Part shown: positions 1 to 55,734 of the stretch, in pieces
Layout of the letters: every line of letters starts with the position of its first letter
Numbering within the stretch: position 1 is the first letter of the stretch
Source: Promethearchaeota archaeon Loki_b31
Lineage (GTDB): Archaea; Asgardarchaeota; Lokiarchaeia; Sigyniarchaeales; SOKP01
Assembly (NCBI GenBank): GCA_005222975.1
Contig: NJBI01000016.1
Coordinates: forward strand, 1-55,734
Length of the DNA stretch: 55,734 nucleotides
Direction of reading: 5' to 3'
Translations under genes and position numbers: made by a program
The notes under the pieces: generated by a model
The model's input: only the letters and a program-made list of their open reading frames with translations
Told to the model about the DNA's origin: nothing
Databases searched by the model: none

Positions 1-210
1 CTTCTACTAAAGTCCATGAATTTAAAAGTGCCAAATATTGTTATAATAAGCTATAATATCTACGTGATACCATTAAACGAAAACTTTTTTTTTTGCCCAT
101 CCATACACAAAGTATAGGAATTAATCCCTTTCAACAATTTTTATAAAAAGATTTAAATGAACTTTTTCTACATAATAATCATAAAGTACTTTTGAATATG
201 GTGGAATGAT

Positions 211-1488
211 TTGGTAGATTATGTAGATTTAAGTTATGAACCGAACGAAAATGATCTTGTTGTTATGTATTTCGTTGAAAAAGCTGTTGATTGTGAAAGT
301 CTGGAAAAAGCTTGCGAGGAAATCGCTAAAGAAAGTTCAATAGGCACATGGACAGATATTTTGACGATGTCTGCAGATATTGCCGAACGCCTTGAACCGT
401 CTGCTTTTTATATAGATCCACAAAATCAAATTATAAAAATTGCTTATTCTGAAGAATTATTTGAAGCCGATAACATGTCTCAAATTCTTAGCGCTATTGC
501 TGGTAATATTTTTGGTATGAAGGTGATTAATAATTTAAGGCTTATAGATATCACATTTCCTAAATATATAGTCAGTAAGTATAAAGGACCTAAATTCGGG
601 ATTAAAGGTATCAGAAAATTAACTGGAGTGGAAAAAAGACCTTTGTTAGGAACAATCGTAAAACCTAAAGTAGGTTTAAATGAGATCGAACACGCAAAAG
701 TTTGTGAAGAGGCATGGATGGGCGGTTTGGACATAGTAAAGGACGATGAGAATTTAACTAGTATGGTCTTCAATAAATTCGATAAAAGAGTTGAGGAATC
801 TTTAAAAGCTCGAGATAGAGCTCAAGCTGAAACGGGTGAAAAAAAGATTTATATGCCCAATATCACAGCAAAATTAAGTACAATGGAAGAAAGAGCAAAT
901 ACAGTAATAAATAACGGTGGAGAATATGTAATGGTTGACATATTTACCGTAGGATTCTCAGCTTTACAAGAACTTCGAGATTATCTAGACGATAAAAATA
1001 TCGTAATTCACGCTCATAGAGCTATGCATGCCGCCTTTACACGCAATAAAAAACACGGAATAACGATGTTGGCTTTAGCTAAAATAATGAGGCTAATCGG
1101 AATGGACCAATTGCATACTGGTACTATCGTTGGAAAAATGGAGGGTGGTAAAAAAGAAGTTTTAGAGATAAATCAAGTAATTTCAGAACCAAATATTACA
1201 GGAAACAATACAACAATTCTGGATCAAGAGTGGGGTGATATCAAACCTACTCTACCCGTTGCTTCAGGAGGTCTAAGCCCATTACACATTCCTGATTTAA
1301 TAAAGTATTTAGGTAATGATATCGTGTATCAATTCGGAGGGGGTTGTCATGGACATCCAGATGGTACTAGAGCCGGCGCAAGAGCGATAAGACAAGCAGT
1401 TGATGCTACTTTGAATGGAATTGAATTAGAGGAATACGCAAAAACGAAAGAAGAATTAGAAAAAGCAATCAAAAAATGGAGAAAATAA
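211..1488 (+). CDS. rbcL: Ribulose-1,5-bisphosphate carboxylase large subunit, archaeal form III
   Basis: Motifs ESSIGTW, GTIVKPKVG, GGLDIVKDDE (carbamylated Lys), HAHRAMH, SGGL and QFGGG; 425 aa; TTG start after GGTGG. Confidence 0.96.
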   Translation: MVDYVDLSYEPNENDLVVMYFVEKAVDCESLEKACEEIAKESSIGTWTDILTMSADIAERLEPSAFYIDPQNQIIKIAYSEELFEADNMSQILSAIAGNIFGMKVINNLRLIDITFPKYIVSKYKGPKFGIKGIRKLTGVEKRPLLGTIVKPKVGLNEIEHAKVCEEAWMGGLDIVKDDENLTSMVFNKFDKRVEESLKARDRAQAETGEKKIYMPNITAKLSTMEERANTVINNGGEYVMVDIFTVGFSALQELRDYLDDKNIVIHAHRAMHAAFTRNKKHGITMLALAKIMRLIGMDQLHTGTIVGKMEGGKKEVLEINQVISEPNITGNNTTILDQEWGDIKPTLPVASGGLSPLHIPDLIKYLGNDIVYQFGGGCHGHPDGTRAGARAIRQAVDATLNGIELEEYAKTKEELEKAIKKWRK

Positions 1489-1512
1489 TTAAAATTTAAC
1501 TTTTTTTAAGTT

Positions 1513-2463
1513 TTATAACATATCAGGATATAATTTTGCAAAGTAATTATGGACATGGCTACTTGCGAAGATCCCTGCTTCAGTTATAAGTCCATCTATA
1601 TATCTTCTACTTACAGTCTCAAAAGCAGGATTTAGGATGGTTAAACCCTCTGGGGCGTCCTCCCATACTTCTTTTGGGTCTCTCATTTCAATTTTTTCCA
1701 AAATACCAAAGGAAGTCTGAGGATTATATTTTAAAAGAGGGGATGCAACATAGAAAGGTACATGTTCTTCATGGGCTACTAATGCTAGCAATCGAGAACC
1801 AATTTTATTAATAATCGTACCCTCTGAAGTAATAGAATCTGCTCCAATAATTATTAAATCAACTTCGTAATGATTAACAACCCAACGCATAGCACTATCA
1901 ACTACGTGAATAACTTCAATTCCAGCATCAAGTAATTTTCTGACGGTTTTTCTTCCTTGTAATCTAGGTTGAGTTTCTGTTGCTACAACTTTAAAATGGT
2001 CTTTCCCCTGTCTTTTTGCTTCTAATAGGATAGCATTTACGATGCTTGAATGACAATGAGTCATTATAATAAAGTTATCGTCCGTACTTACATCAGGAAT
2101 TCTCCTTGCACCTATTTCAGCTATTTTCTGCTTTGAATTTTGCATCAATAATTTATACTCATCCTTACAACTGCTAATTAATTCCAAAATTTCTTTTATT
2201 GATAACGAATCTATTTTTTTTTTTAATTGATTCATAATATAATTAAGTCCATTTCTCAAAGCAGGCTCGGTCGCCCTCGTTTGGAATAAGATGGCTTTAG
2301 CTTCTATTAATTTATTAAATAAATCTTCTGAAGTAATAGTTTCACCAATTCTTTGCGCATAATCGCTTAAAAATTGTATTGCACTAATTGCTACACTTGA
2401 AGCACCCTGAATTTCTAAGGATTTAATCCTTTCAGCGTCCTTTAATAATTGTTGTATATTTAT
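1513..2463 (-). CDS. Ribose-1,5-bisphosphate isomerase (eIF2B/MtnA family)
   Basis: Motifs THCHS, ETQPRLQG, GADSI, NKIGS and NPAFE. The frame stays open upstream of the 2259 ORF call (IKSLEIQGASSVA...TRATEPALRNG) up to ATA codons at 2463/2457 after GGTGA. Convergent with rbcL. Confidence 0.9.
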   Translation of the reverse strand: MNIQQLLKDAERIKSLEIQGASSVAISAIQFLSDYAQRIGETITSEDLFNKLIEAKAILFQTRATEPALRNGLNYIMNQLKKKIDSLSIKEILELISSCKDEYKLLMQNSKQKIAEIGARRIPDVSTDDNFIIMTHCHSSIVNAILLEAKRQGKDHFKVVATETQPRLQGRKTVRKLLDAGIEVIHVVDSAMRWVVNHYEVDLIIIGADSITSEGTIINKIGSRLLALVAHEEHVPFYVASPLLKYNPQTSFGILEKIEMRDPKEVWEDAPEGLTILNPAFETVSRRYIDGLITEAGIFASSHVHNYFAKLYPDML

Positions 2464-2512
2464 TCACCAATTTTTTTAATGTTAATATATAGGATATTCT
2501 TATTTTATTATC

Positions 2513-2725
2513 TTACTTTAATTGATCTTCATTATCTGAATTCTGGGTCAACTCTAAATCCTTCGGATTTATCTCTATATAGAGAGCTCCAATATAATCA
2601 CACGATGTACATTCAAATATGTTTGGTGTTAACCAACCAGCAACATTAACAGCGGTTTTCAAAGTAGCTTTTTTACACTTAGGACAAATTCTTATGCGTA
2701 CCTTTTTGCTTTTAATAAATTTCAT
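2513..2725 (-). CDS. Small zinc-ribbon protein
   Basis: CPKC...CTSCDY.G pattern, 70 aa. Confidence 0.55.
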   Translation of the reverse strand: MKFIKSKKVRIRICPKCKKATLKTAVNVAGWLTPNIFECTSCDYIGALYIEINPKDLELTQNSDNEDQLK

Positions 2726-2866
2726 TGTAATTAGAAATGAATAATTCTTTTATTTCTTGATCTATATTCAATAATCACAAATAATTTTTTAGTTCCTAAA
2801 AAATTGTTTATATCTTTTCTGTGATTTTACAATTTAACTTAAATAATCACTGCTTAATCTATTAAA

Positions 2867-4702
2867 ATGAATGATTTAGAGATAAAACGAAAAAGTATGC
2901 CAAACGAACCTGGAGTTTACTTTTTTATCAACAAAAAGGGTTCTATTATTTATGTGGGTAAAGCTCTAAATCTTAGAAAGAGAGTAAATCAATATTTCCA
3001 AAAAACAAATTACAACGATCCCTTTTACGAAGAAAAAATTAAGGAGCTAGTTAAAAAAATTCATTCTATTGATTTCTTCGTTACAGAAAACGAAAAAGAA
3101 GCTAAAATTTTAGAAAACATACAAATTAAGAAATATCAACCTCGTTTTAACGTAATAATGCGCGATTCCAAGACCTATCCATGGGTTGGGATATTTTTTT
3201 CAGAAACATACCCTAGAATCCGACTTATAAGAGGACCAGAAAAGTATTCCCAAAAAAATTTGTTTTTAGGACCTTATACAGATAAAAAGGAAATCAGTAG
3301 AATCTTAAGAGATTTGCGAAAAATTTTCCCCTATTGTTCTTGTAAAAATAAAGTTAAAAAAAAAAAGATAAGACCTTGTTTGTATTACCAATTGAAACTA
3401 TGTCCGGGACCATGCATTGAAGCAGTAACTAAAGAAGAATATTTAGAAAATGTAAAACAAATAGAACTGTTTTTAAAAGGTCAGACTGAAGAATTAAAGG
3501 GTCAAATTGAAGAAAAAATGAAAGATGCAGCACAATTGCAAGATTTCGAAAGTGCTGCTTTTTGGAGAGATAAACTCAACGCAATAGATAATTCTACAAT
3601 AACTCAAAGTGTTTTATTAGAAAACAAGGAAGATAAAGATATTATCGGCTACTATAATGACGAGGGACAAAAATACATAGCGATGGTTATGATTCATATA
3701 CGTGAAGGAAAGATATCGAATAAAAGTTCCTTTTTGTTAAATATAAAAGAGAAATTAATTCATAAGGATGAGATTTTCCCATCAATAATGGAACAGTTTT
3801 ACCAAAATGTGACACACAATTTACCCGATGTTATTGTTGTTCCGGAATTTTACGATGGAGTAGGTGTATTTAAAGAAATTCTTAAAGATTTTCGTGCCAA
3901 TTTAAAGATTCGAACACCTATGGAAGAAGAATATGGCTTGGTTCGAATTGCGGATAAAAACGCTAAAATTATTGTGGAACAAGAAATTCAAATGGAGGAA
4001 ATTAAAAAGAAAGAGGAAGATCAAATTAAAAAAGCGTTGGAGGAAGCTAAAGAGATTTTTAATTTACCCAAAGCGCCTAGAATAATTGAAGGGTTCGATA
4101 TTTCAAATATTGAAGGGACAGATGCAACTGGATCTATGGTTTATTTTCTTGAAGGGCACCCTTATAACAAGAATTATCGCCATTTTAAGATTCACACAAA
4201 ATCTACTCCGGATGATGTCGCTATGATGAAAGAGGTAATTAAACGGAGATACACCATGATTTTAGAGCGTAATTTAGAGTTACCAGACTTAATCCTCGTT
4301 GATGGAGGAAAGGGTCAATTGAACGCAGGACTTTCAGTTTTAAAGGATTTAGGCATTGAAGGCATTCCAATTATTGGCTTAGCAAAGAAATTTGAGGAAA
4401 TTTATGTTCCCAACAAAAAGGACCCTATTATTTTACCTAAAAATTCACACCTTCTTAAAATATTTCAAAGGGTCAGAGATGAGGCTCATCGTTTTGCAGT
4501 AAGGCTTCATAAAAAACAACGAATAAAAAGGGTAAAAAGATCTATTTTGGATGAGATAAAAGGTATAGGCCCAGCAACTAGAAATAAACTCCTTACAACA
4601 TTTGGCAGTGTGAATAATATTAAGGAAGCTTCTCCTGAAGAAATCGCTAAGGTTGTTGGAAAAAAGTTGGCTGATACAATATTAAAAAAGCTGAATAGTT
4701 GA
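2867..4702 (+). CDS. uvrC: Excinuclease ABC subunit C
   Basis: N-terminal GVY...IYVGKA GIY-YIG domain, UVR domain, IEGFDISN, DGGKGQ, RDEAHRFA, C-terminal HhH (GIG). Confidence 0.97.
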   Translation: MNDLEIKRKSMPNEPGVYFFINKKGSIIYVGKALNLRKRVNQYFQKTNYNDPFYEEKIKELVKKIHSIDFFVTENEKEAKILENIQIKKYQPRFNVIMRDSKTYPWVGIFFSETYPRIRLIRGPEKYSQKNLFLGPYTDKKEISRILRDLRKIFPYCSCKNKVKKKKIRPCLYYQLKLCPGPCIEAVTKEEYLENVKQIELFLKGQTEELKGQIEEKMKDAAQLQDFESAAFWRDKLNAIDNSTITQSVLLENKEDKDIIGYYNDEGQKYIAMVMIHIREGKISNKSSFLLNIKEKLIHKDEIFPSIMEQFYQNVTHNLPDVIVVPEFYDGVGVFKEILKDFRANLKIRTPMEEEYGLVRIADKNAKIIVEQEIQMEEIKKKEEDQIKKALEEAKEIFNLPKAPRIIEGFDISNIEGTDATGSMVYFLEGHPYNKNYRHFKIHTKSTPDDVAMMKEVIKRRYTMILERNLELPDLILVDGGKGQLNAGLSVLKDLGIEGIPIIGLAKKFEEIYVPNKKDPIILPKNSHLLKIFQRVRDEAHRFAVRLHKKQRIKRVKRSILDEIKGIGPATRNKLLTTFGSVNNIKEASPEEIAKVVGKKLADTILKKLNS

Positions 4703-4709
4703 AAAAACT

Positions 4710-6152
4710 TCATTTTAAATCTGAAATTACTAGCCTAATAAGTTCAGCTGTGGTTTCGCAATACATTCGAGCTAAAGAATCGCTTTTAGCTTCGCTAATA
4801 ACCCTGACTATAGCTTCTGTATTTGAAGGATGAATAAGGACGAACCATTCCTTTTCTTTACCAAATCTAAGGTCATGATCTATTTGGTTAACCACTTCAC
4901 CCTCATCCACCAATTCTTTCTTAGTTCTATCAATTATTAGTTTTACATCCTTTCGAGCTAATTTTATACTTTTTCTATAGGAAAAGAATTTCGGTAGTTT
5001 AGAGACGAGCTTTGATATTTTTTCTCCTGAATCTACTAGTATCTCAACAATTTTAGCAGCAGCAAAAATTCCATCTCTAGTGTTATTAAAACTTGGGAAC
5101 ATTACGCCCCCACACGAACCTTCGCCGCCAAAAATTAAACTGTTTTTCGAAGTTTTACTTCGATCTTCTATCAAATTGTACATTTTTTCAACTAAAAATA
5201 TCTCTCCTATTGGAGTTCTTATTACTCGCGCGCCGTATTTTTCAGCAATTACATCAAACATTAAAGAAGACGCTAAATTTGTTATAAAAATGACTTCTTC
5301 TGTTTGGTTCTCGTAATTTTTTAATTGGTATTCCATAATAAGAGCTAAGCCAATATCCTCAGGATAACATATACCATTCTCTCCTATAATTGCCAATCTA
5401 TCGGCGTCGCAATCGTGGGCAAATCCAACATCGTATTTACCTTGCCAAACCTTCATAATTAAATCTTTCAGGTTAATTTGTATAGGTTCAATCTCCCTTG
5501 GAAATTTCTTGCTTTTAGTTAAATCGTTGTTGATTACTTTAACTTCACACCCCATTCCTTCAAGCATTTGAGGTGTAGCATGTTTGCCCGCTCCCGCTCC
5601 AGTATCTATAACGACTCTAAGATTGTTTTTTTTTTTAATACTTCCGATATTAAGATCTTTAAATAGGGCTTGAATGTAGTTTGGGATAGGATTGAATTTA
5701 GAGATATTTTTCTTTAAATTTCGTTTAGTTATTTTGTAAGTTTTCAAATCAATATCTTTTAACATACGAGCAATCTGTTCTAGATCCTCGTTATGTAAAT
5801 AAGTTTTTGAAGATAACAGTTTTAAACCATTACATTCTTGAGGATTGTGAGAGCCTGTAATAACAATTCCCACAGGAATGTTTAACTTATTTTTTGCATG
5901 AATAATAATTGGTGTTGGACATACTCCGACATTTACTATATTAAATCCTGTAGAAATTAAGCCCTCAACAATACCCCTTTCAAGAGTCTTTCCACTTGGT
6001 CGCGTATCTCTACCTATTATAATTTTTTTATTATCGCCTTTAAACCATTCGCCAAAAGCGATAGCAATCTTTTTTGATGTTTTAAAATTCAAATCTTTAC
6101 CTGCAATTCCCCGAATTCCACTAAAAGTAAAAATTAAATTATTTATTTCCAT
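4710..6152 (-). CDS. Phosphohexomutase (phosphoglucosamine/phosphomannomutase family)
   Basis: SGIRG, GRDTR, TGSHNP, DCDADR, GGEGS and PSNTE motifs. Confidence 0.92.
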   Translation of the reverse strand: MEINNLIFTFSGIRGIAGKDLNFKTSKKIAIAFGEWFKGDNKKIIIGRDTRPSGKTLERGIVEGLISTGFNIVNVGVCPTPIIIHAKNKLNIPVGIVITGSHNPQECNGLKLLSSKTYLHNEDLEQIARMLKDIDLKTYKITKRNLKKNISKFNPIPNYIQALFKDLNIGSIKKKNNLRVVIDTGAGAGKHATPQMLEGMGCEVKVINNDLTKSKKFPREIEPIQINLKDLIMKVWQGKYDVGFAHDCDADRLAIIGENGICYPEDIGLALIMEYQLKNYENQTEEVIFITNLASSLMFDVIAEKYGARVIRTPIGEIFLVEKMYNLIEDRSKTSKNSLIFGGEGSCGGVMFPSFNNTRDGIFAAAKIVEILVDSGEKISKLVSKLPKFFSYRKSIKLARKDVKLIIDRTKKELVDEGEVVNQIDHDLRFGKEKEWFVLIHPSNTEAIVRVISEAKSDSLARMYCETTAELIRLVISDLK

Positions 6153-6176
6153 AATAAATCGTTAGTAAAGAGAAAA

Positions 6177-7190
6177 TTAGGGTATTATTGGATTTCCTTC
6201 TAACTTATACTTCACGAGAGTCAACGCTCCCATTACGCCGATAGCATCCAAAAATTTTGTTACTTTTATTTTTGGAGGGTGATTTATCGTAAATAATACG
6301 GGGTCTGTATTGAATTGTTCAATAACGGGAGGTAAAATTAAATCGTGATCTTTCATCATAGCTCCACCAAAGTATATCGAAGTACAATCGTAATAATTGT
6401 TTACGAGTCCAACTCCCACTTTAATATAAAATATACACTGCTCTATAACACTCTTAGAAAATTTATCTCCTCCTCTTTTTGCTTGAAAAATTTCTTTCGC
6501 CGTAATCTTAGACTCGTCGTTATCAATCATGTACATCAAAATTTTAGAGCTCAACTTAGTTGTTTTTATCGCGTCTAATGCTAAGTTTTTAACTCCTGTA
6601 GCAGAACTATATACTTCCCAACACCCATAAGCACCACAATTACATTGAAAATTACTCTGTCGATTAACAATCCCATGCCCGATTTCTGCAGCATTCCCAT
6701 CCTTTCCGAGAAGTAAATGCCCGTTACAAATAACTCCACCACCAATTCCCGTCGACACTGTTATATAAACTAGATTATCTTTTTCATCGTCACTTGCTTC
6801 AAAATAATGTACCCCTAAAACCGATGCGTTGCCATCATTAATTAAATAGATCGGGACTCCTGGAAATCTTTCTTGAATTGGTTTTTTTAGCGGTATTTCT
6901 TTAAAACCTAAGTTAGCATTATTGAAAACTTCGCCAGTTTCTGCATCTAAAGGACCGGCTGATGCTAGACCAATACCTAAAACTTGTTCTTTATCAATAT
7001 TGTTTTCAATTAACAACTGCGTAATTAAGGAAATTACTGTATTGCTGATTGAAAACTCGTTATCTTTAGGTGTTTGGGCAACTTTAGTTATTATATTTTC
7101 TTCCTTTAAATCAGAGGTACATAGAGAGACTCGAATCCATGTACCTCCAATATCCGCCCCAACGATAAATTCCTTTATTATTATCACCAA
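6177..7190 (-). CDS. ROK-family sugar kinase (glucokinase-like)
   Basis: DIGGT, NDGNA, STGIGGG, EIGH and CNCGAYGCWE; the true start may be ATA at 7178-7184. Confidence 0.92.
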   Translation of the reverse strand: MVIIIKEFIVGADIGGTWIRVSLCTSDLKEENIITKVAQTPKDNEFSISNTVISLITQLLIENNIDKEQVLGIGLASAGPLDAETGEVFNNANLGFKEIPLKKPIQERFPGVPIYLINDGNASVLGVHYFEASDDEKDNLVYITVSTGIGGGVICNGHLLLGKDGNAAEIGHGIVNRQSNFQCNCGAYGCWEVYSSATGVKNLALDAIKTTKLSSKILMYMIDNDESKITAKEIFQAKRGGDKFSKSVIEQCIFYIKVGVGLVNNYYDCTSIYFGGAMMKDHDLILPPVIEQFNTDPVLFTINHPPKIKVTKFLDAIGVMGALTLVKYKLEGNPIIP

Positions 7191-7207
7191 TTATATTTGT
7201 TCAAAAC

Positions 7208-8008
7208 TTAATAATAATTTATCTCTATTAAATCATTTTTGATTATTTCTTTAAAAATCTTTACGATCTCTTTTTTTCTCTTTTTATCAATTGCGTATAC
7301 AAAGTATTCTGAAGGTATTCTTGCGATTGAATATAATTGTACAATATCGGGTTTAATTTTTTTTATCGCATAAGCTAATTGCTCAATATTTTCTTTATTA
7401 TCATTGGAAATAAAATCTTCTCTGTAAGAATTATAAATTAAACATTGAATTGCTAATTTCTTATTTTGCATATCTTTTCTCAATTTAACAAGCGATTCAA
7501 CAATAGTGTTAACATCTGGACTATCTTTATGTGGTCTATTGGTGTTTGTAAAGTCGTTTTCAGTAGCGGCGTCTAATTTTGCTAATACAAGATCAAAGTG
7601 TTTTACTCTTTCTCGAACTTCGCTTGAATAAAGAGTACTTGAATTAGTAAAAAGCGTAATAAGAGGAGGTTCGTTGGTCCATTTCAAATCTCTTCTAACA
7701 TCTAAAGTAATAGAGTAAAAATCTAATAAATTTTCGTTGAGCGTAGGCTCACCTTGATATCCTGTAAAGCTTAAACTTTTTAAATGGGGGACATATTTTA
7801 ATATATCTTTAAGTTCTCTTCTAAAGTTAAACGACGGCGGAGCATTAATTCTATATTCTGGAGAAACTAAGTTTTCTTTATTTGTTGCGCCGATCTCACA
7901 ATAGACACAATCATAAGAACAAACTTTATAATTTAACAGTATATTTATTCCCAATGAGAGACCTAAGCGTCTTGACTGGAAAGGTCCATAGGTATATTTT
8001 CTAGGCAT
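7208..8008 (-). CDS. Radical SAM Fe-S protein (YGP.xSRRLGxSLG family); intact copy, probably chimeric
   Basis: CSYDCVYC cluster motif, GEPTL, TNSSTL, KLDA; its first 54 codons have a diverged duplicate at 16764-16918. Confidence 0.88.
   Translation of the reverse strand: MPRKYTYGPFQSRRLGLSLGINILLNYKVCSYDCVYCEIGATNKENLVSPEYRINAPPSFNFRRELKDILKYVPHLKSLSFTGYQGEPTLNENLLDFYSITLDVRRDLKWTNEPPLITLFTNSSTLYSSEVRERVKHFDLVLAKLDAATENDFTNTNRPHKDSPDVNTIVESLVKLRKDMQNKKLAIQCLIYNSYREDFISNDNKENIEQLAYAIKKIKPDIVQLYSIARIPSEYFVYAIDKKRKKEIVKIFKEIIKNDLIEINYY
7848..7869. repeat. Left junction direct repeat of island 1
   Basis: ATTCTATATTCTGGAGAAACTA matches 16764-16785 at 21/22 nt, with the first 14 nt identical. Confidence 0.8.
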
Positions 8009-8117
8009 GGGATACGGATTTGCGAAATACTATTAATTAGATCAAACTATTTATCATAATCTATTTATCCTAAAAAATTTTGCTTGTAGGCAATATGAAT
8101 TTAGCTTTTTATATAAC

Positions 8118-9503
8118 TCATCCATTTTCCGCCAAATACTGTTTTTTAAAATCGTTATATGTTTCAATCTCGAAGTGATCATCAAAAAATTGTCGAATTT
8201 ATGAGGAATTCATTCCGAAAAAGAGTCTTTGACTAACTCTAGTATGATTATGAGCTGTGGACTTGCTCCAACCATACTTATGATAAATTGAGCTAAAAGA
8301 TTCATAACATTTAATTTCTTTAATTATAAGTGGTATAACTAATTCTTTTCTAGCTTCTTCCCATGTCGAAAAACCTAATTGATTATATATTTGTCTTTGT
8401 AAGGCATATCGGTAATAAGGTTTTTTATATTCATGTAAATATTTCTCAATTCTTAAATCATTAAGGGCTACGTTTTGTTTTAGGTACTTAATAATTAATT
8501 TTTTTAGAAGACTTGCTGGAATACTTAATTTTGTTACTCCTTCCCAACCATCAAGTTTTCCTATAACTGGTAAATTAAGAATGTTTTCTGTATCAACAAG
8601 ATATTTCAATTTTTGATATGATTTACCACCAAACAATGTTTCAATATATTTTCGAGTGAAACGATTAAAAACATTATTTATTTCATGAAGTTCAAAATGA
8701 TTTTTTAATAACAGATAAAAGACAGGTCTTAAAAATTTTATTTGAGCTTCTTCAAATGATCCCCAAAATTGATTAATTCTCCTTCTAACTGTAGACACAC
8801 TGCATACTATACCATGTTTTTTTAGTTTTCTTTGAATTTCAGTTTCCATATCGCCTAATGCTATATAATAAGCAATTGCTATCATTGGTAGATTCATTTT
8901 ACTCACCCCTCCTCCCCCTCCTGTATTTATATTAAGACCAGAACTTGTCAGATTATGTTCTGAAATGTAATCAATTTCTCCAGATCTTAAAGAATTTGAG
9001 GAAAAATGGATTTCTACAGGTGTTCTTGTAAATCTTGAATTTAATATACCAAAAATTAATCTCCAATTATAATTTTCATTGACTTTAAGATTCTCAAAAC
9101 CAACTTGATTTAATATGTTATAAATTAATCTATGGAGTTTCCCTCCTTCACCATGTTTAAAAACAGCTTTATAAACATAAGACATCCATCGAGAATTCAT
9201 CGTATCTGTTGTAAATCCCGCAATGGTTTCACCCTTAGATTTGTCAGATTTTATTTCAGTTATCTCATATACTAAACCATACCATAGATATTTCCCTCTT
9301 GAATTAACAATTCTTTCAAATTTGGAAATATCTTCAAAATCAGATCTTTTAAAACTAAACTCTCCGCTCAAGCGTAGTTGCTTAGGTTTAAATCCTAATT
9401 CCTTGAATGCCCTTAAAATCTCCTTTTTATAGCTCTCAGAAGTGATTTTTGCATATTTTCTAAGAAATTGTTTTCCAAATTTTAATTTCTGCGTTAGGCA
9501 CAT
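8118..9503 (-). CDS. Putative GIY-YIG-like endonuclease with C-terminal HTH/helical repeats (in-frame TAA at 8199-8201)
   Basis: GLVYEI...TIAGFTT...RW..Y, E..YI, GLNINTGGGG; HTH-like CSVSTVRRRI; repeats such as WGSFEEAQIKFLRP and WEEARKELVIP; the frame continues 26 codons past the TAA. Confidence 0.6.
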
Positions 9504-9873
9504 TCATATCTTCTTTTTGTTCATTAGAATCTTCTTTTTCTGATCGTTCTTTGGGTTTATATTTGTCAAATTCTTCGATAATAAACTTTTGGATTTCTTT
9601 CAATAAGTTGGGATAAAAAAGGTTTAATTGTCTTAAAGTTTTTAACGATTTGAATAATCCACCACTTGAAGTTAATATTTTATGCGTGTTATCTTTGTCA
9701 ATTTCAGTTATTGGCAGATTATCTAAAAGAATTTTAGCTATATTCTTTTTATAGTCAAAATTAATTTCAAATCTATCAAAATCCTTTTCTAGTTCCTTTC
9801 CTATTTGATTAGGTATTTCTTTAATATCATTTTTTACCATTATACTTCCCCCGATTTGAACTTGGGTTATCAT
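9460..9873 (-). CDS. Hypothetical protein; possibly the N-terminal part of the GIY-YIG-like protein via a +1 frameshift
   Basis: 44-nt overlap with the downstream ORF in the +1 frame. Confidence 0.55.
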   Translation of the reverse strand: MITQVQIGGSIMVKNDIKEIPNQIGKELEKDFDRFEINFDYKKNIAKILLDNLPITEIDKDNTHKILTSSGGLFKSLKTLRQLNLFYPNLLKEIQKFIIEEFDKYKPKERSEKEDSNEQKEDMNVPNAEIKIWKTIS

Positions 9874-10012
9874 ATTTAATTCCTTTCGATTTAAAGTAAA
9901 AATCGATACATTTTCTTATATATGTCGCAATCGTTTCATTTGTATTGCATAAATCTTTAATCTTGTTAATCAGACTTAGCGATATTCTTACTCGGATCGT
10001 CACTTTTTCCAA
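9827..10012 (-). CDS. Ribbon-helix-helix (CopG-like) protein
   Basis: Alternating beta strand (VTIRVRIS) followed by two helices (TIATYIRKCI). Confidence 0.6.
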   Translation of the reverse strand: MEKVTIRVRISLSLINKIKDLCNTNETIATYIRKCIDFYFKSKGIKYDNPSSNRGKYNGKK

Positions 10013-10142
10013 TTGTAATTCCCTCTTTTTCTAATTTTTCTTTAACTAGCTTGTGAATCCATTTAGAAATATTTAGACAGTGCTCCTCTGTGTATTTCCT
10101 TAGAGCTTCATCAATCTTTTCTTTTAAGTGTATTGCTGTCAT
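9966..10142 (-). CDS. Ribbon-helix-helix protein (58 aa, not in ORF track)
   Basis: Translated by hand: MTAIHLKEKIDEALRKYTEEHCLNISKWIHKLVKEKLEKEG... Confidence 0.6.
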   Translation of the reverse strand: MTAIHLKEKIDEALRKYTEEHCLNISKWIHKLVKEKLEKEGITIGKSDDPSKNIAKSD

Positions 10143-10640
10143 AATTTTAACCTTTTTGTTTATAGGAATAAAAATAATTTTTTTATCCTTACTATACTAT
10201 AGCAAGATTTTTGGATTTGGGTATATTTGTACTTTTTAAAACTTTTTTATCTCCAATAATATTACTAGGAGAATTATTATTTAAATCTTTACAATTCTAT
10301 CAATTTGACGATTAGAAAAGTATTTAATTATTAATCTGCTCGATGTTTTACAGGTTTTTGATGCAGGAAATTGTCGATAGGGAAATATGTGATAGATGCG
10401 TACTTTTGCATACTTTGTTTACAAAAAAATATATTTGTATATATTTCTCAATTGGGAAATAGGGAAATTTTAACAATTTAGTCAAAAACATGTCAAAAAG
10501 TCTAAAATTCGATTGCAAAAGAGTGGAATTAGTTAATCTTCTTCCTTTTTTATCGCGTTTTAAACGATTTTATCAAATCCCACTAAAAACCCATTATGAG
10601 TAGAGTTATAACTGAATTATATGTTATTATATACTTGGCT

Positions 10641-10663
10641 AACGTGTAAATTTTAATCACGTT
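10641..10663. promoter_or_regulatory. Palindromic operator candidate
   Basis: AACGTG-N11-CACGTT; its left part recurs as TAACGTGTCAAATTTTAA at 13228-13245. Confidence 0.4.
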
Positions 10664-10730
10664 CTATAAATTTAAATTAAAAACATATAAATAATAAAAA
10701 GAAAAAAATAAAAATCGAAATGAGGGAAAA

Positions 10731-11954
10731 ATGTATAATAAAAAATTAAGAATCTCAGTAATAATAATAATAAGTTTATTATTAGTAGGCACAAATATTG
10801 TTTCTATTGCAAACGCGGCCGTTCCAACTACATCTTCTTCTGACGTTTTATTTGTACAACTAGGGGATGATTCTATAATTGAAGAAACTACTCAAATAAT
10901 AATGGATAATCTAAATGACAGAAACGAACATTTGTTACAAGAACTTGAAAAACAGGAGATGGAAGAATATGTTGAAAAATTATACGGAATGATTGGTACA
11001 ACTTCTGATATTAATTTTGGTCAACTAAATATTATTGGTCCCCGTATTCTCGATATCAATGTGATTCAAATATCCGTTGAAAGCCTTGAAAATGGAATTC
11101 TGGAGAGTTATAAGACTCAAGTACTGATAATAATAGGGCATGGAAGTGAAGAAGGTCTCATAGGTGAAAATGATAAAATACTTTGGGACGATATTAAGAA
11201 AATAATTACAGATAATTCTGCGAAATATTCGATAATTGCATCCTGTTATAGTGAAAGAGCAACAAAAGATCTTCCGAATGCTATTGGTTTTCCGAATATC
11301 ATAGATGGAATTGTTGCAGCTAACATTGTTTCAGCAATACTTTTTAAAATGTTGGAAGAGACAACTTTAATGAAAAATTGTCTTAATAATGCACTTAAGC
11401 GCTATATGTATATCAGTATTAATCCTAAATCTGCTCAAATTTTGGAACTTGACCCTGGAGGTCCAGGTGGTGGTGGTGGTTCTCCTCCTCCTCCTTCAGG
11501 TCAGTACTTTAGTGATATGGAGATTGAATATTACATTATTGCATTTATAATTTTAATTTTTGCATCGACGATAAATGCAGTGATACCTGCAGACGCTTCT
11601 TGGGCAATAAAACTCTTTAGCGCTTTTAGTGTCATTGGAGTAGGGAGCTATATTTTTAATTTCGCTCTTTACGCAGCTGGTCTGATGACAGAGGCAGCCA
11701 TGTTGTCTAGTTTAGTGGGCTTTTTCAATGTGATGTTAGCGGCACTAATTAATCTTTTTTACATAGTAGATCCGTTTGAGCTAAGTTGTATGATCATTGT
11801 ATTTGGGGTGGGAGCACTTTTGACGATAATTGAACTTCTTGCATCAGGAGGTACTCTTGTAGTTGCAAAATTTTGTCTTATGGCAATAGCATTTGTTTCA
11901 TTAGGATTAGCTTGTTATTTTGATTGGTTGGATTCTGATGGCATTGTAGGTTAA
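10731..11954 (+). CDS. Secreted protein: signal peptide, clan CD-like (GHG...SC) protease domain, Gly/Pro linker and hydrophobic C-terminal domain
   Basis: MYNKKLRISVIIIISLLLVG...ANA signal; VLIIIGHG (His137) and IIASCYS (Cys172); PGGPGGGGGSPPPPSG linker; ~150-aa Ala/Gly/Leu-rich helical tail. Confidence 0.7.
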   Translation: MYNKKLRISVIIIISLLLVGTNIVSIANAAVPTTSSSDVLFVQLGDDSIIEETTQIIMDNLNDRNEHLLQELEKQEMEEYVEKLYGMIGTTSDINFGQLNIIGPRILDINVIQISVESLENGILESYKTQVLIIIGHGSEEGLIGENDKILWDDIKKIITDNSAKYSIIASCYSERATKDLPNAIGFPNIIDGIVAANIVSAILFKMLEETTLMKNCLNNALKRYMYISINPKSAQILELDPGGPGGGGGSPPPPSGQYFSDMEIEYYIIAFIILIFASTINAVIPADASWAIKLFSAFSVIGVGSYIFNFALYAAGLMTEAAMLSSLVGFFNVMLAALINLFYIVDPFELSCMIIVFGVGALLTIIELLASGGTLVVAKFCLMAIAFVSLGLACYFDWLDSDGIVG

Positions 11955-12033
11955 AATAATACTCTAACTATTTTTTTTTTCTAAAGTTTTATTACGAATT
12001 AATCTTAAAATAATCATAAAGGAGAGGATAATT

Positions 12034-13143
12034 ATAAACAATAATTCTAAAAAAACTCAAGATTACTATATTGAGATAAAAAATAACATTAGTGTCTCGA
12101 AAAATGGTATAGTCGGAAAGATTTTTGTTGGAATTATGTTTACATTTTTTCTAACCATTTTTTCAGTCACGGCATATTCAAATATCTTTTTTGCCGTTCC
12201 AACTTATGCTAAAATGTTAACTATACTTGGAACCGGATTTTTATTTGTAAATATTGTATTCGATAAAGCAGAAGCTATCTTATATTGGAAAGATCCGGGA
12301 AAAAGACCCGTGATTTTGAATATAAAGATGAAACAATCGTTCATTGAGACCATAGTTGTATTTTTTGTTAATTTTATTATTATTATACTTTCCCAATTTT
12401 TAGGATTATTAAATTTTATATATGAACGTGAAGGGATGAAATATTTTATTTCTTATTATCAACCACCCCTCTTTGAAACAGTATTAATTGCCATAATTAC
12501 AACTCTATCGTTTTTCGTCATATGGACATCTATGTATTGGTGTGTAAGTAGATTCCTTCAAATTAAAAATTATTCACACGATTTCAAAAAATTTGATATA
12601 AAAAGATTAGGTATTTTTTTTGGTGGAATGATTTTATTAATAATTTTTTGGGTTGTTCTTTATATACCGGATATGTTATATAAAGAGGTTAAAGTGAATG
12701 GGGACTTCAGTGGTATATTATTTTTTAAAGAATTTGCTCAAAAAGATTATCTTAGGATATTGACGGCGGAGATATTTATTCTTATTGGCTTAAATCTATT
12801 ATTCTATTTTCTAGGTGATAAAAATTTGAGCGAAAGAGATGATTTTGTTCTATTGGAGAAGGAAAACAGTGAGATTAAAAGTAAAAAAGAAAAATACCAA
12901 AAAAGAGCGATCGAAAAACGTTTTATAATAGCAATGTTTGAAATTATAATAGTAACGCTAATTTTTATGCCTTTATTTTTTATATTCGCGTTATTCTATT
13001 CAACAATTGGATCTATTTTAATTTCCGTTCCCTATTTTCTTATGTTAGGAACTATAATTGTCGTATTTATTTTATATGGCGCTATACTGACTGGGAGGAT
13101 TTCGATAATTAAATCAAAATCGAGACAAAGTATCGAAAGTTAA
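12034..13143 (+). CDS. Multi-pass membrane protein (candidate immunity/partner protein)
   Basis: About 8-9 hydrophobic segments. The frame is open from 11968, and AAGGAGAGG at ~12019 precedes ATA/ATT codons; the first ATG is at 12136. Confidence 0.7.
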   Translation: MNNNSKKTQDYYIEIKNNISVSKNGIVGKIFVGIMFTFFLTIFSVTAYSNIFFAVPTYAKMLTILGTGFLFVNIVFDKAEAILYWKDPGKRPVILNIKMKQSFIETIVVFFVNFIIIILSQFLGLLNFIYEREGMKYFISYYQPPLFETVLIAIITTLSFFVIWTSMYWCVSRFLQIKNYSHDFKKFDIKRLGIFFGGMILLIIFWVVLYIPDMLYKEVKVNGDFSGILFFKEFAQKDYLRILTAEIFILIGLNLLFYFLGDKNLSERDDFVLLEKENSEIKSKKEKYQKRAIEKRFIIAMFEIIIVTLIFMPLFFIFALFYSTIGSILISVPYFLMLGTIIVVFILYGAILTGRISIIKSKSRQSIES

Positions 13144-13266
13144 ATGCAATAAATCAAAGAATTTTAGAAGTAATCTTTTTTTTCTAACTCTATAAATCAT
13201 TAAATCGTTAAAACCAACAAGTACATATAACGTGTCAAATTTTAAACAATTCAAAAACTTTAAACA

Positions 13267-13338
13267 TGGGGGAGGATTAAAACGATACGTTCAGGAATGA
13301 TTGCCATCTGATGTATGTGTCAACCTAATCCTTTCCCA
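13267..13338 (+). other. 72-nt hairpin 1 followed by a T-tract
   Basis: TGGGGGAGGATTA/TAATCCTTTCCCA outer stem (two G-U pairs); inner ATACG/TGTAT and TCAG/CTGA; then CCTTTTTTAAATT. Confidence 0.65.
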
Positions 13339-13410
13339 CCTTTTTTAAATTACAAATATTCGAACGTTTAAAAGAAAAAATTAAAGATTTTGATAAGGAG
13401 ATTTAAGAAA

Positions 13411-13717
13411 ATGTTAGAATGTATCTTATGTGGGAAAATAATCGTTCAAAACGATAATCCTAAGCATTATAGCGTTTGTTCTAAGTGCGACGTAAACGAT
13501 TTAACCGAAGAACAAAAGAAATTCATAGAAATGGGAATAAATTACATAAAGTTAGGAAAAATCGTTAAAACAAAAAGCAATTCGCGATCTTTGCAATTTA
13601 CTCGACGATCTATATTTTTACGCTAAGGAATTAATCCCAAAGAATATGAAACATAACTTGAGTTTTAGAAAAGAAAAATTGAAAGAAGAAATCGAAACAA
13701 AAATAAATGAATTGTAA
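13411..13717 (+). pseudogene. Small Zn-finger protein with a +1 frameshift near 13570
   Basis: CILC...CSKC; the shifted frame reads AIRDLCNLLDDLYFYAKE...RKEKLKEEIETKINEL*, matching the C-terminus of 14145-14297. Confidence 0.55.
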
Positions 13718-13756
13718 GAAATTAATCGAAATTACAAATAAGGAGTGATTAAGAAA

Positions 13757-14029
13757 ATGAAAATAAATTTTTACAAGTACATGTTAATGACGATGGCTTT
13801 TCTCTTAGGTTTCCACTTGTATTACGTTGTTCAATACGAAGCCATATTTTTAAGATACATAAGTGAAAATCGTGATGAGCTCGTATATATAACGCTAATG
13901 AGACTAGAAATGAGTTTCCAACACATAATAACTTTTATGTTCTGTGTGGCATTACTCGTTATAGCTATCGTCTTGTACCTTGCAGAGTTTTACGCTTGTA
14001 AGTACATTAAAAGCAAGAGGGCAGTTTAA
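13757..14029 (+). CDS. Small two-TM membrane protein
   Basis: Two hydrophobic segments; AAGGAGTGA RBS upstream. Confidence 0.6.
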   Translation: MKINFYKYMLMTMAFLLGFHLYYVVQYEAIFLRYISENRDELVYITLMRLEMSFQHIITFMFCVALLVIAIVLYLAEFYACKYIKSKRAV

Positions 14030-14037
14030 ACTAATAT

Positions 14038-14109
14038 GGGGATTTTGAGAAGGGATAGGGTTTGATTCTCTCAGCCCCCAACATGGTTATCTACTTCTTA
14101 AAAATCCCC
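14038..14109 (+). other. 72-nt hairpin 2 followed by a T-tract
   Basis: GGGGATTTTGAGAAG/CTTCTTAAAAATCCCC outer stem; then TCTTTTTTAAATT. Confidence 0.65.
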
Positions 14110-14144
14110 TCTTTTTTAAATTAAAAAAATGAGCGTGATAAAAA

Positions 14145-14297
14145 ATGAAAAAACTAAAGTTTGATAAAAAAGGGTTTCTAATACTTCAAAAATTAAATTA
14201 TGAAATACAACACAACGATAGAACCAAAGATTTAATTGATAATATTAAAAAAGAAAAACTGAAAGGGGAAATCGAAACTAAAATAATGAAATTGTAA
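14145..14297 (+). CDS. 50-aa protein ending KEKLKGEIETKIMKL (not in ORF track)
   Basis: Translated by hand; shares its C-terminal motif with 13411-13717 and 14675-14809. Confidence 0.55.
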   Translation: MKKLKFDKKGFLILQKLNYEIQHNDRTKDLIDNIKKEKLKGEIETKIMKL

Positions 14298-14313
14298 ACA
14301 ACAAATAAAGGAC

Positions 14314-14508
14314 ATGATAAAAGAAATGAAATACTGCATAAATTGTAAGCTAATAGTACAACCTAAAAAGGATTTTAATTTATGTGCTTTTCTTTTTCTT
14401 GCTTTGTTGGGTAGTTTTTGGATATATATAATATATTATGTTTTGAAGTCTAAGAAATGTCCTATATGTAATAGCACTAATTGGGGGGGCAATTATTTAA
14501 ATCTCTAA
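14314..14508 (+). CDS. LITAF-like zinc-ribbon membrane protein
   Basis: CINC-hydrophobic hairpin-CPIC; likely start ATG 14326. Confidence 0.6.
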   Translation: MIKEMKYCINCKLIVQPKKDFNLCAFLFLALLGSFWIYIIYYVLKSKKCPICNSTNWGGNYLNL

Positions 14509-14549
14509 TCAGTTCGATTAGAAAGAATAACGCTAACCCTTTTATTCTC

Positions 14550-14620
14550 GGAGATGCGAGCACTCATTTATGTCTTTTGAAACTTTTACCCTCTCTAACC
14601 CTTTCATTTCTCGCATCTCC
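14550..14620 (+). other. 71-nt hairpin 3 followed by a T-tract
   Basis: Perfect 11-bp stem GGAGATGCGAG/CTCGCATCTCC; then ACACTTTTT. Confidence 0.65.
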
Positions 14621-14674
14621 ACACTTTTTATTTTTACGTTCATTTTAATTAATCTAATGTTAGATGTGTAAAAA

Positions 14675-14809
14675 ATGCCATATAATTGGAAAATAGAATC
14701 TCAAGAACTAAGAAAAGAAAAAAATCGTTTGTTAGATAAGTTAAAAGAGTTAAAACGATCTTATGAGAAATTTAAAAAGGAATTCGAAACAATATTAAAT
14801 AAAAAGTGA
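14675..14809 (+). CDS. 44-aa coiled-coil peptide (not in ORF track)
   Basis: MPYNWKIESQELRKEKNRLLDKLKELKRSYEKFKKEFETILNKK. Confidence 0.5.
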   Translation: MPYNWKIESQELRKEKNRLLDKLKELKRSYEKFKKEFETILNKK

Positions 14810-14952
14810 AAAACGTTCAAATTTGCTAAAATGGATTCTATGGGTATTTTATTGATAAAATTATAAATTGTCGGTAAAAATACGGCAGTTTAATTATAAT
14901 AAATATTTCACAAAGTATTTAAAGAAAAAATGAAAAATTTCTTTACTAGAAT

Positions 14953-15579
14953 TTAAAGAAACAAGGGAAGGCAAGTTGTAAATCCCGCTATTAATCCCGT
15001 TACGATGCCAGTAATTAGATAGATTATTGATTTTTTTGTATTCATTCCTTACTTATTAATTATCTGCCATAGACTTATTGTAATCGTCAAGAGAGCTAGA
15101 AACGAGAAAATACCCATTCCATAGTATGTAGTTTTCTCGTAAGGATACACTGTCTTACTTATATCCGAAATGCTATTCGTAGCAAATGGATCGATTATAC
15201 CTGAAAGAGAGATAAAATTAAAAATGAGTCGATCTGGTAGTGGGTCTAAAACGACAAGCAAGAAGTATGTGAACCAATCGAGCAGAATTCCAAACGCAAA
15301 GACTATGTATGATGACCCCAGAATCATGCGAGGCTTTGTCATAGGATTGTCTCCTAATTTTTGTTCCTTGCTGTATCTTATTCTTTCTAAAAAGTATTTA
15401 CCTCTTAAACTTAATAAGGTTAAAATCCCGATAATTAAGAGTATCGCAAAAAAGATGTATTTAATATACCCAAAAAACAATTCAATAAATGAATTAATCT
15501 CGATAAACAGACCGTCAAGGTTGGGTAAAAATGGGTCAATTATACTTAAAAATTTTACACGAAAAAGATAGGTGATCAT
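14953..15579 (-). CDS. Hypothetical membrane protein with in-frame TAA at 15049-15051
   Basis: The frame continues after the stop with another TM helix (GMNTKKSIIYLITGIVTGLIAGFTTCLPLFL*). Confidence 0.6.
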
Positions 15580-15623
15580 CTATATTACCTTTAAAATCAC
15601 CTATTTAAATTCTACAGATTAAC

Positions 15624-15962
15624 TTATTTTTTCACTGCAAGATCTTTTCTCGAACTTATGTTTTCCTTAGTAATTATGAATTCATATATTCCAGCAGATA
15701 CGCCTAGAAGTAGAACATATATATTGCTTAGAATTATGTTAAATACTGGAACATCAAAAATATCTATAAATAGATACGGAATAGAATCTAGAATAAAAAC
15801 AGTGATACTTGATATCAAAAGAAATCTACTAACTATAACCCATGTTGAGACTTTGCGATTTCTATGACGAAAGATTAAGACAACAATATTTAAAATATAC
15901 AATCCTATTAACCAACCAAGAAAAACTAGATAAAAGAGCTCTGAATCTAAATAACCAATCAT
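15624..15962 (-). CDS. Hypothetical three-TM membrane protein
   Basis: Three hydrophobic helices, 112 aa. Confidence 0.65.
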   Translation of the reverse strand: MIGYLDSELFYLVFLGWLIGLYILNIVVLIFRHRNRKVSTWVIVSRFLLISSITVFILDSIPYLFIDIFDVPVFNIILSNIYVLLLGVSAGIYEFIITKENISSRKDLAVKK

Positions 15963-16099
15963 TATATTATTACTGAGAAAAAGTCATATAAACTCCTAAC
16001 TTTTTAATCTAAGATTTAAAAAAAAAAATTTAAGAGACATATTTATCTAATGTTTCTAAAGTTTTCACAGCTATACTTGATGAGATCTTAGTCATTACA

Positions 16100-16375
16100 A
16101 TGATACCCTTAACTGAAGATCCTGAAAAATGCATAATTTTAGGATTATTCAATAACATAATAGGAAAAGGGGTATATTTTGAAAGCAGTTTGATATGGTT
16201 GGATAAATGTATAGATCAAAAACGCAACGAATTTGATGATTTTACAAGGGAACCAGCTCTAACTTATGGAAATAGTACAGATCAGTACTTTAACACTTAT
16301 TTGATGATTATGTTTAAAATAATCTCTATCCAAAAGATTTCAGTAGATCACCCTGTATTAGGTAAACTAACCTAA
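16100..16375 (+). CDS. Hypothetical ORF or gene fragment
   Basis: Open frame only, no recognised motif. Confidence 0.25.
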   Translation: MIPLTEDPEKCIILGLFNNIIGKGVYFESSLIWLDKCIDQKRNEFDDFTREPALTYGNSTDQYFNTYLMIMFKIISIQKISVDHPVLGKLT

Positions 16376-16521
16376 TTGAGATTAATCATGTTTAATGAGA
16401 TATTAATAAATAAGAATAAAACAAACAAAAATTGTTATTAATCTAATTTTAGTAATAAAGATAAATTAATTTGTATTAAGAAAATTAATCCAAGAATAGA
16501 TAAGAAAAAAGATGAAATTTC

Positions 16522-16763
16522 ATGTCTAAAAAGACGGAAAGTTATGTACATAAAGAAAAAAAGCGTAAAAATAACCCTGAAGTAGGATTATCAGTATATG
16601 ATAAAGAATTCCCAAGAAAATCCAAATATGATATGATCCGTATTTAGATCCTCAATTAATTTGGACAAATAAATCAGAGAAAACTTCATTCGAAGTTCCA
16701 ATTGTATCACTATTAACTCAAGAAAAAATTAATCCAAAACAAATAATTACCAACACGATATAG
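16522..16763 (+). pseudogene. Truncated N-terminus of an adenine DNA methyltransferase (type III Mod-like family)
   Basis: MSKKTESYVHKEKKRKNNPEVGL...[1-nt deletion ~16631][39 protein letters not shown]; ends exactly at the island junction. Confidence 0.7.
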
Positions 16764-16785
16764 ATTCTATATTCTGGGGAAACTA
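16764..16785. repeat. Right junction direct repeat of island 1
   Basis: ATTCTATATTCTGGGGAAACTA. Confidence 0.8.
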
Positions 16786-16918
16786 CTTCTTTAGTAGGGC
16801 CTATTTCACAATATACGCAATTGTAGGTGCATAATTTATTTTTTGGTAGAATATCTATTCCTAACGAGAGCCCTAGCCGTCTTGATCGAAATGGACCATA
16901 AGTGTATTGACGTGGCAT
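16764..16918 (-). pseudogene. Displaced native 5' fragment (52 codons) of the radical SAM gene
   Basis: 41/54 aa identical to the start of 7208-8008; homology stops after VSPEYRI; begins 10 nt after the hydrolase stop, i.e. at an operonic position. Confidence 0.88.
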
Positions 16919-16928
16919 GTGATTATTC

Positions 16929-17693
16929 TTAATTAAAATAATTAATGATAAAATTCTCTATCGATTTATTGACCTCACTTGGTTTTTCTAACATAACCAT
17001 GTGTCCAGCATCGTTTATTATGTTTAAATCTGAATTCTTAATTTTATCGAGAAAAAATTGCGAAAATTTAACCGGCGTCATCTTATCTTGTTTCCCTACG
17101 ATAATTAGGCATGGAACTTCAATACTATCTGTTTTATCTATGGTATCAAAGTTATCGCAAATTTTAAAATCTTCATATGTGACTTCTGCCGTAATTTTCG
17201 AAGTTTCTTGAACATAATTATCTATTAATTCTCTTGGTGTTTTTCTATAGAATATCCCATCGGGTAAAGAGTCTAAAAACTCTTGGTAATTGGATCTTAA
17301 AGAGTTTAGGATAATTGGGGCAACTCTTAACCTTCCCCCGGTGCCACATAAAATTAAACCTGAGATTTCTTTAGGGTATGTAAAATAATATTGTTGAGTA
17401 ATAGCTCCTCCCAAAGAATGTCCACATAATATTACATTGTCATAGTTTAAAGATTTAATTAGGTGCCGAATTACATCGACATACAAATCGAGATTTAGCT
17501 CCGAAAATTCATTTGAATTGTTATGGGAAGGTAAATCGATAGCGATAAGATCGTAATTAACTTCAAGATCGAATTGATTTTTCCAAGTATTTGAACTTCC
17601 TCCTGAGCCGTGTATAAAAATAATTACATTTTTACTTTCGGTTTCTTTAATCCGATAAAAGATCTTCTTCTCTTTATAACTCAAGAAAGGCAT
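16929..17693 (-). CDS. Alpha/beta hydrolase
   Basis: FIHGSG, GHSLGG nucleophile elbow, GKQD, AGH. Confidence 0.93.
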
Positions 17694-17789
17694 TATTTTT
17701 TGTTGAAATTATTATTTAATCTAATTAATAATAACTGAAAAGAAGAATTTAATTTAGTTTTTTCACTTAAGAAATAAAAAAAATTAAAG

Positions 17790-20330
17790 TTATTGATTGT
17801 TAATTTCAATATCTCGGCGTTGCATTTCTAAAAGACGATAATATTTACCGTTTAAAGCTAATAAACTTTCATGGTCCCCTTGTTCTACGATTCCATGTTT
17901 ATCAGAACCTAGAACGATAATCTGATCTGCATTCTTTATCGTTGATAAGCGGTGTGCGATGATAATGGTGGTACGACCCTTGCGAGCTTTATTTAAAGCA
18001 TCTTGGATCAAAGTCTCGGTGTATGGGTCCACAGAAGAAGTTGCCTCGTCTAAAATCAAGATTTTAGGGTCAGTAATTAGAGCTCGAGCAAAAGCAATTA
18101 ATTGACGTTGTCCTATAGAAATGTTAGACCCATTTTCTTTTAATTTTTTATCGTATTTCTTGTTTAAACTCTCAACAAAATTGTGTAATCCTAAGAATTT
18201 AGAAACTTCAATCATCTTATTTTCGATTTCAGAGGTGGGATTATCAATACCATAGAGTAAATTCTCTTTGATCGTTCCCGTAAAAAGAAAGGCATCCTGA
18301 GGAACAAATCCTATTAATCCTCGTAAGTCCTTTTTGTTTACTTTCCGAATATCGATCCCATCAATAAGTATTTTTCCGCTATTTACATCGTAAAATCGAG
18401 AGAGAAGTTTTACTAAAGTTGTTTTTCCTGCTCCTGTCTCACCAGCAATCGCTAAAGTAGCACCAGGAGGAACCTTGAAGCTTAAGTCTTTTAACACGTA
18501 ACCTTTAGATTGTTGGTGTCTAAGTAAAATCTTTTTTTCTTCTATAGCATCTTTCACTACTTTTGGAATCTTATTTGAGATCTCCGGAGGAATTGATATG
18601 CTGGCAAGAGATTCGAGGATTGCTTGAGGAGACATCTGCATAGCGCCACCACTCATTAGTCCTTGACTGTCTCCTCCCATTCCACCACTAGTTGGTTGTT
18701 TAAAACCTGATTTTGAGCGAAGTATTTTTTCTAAGTTTTTAACCATCATTTCGATCATTTTGGGAGGAATTAATTGCCCCATTGACGATAGATCTTTTGA
18801 AGGTCTGCCTTTCTTTAGATCGCTATCTTTACTTTTAAAGGATGTCCCATATTCAGGATGTTTTTCTGCTAAATCTGTATTTGGAACGGCATAATGGTAT
18901 TCGTCTAAAATTTCGTCAATTATCTTAGGAGCGTCCTCGGGCTTAACTCCCATTAAGCTCATGAACAATTTCTGTCGAATATTTTGAGGCATGTACATGC
19001 TGTTTTTAAGTAAGAAAGAGGAATATGGTTCCGGGAAAGTTTTCATCATTTCTATTGCTTTTTTAATCATTGGATTTTGCAACATGAATTTTCCTGCGTC
19101 AGGTGCTTGAGATCCAGATGTAATTTCGGGTGATTGTTTTCCCTTATTATTATCTAAAACATAGCCAAAACTAACGTTAATAAACTCAATATTTCCTTTA
19201 GGTTCGGAAAATGTTTTCGCACTTATTGGCTCAGGTATTTCTACGCTCTCTTCCAACACAGATAATATTCGATCTGAAGCTGCCAAAGCGCTCCCTATAA
19301 TCTGTTGCATTTGTAATAACATCATAAAAGGGCGGAAAAATTGAGAGAGTAACGAAATAAAGGCAACTAGAACTCCAACCGAAATTGTTATACCAAAAAC
19401 ATTAATTTCTCCAATTGCGATAAAACCTCCAAGTAATAGTATAATCACTGTGAGAACCGTAACTATTAAGGTAAATAGAGGGAAAATTGTAGCCATAATT
19501 CTTCTAATCTTAACCATTATCTTATAATTAGCTGTATTTGCTTGATCAAATTCGGAAGATGCTCTTTCTTCTTGCCCATATGCTTTTACTATCCTAGCTC
19601 CTGCAATATTCTCTTGAATCGAAGTTGTAACTTGACCAATAGTTTCTCTAGCCTTCTTAAAAACACCTATTATAATTTTTTGAATAAATATTGCCATAGC
19701 AAAAAATATAGGAATTATTATCAAGCTGATTAAGGCTAAATAGATGTTGAGCAAGAACATAATTAATATAGTAATACCAATGGATACAATATTGGTTATT
19801 ATCTGTACAAATTGCCCTCCTACTAGTAAGTTTAGTTGAGTAACGTCGTTAGTTGTAATTGAGATTATATCTCCTGATGGACGTTGATCAAAATAATTAA
19901 GAGACATGTCTTGCAATTTAAAAAAGAGATCATTTCTTACTTCGTATGTAACTTTTTGCGATATTTTTCCCATTCCATATTGAGAAATATAAGTCGTGCT
20001 TGCCATGAAGACGAGTAGGCTTAAAAACACTACACTCATGATTATTACGTGATATGGATCCCTTGCTACAATCCCATTATCTATTATAGTCGCAGTAACT
20101 AGTGGACTTATGGTTAAAATCATGGTCCCTAATAAGAGAAATATAGTATACAACACAAATTTCCATTTAAACGATTTTAGATATGAAAGCATCCATTTCA
20201 ACAGAATCTTGCTAGGATGTTCTAAGTCTTGTTTACTTTCTCCAAACGAGCCATGCCGATGAAAACCTAAAGATGGCTGATTGATTTTTTTTTCTTCGCT
20301 TTTATCTTTCTTTTCTTCTGCATTACTCAT
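17790..20330 (-). CDS. ABC exporter (TMD+NBD) with a ~220-aa insert in the NBD
   Basis: Six-TM domain, GETGAGKT, ISIGQRQ, ILDEATS, IAHRL. Confidence 0.93.
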   Translation of the reverse strand: MSNAEEKKDKSEEKKINQPSLGFHRHGSFGESKQDLEHPSKILLKWMLSYLKSFKWKFVLYTIFLLLGTMILTISPLVTATIIDNGIVARDPYHVIIMSVVFLSLLVFMASTTYISQYGMGKISQKVTYEVRNDLFFKLQDMSLNYFDQRPSGDIISITTNDVTQLNLLVGGQFVQIITNIVSIGITILIMFLLNIYLALISLIIIPIFFAMAIFIQKIIIGVFKKARETIGQVTTSIQENIAGARIVKAYGQEERASSEFDQANTANYKIMVKIRRIMATIFPLFTLIVTVLTVIILLLGGFIAIGEINVFGITISVGVLVAFISLLSQFFRPFMMLLQMQQIIGSALAASDRILSVLEESVEIPEPISAKTFSEPKGNIEFINVSFGYVLDNNKGKQSPEITSGSQAPDAGKFMLQNPMIKKAIEMMKTFPEPYSSFLLKNSMYMPQNIRQKLFMSLMGVKPEDAPKIIDEILDEYHYAVPNTDLAEKHPEYGTSFKSKDSDLKKGRPSKDLSSMGQLIPPKMIEMMVKNLEKILRSKSGFKQPTSGGMGGDSQGLMSGGAMQMSPQAILESLASISIPPEISNKIPKVVKDAIEEKKILLRHQQSKGYVLKDLSFKVPPGATLAIAGETGAGKTTLVKLLSRFYDVNSGKILIDGIDIRKVNKKDLRGLIGFVPQDAFLFTGTIKENLLYGIDNPTSEIENKMIEVSKFLGLHNFVESLNKKYDKKLKENGSNISIGQRQLIAFARALITDPKILILDEATSSVDPYTETLIQDALNKARKGRTTIIIAHRLSTIKNADQIIVLGSDKHGIVEQGDHESLLALNGKYYRLLEMQRRDIEINNQ

Positions 20331-22114
20331 GGAAGATCTCCTTTTTTACTATTATTTTGTTTAAAATCTGGTAATGACTTTTGTTTGTAATATAATGTTT
20401 CATAAATTTGTCTATATAACACATTAGTTTTAATTAAATCATCGTGAACACCAAAACCTATTACCCTTCCTTTATCTAAAACTAATATCTTATCAGCATT
20501 ACGAATGGTCGAAATTCGTTGAGTAATAATGAAAGTTGTAGTTCCCTTAGTGATTTTTTCTAATCCTTTTTGAATTTCAAATTCGGTCTCAACATCTACA
20601 GAACTGGTAGAATCGTCAAATATTAGAATTTTTGGCTTTATAATTAACGCACGAGCAATAGAAAGACGTTGTTTTTGACCCCCTGACAGCCTTGTACCAC
20701 GTTCACCTACTATAGTATCGTATTCTTTTGGTAAAGAAATGATAAAATCATGTAAATTGGCAATTTTAGCCGCTTCAATTATTTCTTCCATAGTTGCGTT
20801 TTCTTTGCCATACGAAATATTATCAGCAATGCTCTTATTGAACAAAAATGTTTCTTGAGAGACAATCCCAACATTTTTCCTTAAATCTTGTAGACGATAC
20901 TTTCGGATATCTTCTTGATCAATTTTGATTACCCCATCATTTACTTCATAAAACCGAGGAATTAAATTGATAATTGTAGATTTTCCAGAGCCTGTCGTTC
21001 CGAGGATTGCTAATTTTTTTCCAGAAGCAATATTAAATGACACATTTTTTAAAATCCTATGGTCAGAAATGTAACCAAAAGAAACGTTTTCAAATTCTAC
21101 ATCGCCTTTCAAATGTTCAATCGGGGCTGCGTCTGGTAAATCTTTAACTTCTGGAGTTGATTCTAAAACATCTCTCACGCGAGTTAAAGCCGCATCGGCT
21201 TGAATGTACATCAACATAATTTGTCCTAACATAACTAAAGGGAATCCAAGAGTCGCGATAAACGATTGTAAAGTAATCAAGGTAGCTAACGCCATTACCC
21301 CTTCTATTACCCAAATTCCACCAACTAATAATGTGAATACGGTCATGAAGCCAATAATTATGTATATGCTTGGCATATAGAGTGAATTCAATTTTACTGA
21401 ACGAACGCTAGCTTTATAAAACCGCTCATTGTTTTTAGAAAATTTTTGAAGTTCTTTACCTTGAGTATTAAACATCCTTACTACTTGAGCACCTACTATA
21501 TTTTCTCTAATTGTATTAGTTAATTCCCCAAAACTATTCCGAGTCTCTAAAAATATTGGTTTTAACTTTTTAGCAAGATAATATGATAATAAAAGAGAAC
21601 TTCCAATGGCTATTGATAATAACCAAGATAATTCTATGCTAAAAAGAATGAACCCGATAGTGACCCCTCCTAATTGGAGAATGGATCTAAGTCCTAAAGT
21701 TAGCCCCATACCAAAGATTTGTTCGCTTTCTTCCACATCACTTGTAGCTCGTGAAATTAATTGACCCGTCTCAGTTTTATCAAAATAAGAAAAAGATTGA
21801 CGAGAAATGGCGTTATTGATATCCGTGCGAAGATAATAAACTGCTCTTGAGGAAACTTCAGCGCCTCTTAATCGCGCGGCTCTTTCCAATATAAAGGCTA
21901 GAAAACCAAACATAAGAATTAAGCTAAATGAAATAATTAGCTCACTAGCATTAGAAAGCACTGAAAGATTCGGATCTAAACCACCAATCATTCTTCCTAT
22001 TAATATTGGGACGATTACTAAAAACAGCGTAGACATTAATAAATAGATTATTTCAAGAATGAAATCCTTCTTAGATTTCATCCAATATTTTAAAATCATT
22101 TTAAATGTATTCAT
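20327..22114 (-). CDS. ABC exporter (TMD+NBD), degenerate-site partner of a heterodimer
   Basis: GTTGSGKS, LSGGQ, IFDDSTS and TQR (non-canonical Walker B/H-switch). Confidence 0.94.
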   Translation of the reverse strand: MNTFKMILKYWMKSKKDFILEIIYLLMSTLFLVIVPILIGRMIGGLDPNLSVLSNASELIISFSLILMFGFLAFILERAARLRGAEVSSRAVYYLRTDINNAISRQSFSYFDKTETGQLISRATSDVEESEQIFGMGLTLGLRSILQLGGVTIGFILFSIELSWLLSIAIGSSLLLSYYLAKKLKPIFLETRNSFGELTNTIRENIVGAQVVRMFNTQGKELQKFSKNNERFYKASVRSVKLNSLYMPSIYIIIGFMTVFTLLVGGIWVIEGVMALATLITLQSFIATLGFPLVMLGQIMLMYIQADAALTRVRDVLESTPEVKDLPDAAPIEHLKGDVEFENVSFGYISDHRILKNVSFNIASGKKLAILGTTGSGKSTIINLIPRFYEVNDGVIKIDQEDIRKYRLQDLRKNVGIVSQETFLFNKSIADNISYGKENATMEEIIEAAKIANLHDFIISLPKEYDTIVGERGTRLSGGQKQRLSIARALIIKPKILIFDDSTSSVDVETEFEIQKGLEKITKGTTTFIITQRISTIRNADKILVLDKGRVIGFGVHDDLIKTNVLYRQIYETLYYKQKSLPDFKQNNSKKGDLP

Positions 22115-22698
22115 ACTACTTTTTTCTCCTCCTCTGAGTTTTTATCAATCGCTTTATTTTTTAATTGTGAGATTACTTCCTCAATTTTCTGATATTGTTT
22201 GTTAAATCGGTTAATTTTTTGCGAAAGTTTCAATTTGTGAAACTCTAATAATTTTAATTTCTCCTCGTCGGATTTTTCTTCAAGTTTTTCGAAAAAGAAG
22301 TTAAATGGCCCATATTTTGGAAAAAAATGTCCTGATAATTCCTTATCTGAGCCTATAGTTGCCGCTATTAGTGTTTCTATTGACTCATTAATTATTTGTT
22401 GCTTTTCAACCATTAATTTTAGTGTTTCTTCTCCTTTTTTTGTTACTTCGTAAATTTTCCTAGTTCTTCCTTCTTCTTGTTGCTCTATGTATTTAATTAA
22501 GCCATTTTTAGTCATTTCCTTAAGCACTGTATACATTGTAGATGCGGGAGGGGTCCATATTCCGAGAGTTCGGTTAGTTATATCTTTGCTAATTTTATAA
22601 CCGTATGAAGGGTTCTTCTCGAGAATTAACAATATAAGCGCGCTAATGAAGCCTTTTTTCATTGCTTTTTCAAAATTCTTTGTAATTTCTTCAACCAT
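22111..22698 (-). CDS. PadR-family transcriptional regulator
   Basis: ILLIL..PSYGYKI...STMYTVL...RKIYEVTKKG. Confidence 0.9.
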   Translation of the reverse strand: MVEEITKNFEKAMKKGFISALILLILEKNPSYGYKISKDITNRTLGIWTPPASTMYTVLKEMTKNGLIKYIEQQEEGRTRKIYEVTKKGEETLKLMVEKQQIINESIETLIAATIGSDKELSGHFFPKYGPFNFFFEKLEEKSDEEKLKLLEFHKLKLSQKINRFNKQYQKIEEVISQLKNKAIDKNSEEEKKVV

Positions 22699-22763
22699 CC
22701 TATTAAACCTTCAAAAAAGTTGTTTATAAGAAAATATAAATTATATAATATCTCACTTATGGA

Positions 22764-22786
22764 TATATATCGATTATTGATATATA
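22764..22786. promoter_or_regulatory. Candidate PadR operator
   Basis: TATATATCGA-TTA-TTGATATATA inverted repeat (9/10) between divergent genes. Confidence 0.4.
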
Positions 22787-22857
22787 AATTTTGTTATGAA
22801 ATATTATAAATATCATAATAAACAACATTGTTACTAAATATAATTGGTGTTTGAAGA

Positions 22858-24186
22858 ATGACAGAAGTGTTTATAGTCGATACTAAACAAGGTTTAGAAT
22901 CGGCAGTTAACGAAATGTTTAATAATTTAGAAAAGATTGAACCAATTTTGAAAAGCTCGAAGGAAGTTTATATTAAAGTAAATGGTATAGATTTTCAGAA
23001 ACATAGTTATACATCTCCAGAAGTCTTAAAAGCAGTAATAGAATATCTCAACAATATTGGTGCAGATGTATACGTCATGGAAAACTCTACGCAAGCAAAT
23101 ATGACTCGAATTGTTTTTGCAATTAACGGTTTTAAGGATGTATGCGAGGAGACGGGTGCCAAAATCATATTTTTAGACGAAGAAGATACTAAAACTTTTG
23201 AATTTAAAGGGAAACCTTCCGTGGCAGAAAATTCTAAAGGATACATCTTAAAAACCTTTCGATTACCTAAAACAATTACTAAAATTATGGAAAATAGAGA
23301 TTCTATGACTTATATTAATCTTCCGAAACTTAAAACCCATTCAATGGCAGGAGTGACGCTAGGAATTAAAAATCAATGGGGTTTTCCCCAACACGCAGAC
23401 CGGGGTAAAGACCACAATTATAACTTGCATTCAAAATTAGTAGATGTGTATGAATACATTAAACCAGATATTTGCATAATTGATGCACTTGAAGGCACAA
23501 TCCATGGACATTATCCTCCTACAGTATGGGAAGATAAATTAGTGATTCCCTTTAATATTTTAATTGGCGGGAGAGATACTTTAGCAGTTGATGTCGTTGG
23601 TGCGAGAATTTTTGGTTTAACTTTAGACGATGTGCCTCATTTAAAAATAGCTTTTAAACGAGGTTTAGGAGAAGGTGATTTGAGCAAAATCAAGGTTACG
23701 GGAAAGAATTTAGAAGAATATAAGGAGAAGTACGACACGAATATATTGCAAGAGTTCCCCGAAGATGTAAAAATTATTAAAGGTAAGGAATTATTGTGTC
23801 GGGAAGGCTGCGAAAACAACCCGTTGTCGATGATGCAGGTATTTGCTAATGATCATAAGGACAAATTTAAGGGAGGCTGGTTTATCGTCATGGGTAAAGG
23901 TCACGACGAAAACATTGTGGAACAACTGAAGAAAGAAGGCTATACTAAGGGACTCGTAGCAGGCCATTGTGCGATTGAAGAGGTCGGAGATAAGATTTTA
24001 AAAGAATTTGGGAAACGCAAAGTATTTTTTTCTGGTGATTGCAACAATCTAGCTGAGACTGCAAAAGCGATATTAAAACTATCCAAAATGACTGTTTTTG
24101 ATTTAGTTCCAATTTCAAATGAAGAGTTAATGGCTCTCATCGATGCTGCTAATGAACAAGGTAGTACCGCATTAGTCCCACTGTGA
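22858..24186 (+). CDS. DUF362-family Fe-S protein
   Basis: IKVN, INLPKLKTH, TLGIKNQWG, IIDA, C-terminal Cys motifs. Confidence 0.82.
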   Translation: MTEVFIVDTKQGLESAVNEMFNNLEKIEPILKSSKEVYIKVNGIDFQKHSYTSPEVLKAVIEYLNNIGADVYVMENSTQANMTRIVFAINGFKDVCEETGAKIIFLDEEDTKTFEFKGKPSVAENSKGYILKTFRLPKTITKIMENRDSMTYINLPKLKTHSMAGVTLGIKNQWGFPQHADRGKDHNYNLHSKLVDVYEYIKPDICIIDALEGTIHGHYPPTVWEDKLVIPFNILIGGRDTLAVDVVGARIFGLTLDDVPHLKIAFKRGLGEGDLSKIKVTGKNLEEYKEKYDTNILQEFPEDVKIIKGKELLCREGCENNPLSMMQVFANDHKDKFKGGWFIVMGKGHDENIVEQLKKEGYTKGLVAGHCAIEEVGDKILKEFGKRKVFFSGDCNNLAETAKAILKLSKMTVFDLVPISNEELMALIDAANEQGSTALVPL

Positions 24187-24301
24187 TATAAGGAAATGTA
24201 AAATGAATTGATTCTCACATATCTTAATTAACTCTTATTTTTTTACTTTTTTGTAAAATAAAATAACGCTCTATTAATAATATGGTTCAATAAAATAATT
24301 A

Positions 24302-25054
24302 ATGGATTTGGGATCAAAATATTTTGAAATAAAACAGTTCTTATCGATATCTGATGAGAAATTTAATTTGGATCAGAAAATTGAGAATAATTTTGATTCA
24401 GACAACCTAAAAATAGAAATATTAGGTAAGATTGTCCAGTTTATCTATTATTTCTCGATGTTTAAAAATATTAAACCGTTTATGAATTCCGTTTATAATT
24501 GCATTGAATCTACTTTAGATTTAAGAACCGAATCTGTAAATGATTTTAAAGAACTACTAATAAAAAACGCATTGATGAGATTTATTCAAGATTATATAGA
24601 TTACGCACAATTAACGCAGAAAACGCAAATATTGAGACTTTTTTCAGATTCCTTGGATAAACTTCAAATCCAGCCACTAATAATAAATTTAGGATTGCTT
24701 CTTAAACCAATGTATCAAGATCAAGAATACCTTGATAGAGCTAATAAATTTCAAGAAGTGGAAATCTCTTATTCTCTTAACGACGATATTGAGATTAAAA
24801 TAAAGGACGCAATTGACAAATGGTAAAAAAATCAAATCATAAATTTAGACAACCAAGATAGTTTAAAAACGAACTTGAAAGACAGATACGATACCTTAGC
24901 AACAGAATTCAATATTACAAAGGGGTCAGAATTTTATCAAAAATTATCAACGGAAATTATGGAAATGCTATCAATGAAACTTACAATGATTAGTCTAATG
25001 GATTCGATGTCAGACGAATCATTTGAACCAATTCCAATAAAATCTTCTCTTTAA
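24302..25054 (+). CDS. Hypothetical helical protein with in-frame TAA at 24824-24826
   Basis: The frame continues ~75 codons past the stop (KNQIINLDNQDSLK...EPIPIKSSL*). Confidence 0.6.
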
Positions 25055-25215
25055 TCGAAAATATATTTGTTTTCCTTTTCCTATTCCTTGAGTAATTTCG
25101 AAAATTTGTCATTTCAAGATTTAAAATATTGAAATCTATTAATTCTTGGATAAGTAAATTATTAAATACAAATTTTGATATTATATTTTAAAAAACCCAT
25201 TAATCAATTCCTCAA

Positions 25216-26697
25216 GTGAGAAAATTGGAAGAAAATGAAAAGCCTTTAACACCCGAAGAAATTGAAGCCCAAAAGAAGGTTGTTGAAGATCTATATAAAA
25301 AAGAAAAGGAAGAAAGAGAAATCTACTTAAAGAGTTTCGAGGTAGAACGGAAAGCTGCTTTTGAAGAGAGTAAAGAAATGATTTCTGCCTTGATATCCGA
25401 GAAAAGTTTCATGAGAGAAAAACAAAGAGAACGAGATTTAGAAAGAATGGAACTAAAACTTGACATTGAACAAACTGGTGAAGCTATCGAAAAAGCCATC
25501 GGAGAAAAAGCATTTATGAGAGAAAAACAAAGAGAAGCAGATTTTAAAAGGACAGACCTAAAGCCTGACTTTAGAGGTATTAGTGAAGTAATAAGTAAAA
25601 ACGTCGATGATAAAGCGTTTTTAATTGAAAAGAAAAGGGAAACTGATATCCAACGATTAAAAATAAAACCTGATATGGAAAGCACAAGGGAAGCAATTAG
25701 TAAAAGTATTAATGAAAAAGCTTTTATGATTGAAAAAAAGAAAGAGAGCGATTCGCGTCGGTTAGAATTAAAACCTGATATAGAAAAAACAGGAGAAGCA
25801 ATCTCTCATTCAATAGGTGAAAAAGCTTTTTTACGAGAAAAACAAAGAGAACGAGATTTTGAAAGAATGGAGCTAAAACCAGACTTTATGAAAACGGGAG
25901 AAGCAATAAGTAAAACCGTGGCGGAAAAAGCGTTTAGAAGAGATAAACAACGCGAAATGGATCAGAGAATGTTAAATTTACAACCCAAAATTATTGAAAA
26001 AAGCGAAGCTATTAAGGAGTCTATTGACGAAAAAGCTTTTATGATTGAAAAAAAGAAAGAGAGCGATTCGCGTCGATTAGAAATAAAACCTGATATAGAA
26101 AAAACAGGAGAAACAATCTCTAAATCAATAGGTGAAAAAGCGTTTTTACGAGAAAAACAAAGAGAACGAGATTTTGAAAGAATGGAGCTAAAACCAGACT
26201 TTATGAAAACGGGAGAAGCAATAAGTAAAACCGTGGAGGAAAAAGCGTTTAGGATCGATAAACGGCGCGAAATTTACGATAAACAAAAAGAATTAAAACC
26301 TGATTTTTGGACAACTTCGGAAATAATTAATAAATCGATACAAGAAAAAGCCTTTTTGCGTGAAAAACAACGCGAAGACGATCTCAGAAGGATGGAACTT
26401 AAACCTGATTTGGAAAAAGTAAGTCAAGCTATTAAATCTTCAATTGATGAGAAAGCGTTTAGAATTGAAAAACAAAAAGAAATAGATCAAAGAAGAATAA
26501 ATATTAAACCTAACTTTGAAAAATCTAGCGAAGCAATCGAAAAAATCATTGAAGAAAAAGCATTTGTTAGAGAAAAACAAAGAGAACGAGATTTAGAAAG
26601 AATGGAGCTTAAGCCCGATATAAAAGGTATTAGCTCTAAAATTGAAAGCGAAATTGAAAAAATCGAACAAAAGAAAAAGGATGAAGATCTTACTTAA
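25216..26697 (+). CDS. Charged tandem-repeat protein, 12 x 35 aa
   Basis: Consensus xEKAFxREKQRExDxxRxELKPDxxKTxEAIxKSI; near-identical DNA at a 315-bp offset (25714 vs 26029). Confidence 0.88.
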   Translation: MRKLEENEKPLTPEEIEAQKKVVEDLYKKEKEEREIYLKSFEVERKAAFEESKEMISALISEKSFMREKQRERDLERMELKLDIEQTGEAIEKAIGEKAFMREKQREADFKRTDLKPDFRGISEVISKNVDDKAFLIEKKRETDIQRLKIKPDMESTREAISKSINEKAFMIEKKKESDSRRLELKPDIEKTGEAISHSIGEKAFLREKQRERDFERMELKPDFMKTGEAISKTVAEKAFRRDKQREMDQRMLNLQPKIIEKSEAIKESIDEKAFMIEKKKESDSRRLEIKPDIEKTGETISKSIGEKAFLREKQRERDFERMELKPDFMKTGEAISKTVEEKAFRIDKRREIYDKQKELKPDFWTTSEIINKSIQEKAFLREKQREDDLRRMELKPDLEKVSQAIKSSIDEKAFRIEKQKEIDQRRINIKPNFEKSSEAIEKIIEEKAFVREKQRERDLERMELKPDIKGISSKIESEIEKIEQKKKDEDLT

Positions 26698-26728
26698 AGA
26701 CTAAAATCTTCTAATGAACTATTGGAAG

Positions 26729-27283
26729 TCATAAATGAATATCAAATTTAAATAACGAATTTAAATTCATATTTTCTAACCTTTTTTTATATTTTAAAAT
26801 TGATGGATCAATATTTCCATTAAAATGATTTATGCTATATTCAAATTTATTATAGAAATCCACCATAATTTGATGTAATATTACTCTTTCTACTTGCAAA
26901 TTTGTTTTCTTTGTAATCGCAATAACGGATAATCTACCTTTCCTTTCGTATAATATTCGGGTTTCTTTAAAGTTGATTTCTTGAATTTCGTCATCCATTG
27001 AATCGGGTTTGAGTTCAGCTATAAATTGGTTTAAAGCGTTTAAAAAACCACTAATTAAATCCCCATGAGATAAAAATTTTGTCTTATTTGTATATTTATT
27101 GCTTAATAGTAAAGAACCCGTTAAATTATCTAAAAAATATAAAGCATAAAACCGATTTTCATTTGAATTAAGTTTTTCTAATTTAAATCCATATGTTTTT
27201 TCTATACCTCTATTATTCCAGTTGTACGACATTTTAATAAGACTAATGATCTCAAGAATTTTCCTATTAAAACATAAAGTCAA
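26729..27283 (-). CDS. Longin/roadblock-like hypothetical protein
   Basis: YFLDNLTGSLLL...DLISGFLNALNQF...IQEINF pattern; likely start at MSYNW. Confidence 0.6.
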   Translation of the reverse strand: MTLCFNRKILEIISLIKMSYNWNNRGIEKTYGFKLEKLNSNENRFYALYFLDNLTGSLLLSNKYTNKTKFLSHGDLISGFLNALNQFIAELKPDSMDDEIQEINFKETRILYERKGRLSVIAITKKTNLQVERVILHQIMVDFYNKFEYSINHFNGNIDPSILKYKKRLENMNLNSLFKFDIHL

Positions 27284-27397
27284 TCTTGATTTAAAACATA
27301 AATAATATCTCAGTGTTATGATATTTTCGAGTTTTTAAACGATTAACTTCTTGTTTTAAAAATATCATACGAGTCAAACATCATATTATGAAAATAA

Positions 27398-27949
27398 TTG
27401 GAAAAAAAAATAAAAATTAAAAACAAACATAATTTATTATTAGACATATACTCTTCTTATCACATTTTATTTTTGATGAAAATGGTTGTAAATGACAACG
27501 AGGGAAAGCAGAAAAACAAAATTTCTGTTGGTTTAATTATATCAAAAGATGATTTTAATTCTACTATTTTTCCCGAAGAAGTTAAAAGTGAGATTATTGG
27601 CACCCCCTATTATCTTTTAATTTTTATTTCTCGCGAAGATTCTATCAAAATTAGCTGTTTTCCAACTGAAACGAAAAATATTAAGAAAATCTTAATAAAA
27701 TTAATCGAATTTTCTCCAGATCTAGTTAAAGGGATATCTACAGTGTTAGGCGAGCTTAATTTAAGTCGAGACATCTTACATACCACGGGAATATGCTATG
27801 AGCTTGAAAAGTGTTTCTATGAAACTTATCTACTTGGAGAATCACTAAATGCAGGGGACATTACTAATGAGGTAATAAAGGAAAGCTTTCTGGCAATTGA
27901 TAAAGTTGTTAATGTTGAAATTGAAGATATTTCAATTCATAATGAATAG
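27398..27949 (+). CDS. Hypothetical protein, possible C-terminal ACT-like fold
   Basis: ILHTTGIC...CFYETY...VVNVEIEDI. Confidence 0.55.
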   Translation: MEKKIKIKNKHNLLLDIYSSYHILFLMKMVVNDNEGKQKNKISVGLIISKDDFNSTIFPEEVKSEIIGTPYYLLIFISREDSIKISCFPTETKNIKKILIKLIEFSPDLVKGISTVLGELNLSRDILHTTGICYELEKCFYETYLLGESLNAGDITNEVIKESFLAIDKVVNVEIEDISIHNE

Positions 27950-27961
27950 AATTATTGAAAT

Positions 27962-28168
27962 ATGAATAACAAAAAATTACCCCCGCCTCCAACTCTCCCA
28001 CCAAATTTTACGGTTTCAGAAAAATTTTGTTTGTTACATAAAGGTGAATTGTCAGAGGAAAATTATACTTGCCCTAAATGTAAAACTAAATACTGTTTAA
28101 AGTGTGCAAAAAAAGCCAAAATTGAAGGCAAATCGTGCGTAAAGTGTAAACAATTAATATTAATGTAA
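27962..28168 (+). CDS. Small RING/Zn-finger protein with a Pro-rich N-terminus
   Basis: CLLH, CPKC, CLKC, CVKC. Confidence 0.65.
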   Translation: MNNKKLPPPPTLPPNFTVSEKFCLLHKGELSEENYTCPKCKTKYCLKCAKKAKIEGKSCVKCKQLILM

Positions 28169-28195
28169 TTCTTTTCCTTTAAAAACTCGTTCTCG

Positions 28196-28594
28196 TTATC
28201 TAGTTTTAATTGAACTTAAACTACGCCATGTTTTCCAAAATATTAACCATAAAATTATGAAAATAAAAATTGTAGTAGCAAATGTGTAGCCACCAATAAA
28301 GAGATCAACAAAAATCAAAAATGGAATACCCGCGCTCGCGAACCCGATTAAATAACCGTACCCCCAATATCTATTAATTATGGCTATAATCACCCCAGGA
28401 ATTATTGTCGTAATTATGATTGATAAAAACGCTAGAACTTCTATCGCCCGAGGAGCTTCCAAAATAAAGATCATATTAAACCACGATGCGATAAAACCTA
28501 TAACGGTAAATAATAACGTCCAAATCTCTAACTTTAGGTCAGGCTCCGCCTTTTCTCTCGCTTTATTTATTTCGTTGTTCTTTGTTTCCATCAA
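28196..28594 (-). CDS. Hypothetical four-TM membrane protein
   Basis: Four hydrophobic segments. Confidence 0.7.
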   Translation of the reverse strand: MMETKNNEINKAREKAEPDLKLEIWTLLFTVIGFIASWFNMIFILEAPRAIEVLAFLSIIITTIIPGVIIAIINRYWGYGYLIGFASAGIPFLIFVDLFIGGYTFATTIFIFIILWLIFWKTWRSLSSIKTR

Positions 28595-28849
28595 AAATCT
28601 CTTTGTTTTTTGTTTTATGCTTAAAAAAAGTTAATCTATTTTTTTTGTTGTATGTGATAATTAAACCATATTTAAAAAATTATTAACAAATCAAATTAAT
28701 GAAAACAACATTGTGATTGTTGTAAAATCAACAATTCTTTTAAATATCACTAAATATATTAAATACTTAAGATAAAAATATATATGTTTAAAACATATAA
28801 TAATCGTAGAAGATAAGAATTATTAAACAAAGTAATATAAATTAAAGCT

Positions 28850-28997
28850 AAATAAAATAGGGAATTTGTATAAAACCATGACTCCTGCCCCACCCTGGAT
28901 TTTTGTCTTTTGGTAGTGTGTTTTACACACTTATTTCGCCCTCCCCCTATTTTATTTCTGACCTTATCATTAGGTCGAGGTGGCAGGAGTCTCCCTT
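28850..28997. ncRNA. Candidate structured RNA
   Basis: GC-rich patch in a 670-bp AT-rich gap, with four complementary pairings, two of them crossing. Confidence 0.5.
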
Positions 28998-29266
28998 TTA
29001 TATCGATTTTATTTGATTATAATTTGCTCTGTGAGGTTTTTAAAACAAACATTTATCTTAAAGAATCTTAACTTTAGACGAAGATAAGACTTGAATTAAA
29101 TGAATTGTTGGATTTTAATAATTTATTAACTCTTTTTTAATAATAAATAATATTGATAATACTATTAATAATACGAAAGGTACGAAAACAAATAAATACA
29201 ATAATGTTTTTTCTAATCAAATAAATAATTATTTAATCATAATTTTGTTAAAAAAAATAAGTTAAA

Positions 29267-30976
29267 TTGATACTTATGACAGAAGAAATTATAAGACGAA
29301 CTACAAGCATATGTCCAGAATGTTTACAACTTATCGCAGCGGAAATCTATGTCGATCCTGAAACTAACTGGGTCATGATGAGAAAAAATTGTGAAGAACA
29401 CGGTGACTTTAAAGATAAACTCTCAATTGATCCAGAAGAATACAAATGGGGTGAGACCTTTACGGATGATGTCGGGTCTACTATAAATAATTCTACTAAA
29501 CCTGAATATTTAAGCTCAGGAATAAAAAAGAGTGTGAAAGGATGCCCATACGATTGCGGACTTTGCGAAAATCATCAAAGCGCTCCTAACATATGCCTTA
29601 TTGACATTACTAATCGTTGTAATTTAACATGTCCAATTTGTTTTGCAAACGCAAGCGCGAAAGGGTATGTTGTAGAACCCACATTTGATCAACTTGTTAA
29701 AATAATGGAACACTTCAGATCAATGAAACCCATCGCTGCTGTTATGTTACAAATATCTGGTGGAGAACCCACTATTAGAGATGACCTACCAGATATAATT
29801 CGTAAAGGGAAAGAACTTGGTTTTATTGAAGTTATGGTCACAACTAACGGCATCAGATTTGCAAAATCTATCGATTTCTTAGAACAATGTAAAGATGCCG
29901 GGATGGATGCCATCTATTTACAGTTTGATGCAACTGACGATCCAGAAGCCTGGAAAAAGGTACGGGGAGTTAACCTATGGCCTTTAAAAAAGCGAGTAAT
30001 CGAAAATTGTCGAAAAATAGGATACTTTGGAGTAATGCTAGTTCCCGTAATAGCTAAAGGCGTTAACGATCACGAAGTAGGTAACATTTTAGACTTCGCA
30101 AGGGATAATAGCGATGTGATTTCTGGAGTAGTGTTTCAACCAGTTGCTCTCTGTGGGCGAATAAGTTTCGAGGAATTAATGGATTTGAGATATACAAGTT
30201 CAGATCTAAAGGTAGCAATTAATAAACACACAAATAATGCAATACCAAGATTTTATCCCATAGCATTTACAGCAAAAATGACTAGATTATTAGCTTGGTT
30301 CGATAATGTGCCAGAGTTTAGTATGACGAGCCATAAAGACTGCGGATTCGCCAATATCATGATAATTGACGAAAAAGAGCAGTGGAAGTCGCTCGACCAT
30401 TATTTTGACGCGGAAGGGCTTGTAAGATGGTCAAATAAAGTTTATGACATGGTTCAAGGAAAAGAAGTTCCAAAACCTACGGGATTCTTAAAAGGTATAA
30501 ACCTAGAAGATTTTGGCGCTGTTGCCAGTACTGTTGGAAAATTCATTGACGATATGACCAACCTCGGATATCGGCAGATGATGAAGGCTTATTACTTTGC
30601 AGGCGCAGTTAAGTTTGTGAAGCAACCAGAGAAATTCTTAACCAGCAAAACTTATCAAGGTTTTGTACGATTGATTGTGTCTCCGAATTTAGCCTCTGCG
30701 GCGAGTTTCTTGCATACGCGCAATCTAATGATCAGTGCGATGCATTTCCAGGACGCTTACAACTTTGATCTCGATAGAGTTAGCAAATGTTTGGTACACT
30801 ATGGTGTAATTGACCCTGAAGACCACTCAAAAGTTTTAGAAATCCCGTTTTGCGCTATGAACACGCTACATAGAGAACGCATCGAATTGGGCAACGCCAT
30901 TACAGATCAAATTGCCAAAAAGCCAGATATTATCCAAGCTGAAATAAAGGAATTGTTAGAAACTGTTAAAGAATAA
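29267..30976 (+). CDS. tes: Tetraether lipid synthase (Tes/GDGT-MAS radical SAM)
   Basis: N-terminal SICPEC...CEEHG, CPYDCGLC..H, TNRCNLTCPICFA, MHFQDAYNFDLDRV..C, IPFCAMN. Confidence 0.87.
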   Translation: MILMTEEIIRRTTSICPECLQLIAAEIYVDPETNWVMMRKNCEEHGDFKDKLSIDPEEYKWGETFTDDVGSTINNSTKPEYLSSGIKKSVKGCPYDCGLCENHQSAPNICLIDITNRCNLTCPICFANASAKGYVVEPTFDQLVKIMEHFRSMKPIAAVMLQISGGEPTIRDDLPDIIRKGKELGFIEVMVTTNGIRFAKSIDFLEQCKDAGMDAIYLQFDATDDPEAWKKVRGVNLWPLKKRVIENCRKIGYFGVMLVPVIAKGVNDHEVGNILDFARDNSDVISGVVFQPVALCGRISFEELMDLRYTSSDLKVAINKHTNNAIPRFYPIAFTAKMTRLLAWFDNVPEFSMTSHKDCGFANIMIIDEKEQWKSLDHYFDAEGLVRWSNKVYDMVQGKEVPKPTGFLKGINLEDFGAVASTVGKFIDDMTNLGYRQMMKAYYFAGAVKFVKQPEKFLTSKTYQGFVRLIVSPNLASAASFLHTRNLMISAMHFQDAYNFDLDRVSKCLVHYGVIDPEDHSKVLEIPFCAMNTLHRERIELGNAITDQIAKKPDIIQAEIKELLETVKE

Positions 30977-31114
30977 TTTTTTTTCTTTAATTTTTAGATG
31001 TTTTTATACTATTTTTTAATTTTTTTCTAATTTGATATTTATTTATATAATTAAGAAAGTTAATTTTGAAATAGTAATTCTAAATTATAATTAAATTGTA
31101 AACTATAACATGAA

Positions 31115-32872
31115 GTGAAAAAGGTTATTATTATGAATATTTTATTAAATCCGAAACAACATAAAAGGTATTATCCGGACGCGAAGTCAAAAGAGATTAT
31201 GCTTAAAACCATAGAATTTTTCGAAAACAAAGGGAAAGCGAAAATTAAGGAGGATGATCATAAGCGAGTATGGTATTCTGATTTCCTTGAATTTCAAAAA
31301 AAAAATAAGATTTTTGCCCAACTATTAACCCCGTCTCAATACGGAGAAGACGAGAATTATCGATGGGATACATGGAGAATATGTGAGTTTAATGAAATTA
31401 TTGCATTTTATGGACTGGCCTATTGGTATACTTGGCAGGTTACAATTCTAGGACTCGGACCTATTTGGATGAGTAAAAATGAAAAAGCAAAGGAGAAAGC
31501 AGCGAAATTAATTGAGGAAGGCGCTATATTTGCGTTCGGACTATCTGAGAAAGCACATGGCGCAGATATTTATGGAACGGAAATGGCATTAACTCCTCAA
31601 GAAGATGGTTCATATAAAGCTAATGGAGAAAAGTATTATATTGGTAATGGTAACGAAGCGGCAATGGTCTCAAACTTCGGTAAATTTGCTGATAAAGATG
31701 GCAATATCCCTCCCTATGACATGAAAAATAAAGAACAATACGTTTTCTTTATAGCAAATTATAAACACAAAAACTATGAATTAATAAAAAATGTCTGCGA
31801 CAGTCAAAATTATGTTGCAAATTTTGCACTTCACGATTATCCCATAACCGAAGAAGATATCCTTTCCAAAGGAGAAGAGGCGTGGAATTCATCCCTTAAC
31901 ACGGTTAACGTGGGGAAATATAATTTAGGATGGGCTTCAATAGGACTTTGTACACATGCATTTTATGAAGCAATTCATCATGCAGCTAATCGAAGGCTCT
32001 ATAATATGTATGTGACTGATTTTCAGCATGTTAAACAAAACTTTGTTGATGCTTATACTCGTTTAGTTGCTATGAAATTATTTGGGCTAAGAACGGCTGA
32101 TTATATGAGAATAGCATCTAATAAAGACCGTCGATATCTACTTTATGCTCCCGCTATGAAAATGAAAACAACTACTCAAGGAGAGGAAGTTATCAATCTT
32201 TTATGGGATGTGATTGCGGCAAAAGGCTTCGAAAAAGATATGTTTTTTGAAAGCGCTGCAAGGGATATTCGTGCTTTACCGAAACTTGAAGGCACCGTTC
32301 ATGTAAATATCGCCTTAATTTTGAAATTTATGATGAACTTCTTTATGAATCATAAGAAATATGAGGAGTTTCCAAGACAAGATCAAGCTAAAGACGATAC
32401 ATTCCTTTTTAATCAAGGTCCAACTCGTGGGTTGGGAAGGGTTCGTTTTCATGATTGGAAACCAGCGTTTGAGCAATTTGATTTACCTAATGTCAAAATC
32501 TTTTTGGAACAAATTAAGATGTTTAACCTTATGGGCGTAAAGGCTATGCCTAGTATCGAACAACAAAAAGATATGGACTTCATGCTTTCAGGGATTGGCG
32601 AAATCTTTTCTCTTATTGTATACGCCCATTTAATCATTGAAAACGCTAAAATATATGATATTGGTGAAGATACTATAGACCAAATATTTGGTTTTCTAGT
32701 GAGAGACTTTTCCAAATACGCATTAAATCTATATAATAAAACTAGTACTACTCCTGAACAGATGGAATGGTGTTTGAAGATGATTAAGAAGCCTAATGTC
32801 GATCCTGAGCGGTTTGGTAAAGTGTGGAAGATAGTTCATTCATTAAAGGACGCATATGAAATGAATGAATAA
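31115..32872 (+). CDS. Acyl-CoA dehydrogenase family protein
   Basis: FGLSEKAHGAD, NGEKYYIGNG, PKLEGT. Confidence 0.9.
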   Translation: MKKVIIMNILLNPKQHKRYYPDAKSKEIMLKTIEFFENKGKAKIKEDDHKRVWYSDFLEFQKKNKIFAQLLTPSQYGEDENYRWDTWRICEFNEIIAFYGLAYWYTWQVTILGLGPIWMSKNEKAKEKAAKLIEEGAIFAFGLSEKAHGADIYGTEMALTPQEDGSYKANGEKYYIGNGNEAAMVSNFGKFADKDGNIPPYDMKNKEQYVFFIANYKHKNYELIKNVCDSQNYVANFALHDYPITEEDILSKGEEAWNSSLNTVNVGKYNLGWASIGLCTHAFYEAIHHAANRRLYNMYVTDFQHVKQNFVDAYTRLVAMKLFGLRTADYMRIASNKDRRYLLYAPAMKMKTTTQGEEVINLLWDVIAAKGFEKDMFFESAARDIRALPKLEGTVHVNIALILKFMMNFFMNHKKYEEFPRQDQAKDDTFLFNQGPTRGLGRVRFHDWKPAFEQFDLPNVKIFLEQIKMFNLMGVKAMPSIEQQKDMDFMLSGIGEIFSLIVYAHLIIENAKIYDIGEDTIDQIFGFLVRDFSKYALNLYNKTSTTPEQMEWCLKMIKKPNVDPERFGKVWKIVHSLKDAYEMNE

Positions 32873-33229
32873 TATTAAGTATTTTTCTTTACTTTTTTTT
32901 CTTTACTTTTTATATAGTTTAAATCCTAATTTTTAATTTTTTTCTAATTTTTAAGGATATATTAATTTTAATGAAATTACATCCTAATTTAGAAAGCAAA
33001 AGCGTTTTATACTTAAAATAAACAACTAACATGAATTTTGTTGAAAGAGAAATAGTTAATATTGGGAAAATAAAACTAACATTGAAAAAAAAACCTTAAA
33101 TGTTTTAAAAATTCTAAAAATATAGAGCTAGGCAACACGGAGATTTTAGCAAATAAATTAGCTTTTTAAGTTTAACATTAATATCTAAAGTTATAACATG
33201 TATAAAAATGATTTATTAATTCAGACTCT

Positions 33230-33820
33230 ATGGCAAATAATTCGGAAATAATAGGGGAATATCGAGGAATAGTTAAAAATAGAGTACTAACCGCGTTATT
33301 GCAATCTTATTTAGATAACTTAGATTACGATGGGATGAAATCGATATTGAGAGAAGCCGAATTATTGGAACTAAAAGATATAAGAGATGTAGATCCCGAT
33401 GGTGTAATTGACTTCTTTTCTTTTAAAAAAATTATATCTGCTCAAAATTGTTTGTTGTACGATTCTACTAAATTATTATACGAAATTGGACGGAAGTTCT
33501 CGTTTTATTTGTTTCCTTTTGGAAAAGATTTCGGAGAAATAATTAAAGAAATTAATCAATTGATTGATGCTGATTGGCAAGTTAAAATTGTGGAAAGCAC
33601 ACCTGAATTGGTGGTCATTCGAGTTGATAAATGTATGTTTTGTTCAGAAATTGGAGTTTCTTGTGATTTATTCAAAGGCTTTATAATTCATTCGTTGGAA
33701 AAAAATTTACCTTCGGGTTTTTGCGTGGTTCCATTTGGAACCATAAAAGAGAACGTTAGCGATCCAAATCACAACTCATTTATTTTGAAATTAAAAATTG
33801 AGAAAACATTTATATCCTAA
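33230..33820 (+). CDS. V4R-like domain protein
   Basis: YEIGRKF...VDKCMFC...CDLFKGFI. Confidence 0.6.
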   Translation: MANNSEIIGEYRGIVKNRVLTALLQSYLDNLDYDGMKSILREAELLELKDIRDVDPDGVIDFFSFKKIISAQNCLLYDSTKLLYEIGRKFSFYLFPFGKDFGEIIKEINQLIDADWQVKIVESTPELVVIRVDKCMFCSEIGVSCDLFKGFIIHSLEKNLPSGFCVVPFGTIKENVSDPNHNSFILKLKIEKTFIS

Positions 33821-33901
33821 AATAACAAAAGCTTATATATAACAAAAATCAAAATAAATTTTGTTGTATTTATATCTTTTATAAAAATCACAAGTCATTA
33901 A

Positions 33902-34474
33902 TTGGTAAAATTGCCAGCAGATGGATTATCCACAGAAACAAAGGAATATGTTTTTAAAATCACAATTCTAGGAGATTCAGCCGTTGGTAAGACGTCACTT
34001 ATTAATCAATTTGTAGAAAGCTCGTTTGAAGACGACTACAAACCTACATTAGGAGCTAATATAATCAGGAAGGATGTTACTATAGGCGATGTTAACGCAA
34101 AAGTGCGATTAATAATGTGGGATCTTGCAGGTCAAGAAAAGTATAACGTTATAAGGTCTATGTACTTCCAAGGATGTGTTGGTGCATTATTAGTTTTTGA
34201 TCTTACACGGCATAACACCTTTGACAATATTAAGTCAAAATGGTTAAAGGATTTTAAAAATTATGTCAAAAAAGAAGGCGCATACATATTAATCGGCAAT
34301 AAAGTCGATTTAAAAGACCAACGCGCAGTCACTAATGAAGAGGGTACTAACCTCGCTAAAGAGGTTAATGCTAGCGATTTTATTGAAACGAGCGCTAAAT
34401 ATGGCGAAAATGTAGAGAAGGCCTTTAAAAACCTAGTTTTCCAGATCTTGAGAAACTATGGAGAAAAAATTTGA
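33902..34474 (+). CDS. Rab-like small GTPase
   Basis: GDSAVGKTS, WDLAGQE, NKVD, ETSAK; no C-terminal prenylation Cys. Confidence 0.95.
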   Translation: MVKLPADGLSTETKEYVFKITILGDSAVGKTSLINQFVESSFEDDYKPTLGANIIRKDVTIGDVNAKVRLIMWDLAGQEKYNVIRSMYFQGCVGALLVFDLTRHNTFDNIKSKWLKDFKNYVKKEGAYILIGNKVDLKDQRAVTNEEGTNLAKEVNASDFIETSAKYGENVEKAFKNLVFQILRNYGEKI

Positions 34475-34542
34475 GATAAAATTGGTTGGTTAAGAAATCT
34501 TCAATTATATTTCTTTTAAATTAGTAATCATTCTATTTAATT

Positions 34543-35694
34543 ATGAAGGAGTTATCAAAAAAGGTTAATTTAGCACCAAGATCGAAGATTAGAGAACTTT
34601 TCAATCTTGCCGCAGGGCGCTCTGATGTTATAAGCTTGGGAATTGGACAACCAGATTTCCCAACCCCTGAACCTGCAATAAAAGGAAATATTAAGGCGTT
34701 AAATGAGAAAATTACATATTATGCTCCGACTAAAGGCGTTCCAGAATTATTGCAGCAACTTGAACATAAATTGAAATCAGCGAATAACATTGAAGCAAAT
34801 TGGAAAGAAAACATTATTGTTACTAACGGGGGCTCACAAGCGCTTAATCTCACGTTTGCTTCGTTGTTTAATCCTAGTGATGAGCTTATTATATCGTCTC
34901 CAAATTTTATCTCATATTTCTATTTATGTGTTTTTTTTGGCGTAAAAGTAATTGAAGTTGAGAGGAAGAATGATTTTAGTCCAGATATCGAGAAAATAAA
35001 AAAATTAATCACCGATAAAACTAAAGCGATTTTGATAAATTCGCCTAACAACCCTACAGGACATTCTTTAAGCAGAAATGAATTACAAGGAATGGTTGAA
35101 ATTGTTAAGAATAATGATTTGTATTTAATCTCCGACGAAGTTTACGAGAATTACCTTTACGATGGGACGGAACATACGAGTCCAGCTTCGTTAAAAGGTA
35201 TGTTTGAACGGACTATTACCTTAAACGCTATGTCAAAACTGTATTCCGCTACGGGATTTAGATTGGGATATGTGGCTGCTAATAAAGAAATTATTGATTT
35301 AATGGAAAAATACCATCAATACACAGCAGCAGGCACAAATCACGCGGCTCAATATGGTTTCTTAGAGGCTTTGAAAATGGGAATTGGCTTTTTTGACGAG
35401 ATTTTGGAGAGTTTTAATACAAGACGTTTACTAGCTTATAACCGGCTAAAGGAAATGGGTTTTGAAGTTGTAAAACCGAAAGGAGCGTTTTATATTATGC
35501 CAAAAATTAACCAATTTGGTCTTACGGGAGCTGAATTTTCGAAAAAAATAATGGAAGATCAAGCAGTTGCAGTAGTACCGGGTAATATATTTGGATCCTA
35601 CTCAGAATACATGTTAAGAATGTCGTATGCTACGAAATTAGAAAGGCTTGAAGAAGCTATGGATAGGGTCGAAAAATTTGTTAAAACTTTATGA
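34543..35694 (+). CDS. Class I/II PLP aminotransferase (AspAT-like)
   Basis: GQPDF, NSPNNPTG, SDEVY, SKLYSATGFRLG. Confidence 0.93.
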   Translation: MKELSKKVNLAPRSKIRELFNLAAGRSDVISLGIGQPDFPTPEPAIKGNIKALNEKITYYAPTKGVPELLQQLEHKLKSANNIEANWKENIIVTNGGSQALNLTFASLFNPSDELIISSPNFISYFYLCVFFGVKVIEVERKNDFSPDIEKIKKLITDKTKAILINSPNNPTGHSLSRNELQGMVEIVKNNDLYLISDEVYENYLYDGTEHTSPASLKGMFERTITLNAMSKLYSATGFRLGYVAANKEIIDLMEKYHQYTAAGTNHAAQYGFLEALKMGIGFFDEILESFNTRRLLAYNRLKEMGFEVVKPKGAFYIMPKINQFGLTGAEFSKKIMEDQAVAVVPGNIFGSYSEYMLRMSYATKLERLEEAMDRVEKFVKTL

Positions 35695-35702
35695 ATATTT
35701 AA

Positions 35703-36857
35703 TTATTTATCTTTTTCTTTGCTGTAAGTTTGTAGGAGAGCGTTTGTTAAAAACTCCGTTGCTTGAAATACTTGTTCTAATTCAATAAATTCATCTATTT
35801 TATGAATATTGTTTGGATCTCCCGGGCCAAATATTACAAAAGGGATTGGACTATTAACACTAATGAGATGAGCGGCATCAGTTGCATAGGATAAACCTAA
35901 AAGCTCGCTTTTAGAAACTCTTTTTAGGTTTTGAATGAATAGATGGTTTGAGTCTGTTTGAAGAGCCGGCAACTCTTTTAAAATCTCAATATTTATTGGA
36001 AATTTAATGAGTTGTAAATTATCTAAATTATTAATTAAAGTGTTATGATCTTGTTCGGGGATTAACCTATAGTCAATATCTAAGACAGCTTGATCTGGAA
36101 CTATATTAATTGCGGTACCTCCACTAATTTTTCCAATATTCAATGTTGATTTTCCTAAAACAACATTTCTTTTTTTTTCTAAACAATTATATAATTGAGG
36201 AATAATTTTTATTGCTCCTTCAATTGCATTAATTCCTTCATGGGGCATTGATCCGTGAGCAGATTTTCCAATAATTTTCAATTTAACCCATAACAAACCT
36301 TTTTCAGCAATTCCTATCTTTAAATTTGTAGGTTCTGCTATTATTAGAAGGATTGAGTTGTTCATAACCCCTTGTTTTGAAAGAGAAAGAGAACCCATCA
36401 TTCCTATTTCTTCATCAGCAGTTCCTACAAACACTAACTTATATTTCTCTAAAAAACGGGGAATTTTACTTAAAATTTTTATCACGCCAATTAAGGACGC
36501 TATACCACCTTTCATATCAGCTGAACCACGACCATATAATCTACCATTTTTAATTTCAGCGGAAAAAGGATGGTATTTCCATTGAGCGGGATCCCCTGTA
36601 GGTACTACATCAAAATGTCCAGATAAGACAATTTTTTCCTTTCCATTTCCAATAGTAGATATAAGATTATGAAGTTCTACACCATTTTTTCTATTAATAA
36701 CTACCTGGTTTTGAAAACCGTGTTCTTCTTTAAAGACATCTAAGATGAGAAATTTTACTACACTTGCAGTTATACCAGGAGGATTTTCTGTAGGTAGTTG
36801 AACTAAGTTTTTTAAAATTAAAATAATTTCATCTCTTAGGGGTTTTGAAATCTTCAT
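35703..36857 (-). CDS. M20 metallopeptidase/deacylase (ArgE/DapE-like)
   Basis: SGHFDVVP, GRGSADMKGG, DEE, AEPT, HKIDE. Confidence 0.92.
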   Translation of the reverse strand: MKISKPLRDEIILILKNLVQLPTENPPGITASVVKFLILDVFKEEHGFQNQVVINRKNGVELHNLISTIGNGKEKIVLSGHFDVVPTGDPAQWKYHPFSAEIKNGRLYGRGSADMKGGIASLIGVIKILSKIPRFLEKYKLVFVGTADEEIGMMGSLSLSKQGVMNNSILLIIAEPTNLKIGIAEKGLLWVKLKIIGKSAHGSMPHEGINAIEGAIKIIPQLYNCLEKKRNVVLGKSTLNIGKISGGTAINIVPDQAVLDIDYRLIPEQDHNTLINNLDNLQLIKFPINIEILKELPALQTDSNHLFIQNLKRVSKSELLGLSYATDAAHLISVNSPIPFVIFGPGDPNNIHKIDEFIELEQVFQATEFLTNALLQTYSKEKDK

Positions 36858-36934
36858 TTTCTAATTAGTATGATTTTTGTTCTTATTTTAATTTAATAAA
36901 AAGTTATATTTTTTATAAAAAAGTATTAAATATA

Positions 36935-38120
36935 ATGCAATAATCATTTTGATTTTGATGAATATATCGATCGGTCAAATACCCATTCAGAGAAATGGGA
37001 TGGTGTTAGTCATATCTTCCAAAAACCTAATCTTTTACCATTATGGGTAGCAGATATGGACTTTCTTGCACCACTTCCTATTAGAAAGGCACTTATCAAG
37101 CGGGCAAAGCATGGAATATATGGTTACACATTTTTTCCGACTGAGTATTATACTGCTGTAATTAACTGGTTTAAACGGCGCCACAATTGGGATATAAAGA
37201 AAAATTGGATTACTTATACACCAGGTGTTATTCCTGGAATCAATCTAACAATTCAGTCATTCAGTAAATCTCGTGATAAAATTATTATTCAGAATCCAGC
37301 TTATCCTCCATTTTTTAGTGCAGTGAGAAATAATGATAGAAGACGATTATTAAACCCATTAAGGTTTTCTAATAAATATTATGAGATTGATTTTGAAGAT
37401 TTAGAAGTTAAAACTAAAATGCCGTCCACGAGAATTTTAATTTTGTGTAATCCGCATAATCCTACTGGACGTGTTTGGACAAAAAAAGAATTGATTCATC
37501 TTGGAGAAATCTGTTTACAAAATAATATTTTAGTGCTTTCAGATGAAATTCATTGCGACTTAATCTATCCCAAATATAAGCACATACCATTTGCATCGAT
37601 ATCAGATGAATTTGCCCAAAATTCAATAACATGTACTTCTCCAAGTAAAACATTTAATTTGCCTGGTTTAAAAGTATCCAATATTATAATACCTAACCAA
37701 AAACTCCGTAATATATTTAGGAAATCTTGTCAAAGTATTGGAATCACACAAGCTACTTGTTTTGGATCGATTGCTCTTGAAGTAGCATATAATAACTGTG
37801 AGAATTGGTTAGCTGAGGCGATTTTATACATACAAAAGAATCTAGAGTTTTTAAAAGCATATCTTGAAGAAAGTCTACCGGAGCTCGAGATAATCGAACC
37901 TGAAGGGACCTACTTCGCCTGGATTGATTTTAGAAAATTGGGATTCGATGCTAATCAATTAAGTACAATCATGCTTGAAAAAGCAAAAGTAGCATTGTTT
38001 GAAGGTTATCTATTTTGAAAAGGTGGTAAGGGTTTTAATCGGATAAATCTTGCTTGCCCACGCTCTATTTTAGAAAGGGCTTTAAATCAAATCACAAAAG
38101 CCATAAAGGATAGTTTATAA
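36935..38120 (+). pseudogene. MalY/PatB cystathionine beta-lyase-like PLP enzyme, disrupted as assembled
   Basis: FDFDEYIDRSNTHSEKWD...LWVADMDF, CNPHNPTG, SDEIH, SPSKTFN. ATG 36935 is 1 nt out of frame. An in-frame TGA at 38016 is followed by KGGKGFNRINLACPRS. Confidence 0.8.
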
Positions 38121-38177
38121 GGTTTGAAATATGAAACACATAGAAGGAGAAAAGTTGTACCAAAAATTGTTGGATAA

Positions 38178-38303
38178 CCCTTTCGAACGAGAAAGGGGAT
38201 AGCGTTTCTTTTTTCTACGAGAAAGAAGAAGACCTAAAGGAAGCCTTGCGAAAGGCACACGTTCCCCTAGACGAGTTTAGCGGTTCGCCACCCGAAACAA
38301 ACT
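38178..38303. ncRNA. Cluster of four hairpins between convergent genes
   Basis: CCCTTTC/GAAAGGG, TTCTTTTTTCT/AGAAAGAAGAA, GCCTT-GCGA-AAGGC and AGTTT...AAACT; GC-rich. Confidence 0.4.
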
Positions 38304-38322
38304 AAGTAAAATCTTCTTTTTT

Positions 38323-40596
38323 TTATTTATATAAATCCGCATTTGATTCTTTGATGTTTCTAGACGTTGTAATTACTTTTGCCATATCTTCATACTTTTC
38401 AATAATCTCAGTTGGTAAAGTAGATTTGATTTTAGAAAGTGCAAATTCAAAATGTTTATATTCGATTTTATCTATATCTTCCATTTTTTCTCTAATTGCT
38501 TGCATTCCCGCTTCTCTACAGACATTTTCTAAGTCCGCACCGCTATAACCATCAGTAATTTGGGCAATATGTTTCAATGAAACGTCGTTGGCCAAGGGCA
38601 TATTGCTTGTATGGACTCCTAGTATCTTTTTCCGCGATTCTAAATCAGGGGCCATTACATATAATAATCTATCAAAGCGCCCAGGTCTTAAGAGAGCAGA
38701 ATCTACTAAATCTGGACGATTAGTACTAGCAATTACTATAACTCCTTTTCTATCTTCTAATCCATCCATTTCTACAAGGATTTGGTTAACAATTGAAGAA
38801 GTTACTCCTGATCCCGTTCCGTCATAAGACATTCTAACCGCTGTTATTGCATCAATTTCGTCAAAATAAATGATCGAAGGAGACGCTTGACGTCCTTTTC
38901 TAAAAATTTCGCGGATTGATTTTTGACTTTCTCCAACCCATTTTGATAATATTTCGGGTCCTTTCACGGTAATAAAATTACATTTACTTTCACTAGCCAC
39001 CGCTTTAGCTAAAAGAGTTTTTCCACAACCCGGGGGTCCAAAAAGTATAATCCCATTTAAAGGTCTAATTCCAGCTTTCTCGAAAAGTTTAGGATACTTA
39101 AGAGGCCACTCAACAGCTTCTTGCAACTCTGATTTTATATCTTCTAAGCCTCCAACATCTTCCCAACTAATGTCAGGAATGTCTATCATTATTTCTCGCA
39201 TTGCTGAAGGTTCAACCATATTAGTTGCCTGTATAAAATCTTTATCGGAAATCCTTAATTCTTGAATAATATCGCTAGGTATAGGTTCATCTAAATTAAT
39301 TTTAGGCAATATTCTTCTTAAAGCGAACAGAGCTGCTTCTCTACACACTGCCATAATATCGGCTCCTGCAAATCCATAAGTTATTTCCGAATATCGATTG
39401 AGAGCAACATCCTCTTCAAGCGGCATCCCCCTTGTATGAATTTGAAATATTTCTTTTCGTCCTTTCACCGTAGGAACTCCAAATTCTATTTCGCGATCAA
39501 ATCTTCCCGGTCTTCGTAAAGCTTCGTCTAATGCATTTATTCTATTTGTAGCACCTACAACTATTATATGACCCCTACCTTGTAACCCATCCATCAAAGA
39601 AAGTAATTGAGATACAACTCGTCTTTCTACTTCTCCAGAAGTATCGCTCCTTTTTGGAGCGATAGAATCAATTTCATCAATAAATATTATAGAGGGTGCA
39701 TTTTTTTCCGCATCGTCGAATATCTCCCGAAGCCTTCCCTCACTAGCTCCATAAAATTTGCTCATAATTTCTGGACCATTTATAGAAATAAAATAAGCGT
39801 TTGATTCTTGAGATACAGCTTTTGCCATTAAAGTTTTCCCCGTACCTGAAGGTCCATAGAAAAGTACGCCTTTTGGGGGGTCAATATTTAACCTATGAAA
39901 AAGTTCTGGGTGTTTTAAGGGCAATTCTACCATTTCTCGAATTCTCTGGATTTCGTCAGTTAAACCACCTACATCATCATAAGTAACTATTCCTCCAGAT
40001 ACGTTTAGTAAAGCAACTCGTTTATTAACTTTAATTCTAGTATCACGAGTGATTTTTACAATTTTTTTAGCCGGTGATGTATTTTCAACGACCAATCTTA
40101 ATAGACCTAAAGTTGGTCTCCTCTTATGGCTTCTCATGAACATATTCATCATCTGATTCATTGGATTATCCGGATCTGTCTTTTGATAAACAGCTCCTAA
40201 AACTTCGACTATATCTCCTGTAACAACGGGTTTATCAATTAGTTTTGCTAAAATGGATTCGGATTGTTTTTTTAAATCTATATTGGCTTTAGTTGGTGTT
40301 AATACAATCTCTTCGGCAGGATATATTTTCGCAAGTCTAATTGAAATAAACTCACCAATCGTTGCCCCAGCATTAAGTCGTTGAAGTCCATCTAATCTTA
40401 TTGTCCCTCTCCCTTTATCAGCAATGCTAGCTACGACTATACCCGTAGTTTTCTTTTTTCCCCTCATTTCAATTATGCTTCCCGTGCTTAAACCCATATT
40501 TTCAACAATTTCTTGGTCAAGATAACATAATGAACGGCCGCTACGAGATTTTTCTAGCTCTTCTATTCTTACTTTAATTTCTTTTATTGAAGACAT
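38323..40596 (-). CDS. cdc48: Cdc48/p97/VAT AAA+ ATPase
   Basis: N domain plus two AAA modules (GPSGTGKT and [20 protein letters not shown]); C-terminal LYK HbYX motif. Confidence 0.96.
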
Positions 40597-40716
40597 GATT
40601 AAAATTGATTAATTATTTATAGTATTAAAAAAATACAATTTCAAATTTATATAGTAAATGGTAATTTATGTTTTTTTCTATTTTTTTTTATAATTGTCTA
40701 GTAAGAATTAATAAAT

Positions 40717-41517
40717 TTAATAGGAAATTTCTAAGTTTAAGTTCTTTTCTAGAAATGTTATATATTCCTTTGAAATTTTTGAATCTTTAAGAGATAAATT
40801 TAAAGATTTTTTGATAAATAATTTTCTTAATTTTAATATTCTATTTTTATAGATTTGCAACTCTGGATTCTTTAATAACTCTCCAACAATAAGCCGAGTT
40901 TGTTTATCTAATACCTCGTGATACTGATCAATAATTTGAACTTCGTTTCTCCTTGCTGTATCGCTTATTCTCGCCAATTTTAATTTAGTATTAAAAATTT
41001 TAACTAAATTCGTTATTTCTATTTTTAGATTCTCAGTTTTCGATAAATCATAGCTTTTTAGTGTTTTATCCCAATTATAATTATGAAAAGAATCAAATTT
41101 TACATTCACATTAGAAATTACTTGGTTTGGAATCGTACAGCCCCTTTTTTCATTCCATTTAACACATACTTCGAAGGGTGTTGCTATATAAATAAAAAAG
41201 AAGGATTTTTTTAAATTCTCAGCGATTTCTTTTAAATCATGTCTCATGCTTGTATAATAATTTAAATCGTCGCTAATAACAATAAAATTATTCTTTAAAG
41301 CAGATTCTACTCTCTCTAAATTAGTTTTTCTTACAAAATGTTCATTTTTGGAATTAAATTTATTTGGAAAATGAATATTCCTAATTTTGTCAGGGTCTAT
41401 TATTTTAACCTTATACGAAGTTATTTGCTCTATAGTTTCTTTTAGCAAGATTGCAAATGTAGTTTTACCCGAAGCTGGTAATCCAACTAAAACTATTAAA
41501 AAGTTTTGATCAATCAC
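40717..41517 (-). CDS. pstK: O-phosphoseryl-tRNA(Sec) kinase / Kti12-like P-loop kinase
   Basis: VGLPASGKTT, DPDKIR, DDLNYYTSMR, WNEKRG, YNWD. Confidence 0.75.
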   Translation of the reverse strand: MIDQNFLIVLVGLPASGKTTFAILLKETIEQITSYKVKIIDPDKIRNIHFPNKFNSKNEHFVRKTNLERVESALKNNFIVISDDLNYYTSMRHDLKEIAENLKKSFFFIYIATPFEVCVKWNEKRGCTIPNQVISNVNVKFDSFHNYNWDKTLKSYDLSKTENLKIEITNLVKIFNTKLKLARISDTARRNEVQIIDQYHEVLDKQTRLIVGELLKNPELQIYKNRILKLRKLFIKKSLNLSLKDSKISKEYITFLEKNLNLEISY

Positions 41518-41583
41518 TTACTTCTTCAGCTTCATAAAAGGTTTTTATTAATTTTTTTTTTTGTTTCCTAGAAAAAGTTTTAA
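41510..41583 (-). pseudogene. Displaced native 3' end of the small GIY-YIG gene
   Basis: Reads KTFSRKQKKKLIKTFYEAEEVSD*, homologous to KRYSRKEKVQLIGTFSEEEP* of 44169-44471; its stop overlaps the pstK start. Confidence 0.72.
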
Positions 41584-41752
41584 ATCTTACATTTTTCTGC
41601 TTACTTTCCTAAGAAAAAAATGTTATTCCTTATATAAATATTTACATGTTTATGCCATTCAGTTATACTAAAATTAGTACTCTTTAATCCATATTTAGAT
41701 AATGTTTATCAGTAATTTAAAAAAATAATATAATTATTCTTTAATTATCGAT

Positions 41753-43312
41753 TTAATCCAAAAAATCGTTGACTTCATGAAATCCGAGGTAATTGGTTGC
41801 AAAGAAAATTTTAGCATCTTCAAAAATATTAAAATTCCATTTTCGTTTAAAATAACGAGCAGTAAATCCTTTACGACCAAGCATTAGATCAATTTTAGTA
41901 TGTGGTGTATTTCTTCTTATTAAGTTTTCAATAATAGGTTCCAAAAAGATGTCTCTCATTGCGTCCCACGACTTACCCGTACCTGTATCCCATAATCGGT
42001 TCTTAAGCATCCTGAATAACGAATCTTTGTCGTATAAGGCTCCTTCTGCTCTTGGGTTAGCAATACTCATTGCTTCGAACACTTCAATAGCTTCATACAT
42101 CTGAAAACCACTTTGCAAGAGAGAAATAACTATTGGTTTAATGAAAAATCTTTCGTAAGCTATTGAAGGATCCATTTTTAGATAATCATTTGTCCACTGG
42201 TAAATAGCACTCAAGGAATAAGATTTTTCAGAGATAGTCCCACTTATAAATTGTTCATGAGCTTTTTTAATATCTTTGAAAGCGGTGGCCTTATAATCTT
42301 CATCAAATTTTACAAATTTTTTAGCAATTTCGTGAGCCATCAACCCTTGACTATAATACTCTATAAGTTTTTTAGTCCGTAAGTAAGTAGAGACTTCTTT
42401 ATATCCCACATTACTTCCAAATTGATCGGAATACCATGTTTTTAGCCTATTAAGAATAGTTGACGTCGTAACACCGTATCTCACAGCAATATCGAGCATT
42501 TCATACCCCCTCTCGATTAAGTGATTTACATCATCAAAAAAGATTCCTTTAATATATCCAGAATGCTCATCACCTTTTAAAGAAGTCAAATCCCCGACAT
42601 GTTTATTATAATCCAAATTAATAGATAAATCAAAACCATATTTTGACTTTGCATCTCTATTGAAAGAAATAGTAAAGAAATCTTCGCTTATAATTGCGTT
42701 TTTTCGCCCTATTTGAACATCGAGAATTATCATTTTAAAACTTTCAATACCTTGTAATTTTATATCTTCATATAAAGGAAAACCTTCATATTTTTTCAAT
42801 TTTGAATCTTTCTGATATAATTTAGCTCTTATTTGCGGAAGGTTTTTAGTCATTCCTATTCTTATACCATCTTCAGGTCTCTCCTTATTAACGAATGCGT
42901 ATATAATATATGGTATTTCTTCAACTTTAGTAGCTTTTTTCGAAAGATCTCTATACTTATGAAGAAGTTTATCTTGAGTATTAGGATATTTTCTTGCGTT
43001 ATTGATGTTTAAACTTTTTACGCCTACGGAATTACTAAGATCTAAAGATTTGAATTTTTCAGAATAAACATTGTTGAAATGCTGCTTATAAAACTCAAAG
43101 AACTCAAAATACGACAACTTATCAATTATTCTTTTATTAAAAAAAACACTTAGATTATTGTAAGTGAGATTTTTATATTTCTGAGAGAAATTTGCAAAGA
43201 AACGGCAAAGAAGTTGATTAACGCGCGTTTTATTTGAGAAATTGTCAGAGTTTTTATCATTAAAATAACGTGTGATAGCCCTTATCTTCGTGAATAACGA
43301 AGATATTTTCAT
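41753..43312 (-). CDS. Putative GIY-YIG-like endonuclease with HTH/helical repeats
   Basis: IIYAFVN...IRIGMT...RAKLY, LYEDI...GIESF, SE, DYN; HTH DIAVRYGVTTSTILNRL; repeats FFIKPIV and WDAMRDIFLEPII. Confidence 0.65.
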   Translation of the reverse strand: MKISSLFTKIRAITRYFNDKNSDNFSNKTRVNQLLCRFFANFSQKYKNLTYNNLSVFFNKRIIDKLSYFEFFEFYKQHFNNVYSEKFKSLDLSNSVGVKSLNINNARKYPNTQDKLLHKYRDLSKKATKVEEIPYIIYAFVNKERPEDGIRIGMTKNLPQIRAKLYQKDSKLKKYEGFPLYEDIKLQGIESFKMIILDVQIGRKNAIISEDFFTISFNRDAKSKYGFDLSINLDYNKHVGDLTSLKGDEHSGYIKGIFFDDVNHLIERGYEMLDIAVRYGVTTSTILNRLKTWYSDQFGSNVGYKEVSTYLRTKKLIEYYSQGLMAHEIAKKFVKFDEDYKATAFKDIKKAHEQFISGTISEKSYSLSAIYQWTNDYLKMDPSIAYERFFIKPIVISLLQSGFQMYEAIEVFEAMSIANPRAEGALYDKDSLFRMLKNRLWDTGTGKSWDAMRDIFLEPIIENLIRRNTPHTKIDLMLGRKGFTARYFKRKWNFNIFEDAKIFFATNYLGFHEVNDFLD

Positions 43313-43829
43313 GAATACTTAGTATAATCGCAGATAAAACTTCTGCTTGAATTTCCATTCGAAGTGGATTATAAATTTTTTTAAATACGGGTTCTACAGG
43401 TTTTAATTCTGTAAGTGTTCGTATAATGGTAAATGTCAACATTGACAACATATCTTTTGTATCATGTAAAGTTATAGGAGTATTATAATAATCATAATCA
43501 ACAATTTTTTCTTCAAATTTAGTGAAAGTATCGTAATTCTTTAGCCTTCCTATTAAATTTACTATATTATCAGCAAAATACCTAATAAATACATCAATCA
43601 TTTTCACTTCTGTCTGTAGAGGATCTCCGTTAGGTATTAAAACCTTTTTTTGGATATAAGATTTTTCGTGATAAAATTCATAAAAAAACATAATTACTAA
43701 ATCATATATTTTTTCTTGCGGACAAAATTGTTCCAATCGATAAAATTCTCCATCATGTCTATTGATCATAGAAACCTTTAAAATCTTGTTAGCTTTTTCG
43801 GCAATTTCAGAATTAAGATAGATTTTCAA
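43260..43829 (-). CDS. Hypothetical protein; possibly the N-terminal part of the downstream ORF via a +1 frameshift
   Basis: 53-nt overlap; ends TTA TTT TAA, with the downstream ORF in the +1 frame. Confidence 0.6.
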   Translation of the reverse strand: MKIYLNSEIAEKANKILKVSMINRHDGEFYRLEQFCPQEKIYDLVIMFFYEFYHEKSYIQKKVLIPNGDPLQTEVKMIDVFIRYFADNIVNLIGRLKNYDTFTKFEEKIVDYDYYNTPITLHDTKDMLSMLTFTIIRTLTELKPVEPVFKKIYNPLRMEIQAEVLSAIILSIHENIFVIHEDKGYHTLF

Positions 43830-44168
43830 TTATTTTGACACCTTATTTGAATTATTCCTATAAATATTAAATTATCAAAATCATATTTATAATCCTTTTT
43901 TATCGGGTAAGACACATCCACAATACTCACAAATTTTTTGTCCAGCTTCATTTAATTTCATATCACACTCATTCTTTTGGTCGTATATTTATTCTAATAG
44001 AGCTGTTAAAAGCACAGGTAGAATAAACATTAAAACGAATATTAAGATACTAGTTTATTACAAATGATTAGTTACTTTTTTAATCTACAGTATTCTACAA
44101 ATCTATAGGGTTCATTAACACTTCCATGTTTTTGGTTCATTTTATCGTCGTTCACCCTTAGACTCCTT

Positions 44169-44471
44169 TTAAGGCTCCTCTTCACTGAAAGTTCCTATAA
44201 GCTGAACTTTCTCTTTCCTTGAATATCTCTTAATTTCTAACTCCCTCTTCAAAGCATCACTTTTTTCGTAAAATGTTTCGAAATATTTTAATTGAATTTT
44301 CTTTTTCCCTCGACAAAATTTAGCCCCAGTTCCCTTTTTATGTTCTTGTAATCTTCTGTTAAGATTATTAGTATATCCCGTATAGAATCTTTTTTTGTTA
44401 TTTTTCGCAATTGTTTCTAATATATAAACATAATAAAGAGACATGTCAGCTTCACTATTTATAAAATGCAT
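44169..44471 (-). CDS. Small GIY-YIG nuclease (UPF0213/YhbQ-like), chimeric C-terminus
   Basis: YYVYIL...FYTGYTNNLNRRLQEH..G.GAKF...ALKRELEIK. Confidence 0.9.
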   Translation of the reverse strand: MHFINSEADMSLYYVYILETIAKNNKKRFYTGYTNNLNRRLQEHKKGTGAKFCRGKKKIQLKYFETFYEKSDALKRELEIKRYSRKEKVQLIGTFSEEEP

Positions 44472-44647
44472 TTTTTTCTATTTATTCTTTTAGGCAGATA
44501 TTTAATCTTTTAATGTTGTTAAAAGAAAGTGCGCAATTCAGTATATATACATATTATATTTTTTTAATTAAAAATTAAAAATTAAATTTATTAATAAAAA
44601 CTTTTATAATTTTTAAAGGAAGCTTTTGATTTTTTAGGTGTGATGCT

Positions 44648-45283
44648 ATTCCTCTAGGTATTTGCTTGATTAAGTGGGATGAGATTCTTGGCGGAAACAT
44701 ATACATGAAATATCCCAATGATCTAGGAATTCTTGATAATGTCGTGCAACAGATCCAAATTTCACACAATTTCGTTGAATCGTACATTACTATTGAAGAA
44801 AAGAATTGGAATTCAATTTCATATTATAACGAAAACAAAGAAATCATTATCGTATTAGTTTTAGATAAATACGACGACAGTTCAGATTATACCGTTATTT
44901 TAGATGAGTTCAAAAAAGAGCTAGAGTTAGAGTTAAACGAAGATAGGCTCAAAGAACATATAGAAAGAATATATAATCTTTCCTTAAAAGTTTTTAGAAC
45001 GAGAGACGAAGTAATAGCAAAATTAAGCAATGAAGTAGCTCAATTGAAAACTTTAGAATATGATTTTAAAAAGAAATTTGAAATGATTTTAAAATCAGAT
45101 CATCTAAAAGTAAAGAGCAAAATTCAGTTTTTATTAGCTATTAACGAAGAAATGAAATATGAGGATATTAAAAAATCTATTAATACGAATAAAAGATGGT
45201 TAGATAGTGTTCTTGACACTCTTTCTAAAAATAAAATAATCAAGTATGATAACGAAAAAGGTACCTATTATCTTATTGTTTGA
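44648..45283 (+). CDS. Longin-like N-terminal domain, coiled coil and winged-helix C-terminus
   Basis: (M)PLGICLIKWDEILG...YP N-terminus and a C-terminal wHTH pattern; probable ATT start after AGGTG. Confidence 0.65.
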   Translation: MPLGICLIKWDEILGGNIYMKYPNDLGILDNVVQQIQISHNFVESYITIEEKNWNSISYYNENKEIIIVLVLDKYDDSSDYTVILDEFKKELELELNEDRLKEHIERIYNLSLKVFRTRDEVIAKLSNEVAQLKTLEYDFKKKFEMILKSDHLKVKSKIQFLLAINEEMKYEDIKKSINTNKRWLDSVLDTLSKNKIIKYDNEKGTYYLIV

Positions 45284-45393
45284 ATATTTCTAAACACTCT
45301 TTAATAAAAAAAATACATTATTAAAAAAGTTCTTACTTTTATTATTATAAATTCAAATTTTGAATCTTTTAAAAAATAATTGGGTAAAAAACC

Positions 45394-46527
45394 ATGAACC
45401 TTTCAGATGAAGAACAAAATGAAGTCCTAAAAGTAATGAAATCTCAAATGTTGACCCTTTTACACGGCGAATATGTAAAAAAATTTGAGGAAGAATTCGC
45501 TCGTTACATTGGCGTTAAACACGCTATTGGTGTTAATGCCGGAACTGCTGCGTTACATATGTCTATAGCTGCTTTGGACATAGGACCCGGAGATGAGGTT
45601 ATTATCCCTCCTTTTACATTTATAGCAACCGCAAGTTCAATATTACACAATAATGCAATACCGATATTTGCGGATATTGATAATAAATCCTATACGATCG
45701 ATCCCGAATCCGTGAAAAAACATATTACGGATAAAACTAAGGCAATTATTCCAGTTCATTTAGCGGGCATTTCAGCCGATATAGGTGCCCTTAAAGACAT
45801 TGCAAACGATTTTAATTTATATTTGATTGAAGACGCTTGCCAATCGCACGGAACAAAATATTTGGGTAAGAATGTTGGTTCTCTTGGAGATATTAACACT
45901 TTTAGTTTTTACCCTTCAAAAAATATGACTACTGGAGAAGGCGGCATGATAACAACAAACAACGATGAGCTAGCTGAACAATGCCGTTTACTTAGACATC
46001 ACGGTGAACCAGAGTGGTATGTATACAATCGTTTAGGTTATAATTATAGGATGACTGAAATACAAGCCGCAATAGGAAGGGTTCAATTAAAGAAAATCGA
46101 TAAATTTATAAAAATAAGAAATAAAAATGCTATGTACTTAACAGAAGCAGTAAACAAAATAGACGGAATTGATCCACCTTATATCCCAGATTATTGTGAA
46201 CCCGCTTTTAATTATTGGATAGGGCGTATTCATCCAAATAAACTCGGTTTGAATAAAGCTGAATTTTTAAACAAATTTCCTAAGAGTAAAGTCCTTTACC
46301 CTAAACCCTTATACGAAACTAAATTATTTAAGGAAAAAATTGCGTATCCAAAAGGATGTCCCTGGTCGTGTCCTTTTTATGGCAAAGAAATAGATTATAA
46401 TAAAATAAAATTACCTATAGTTGAAAAAGTTACCAAAGAGATTTTTGCTTTAGATATCCACCCAAAAACGACTAAAGAGGGTTTAGATCACAACATTAAT
46501 TCAATGCAGAACTTAATCAAGAAATAA
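45394..46527 (+). CDS. DegT/DnrJ/EryC1/StrS aminotransferase
   Basis: GTAALH, EDACQSHG, SFYPSKNMTTGEGG, GYNYRM. Confidence 0.94.
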   Translation: MNLSDEEQNEVLKVMKSQMLTLLHGEYVKKFEEEFARYIGVKHAIGVNAGTAALHMSIAALDIGPGDEVIIPPFTFIATASSILHNNAIPIFADIDNKSYTIDPESVKKHITDKTKAIIPVHLAGISADIGALKDIANDFNLYLIEDACQSHGTKYLGKNVGSLGDINTFSFYPSKNMTTGEGGMITTNNDELAEQCRLLRHHGEPEWYVYNRLGYNYRMTEIQAAIGRVQLKKIDKFIKIRNKNAMYLTEAVNKIDGIDPPYIPDYCEPAFNYWIGRIHPNKLGLNKAEFLNKFPKSKVLYPKPLYETKLFKEKIAYPKGCPWSCPFYGKEIDYNKIKLPIVEKVTKEIFALDIHPKTTKEGLDHNINSMQNLIKK

Positions 46528-46552
46528 ATAGTAGGGTGAGAATCTTCTTTTT

Positions 46553-46834
46553 ATGAAAAGAATTATAATCAAAGTATATGGAAGCGTTCAGGGCGTTTTC
46601 TTTCGTTACACTACACGTCAAGTGGCACGTAAAATAGGTTTAACTGGATTTGTTAAAAATTTAGCTGATGGAAGCGTTTATATCGAAGCTGAAGGAACTG
46701 AAAGCGAGTTAAAGGAATTACTTAAGTTCGCAAAAAAAGGTCCGAAATATGCTAAAGTTGAAAATATAAAATATGAATTTAAAGAAGCTCAAAATAAATA
46801 TAAGGGTTTCGATTACTACTTTAATTTCCAATGA
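46553..46834 (+). CDS. acyP: Acylphosphatase
   Basis: VYGSVQGVFFR, GFVKNLADGSV. Confidence 0.95.
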   Translation: MKRIIIKVYGSVQGVFFRYTTRQVARKIGLTGFVKNLADGSVYIEAEGTESELKELLKFAKKGPKYAKVENIKYEFKEAQNKYKGFDYYFNFQ

Positions 46835-46889
46835 ATATATTACGTAGATATTATTAAAGAAAATAAATAATATTTCGATATTATTACTC

Positions 46890-47243
46890 ATGTCGGTATT
46901 ATTAAAGAGAAATAAATTCCTTCAATTCTTTCAATCTATCAACCATAACAAAATCAAATATCAAGGACCATTAATTTTAAGGATGTATGGTTTATTAAAT
47001 GAATTAGAATTGCGTAATGAAAATAGATACATTCTATGTAATTTCATAGATCAAAATAGTGAATTATTCGATTTAAAAAGGGATATATACAAACGCAATC
47101 ACGATGTATCCTTGAATCAATTATTTCTCTTTGCCTATCATAAAGCTAGGACAAATAATCTATTAAACAACTTATATGGGGAATATTTTAACTGTATTGA
47201 TGCTATATCGAAAAAAGTTGACACTCAGACTAATTTAACTTAA
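46890..47243 (+). CDS. Hypothetical protein
   Basis: 117-aa open frame, co-oriented with neighbours. Confidence 0.6.
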   Translation: MSVLLKRNKFLQFFQSINHNKIKYQGPLILRMYGLLNELELRNENRYILCNFIDQNSELFDLKRDIYKRNHDVSLNQLFLFAYHKARTNNLLNNLYGEYFNCIDAISKKVDTQTNLT

Positions 47244-47371
47244 ATCCCGTTAATCGAGTTGAAACCTCATTACACCACAATTAAATACTCCTAAATATTT
47301 AGGTGAAAATTATTAATAAGGATAAGTATTATTATGAAAGTAAATAAAGTCAATAATTTATGTGAACAATT

Positions 47372-47908
47372 ATGACCACTGAACATGAACCAAAATATAT
47401 TATAAAAATTTGTTTACTTGGAGAAGCCAATGTCGGTAAAACCTCATTAGTTTATAGATTTATCGAAAATAAATTTAAAGACAATTATAAAAGCACTCTT
47501 GGCGTAAACCTTTTAAAGAAAGATATGGAACTTAAAGGATATGGCGATGTTTCTGCTCAGATATGGGATCTTGGCGGTCAAGAAAGCTTTAGAAGTCTCC
47601 GGAGGTTGTATTTGGAAGGTGCAAATGGCGCTTTAGTTATATACGATTGTACTAAAAGAAATACTTATGAAAAACTTCATGATTGGATCCAAGACTTTAA
47701 AGATGCTAGAGGAAACGAGCCTTTGGTTCTAATTGGAAACAAAAACGATTTATCCGATAAAATCAAAATTACTGAGAGCGAAGCAAGCCAATTTGCAAAG
47801 AGTTATAACATGGAATTTGTATCCACTTCTGCTAAAACAGGATCTAATGTAGAAGACGCTTTTTTAGAAATCACAAAAAAAATTTTGGATAAAAATTTGA
47901 ATAAATAG
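47372..47908 (+). CDS. Rab-like small GTPase
   Basis: GEANVGKTS, WDLGGQE, NKND, TSAK. Confidence 0.95.
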   Translation: MTTEHEPKYIIKICLLGEANVGKTSLVYRFIENKFKDNYKSTLGVNLLKKDMELKGYGDVSAQIWDLGGQESFRSLRRLYLEGANGALVIYDCTKRNTYEKLHDWIQDFKDARGNEPLVLIGNKNDLSDKIKITESEASQFAKSYNMEFVSTSAKTGSNVEDAFLEITKKILDKNLNK

Positions 47909-47952
47909 AGATGTAGATTTAATCTCGACATATTTTATATCTGAATTTTTTC

Positions 47953-47994
47953 TCATTTATAAAGACTTTATAAACAAAAAATCATTTATAAAGA
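47953..47994 (+). promoter_or_regulatory. Triple TATA-box cluster upstream of tbp
   Basis: TCATTTATAAAGA twice (47953, 47982), with TTTATAAA between them (47967). Confidence 0.5.
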
Positions 47995-48065
47995 AATACC
48001 CCTTTTTAAAAGAATTTAATTTTTCTTAAATTAATTCAAATCATATTTATCAATATTGATGTAAG

Positions 48066-48779
48066 ATGGTAAAAGAAGTAAAAGAAATAGAGGAAGAAGA
48101 AGAAGAAGAAGAAAAGGAAGAAAAGGAAGTAGAGGGTGTAAAAGAAGTAGAGGACGATGAGGAATTCAACGATGAGGCTGATAAGGCCGAAGGAATCGAT
48201 TACAAGATTGAGAATGTTGTAGCGACAGTTGTTGTCGAAATCACAGAAAAAATCGATTTAAATATAATAGCTCGCAAACATGCTGATGTTGAATATAATC
48301 CTGAAAGATTTCCAGGATTAGTTATGAGAATTCTAAAACCGAAAGCAACTATCTTAATTTTCTCGACGGGAAAGATGGTAGTTACCGGTATGCGCAAAGC
48401 TTCAGAAGCTGATAGGGTTGTGGAGAAAGTGTTAAAGAATATAAGAAAAGCAGGGATAAAAGTATCCAATCCCGAAATTACGATTCAAAATATTGTAGCA
48501 AGTGGAGATTTACACACTAATATAGATTTAAATATGGCAGCTATCGTTATGGAATACGCTATGTATGAACCAGAAGTATTTCCCGGTTTGATCTATAGAA
48601 TGCAAGAGCCTAAAACGGTTTTTTTAATTTTCAGCACAGGTAGGATAGTTTGTACTGGAGCAAAGAAAAAAGAAATAGTTAGAGAGGCAGTGAAGAAATT
48701 AAATAAGGAAGTACGCGATTTAGGTGTAGCGAAAAAGGATTTAGGAAATCCAGACTACCAAGATATTACTTTTATTTAA
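48066..48779 (+). CDS. tbp: TATA-box binding protein with an acidic N-terminal extension
   Basis: Two repeats: IENVVA...YNPERFPGL...LIFSTGK and IQNIVAS...YEPEVFPGL...LIFSTGR. Confidence 0.97.
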   Translation: MVKEVKEIEEEEEEEEKEEKEVEGVKEVEDDEEFNDEADKAEGIDYKIENVVATVVVEITEKIDLNIIARKHADVEYNPERFPGLVMRILKPKATILIFSTGKMVVTGMRKASEADRVVEKVLKNIRKAGIKVSNPEITIQNIVASGDLHTNIDLNMAAIVMEYAMYEPEVFPGLIYRMQEPKTVFLIFSTGRIVCTGAKKKEIVREAVKKLNKEVRDLGVAKKDLGNPDYQDITFI

Positions 48780-48964
48780 TAACTTTTATTTTTTTTTAAG
48801 GATACTCGCTTTTTTTAAAGTTGTAATGGTAATAATGCTAAAGCTATCAATATTTTAACCCAAATAATGATTATAAATATTCTTATTACTTAATTGCTAA
48901 ACCTATCTATTTTTTAAAACAACTATTTTGGATTGGAAATTATTGAAAGTTAAGGGCCTGAAAA

Positions 48965-49444
48965 TTAGTCTTTTTGAAACACAATCATAAATTCACAATG
49001 ATCTTTACCTGATTGTAGGCTACAATCTACCTCTTGTGCAAAACAATGATTATTTGTCATTTTTTCAACGAGTCCTGCCAATAAACCTGCTTCGAATGAA
49101 CAAAAGCTTCCTTCTGTTTTTATACCTTTATTAATGAGATCCTTTATTGAAGAATGCCCTTTAAGTTTTAATTGCACAATTTCTTCGGTACTTTCTGTAA
49201 TCTCGACATCGCCTAGGTTAAATTCAGAGATTTTTTCTTTTAAAGCATTAGGAATATTTTTTACATCATCAATTTGTTTAACTTTTAGAATTGTTCCTAA
49301 TTCGTGGCCTAAATAGTAGAAAATAGCTTCTAACTGATGACCTAGAGCCAACAAAGCTCCTACTTTCATATCTCCAATCTCTTTTCCACCTTTCAAATGT
49401 TTCCTCATTTGTACTAAAATTTTTGAAAGCAATTGTCTATCCAT
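48965..49444 (-). CDS. V4R domain protein
   Basis: FCSFEAGLLAG...EVDC...G.DHCEF. Confidence 0.82.
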   Translation of the reverse strand: MDRQLLSKILVQMRKHLKGGKEIGDMKVGALLALGHQLEAIFYYLGHELGTILKVKQIDDVKNIPNALKEKISEFNLGDVEITESTEEIVQLKLKGHSSIKDLINKGIKTEGSFCSFEAGLLAGLVEKMTNNHCFAQEVDCSLQSGKDHCEFMIVFQKD

Positions 49445-49477
49445 TTTTTTATCCTCACTCTTTTTCTTTAATTTGTA

Positions 49478-49774
49478 TTATTCAATTTTTACGGAGCTTA
49501 TAAATCCATAGAGTATAGCGTCAATAATATCTTCCTCTTGGATATTTACAGATAACCTCCTATCTGCCACAATAATTGTTGGTAACGAAGTAATCTTATA
49601 TTCATTAGTTAATTGGTAATTTTTTCCTACATCAATTTTTTCTATATACAATTTTTTTCCAAACATAGAAATATTTATTCTCTTTAACATCTGCTCAATT
49701 GGGAGGCACGGACCGCAATGGGAAGATGAAAAAAATAAAATTTTTGGATAACCTTGCTGAAACTCTTCTAACAT
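49478..49774 (-). CDS. Thioredoxin-like protein
   Basis: CGPC active site, SLPT cis-Pro motif. Confidence 0.85.
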   Translation of the reverse strand: MLEEFQQGYPKILFFSSSHCGPCLPIEQMLKRINISMFGKKLYIEKIDVGKNYQLTNEYKITSLPTIIVADRRLSVNIQEEDIIDAILYGFISSVKIE

Positions 49775-49811
49775 ACATCACCTATATGTGCCTGAAGATC
49801 CTTTTTTTAAT

Positions 49812-50360
49812 TTATTGATCCTTGTATTTTTCATAAAGGTCTTTAATTATTGCTTGGAACGCTTTATAGACGCCATTACCTGTTTTTGCGCTAGTTTTGT
49901 AGTACCCAAGAAAATCTCTTTTATCAACAATTTCTTTTACTTTATTTTCGTATAGTTCTTCGTCATTAACTAAATCAATTTTATTTCCAAATAATACGAT
50001 TGGAATATTTCCACAATATTTCTTAATATCCTCATGCCATTCTGAAATATGCTTAAAGCTACTACTAATTTCTTTTGGAGCATGAGAAAAAACTATAATT
50101 GCGGCTTTGCTACCCTTGTAAAAAGTAGGTCTCATGAATGAGAACTCAGATTGACCAGCAATGTCCCAAAAAAATAATTTCACTGCGCTATTTCCTATTT
50201 TTTCATCATATTTAGAGAACTGTGCTCCTAATGTCTTGATGTACTCTTTCTTAAAACTCCCTTTAGTATATTTTTTTATTAAGGATGTTTTACCTACACC
50301 ACCATCTCCAATTACAGTTATTTTGAAAACGAAATCTTTCCTCTCATCCCTTTCACTCAT
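49812..50360 (-). CDS. Rab-like small GTPase
   Basis: GDGGVGKTS, WDIAGQ, NKID, TSAK. Confidence 0.95.
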   Translation of the reverse strand: MSERDERKDFVFKITVIGDGGVGKTSLIKKYTKGSFKKEYIKTLGAQFSKYDEKIGNSAVKLFFWDIAGQSEFSFMRPTFYKGSKAAIIVFSHAPKEISSSFKHISEWHEDIKKYCGNIPIVLFGNKIDLVNDEELYENKVKEIVDKRDFLGYYKTSAKTGNGVYKAFQAIIKDLYEKYKDQ

Positions 50361-50542
50361 AAAATCACATTATAGTTTTAACTTGAATGTATTTGTAATT
50401 TCTTTTACTTCTTAAGAATATAAATTATAAATAGTCTTTTTTATTTATATTGCTTTTTATTATTAAATGAATTCCTATAAATTGTCCAATATTTTAAAAT
50501 ATTAACCAGATAAAATAATAATTAAAATGTGATAGATTACTA

Positions 50543-51019
50543 ATGGATTTCTTAGAAAAAATCAAAGACATTATTATTAAATTTACAACTAGAGAAATTA
50601 CTTTAGCTATTGCCGAATCTTGTACAGGAGGGTATATTTCGAATATGTTTACCAATATTTCTGGCGCCTCTAAAGTTTTTGAGAGGGGAATAATATGTTA
50701 TAGTAATGCATCTAAAGTTGCGCTATTGAATGTTGATCCTGAAAGCATAAATCAGCATGGAGCCGTATCGGAAACGGTAGCAAAGCAATTGGCATATAAT
50801 ATTAGAGTCCTCTCCAATGTTGACATAGGAATTGGGATTACTGGTATCGCAGGACCTACGGGTGGCACGCTTGAGAAGCCTGTGGGATTAGCATATATAG
50901 GGATTTCAACTACCGAAAAAATTTTCGTGGAGAAACATCATTTTGATGTAGATCGGATAACTTTTAAAGCTAAAATTTTGGAAAAAATCCTTTTACTATT
51001 ACAGAATCTCATACAATAA
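50543..51019 (+). CDS. pncC: CinA C-terminal/PncC NMN deamidase
   Basis: AESCTGG, YSNASK, GAVS, TGIAGPTGG. Confidence 0.9.
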   Translation: MDFLEKIKDIIIKFTTREITLAIAESCTGGYISNMFTNISGASKVFERGIICYSNASKVALLNVDPESINQHGAVSETVAKQLAYNIRVLSNVDIGIGITGIAGPTGGTLEKPVGLAYIGISTTEKIFVEKHHFDVDRITFKAKILEKILLLLQNLIQ

Positions 51020-51160
51020 CTCATCAACACTCATTCTATTTTCTAAATTGGGGTGGAGAAGAACAAAAGATTCAATAAAACCTTTTTCTTTAAATATTAA
51101 ATTCCTAAAAATATTGTATATATCGATTCTGGTTAGAAATAAAGTGTGAAGGTCCTTTAG

Positions 51161-52399
51161 ATGAATGTTAAAAAGATGTATGGAATATTTTTCTTGGTAT
51201 ATTTCACATTAGGAGTATTTGAAGCTTATTTTGTTTTATACATTCCGTTGTTTTATTACGAGATTTTGGCTGTTAATCGAAACAGTTTAGCATTCATCCA
51301 ATTTTTTGGGTATCTATCATTGATAATAACTCCTCTTGTTGCCTATATTTTTGATGCTCATGTAAAATCTGAACGAAATCATAAAATATTTGTATATCTT
51401 TGCGTTATTTTACTATGTTCGTGCTTCTCTATTTTTCTTATTAATAAAAACATACTATTTTTGTATGGAATCTTTTTGGGCGTATATTTTCTTGCCAGGA
51501 TGTTTATTCGTACAATTATGAGTAAGATTTTCCTCACCCTTAGCGTGGAATCGCCAAAAATTAAACATCATATGATATTAATCGTAAATGGAGCAAGAGG
51601 CGTTAGTTTTCTTTTAGTGTCTTTGTTTTTCGATTTAATTATTAAAAATATCTACTCTTTACCGCAATGGGAATTGTTCTTCATGGTTGGTTGGATGTTG
51701 ACGTTACCATTGCTTTCTATAATTCTGTTTTTAAGAAATAACACCATATTCAGCGATCAAAGTTCAAAAAATAATATTAAAGATATTGAAGTCAAAAATA
51801 TAAAAAAAATGAGCCAGAAAAGGGTTTTATGGTTTGTTATTTTCTTGTATATTGCGTTCTTTTTAGCGTCTTCAGATTTAATCTTTTTATCGTTAGTTAG
51901 TTCGTGGGTTTTAACGAGATATAATGAGTTTTCGCTAAGAATTTTCTTTTCCTTATATTACGTGATATCGATATTTGCACTTCTTGGATATTACATTGCT
52001 TCAAAAATAGCTAAAAGGATAAGTAATATTTTTCTACTCTTTGTTTTTTGTTGCTTCTATTTATTTTTCCTTGTTCTCTTACCGTTCTCAAATTTCCCAA
52101 TGTTTTTAGTGATTCAATGTGGTCTTGCATTTGCAGGTTATATAGCTAATTATATGTACGTCTCTATCGCTCAAACTATTTCAGTGAAGACGCGATATAA
52201 AACTTTTGTGTATCAGCTAATATTAACATGCCAATCAATCGCAAATATTGTGTTTGCTCCTATAGGAACATCCCTATCTGCTTATATCAGTGTGGAAATG
52301 TTAATTTTTCTTTCTTCAATCTTTCTTGCTTTTTCTTGCGGAATTCAGTTAATTCTCGTATTGGTAAATAAAATCAAACAAATTAAAGAATTTAAGTAA
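51161..52399 (+). CDS. MFS-like 12-TM transporter
   Basis: 6+6 hydrophobic helices with a central hydrophilic loop. Confidence 0.75.
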   Translation: MNVKKMYGIFFLVYFTLGVFEAYFVLYIPLFYYEILAVNRNSLAFIQFFGYLSLIITPLVAYIFDAHVKSERNHKIFVYLCVILLCSCFSIFLINKNILFLYGIFLGVYFLARMFIRTIMSKIFLTLSVESPKIKHHMILIVNGARGVSFLLVSLFFDLIIKNIYSLPQWELFFMVGWMLTLPLLSIILFLRNNTIFSDQSSKNNIKDIEVKNIKKMSQKRVLWFVIFLYIAFFLASSDLIFLSLVSSWVLTRYNEFSLRIFFSLYYVISIFALLGYYIASKIAKRISNIFLLFVFCCFYLFFLVLLPFSNFPMFLVIQCGLAFAGYIANYMYVSIAQTISVKTRYKTFVYQLILTCQSIANIVFAPIGTSLSAYISVEMLIFLSSIFLAFSCGIQLILVLVNKIKQIKEFK

Positions 52400-52903
52400 T
52401 CGTTTTTTTTCTATATTGAGTATATGACTTAATTTAATTGCTTTAATTAGCTACATTACAGCTTCCTTTACTATTAGAAAGCTTGTTCAAAGACCAAACA
52501 TTGCCAGATATTTCGCATCATCCTTACAAAAAAAGAGAGAAAATATGGTTTTCCCGCTTAGAGTTATGCGATAACTCCAAATGCAGGAGAACAATTTAAG
52601 GACAAATTCCTGAATTTGGCATTAACATCTTACCTCAACAAATTTAATGCTACAGTAAACTTATGTCGAATAAAATCGCTCTTAATATTACTAGCGATTC
52701 TATGAACCCTTTCTATAGCAACATTATTTCAGAAACTTTATATTTAAACGTGAAGAAAAGAAAATGGGACATATGAGTAGTTTAAATAGTTTAAAAAAAC
52801 GCTTTCTTGAAGATTTACTTCAAGAAATTGAATCGTACCTCAATTTAAAACCAATTGATTATAGCCTTGATCTAGCCATTAAGGACGAAGAAAAGATTGA
52901 TTA

Positions 52904-54139
52904 TTAAACTAATATGCCTTTCTCCATTATTTGTTTTTTTGTTCCATTTTTGTATTCAACGGTAATATTAGCCTGCGGAGCCGTAACAAAATCCCAATGA
53001 ACTTGTGAAACCGAAGTTCCTCCCATCATTTTATTTGAACCAAACGCTAAATGTACGCTTCCATTTATCTTCTCGTCCGTTAGAATATAACCGATAGCTT
53101 TTGTAATTTCTGGATTGCATCCAATACCTAATTCCGCAACATTATAAGTCCTTAACTCTGGTAAATTCTTCTCCCTGTCAATTTTTTCGCTTTCCTTAAA
53201 TGTATTAATTAAATCACTTTGATTCTCTTCAGAGGTAACTTCATCGATTAATAATTTTCCCTCCTTAAATCTTAAATGAGTGTTTTTAATGATCTTATTA
53301 GTCATTCTGTCTCTAGTGAGGGGACAAAAAAGAGTACCTTCGCCAATTTTCTCGTGGGGTGGGAAAAATACTTCTCCTGCAGGTAAATTCCCCCCTAGTA
53401 AGCCTACTGAAATTCTTTCATCGGAAAGTAAACCGTTATCTAAAATCATAGGGCGATCTTGAATTGTTACCGTAAAATCCGTCCCAAGATCATCTGAAAC
53501 ATGAACATTTTTTGCATTTTCAAAGAATTTTCCCAAGTTTATTGTAATTTCGTCCATTTTGTCTTGAGGAACGCTCATTCCACCCACTATGAATTTTTCT
53601 AATAATTCATATTCAATATTATAATATTTGGCAGCTTTCATCGAGGGCCATCCCGCATAGCACCACTTTTTCCCTGGAGCGTATTCTGGTTTGCCTCCAT
53701 ACAATATGTCTTTCAAAGGTGCGTTAAACTTAATTTTTGCATTGAGTTTTTCTCTAGGGGCGTTTCCTAAAATACCAGGATCTTCATAGGGCTCAATTAC
53801 AATATACGCGTCGATATTTTCGATTAATTTTAAATAATGAAGCGGTGTAATCTCTAAAATTTCACTACTAATGCTTGTGTCTTGGTACATCGTATTTATG
53901 TAATTATCGCTGTTTGATATAATAACGGGAATTCCATTGTTTCTATAGACATTCAGGGCAATTTCTTCTAGTAAATCTTGACTATAAGTACCACCCTTTA
54001 CTAGAATGTTTTCCCCTTTTCTTTGAATATTAATAGCATTAACAATATTTTTAGCACATAACTTAATTTTTTCTTTATCAATCATATTTGAATATATTTT
54101 TTTTCTAATATTAATCTTAAACATCTTAAAAAAAAGCAA
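52904..54139 (-). CDS. M29 aminopeptidase
   Basis: NLPAGEVF, AELGIG, DEKI.GSVHLAFG, VHWD; likely start at MIDKEK. Confidence 0.9.
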   Translation of the reverse strand: MLFFKMFKINIRKKIYSNMIDKEKIKLCAKNIVNAINIQRKGENILVKGGTYSQDLLEEIALNVYRNNGIPVIISNSDNYINTMYQDTSISSEILEITPLHYLKLIENIDAYIVIEPYEDPGILGNAPREKLNAKIKFNAPLKDILYGGKPEYAPGKKWCYAGWPSMKAAKYYNIEYELLEKFIVGGMSVPQDKMDEITINLGKFFENAKNVHVSDDLGTDFTVTIQDRPMILDNGLLSDERISVGLLGGNLPAGEVFFPPHEKIGEGTLFCPLTRDRMTNKIIKNTHLRFKEGKLLIDEVTSEENQSDLINTFKESEKIDREKNLPELRTYNVAELGIGCNPEITKAIGYILTDEKINGSVHLAFGSNKMMGGTSVSQVHWDFVTAPQANITVEYKNGTKKQIMEKGILV

Positions 54140-54323
54140 AAATGATACTTTTAGTTTTCTTCTATATACTCTAACATTTCTGATGAGATATCTAAAACAT
54201 GAAAAAACATCTTTGACAACATTAGATTTATTACATAGAATTGTTTTAAATTAAATATCTATAGGTTGAATTCTTAATAAGACCAAAGTCTATAGTAGCT
54301 TTACTAAAAAACAAATTAGAATT

Positions 54324-54788
54324 ATGGTAATTCGAGAAGTAGGTTTATTATTTAGGGGATTTACTTTAGTAAAGAAGAGTTACCATAAAACTACCTTAGG
54401 AAAAATAGATTCTGATTTAAGAAGCGGTTTGCTCACCGCACTCTTAAATTTTGCTGAAACTGCATTTTCTACGGGGTCTGTGGAGTACTTTCAAGGTAAT
54501 AGATTTACAATCGCTTTCATAAACGCAAACATCTTAGCAGACGACAGCGTAGAACCTGAATTATTAATATCTTACGCAATTATAGATAAGCATAAAAGGA
54601 TTGACAAATATGTGAATAAACTTGTCAATCCCCTATTAATTAAGGTTGCGGAGAATTTTAAAGCACAGTACGAAGGTAAAAATTTATCTGAAGTATCTCA
54701 ATTCAAAATCTATAAAAAAACCCTAGACATTATTTTCGGATCTAATACGAAAAAAGTTGATCAAAAGCTAGCCGGCTTGTTTTATTAG
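54324..54788 (+). CDS. Longin/roadblock-like hypothetical protein
   Basis: IREVGLLFRG...DSDLRSGLLTALLNFAE pattern. Confidence 0.6.
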   Translation: MVIREVGLLFRGFTLVKKSYHKTTLGKIDSDLRSGLLTALLNFAETAFSTGSVEYFQGNRFTIAFINANILADDSVEPELLISYAIIDKHKRIDKYVNKLVNPLLIKVAENFKAQYEGKNLSEVSQFKIYKKTLDIIFGSNTKKVDQKLAGLFY

Positions 54789-54823
54789 ATGTAATCCGAT
54801 TTATTTGTAATAAAGAATGAATT

Positions 54824-55734
54824 TTACAACAAACTTTTCTTTAAAAACCATAACATTACAGGTAGAGCGATAGTCGCGTCTGAAATAACTGTGGAGAATT
54901 TTGCGCTTTGATGTACTTTTCCCCAAGAAATTGCTTCATGTAAAGTCGCTCCACTAAGACCACCCTGTTCTGGACGATCCATTGTTATCTGAATCGCATA
55001 TTGTGCAGAGTTTGGGCAGAATTGAAGCGATTGCATAATAAAATTTTTAGGCACGCCCCCACCAACAATGCAAACGCCGGCATGTTTTGCATCCCAAGCC
55101 AAGTTAACCATATTAAGCATGTCTTTAAAGTGATTAAGGTTTAAATTTTGATGGTGGAAACCTAATTGAAGTGCTAAACCGGAGTCAGTAAATGCAGGAC
55201 AAAAAATTGGAACATTTTTTTCTGCACAAATCTTTAAAATAGAGTTATTATCTGGGGGCAGATTCTCGCCAAGGTACTTTAAAAAAGAACTAACGGACAT
55301 GTCATTATTAGGAATTTTTAGCTGGGATACAAAATCTTCGATACCCTCGTAAACTTTATTTGGTAAGTATACGTCGTAGATTCTATTAAGGGCTTGGTCG
55401 TGTAACTCAGAATCACTAACATCTTTAATGTTGAGTTCTCATTGTAGATGGTGAAACCCTAGCGTTTCGGCAATATCATGAGTCAACGAAGCGCCCGTAG
55501 TAACAAGTATATCAATGAATCCTTCTTCTATAAAATCGTGAATAACTTTCTGCATTCCTGCTGGTACTAATGCTCCAGCAAGCCCAAAAAATTTAACGCA
55601 ATCTTCATTTCTAATCATTTCTTTATAAATTTCGCATGCTACGGCTAATCGCTTTGCGTTAAACCCCGTATTCCCTAAAGATTGAATAAACGTAGTTATA
55701 TCTACATTCTCGTCTATGTTAATTTGTTCTACTT
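54824..55734 (-). CDS. dys: Deoxyhypusine synthase (5' end beyond window; in-frame TGA at 55439-55441)
   Basis: TGFNA, LAGALVPAG, VTTGASLTHD, NRIYDV, PAFTDS, GGGVPKNF, GGLSGATLHEAISWGK, DATIALP. Confidence 0.92.

Follow-up and report, generated by a model that had tools for sequence, protein, structure and literature searches.

Two islands in a Lokiarchaeial contig probably represent free-standing homing-endonuclease elements of an "end-replacing" type. Each interrupts a conserved gene whose site is uninterrupted in close relatives, leaves that gene as a mosaic of resident and foreign sequence, and carries a large nuclease-like protein. The island-1 protein has the fold and the catalytic residues of a GIY-YIG enzyme, subfamilies of the nuclease are paired with particular host genes, and the junctions vary between copies. 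The window, meaning the whole 55,734-nt stretch of DNA analyzed, is contig NJBI01000016.1 of Promethearchaeota archaeon Loki_b31 (GCA_005222975.1), and its island junctions lie at about 7847, 16763, 41584, and 44233. The Loki_b31 genome carries three elements, in a radical-SAM gene, a small GIY-YIG gene, and mvhD, and all three copies have a native stub on one side and a foreign end on the other. All three insertion sites are empty in the closest relatives, with G246 filled at the radical-SAM site only. The earlier note had read both islands as insertions into split genes, and this reading was borne out, since close relatives have an intact gene at each position, and the stubs match its native ends.

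Two split genes and their empty sites

Island 1 interrupts the radical-SAM gene (7208-8008(-)), whose first 54 codons are duplicated at 16763-16918(-) with 72% amino acid and 73% nucleotide identity. The distant copy was recognized by its match to the relatives' gene start as the stranded native 5' end, which runs for 52 codons and then passes through the junction into island DNA. As described in the earlier note, it keeps its operonic position, beginning 10 nt past the alpha/beta hydrolase gene (16929-17693(-), Pfam Abhydrolase_1/6) that is the native upstream neighbor. The hydrolase gene, the radical-SAM gene, and a ROK kinase gene are contiguous in about 25 relatives with a gap of 10-14 nt, and these constitute the empty sites. 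The amino acid sequence of the stub is that of the radical-SAM gene start of G241, G251, and G240, and together with its 30 upstream nt the stub shows few or no differences from the native start in these genomes.

The 5' end now carried by the gene (7847-8008(-)) is shared with the G246 allele, which adjoins a nuclease gene. Sliding identity over nt 1-150 of the radical-SAM gene reached 98-100% against the element allele of G246, compared with 64-71% against native alleles of the closest relatives. The foreign sequence switches to native at about nt 150-165, and for most of its length the resident remainder (7208-7846(-)) shares 91-100% nucleotide identity with G241 and further relatives whose site is empty. 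The active gene thus carries a diverged end as had been claimed; the further proposal that this end was recoded did not hold, and it is instead a foreign natural allele. Despite replacement ends that are 98-100% identical, the foreign tract in G246 runs about 50 nt further than in the window. A 14-nt identical block, CCAGAATATAGAAT, marks the inner edge of the duplication, and the native and replacement sequences near the junction differ, for example by a 6-nt indel 15 nt upstream.

Next to the replacement end lies the family-1 nuclease gene (8199-9503(-), 434 aa), which encodes a GIY-YIG domain at about residues 75-194 followed by AraC/MarA-like HTH repeats. Nuclease gene and replacement end also adjoin in the independent assemblies G246, G231, L005, L155, and L156. 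The stretch between the nuclease gene and the stub (9504-16762, no strand assigned) is the island-1 "cargo" and contains two small RHH-like ORFs, one of 137 aa, membrane proteins of 407 and 335 aa, and small zinc-ribbon ORFs. Pfam, PHROG, and PADLOC searches of this cargo returned no recombinase- or defense-type family, and it holds short segments repeated on 8 other contigs. It is absent from the sister elements of G246, L005, L038, and L155, and the DNA common to the sister elements ends at the 5' end of the family-1 nuclease gene. These 7 kb may not be mobilized together with the nuclease. In L155, the same nuclease (94% nucleotide identity) and hydrolase (95%) occur, but with other neighboring DNA and no stub.

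Island 2 interrupts the small GIY-YIG gene near its 3' end. The whole gene spans 44169-44471(-) with a diverged tail. Its resident 5' part (44234-44471(-)) was assigned by a Pfam GIY-YIG match (3.9e-15) and by DNA alignment with G241, G246, G251, and G240. The replacement 3' end (44169-44233(-)) encodes a tail finishing in RYSRKEKVQLIGTFSEEEP before the stop, versus a native tail finishing in TFSRKQKIELIKTFDEAEEVSD in relatives. The native 3' end, identified from the relatives' 3' ends, is stranded at 41515-41584(-), where it matches that of G241, G246, G251, and G240 bar 3 substitutions. It overlaps the start codon of the native downstream neighbor, a pstK/KTI12-like kinase gene (40717-41517(-); Pfam KTI12 1.4e-33; synteny in 38 of 41 genus relatives), as the earlier note had observed, and this overlap matches the arrangement at the empty sites of 29 genus relatives. 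About 50 nt of the small GIY-YIG gene upstream of the junction (about 44234-44290) are unlike all four close relatives, and on sequence this divergent stretch may be a co-conversion tract. Between the two ends lie the family-2 nuclease gene (41753-43312(-), 519 aa), encoding a divergent GIY-YIG-like module at about residues 135-240 and then HTH repeats, and a 189-aa ORF (43260-43829(-)) that overlaps the start of the nuclease gene by 53 nt. This ORF had no family match in Pfam, PHROGs, or PADLOC and no convincing alignment with the N-terminal extensions of homologues.

A GIY-YIG superfamily with HTH arrays

The large proteins of the two islands belong to a small superfamily, with 92 cluster representatives among 1.84 billion. 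BLASTP found no similarity between the proteins encoded at 8199-9503(-) and 41753-43312(-); profile comparison identified families 1 and 2 as homologous (95% probability, E 2.6e-8, 302 columns), in agreement with the relationship proposed earlier. In the 48-member alignment A7, R105, E176, and N191 are invariant, and Y79 and G96 are at least 90% conserved. The AF2 model of the family-1 protein (pLDDT 93, pTM 0.88) contains the beta-beta-alpha-alpha-beta-alpha core fold of GIY-YIG enzymes, built from strands 76-84, 90-98, and 158-166 and helices 102-115, 122-134, and 169-182. Its best structural match was the I-TevI catalytic domain (1ln0_A, Z 9.3, rmsd 2.2 Å, 90 of 92 residues), followed by T4 EndoII (Z 6.1) and UvrC (Z 4.9), and Foldseek gave a TM of 0.73 against 1mk0, normalized by target. 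The expected fold with catalytic Arg, Glu, and Asn was thus recovered for the island-1 protein, whereas the description of its module as degenerate has to be withdrawn, as all catalytic residues are kept; the family-2 module is indeed divergent.

In Pfam, PF01541 matched 8 of 48 superfamily members (best E 1.7e-7), and the family-1 protein of the window matched neither PF01541 nor PF10544, the clan member accepted beside it in this check. The family-2 protein gave a weak T5orf172 match that fails the cutoff (E 0.0032). Family 2 keeps equivalents of Y, R-x-x-x-Y, and E, with an ambiguous Asn equivalent. Its AF2 model, built from 5 sequences, is confident for the HTH part only, with pLDDT below 50 over residues 127-255, and the order of secondary structure fits; its GIY-YIG assignment is made because of the profile homology to the family-1 superfamily. 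The C-terminal part of the family-1 model resembles an AraC/MarA double HTH (Z 6-7). The HTH array carries a recurring W-x-x-A-x-x-x-F/L-x-P motif, and the proteins are 430-800 aa long. These alignments and models suggest a new, compact superfamily that probably comprises long-site, sequence-specific GIY-YIG enzymes with modular HTH arrays.

Related elements at other loci

The third Loki_b31 element, on contig C90, has the same build. It lies in mvhD, with the native stub 33 nt after hdrA, its region includes a HEPN-like gene, and the hdrA-mvhD site is empty in G241, G246, G240, and G250. The mosaic of resident and foreign sequence seen in the radical-SAM gene recurs in mvhD and in the small GIY-YIG gene. 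Mosaic tracts could also arise by later homologous recombination within populations.

Two further elements occur in other genomes, one in the gene for ribosomal protein S8 and one in a second radical-SAM gene. In G229, the smallest element consists of the nuclease gene and the replacement end only, and its native stub keeps the ancestral setting at L050 10945-11145. In G168, the stub (L046 13431-13568) is native in sequence but is found upstream of L14 rather than in its native setting. Five ribosomal protein genes separate it from the replacement copy, an arrangement that calls for an additional deletion. In the S8 replacement allele of G168, a hairpin of 29 nt is inserted 9 nt away from the junction; it is absent from all eight genus relatives.

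The presence of elements is patchy, with 30 of 400 phylum genomes positive (28 of them within one family) and 9 of 41 genomes in the genus. Pairing between subfamily and host gene is fixed across genomes and genera, at 9 loci for the radical-SAM gene and 2 for a PorA/KorA-like gene, and two more such pairs were found. Near-identical copies differ in their far junction, their cargo, and how far the foreign tract extends; the window, G246, L155, and L007 are unlike one another in far junction and neighboring DNA, in whether a stub is present, and in where the foreign tract ends.

Flanking by duplicated gene ends, anticipated for Asgard homologues in general, recurs in other genomes without being universal. 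By tblastn, a stub is present at about 3 of 10 loci with enough flank. The near-identical element in L155 has none, and at many loci the large gene sits directly upstream of a specific gene without a stub. The counts suggest that stub duplication is an occasional outcome or is soon lost, and some nuclease copies may have a resident, non-mobile role. Scanning the whole genome gave about 50 orphan gene ends located near the gene they derive from, so gene-end duplication alone is not rare, and such fragments are fairly common in places with no nuclease nearby. Judged by sequence comparison, chance is excluded for the stubs by their position and their identity to native alleles, not by the duplication alone.

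Probable homing, its alternatives, and its precedents

An integrative element that inserts site-specifically, with a circular form and an attP containing a partial copy of the host gene recombining at a short core, would also give the order of stub, island, and replacement end, which is the product expected of integrases that target gene ends. The 14-nt identical block noted above for island 1 would fit an att core, and the large gene adjoins the junction in all cases. The recombinase would then either have escaped recognition, in which case it might be the large protein, or be an integrase that is supplied in trans or no longer present. We regard this as improbable. In line with the earlier note, no tyrosine or serine recombinase or DDE transposase family was found among Pfam, PHROGs, and PADLOC for the ORFs of any island, and the GIY-YIG protein is the sole product of the minimal element. 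The HTH region of family 1 matches Xer/integrase catalytic domains weakly (Z 3.3-4.0), under its AraC-type matches, and no relatives were found on IMG/VR viral contigs. The termini are inconstant, near-identical nucleases having other far junctions, other neighbors, or no stub, and foreign tracts of variable length reach beyond the duplication. This variation in far junction, cargo, and foreign tract fits double-strand-break repair, as in homing, and not site-specific integration.

The stubless loci and the orphan gene ends fit a view of the large proteins as resident host proteins, either HTH regulators or repair or defense nucleases tied to their neighbors, with the duplicated ends as by-products of unrelated recombination or gene transfer. 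This account seems hardly probable, as very close relatives differ in presence or absence at all three sites and a native stub and a foreign end flank every copy in the genome. The replacement end moves with the nuclease gene at 98-100% nucleotide identity between genomes whose remaining gene differs, and the targets (a radical-SAM enzyme, a small GIY-YIG protein, mvhD, and ribosomal protein S8) share no common function. Stitching of two strains' alleles during assembly would be favored by the nature of the genome, a MAG of 99 contigs with about 6% contamination, and by the many superfamily gene copies near contig ends. Such an artifact is highly improbable given that nuclease and replacement end adjoin in the five independent assemblies named above, that stub-bearing architectures also occur in G229, in G168, and on contig C90 of Loki_b31, and that stub and replacement end share one contig each time with unique sequence between them.

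Under end-replacing homing, the minimal element would be a sequence-specific GIY-YIG nuclease gene with a long HTH array plus a foreign copy of the end of its target gene. Cleavage, allele specificity, and the repair route are what we infer from the observed architecture. In a cell where DNA carrying the element encounters DNA lacking it, the nuclease would cleave the native allele at the junction or close to it, and repair from the element-bearing copy would bring in the nuclease gene and the foreign gene end. The foreign end would keep the host gene whole while differing at the target site. The recipient's own end would be displaced as a non-expressed stub, usable as a homology arm in later rounds. 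Good homology on the far side would permit clean repair with no stub, as in L155, L007, and L054; poor homology would give an irregular far junction and might trap cargo or neighboring donor genes. Two-sided repair with the stub as a homology arm, as in the WHO model of yeast, would fit the data at least as well as the one-sided or microhomology repair originally proposed.

A wider reading, which we consider unlikely, is that Lokiarchaeial GIY-YIG/HTH homing constitutes a general, integrase-free route of gene flow that drags long donor tracts and includes an immunity device in S8. It would require DNA sharing between cells of different species. The dragged tracts may include the 7 kb of island 1, the HEPN-like gene on C90, and possibly the five ribosomal protein genes in G168, and the 29-nt hairpin in G168 S8 might be a micro-intron that is spliced out and at the same time disrupts the nuclease target site.

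I-TevI is intron-encoded, and the free-standing Seg GIY-YIG genes of T-even phages sit between genes, with flanking markers co-converted. The Asgard proteins share with them the closest structural match (the I-TevI catalytic domain) and the order of an N-terminal GIY-YIG domain and a C-terminal HTH-containing DNA-binding region. They differ in that this region is a much longer AraC-like HTH array and that the window copies have no Pfam GIY-YIG match. To our knowledge, Seg enzymes bring no duplicated gene end and leave no stub. The end-replacing principle itself is already known from fungi. In the WHO elements of Torulaspora and Lachancea yeasts, the FBA1 3' end is replaced and leftover fragments act as homology arms (Coughlan et al. 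2020, PMC7282813). There too, a free-standing endonuclease gene adjoins its target, homing swaps one gene end for a resistant foreign end, the old end stays behind as a non-expressed homology arm, and the target gene becomes a mosaic with discordant histories. Island 2 has exactly this order of gene with new 3' end, nuclease gene, and old 3' fragment. WHO proteins, however, are intein-like LAGLIDADG/zinc-finger proteins of the eukaryotic nucleus in meiotic diploids, whereas the Asgard enzyme is a predicted GIY-YIG nuclease with HTH repeats, known from sequence in an archaeal chromosome. The Asgard elements also replace 5' ends, in mirror-image order, and their subfamilies target several unrelated genes. 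Fungal mitochondrial mORFs form gene hybrids at Allomyces macrogynus atp6 and at Glomus atp6, atp9, cox2, and nad3 (PMC3630166). In these, an endonuclease ORF, which is of GIY-YIG type at Glomus atp9, sits in the gene together with a foreign, diverged C-terminal segment, and the native C-terminus is stranded downstream, near-identical to that of close relatives. Unlike the archaeal chromosomal proteins of 430-800 aa with multiple HTH modules, which replace 5' ends too, mORFs belong to organelle genomes, encode small LAGLIDADG or compact GIY-YIG endonucleases, and replace 3' ends only. Our literature search found no description of end-replacing homing in archaea.

By these findings, homing that swaps gene ends, described in fungal nuclei and mitochondria, would also operate in archaeal chromosomes. 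Such homing requires that DNA with and DNA without the element share a cell. Replacement ends that are near-identical (98-100% in nucleotides) have spread between genomes whose flanking genes differ by 5-10%, which indirectly points to frequent DNA exchange and gene conversion among Asgard archaea, the archaea most closely related to eukaryotes. The ends of conserved, even essential genes are rewritten, including those of ribosomal protein S8, mvhD, and radical-SAM enzymes, and the resulting mosaics can mislead phylogenies and annotation. Pairs of native target and putatively resistant allele can be read straight from genomes and would help studies of nuclease specificity.

Two insertions with native gene ends left in place

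The earlier note had proposed that two islands split conserved genes and strand the native end in its original position. Empty sites in relatives and the identity of the stranded ends (stubs) to native alleles bore this out. On the minus strand, the island-1 locus opens with an alpha/beta hydrolase gene (16929-17693), and a 66-codon ORF containing the stub (16718-16918) starts 10 nt after it. About 7 kb of ORFs without any family follow, then the 434-aa ORF of the family-1 large protein (8199-9503), the radical-SAM gene (7208-8008) and a ROK kinase gene. Codons 1-54 of the radical-SAM gene are duplicated in codons 1-52 of the 66-codon ORF at 72% amino acid and 73% nucleotide identity, and the similarity stops at an identical 14-nt block, CCAGAATATAGAAT. 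Of the 135 genomes of the taxonomic family, 120 have a single copy of the radical-SAM gene. About 25 relatives show the empty site: there the hydrolase gene is followed after 10-14 nt by the radical-SAM gene, and the ROK gene comes next. The stub and the preceding 30 nt match the gene start of three close relatives (G241, G251 and G240) exactly or almost exactly. The start of the active gene belongs to another allele, which has a 2-codon insertion. In a sliding comparison, its first ~150 nt showed 98-100% identity to the allele of a fourth close relative, G246, versus 64-71% to the native one, and the gene was 91-100% native-like from about nt 155 onward. G246 likewise has the large gene.

Island 2, also on the minus strand, runs from a small canonical GIY-YIG gene of 100 aa (44169-44471) through a 189-aa ORF to the 519-aa ORF of the family-2 large protein (41753-43312). 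About 170 nt past the latter comes a short reading frame, which terminates on the pstK (40717-41517) start codon. The end of the small GIY-YIG gene overlaps the pstK start in all 29 genus relatives examined, and positions 41515-41584 match the native end of this gene in G241 except for 3 substitutions. The tail of the active gene differs from the native end, and the ~50 nt preceding the junction are also unlike all four close relatives. The junction reads ...GAAATTAA/AAC...; in the radical-SAM gene, its island-1 counterpart falls near codon 52. These alignments identify both islands as insertions and the stubs as native gene ends.

The ~7 kb between stub and nuclease gene of island 1 are absent from sister elements, and parts are repeated on other contigs. 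Instead of cargo that the element carries along, as the earlier note suggested, this DNA may have been trapped or inserted later. Segments 13250-13547 and 14889-15626 have copies at 71-97% nucleotide identity on at least seven other contigs (C81, C88, C89, C19, C13, C65 and C14), possibly representing another small repeated or mobile sequence family. Contig C75 carries a paralogue of the island-1 gene for a 335-aa membrane protein (11790-13202). A 407-aa ORF (10731-11954, plus strand) had no Pfam match; its product combines a signal or membrane anchor with a Gly/Pro-rich linker and, at the C-terminus, membrane helices, and its stretch ...IIIGHGSEEGL...IIASCYS... is reminiscent of the His/Cys dyad of caspase-like peptidases.

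Fold and relationship of the large proteins

Neither large protein matched a significant family in Pfam, PHROG or PADLOC, family 2 gave a weak match to T5orf172 below the cut-off, and profile searches of PDB sequences returned nothing for either. Metagenome homologues of each amounted to a handful (470-780 aa), no relatives were found among IMG/VR viral contigs, and the family-1 profile retrieved only 92 cluster representatives, and not family 2, among 1.84 billion proteins. A 48-sequence alignment from this search showed R105, E176 and N191 to be invariant and Y79 and G96 nearly so; Pfam GIY-YIG matched 8 of the 48 members. With this alignment, AlphaFold2 gave a family-1 model of pLDDT 93 and pTM 0.88. 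Residues 75-194 best matched the I-TevI catalytic domain (Z 9.3, rmsd 2.2 Å, 90 of 92 residues), followed by T4 EndoII and UvrC, and residues 272-434 resembled AraC/MarA double HTH domains. Xer/integrase catalytic-domain matches of the HTH region (Z 3.3-4.0) were dismissed as noise beside the AraC-type matches (Z 6-7). The proposed GIY-YIG fold was therefore upheld for family 1, whereas the family-2 model, built from 5 sequences, was too poor in its nuclease part for a structure search.

BLASTP of one large protein against the other found nothing, and hhalign with shallow alignments gave 17% probability. The relation emerged only with the 48-sequence superfamily profile, whose alignment to family 2 spans 302 columns (95% probability, E 2.6e-8); the two proteins are thus homologous, as their motifs had led the earlier note to propose. 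The upstream ORFs of 137 and 189 aa showed no alignment to the extensions that homologues carry at their N-termini. P0092 was rejected as the family-2 protein, being a different protein of the same length.

Further elements and their distribution

A third member in the same genome (552 aa, contig C90, locus L004 5423-9526) lies between hdrA and mvhD, which are adjacent in G241, G246, G240 and G250. Directly after hdrA, 33 nt from the start of native mvhD (MPKAKRKVIKQ) are still present; a 421-aa ORF, an 89-aa ORF and the nuclease gene come next, and then mvhD itself, whose start is unlike the native one. All three copies in this genome thus share one build. Its 421-aa passenger ORF has a weak Csx1/HEPN-type match (PADLOC, E 3.4e-4) and an R-x4-H motif. 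Empty loci, anticipated in relatives, were found at the radical-SAM, pstK and hdrA-mvhD sites. In genome G229, a 487-aa member is all that separates a 66-codon stub from an intact radical-SAM-type gene, which makes this locus, at about 2 kb, a minimal element.

Genome G168 carries a 585-aa member flanked by two ribosomal protein S8 starts, the upstream copy native-type and the gene-linked copy diverged. Its locus (L046, contig C188, 8800-13570) holds single copies of L14, L24, S4e, L5 and S14 and the nuclease gene between the two starts. The native-type stub lies upstream of L14 with only ~35 nt of native context before it. No simple homing event accounts for this arrangement; speculatively, a long tract could have come in from a donor and the resident copies could then have been lost. 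An AU-rich hairpin of 29 nt, AATAAATTCTGATTTATTCAAGGTATATT, is inserted in the sole S8 gene, the one rebuilt by the element (L046 8745-8835, minus strand). It separates ...HAYI from GEFERY and lies 9 nt downstream of where the duplication ends. All 8 genus relatives have S8 without it. The insert may be a micro-intron, and it may also break the nuclease target site. An intron in S8 of the window's genome, considered from a gap in a tblastn match, was discarded: that gene is uninterrupted, and the insert is specific to G168.

Across genomes, each nuclease subfamily stays with a single neighbour gene: the radical-SAM gene at 9 loci in 3 genera, a PorA/KorA-like gene at 2 loci, and two further pairs. 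Distribution is patchy, with members in 30 of 400 phylum genomes, 28 of them in one family, and in 9 of 41 genomes of the genus. Two loci, L062 (G248) and L064 (G235), have an element-type radical-SAM start and a 500-700 nt gap after the hydrolase but no large nuclease gene, and may be remnants of elements that lost it. On an ENA contig (L087, 1553-4407), the gene for a 677-aa family-2 homologue begins inside that for a 274-aa DEAD/ResIII helicase fragment, 4 nt ahead of the helicase stop, which suggests another host gene interrupted by family 2; the contig is too short to include the other side.

The expectation that homologues are flanked by duplicated gene ends held for G168, G229 and the three copies here, but most loci had no stub: tblastn upstream of 16 further loci was positive only for G168 and G229. 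A genome-wide scan found ~50 orphan gene-end fragments, which are fairly common without any nuclease. Duplication is therefore neither necessary nor sufficient. Ten gap ORFs beside such fragments were ordinary genes by Pfam, not nucleases, so other nuclease families with the same trick were not detected here at this sensitivity. The case rests on the combination of a nuclease, a foreign end, a native stub in place and empty relatives.

Homing, integration and known precedents

Products of site-specific integration would be expected to have fixed crossover points and termini, set by a recombinase. The predicted absence of a recombinase or integrase was borne out, and the minimal element of G229 holds the nuclease gene alone. 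There is also no constant far end: the window shares DNA with its sister elements G246, L005, L038 and L155 only as far as 9488, where the nuclease gene has its 5' end. L155, a metagenomic contig ordered hydrolase, 168-aa ORF, nuclease and rebuilt radical-SAM gene, shares 95% (hydrolase) and 94% (nuclease gene) nucleotide identity with the window, yet has no stub; G145 (L007) and G182 (L054) are similarly arranged. The foreign-tract endpoint differs between the window and G246 despite near-identical replacement ends, and the island-2 foreign tract reaches past the duplicated part. Such variable co-conversion tracts and variable resolution point to double-strand-break repair. We consequently prefer spread by homing, a reading supported in its main line by these comparisons, in which the nuclease would cleave the DNA and would do so with allele specificity. 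In L155, ATATAGAATTAAT at ~715-740, about 40 nt after the hydrolase stop, matches the active-gene junction of the window (GAATATAGAAT/TAAT), and could be a junction relic or a chance match in AT-rich DNA.

Yeast WHO elements provide a worked-out precedent for end replacement with a leftover fragment. The WHO endonuclease cleaves an FBA1 allele that is sensitive to it. With the chromosome that bears the element as repair template, FBA1 acquires a new 3' end and the WHO gene is installed; the old end persists as a fragment, which is used as a homology arm later on (PMC7282813). The same layout is seen in mORFs of fungal mitochondria, one of which, at atp9, is of GIY-YIG type (PMC3630166). No description of such elements was found in the searchable Asgard mobile-element literature. 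The observation of the earlier note was confirmed and its interpretation supported in the main line: the strategy is a known one, here with a new protein family and in a host domain that is new for it.

Follow-up and report, generated by a model that had tools for sequence, protein, structure and literature searches.

Conserved long hairpins with downstream T-runs in an array of small genes of a lokiarchaeal genome

Organization of the array

The window is a stretch of 55,734 nt from contig NJBI01000016.1 of Promethearchaeota archaeon Loki_b31 (genome G000; 3.5 Mb, 92% complete), in which an array of small genes lies between a left flank at 13210-13266 and a right boundary at 14806-14900, with all of its features on the + strand. 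Homology of the 335-aa gene upstream to its other copies stops at 13147-13202, and a T8 run is present at this gene approximately 80 nt before the first hairpin (hp1). The left flank begins with AAAACCAACAAGTAC, a string that is unique in the genome, and contains the motif TTTAAAC just before hp1 (13267-13338); the same motif is found 2-14 nt upstream of hp1 and of the second hairpin, hp2. The T6 run and the string AAATTACAAATA that follow hp1 (13341-13358) are read as a terminator T-run and the TATA-like start of the next unit, and the string constitutes a 12-nt direct repeat of 13729-13740, so that AAATTACAAATA occurs once after hp1 and again at the junction of the first two genes, A1 and B1.

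A1 (13411-13717) encodes a small zinc-ribbon protein and is frameshifted near 13560; its intact relatives are 101 aa long and end in FRKEKLKGEIETKI(NEL/MKL). The N-terminal 176 nt of A1 are 97% identical to a copy on contig C81, with a break near 13547, and the translation of the C81 copy reads as a fusion to an MttB-like C-terminal fragment. The inter-cistronic leader AAATTACAAATAAGGAGTGAT (13729-13756) provides an extended Shine-Dalgarno sequence before B1 and has equivalents in G017, L065 and L068. The ACAAATAA(A)GGA leaders that the earlier note had described in units 1 and 2 are present, and their extended Shine-Dalgarno sequence is GGAGTGAT in the window and GGAGGTGAT in L065 and L068. 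B1 (13757-14029) encodes a 90-aa small membrane protein with no family match. L068 ends with a homologue of B1, L066 keeps a remnant of 7 codons, and in L065 a remnant of the B1 3' end precedes hp2.

The hairpin hp2 (14038-14109) is followed by a T6 run, the TATA-like AAATTAAAAA, the Shine-Dalgarno-like GAGCGTGAT and the ATG of A2 (14112-14149). Positions 14113-14149 are 100% identical to G017:C1:9148-9184, where a different gene comes after. A2 (14145-14297) is a 50-aa ORF with the A1 tail as its final 17 codons and an ATG that is ATA in the strain variant L026. B2 (14326-14508) encodes a 60-aa CxxC...CxxC membrane protein; its homologue in L065 is 102 aa long and lies upstream of hp2 rather than hp3. 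The third hairpin, hp3 (14550-14620), precedes A3 (14675-14809), a 44-aa K/E-rich ORF with a tail weakly like that of A1 and no family above threshold. The array is closed by the block GTGAAAAACGTTCAAA ... CGGCAGTTTAA, a string unique in the genome that also closes the arrays of L066 (6657-6745) and L065 (from 3351). Pfam and PHROGs searches of the island and array proteins gave just weak zinc-ribbon, winged-helix and ribbon-helix-helix hints, and a search of the viral contig collection returned no relatives of A1 or of a 143-aa array protein.

The first ORF after each hairpin had been described as ending in a shared tail for docking. The tail is shared by units 1 and 2 (85% identity over 53 nt by BLAST, 13665-13717 against 14245-14297), whereas that of unit 3 (A3) matches the A1 tail at approximately 76% over 42 A-rich bases in an alignment made by eye and is absent from the BLAST matches. 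A search for the A1-tail motif elsewhere in the genome found none beyond units 1 and 2. The unit-1 ORF reaches the tail solely via its frameshift, because the intact homologues are 101 aa long, and the motif is the 3' end of this one gene family, spread by recombination. The A1 3' end was copied onto another ORF along with the downstream leader, and the tail is therefore a recombination joint; the proposed docking role is not supported.

Structure and rarity of the hairpins

The three hairpins reported in the earlier note are present exactly where it had placed them and share the design that it described, with a G-rich 5' arm, a C-rich 3' arm and a T-tract. The outer ends are GGGG.../...CCCC or GGAG.../...CTCC, and a T5-6 run starts 2-4 nt past the 3' arm in each case. 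In hp1, a G-rich/C-rich outer stem of 13 bp with two G-U pairs is followed by a 4x4 internal loop and an inner helix, GAUAC/GUGUC, within a 46-nt interior that folds further (MFE -28, z -3.9 against shuffles). The outer stem of hp2 has 15 bp with one bulged A and encloses the inner helices GAUA/UAUC and GGGUU/AGCCC and a small third hairpin (MFE -28.3, z -3.2 against shuffles). In hp3, 11 perfect pairs surround a pyrimidine-rich, mostly unstructured loop of 49 nt and are followed by ACAC and T5 (MFE -18.3, z -6.2 against shuffles). Elsewhere in the host, an intergenic region contains a stem-closed pyrimidine-rich loop with a U-run that resembles hp3 (C59:10643-10704).

On the prevailing view, plain U-runs terminate transcription units in archaea. 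Each of the 22,164 T-runs in the genome was examined for a GC-rich stem with a 28-62-nt loop followed by the T-run (stem score at least 29, at least 45% GC), and 6 hairpins of this design were found in 3.5 Mb, half of which are hp1-hp3, on one strand within 1.4 kb; approximately 1e-6 such clusters are expected genome-wide. Canonical short terminator hairpins, located with a consensus scan, are not enriched in the array region (6 found versus 7.9 expected), and none was called at the sites of hp1, hp2 or hp3; the long-hairpin design is therefore special to this array. The region itself is AT-rich and contains many weak inverted repeats.

The folds are biased toward one strand. The + strand of hp1 is 4-9 kcal/mol more stable than the - strand, and the difference is 1-9 kcal/mol for hp1, hp2 and the related hairpin hp5. 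The non-Watson-Crick pairs are G-U on the + strand and so favour the gene-sense strand.

Conservation of pairing in homologous hairpins

Eleven copies were found (four of hp1, two of hp2, three of hp3 and two of hp5), all in gene orientation with at least four T residues within 7 nt of the 3' arm. Their stems are 10-15 bp and their total lengths approximately 61-75 nt. In every copy a run of T4-8 precedes an AAATTA-type or TATA-like box and then a Shine-Dalgarno sequence and ATG, as far as such signals can be read from the letters. The copy number in the window's own genome is two for hp1, one for hp2 and two for hp3. Further contexts with unrelated flanks and sharp borders number four for hp1, one for hp2 and two for hp3, and hp5 occurs in two contexts. 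Copies of hp1 are located at C14:61247-61324 in the same genome (96%), at G017:C1:9566-9646 (75%) and at L060:6118-6188; hp5 is 61-63 nt long and is preceded in L066 by the same AAAACCAACAAGTAC flank as hp1.

The pairing is preserved where the sequence changes. In the hp2 homologue at L065:2668-2740, all 25 pairs are kept and the four changed pairs all still pair, with loops that differ by approximately 60%. The hp3 homologues (C14:61513-61586 and L065:3122-3196) differ in their stems by two compensatory flips, U-A to A-U and C-G to G-C, and their loops are approximately 75-80% identical. Overall, every stem change keeps the pairing (three double compensatory changes and G-U-compatible single changes) against loops that diverge by about 25-60%, and the homologues fold with z of -3.2 to -4.9. 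Additionally, hp1 and hp2 are homologous, with hp1 of G017 as the intermediate, and their outer stems differ wholesale while both pair. The hp2 alignment has two rows, a size at which the shuffle control is uninformative, and covariation is drawn from few sequences, with hp1 stems almost invariant. The comparisons indicate that pairing is selected. The hairpins remain intact where the adjoining ORFs are frameshifted, shortened or without a start codon.

Mosaic joints between the units

The genes between the hairpins vary by locus and are often broken, in keeping with the modular array proposed earlier; the hairpins, conserved in structure, persist as modules while these genes vary. On C14, hp1 is joined via AAATTACAAATA straight to an AGGAGTG leader, and this locus looks like a deletion product between two AAATTACAAATA copies. 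The hp2 block extends from 36 nt upstream of the hairpin to ATG+8, beyond which the genes of the window and L065 differ; the order of hp2 and then hp3 is kept in both, with different genes between. G017 has a 23-nt hairpin with a plain 8-bp stem and T5 at the hp2 position, before the leader that is 100% identical to that of the window, which argues for a terminator-type role at that position. This short hairpin, the 61-63 nt of hp5 and the homology of hp1 and hp2 do not agree with the proposal that the hairpins are of equal length by design.

The AAATTACAAATA repeat, the G017-identical leader and the end of the hp2 block at ATG+8 are joints that lie in or next to the blocks, and other joints, at the A1 break near 13547 and in the B1 remnants, fall inside ORFs. 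There are two ORFs per hairpin in the array.

Searches beyond the array

Exact-pattern scans located copies among the species genomes in G017 alone (Promethearchaeota archaeon isolate 33X4), yielded one chance eukaryote-like match and one strain copy (L026) in metagenomes, and found nothing in the viral collection. When each of the three hairpins and the right boundary was compared by BLAST with 42-135 species genomes of the genus or family, G017 was likewise the sole match apart from low-complexity noise. A covariance model of hp1 (R1), applied to the own genome and 151 genomes of the order, recovered hp1 copies alone; of three borderline matches, G034:C39 shares TAATCCTTTCCCACC without a T-run and the other two are chance-like. 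Rfam 15 gave no match at gathering score in the window, and matches with E<=10 in 13150-14750 were at chance level; ARAGORN found no tRNA or tmRNA in the window. Related copies of the 434-aa gene at 8199-9503 were scanned in other genomes, and no such hairpins were found there; in four other genomes this gene adjoins a radical-SAM gene.

Several candidate identities were rejected. Mimicry of a CRISPR repeat by hp1 was considered because AAGGATT.AAA is shared with the repeat on C14, but the match covers just 9-10 of 12 bases and extends to nothing else, and none of 31 spacers matched the array loci. Inspection by eye showed that hp1 does not follow the consensus rules of K-turns, C/D-box or H/ACA RNAs or bulge-helix-bulge motifs, and an analogy to Ro/Y-RNA was rejected for lack of a TROVE protein in the genome. 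The hydrolase of L061 is unrelated, so L061 could not serve as an empty site. Pairing with start regions was considered for the loop of hp3, which matches the B2 start over 10 nt, but this match is not kept in C14.

Possible function of the hairpins

The hairpins are genuine, conserved and not ordinary for this genome; as for their exact job, we infer that they mark the ends of transcripts, which they would stabilize or insulate, and that the genes are shuffled by recombination at the joints. The preferred reading, to which we give a little less than an even chance, is that they are structured RNA 3'-end and insulator modules fused to the next promoter; among the options listed in the earlier note, a termination or processing signal fits best. 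As cis-acting RNA modules on the gene-sense strand, each would close one short unit of an accessory micro-gene array. RNA polymerase would transcribe the approximately 70-nt hairpin and then stop at the T-run, and the 3' end of the transcript, locked in a long stable helix, would be guarded from 3' exonucleases, with the unit insulated from read-through. The T-run would merge into the TATA-like AAATTA box and the Shine-Dalgarno leader that start the next unit. Because they are repeated along the array and between arrays, these terminator/promoter/leader blocks may act as joints for homologous or short-homology recombination, by which the genes between them would be swapped, deleted or truncated.

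Upstream of the hairpins, flanks read by eye show no promoter-like box at a fixed distance, which favours the 3'-end model. Several points count against it, among them the small number of sequences behind the covariation. Archaeal termination is generally held to need a U-tract alone, with a hairpin not strictly required (PMC8716108), so termination as such does not call for a hairpin of 70 nt. The upstream gene already has a T8 run before hp1, the TTTAAAC motif near hp1 and hp2 is left unaccounted for, and the loop of hp3, conserved though unstructured, hints at a sequence-specific partner outside this model.

The hairpins could instead be stand-alone genes for trans-acting small RNAs of approximately 70 nt, each a regulator, decoy or partner of the small array proteins, a possibility that we consider rather unlikely. 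Such an RNA, beginning at the GGGG or GGAG of the 5' arm and finishing in the U-run, would have both ends paired. Each module is a discrete entity whose homology borders are sharp and whose flanks are unrelated, the hairpins stay intact beside decayed ORFs (frameshifted, truncated or start-less), a similar module exists in the host at C59:10643-10704, and the conservation of the unstructured hp3 loop also speaks for this reading. TATA-like strings occur at about -25 to -35 of hp1 (window and G017), hp2 and hp3 (C14), but none is present at hp1 of C14, hp5 of L066 or hp3 of the window. Furthermore, conservation upstream of hp1 is just 8-17 nt, the 36-nt conserved block before hp2 is the leftover 3' end of B1, no Rfam family matches and no convincing conserved target pairing was seen.

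A broader proposal, which seems quite unlikely, sees the hairpins as the portable core, kept by selection, of an Asgard cassette system that works without an integrase. As structured RNAs of approximately 70 nt (or a ssDNA form), they would delimit expression units and steer how micro-genes are captured, lost and reshuffled; alternatively, they would be trans-acting RNAs such as decoys or partners of the small zinc-ribbon proteins. In either case they would be kept intact while the genes decay.

It is distinctly improbable that the hairpins act at the DNA level, as attC-like folded single-strand recombination sites or as MITE-like inverted-repeat elements that build the array by insertion and excision. 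The two ends of an attC site bear a pair of imperfect inverted boxes, R''(RYYYAAC) and R'(GTTRRRY), and a regex scan of 13000-15100 found no such pair on either strand. The stems are perfect or nearly so, with 10-15 contiguous outer pairs and the bulged A of hp2 as the sole irregularity, in place of the bulged bases and unpaired spacer of attC. The same-strand small ORFs are punctuated by 61-75-nt hairpins, the modules occur in several unrelated contexts with different gene content between them, and short AT-rich strings (TTTAAA, CTTTTATT) lie on both sides of hp1, hp2 and hp3, but the hairpins follow ORF pairs rather than each ORF and these strings also serve as T-run and TATA signals. All copies have one orientation relative to the genes, each type has one or two copies per genome with arms that differ between types, unlike a MITE family, and the joints are seen in leaders and inside ORFs rather than at hairpin ends. 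Integrons of archaea, for the most part integrase-less arrays, have been reported as enriched in the Asgard group (PMC9668308). An integron integrase combines PF00589 with an IntI-specific domain; the one PF00589 match of the genome, its only tyrosine recombinase, is on another contig, C63, whereas the window and the surroundings of the C14 array have none. These features run against the attC-like sites suggested earlier.

Ordinary terminators, as the earlier note had allowed, or chance palindromes, in either case without a special role, are very improbable, because the T-run after each hairpin and the weak inverted repeats of the AT-rich region are outweighed by a design that is nearly unique in the genome with three copies clustered here, by the lack of enrichment of canonical terminators, and by further instances, from other genomes and metagenomes, with pair-preserving changes.

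Comparison with known systems

MITEs have many copies per genome, shared terminal inverted repeats and target-site duplications, whereas the hairpins have few copies, arms that differ by type and flanking AT-rich repeats that are inconsistent across copies. With bacterial Rho-independent terminators they share the G-rich 5' arm, the C-rich 3' arm, the following U-run and the position on the sense strand at the end of a transcription unit. The bacterial elements are hairpins of 7-8 bp with short loops abutting the U-run (as summarised in PMC8716108), in contrast to the 10-15-bp stems, the 40-54-nt interiors and the 2-4 nt between stem and T-run found here; the interiors of hp1-hp3 are 41-49 nt rather than loops of 3-8 nt, and archaeal polymerases are not known to need a hairpin.

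The attC sites of CALINs (PMC9668308) are similar in that small same-strand ORFs are punctuated by hairpin-forming sites kept in structure more than in sequence and in that an adjacent integrase is not required. The hairpins of the array differ in having no R''/R' boxes, extrahelical bases or unpaired central spacer, in not being present once per ORF, and in a T-run and promoter signals that belong to the conserved block; additionally, the 92% complete genome has no IntI.

A close parallel is with PeSLs, the promoter-early stem-loop terminator/promoter cassettes that drive modular shuffling in the hyperplastic regions of T4-type phages (PMC2839356, PMC4122927), which the hairpin blocks appear to resemble functionally. 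In both systems a stem-loop terminator and the promoter of the next unit (predicted in the window) form one repeated non-coding block that flanks small ORFs of unknown function within hypervariable DNA and serves, putatively so in the window, as an exchange point between otherwise unrelated sequences. Judged from sequence, every copy here has a stem-loop with a T-run and a promoter-like box directly after it, and these blocks border small ORFs. In the phages, the PeSL blocks are where indels and replacements map; in the window some joints are at blocks and others inside ORFs, and recombination at the blocks is deduced from the mosaics. The host is an Asgard archaeal chromosome rather than a bacteriophage, the promoter part is TATA-like rather than of the sigma-70 early type, and three or four unrelated hairpin sequences of 61-75 nt with 25-50-nt interiors take the place of the one consensus and short stem-loops of PeSLs. 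The locus provides three or four concrete RNA candidates absent from Rfam, and it may represent turnover of tiny genes in an Asgard archaeon by recombination at repeated regulatory blocks, without a recognisable recombinase, as has been described at such blocks for T4-type phages (PMC2839356, PMC4122927).

Structure and rarity of the hairpins

The array in the window is ordered hp1, A1, B1, hp2, A2, B2, hp3, A3 and a closing block (the right boundary), in which hp1, hp2 and hp3 are long hairpins, A1, A2 and A3 are the first ORFs after each of them, and B1 and B2 are small membrane-protein genes. The three hairpins, all on the + strand, match exactly the description in the earlier note. hp1 (13267-13338) has a 13-bp stem with two G-U pairs, the helix of which is continued by the interior (z -3.9, fold versus shuffles); hp2 (14038-14109) has a 15-bp stem with one bulge and a Y-shaped interior (z -3.2); and in hp3 (14550-14620), 11 perfect pairs close a 49-nt open, pyrimidine-rich loop (z -6.2). 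A T5-6 run lies 2-4 nt past each hairpin, followed by an AAATTA-type box and then by a Shine-Dalgarno sequence and ATG. Searches of the window for Rfam families and tRNAs give no match.

The window is contig C44 of the genome (G000; metagenome-assembled, 3.5 Mb, ~30% GC, 92% complete), that of a Loki-type Asgard archaeon. All 22,164 T-runs of this genome (at least five T, both strands) were examined, and each was given the score of its best upstream long-range stem. Only six reach a stem score of at least 29 with at least 45% GC, three of which are hp1-hp3, and ~1e-6 clusters of three such hairpins in 1.4 kb are expected genome-wide. The hairpins are beyond chance and unlike the usual terminator of the genome. 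In 5000-24000, short hairpins of the canonical terminator type show no enrichment (6 found versus 7.9 expected), in line with the published view that termination in archaea requires a U-tract and not a hairpin (PMC8716108).

Other structures are observed elsewhere in the genome. A hairpin of the hp3 design at C59:10643-10704 (- strand), with a perfect 12-bp stem, a 38-nt G-poor, pyrimidine-rich loop, and AGC and then a long T-run after the stem, is located in a host intergenic region between LOG-like and glycosyltransferase-like genes (named from translations alone) and may point to a broader class of CU-loop RNAs closed by a stem. Directly upstream of the hp1 copy on contig C14, a ~70-nt terminal-stem structure without a T-run of its own is present (UAUGGCG...CGCCAUA; C14:61148-61224, L028:11148-11224), with a marginal z of -1.8. 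The genome-wide hairpin scan also reveals TAAAATAGGGGGAGTAT...ATATTTCCCTATTTTA plus a T-run at C87:104981-105075, which is similar to the AAATAAAATAGGG/CCCTATTTTATTT element (window 28850-29000) that precedes the tetraether synthase gene, and of which it may represent a further copy.

Copies of the modules and gene turnover

Copies were found by sequence searches and protein-guided searches. hp1 recurs at G000:C14:61247-61324 (96% identity), on contig C1 of G017, another genome of the genus (75% identity), and in the JGI contig L060; hp2 recurs in locus L065 (NCBI assembly GCA_019057935.1), and hp3 at C14:61513-61586 and in L065. L065 and locus L066 additionally contain hp5, a related hairpin that has flank and end sequences in common with hp1, and metagenome contig L026 corresponds to 12361-15526 as a nearly identical strain copy. 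In every copy, the homology borders are sharp around the hairpin block and the flanking sequence is unrelated, and 11 of 11 hairpin copies point with the surrounding genes. Among 42 searched genomes of the genus, hp1 was found only in G000 and G017, and searches of the family's 135 genomes found hp2 and hp3 in none of the other species. A search for viral relatives of the array found none, and no CRISPR spacer matches the array loci.

The modular array suggested earlier is borne out, in that gene content differs between loci and the hairpin landmarks persist. L065 is ordered A1, a 143-aa ORF, a B2-like gene, hp2, an 80-aa ORF, hp3, hp5 and the right boundary; C14 has hp1, one ORF and hp3; G017 has hp1, a winged-helix gene, a 23-nt hairpin, an identical 37-nt leader and two other genes; and L066 ends with a 7-codon B1 remnant, hp5 and the right boundary. 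Compared with the window, these loci keep the landmarks and exchange the genes. A1 is often truncated or fused, AAATTACAAATA occurs twice in the window (at 13347, past hp1, and at 13729, where A1 and B1 meet), and the C14 arrangement is as expected from a deletion between the two copies. Taken together, the array is a recombination mosaic, with non-coding blocks that outlast the genes.

A1, a copy from a family of 101-aa zinc-ribbon proteins, is frameshifted; intact members of the family end in FRKEKLKGEIETKI(NEL/MKL), and in A1 a 1-nt insertion relative to intact homologues lies in an A-rich run at 13555-13570. The frameshift is probably real because it is also present in the independent contig L026, and it could mark a pseudogene, with a programmed shift as the less likely alternative. 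L026 also has ATA in place of the A2 start codon and lacks 63 bp (window 15120-15182) within a minus-strand 176-aa membrane ORF (15049-15579). The C-terminal motif said to be shared by the three ORFs holds for A1 and A2 (85% over 53 nt), its sole two occurrences in the genome, and the tail in A2 is the 3' end of the A1 family plus the downstream leader. The leaders contain an extended Shine-Dalgarno sequence, GGAG(G)TGAT. At C81:10068-10243 (L029), 176 nt from the start of A1 (97% identity with the window) run in frame into what reads, from the translation alone, as the C-terminal portion of an MttB-type methyltransferase; this fusion is either the scar of a recombination event or, at this contig end, an assembly chimera.

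Signs of selection on pairing

The window and L065 copies of hp2 each form 25 of 25 pairs, and all four changed pairs still pair (U-A to A-U, U-G to C-G, G-U to A-U and U-A to U-G); ~60% of the unpaired interior positions differ. The hp3 stems of C14 and L065 differ from that of the window by two compensatory flips (U-A to A-U, C-G to G-C) and one terminal pair, with loops of 75-80% identity. The interior of the G017 hp1 is hp2-like (CCCCAACRTG), so hp1 and hp2 are homologous; their outer stems are wholesale different, and each still pairs. The statistical weight of this evidence is modest, since hp1 stems hardly vary across their own copies and a shuffle control (two rows) is uninformative. 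On the gene-sense strand, the pairs that depart from Watson-Crick are G-U, and this strand is the more stable one by 1-9 kcal/mol for hp1, hp2 and hp5; the hp3 stem is symmetric.

Genomic surroundings

The array is located within a segment (~8009-16717) between a radical-SAM gene and a confirmed duplicate of the 5' end of that gene. The 434-aa gene beside the duplicate adjoins the radical-SAM gene in four other genomes and may therefore be resident rather than island cargo; relatives of this ORFan (8199-9503, - strand) occur in 29 of the family's 135 genomes, and it has no Pfam or PHROG match. Upstream of hp1 lies a 407-aa/335-aa gene pair that is also present in several other chromosomal settings, most of which lack the array, so the array is an add-on to the pair and not part of it. 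A 102-nt patch (13101-13202), which covers the 3' end of the 335-aa membrane gene and the downstream T-run, is 97% identical to G000:C75:70417-70516, where the coding sequence of the paralogue is otherwise much more diverged; this pattern suggests gene conversion between paralogues.

Contig C14 contains two CRISPR arrays (64184-64974 and 76548-77897; 37-nt repeat ending ...AAGGATTGAAAT), the nearer of which begins ~2.6 kb downstream of the C14 hairpin array, and beside the first an 876-aa ORF (67292-69922), Cas10-like by look (HD motif by eye). A third array, with a palindromic repeat, lies at C19:22160-22476, and the spacer at C14:77547 matches C18:3668-3703 (92% over 36 nt).

Possible function and comparison with known systems

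The feature is real and conserved. As to mechanism, we infer that the blocks are quite possibly composite end-of-unit/start-of-unit cassettes, a reading that we hold tentatively: the hairpin and U-run would protect and insulate the 3' end of one unit, and the TATA-like box and leader next to them would start the following one. The strongest single argument comes from position: an ordinary 8-bp hairpin plus T5 takes the place of hp2 before the 100%-identical leader in G017.

The main rival, that the hairpins are stand-alone ~70-nt RNAs, is rather doubtful: the hp3 loop is conserved yet unstructured and the hairpins survive amid decaying ORFs, but no promoter box lies at a fixed distance. A role as a DNA-level recombination or mobile site is improbable. 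The attC-like sites proposed earlier were worth testing because integrons are reported to be enriched in Asgard genomes (PMC9668308); the hairpins have no R-box pair and no extrahelical bases, they do not occur once per ORF, and the single tyrosine recombinase of the genome sits elsewhere. A MITE family is ruled out by 1-2 copies per type and by arms that differ between types. Chance folds or ordinary terminators, against which the rarity of the hairpins speaks, are scarcely credible.

For the cassette reading, the closest described analogue is the promoter-early stem-loop (PeSL) of T4-type phages, promoter/terminator cassettes that flank small novel ORFs and mediate modular shuffling (PMC2839356, PMC4122927). 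Unlike PeSL, the Asgard hairpin blocks have an archaeal setting, their hairpins differ in size and diversity, and archaeal termination should be able to do without the hairpin, which leaves room for stand-alone RNAs. The array comprises three to four undescribed structured elements in a variant of a known boundary-cassette kind.
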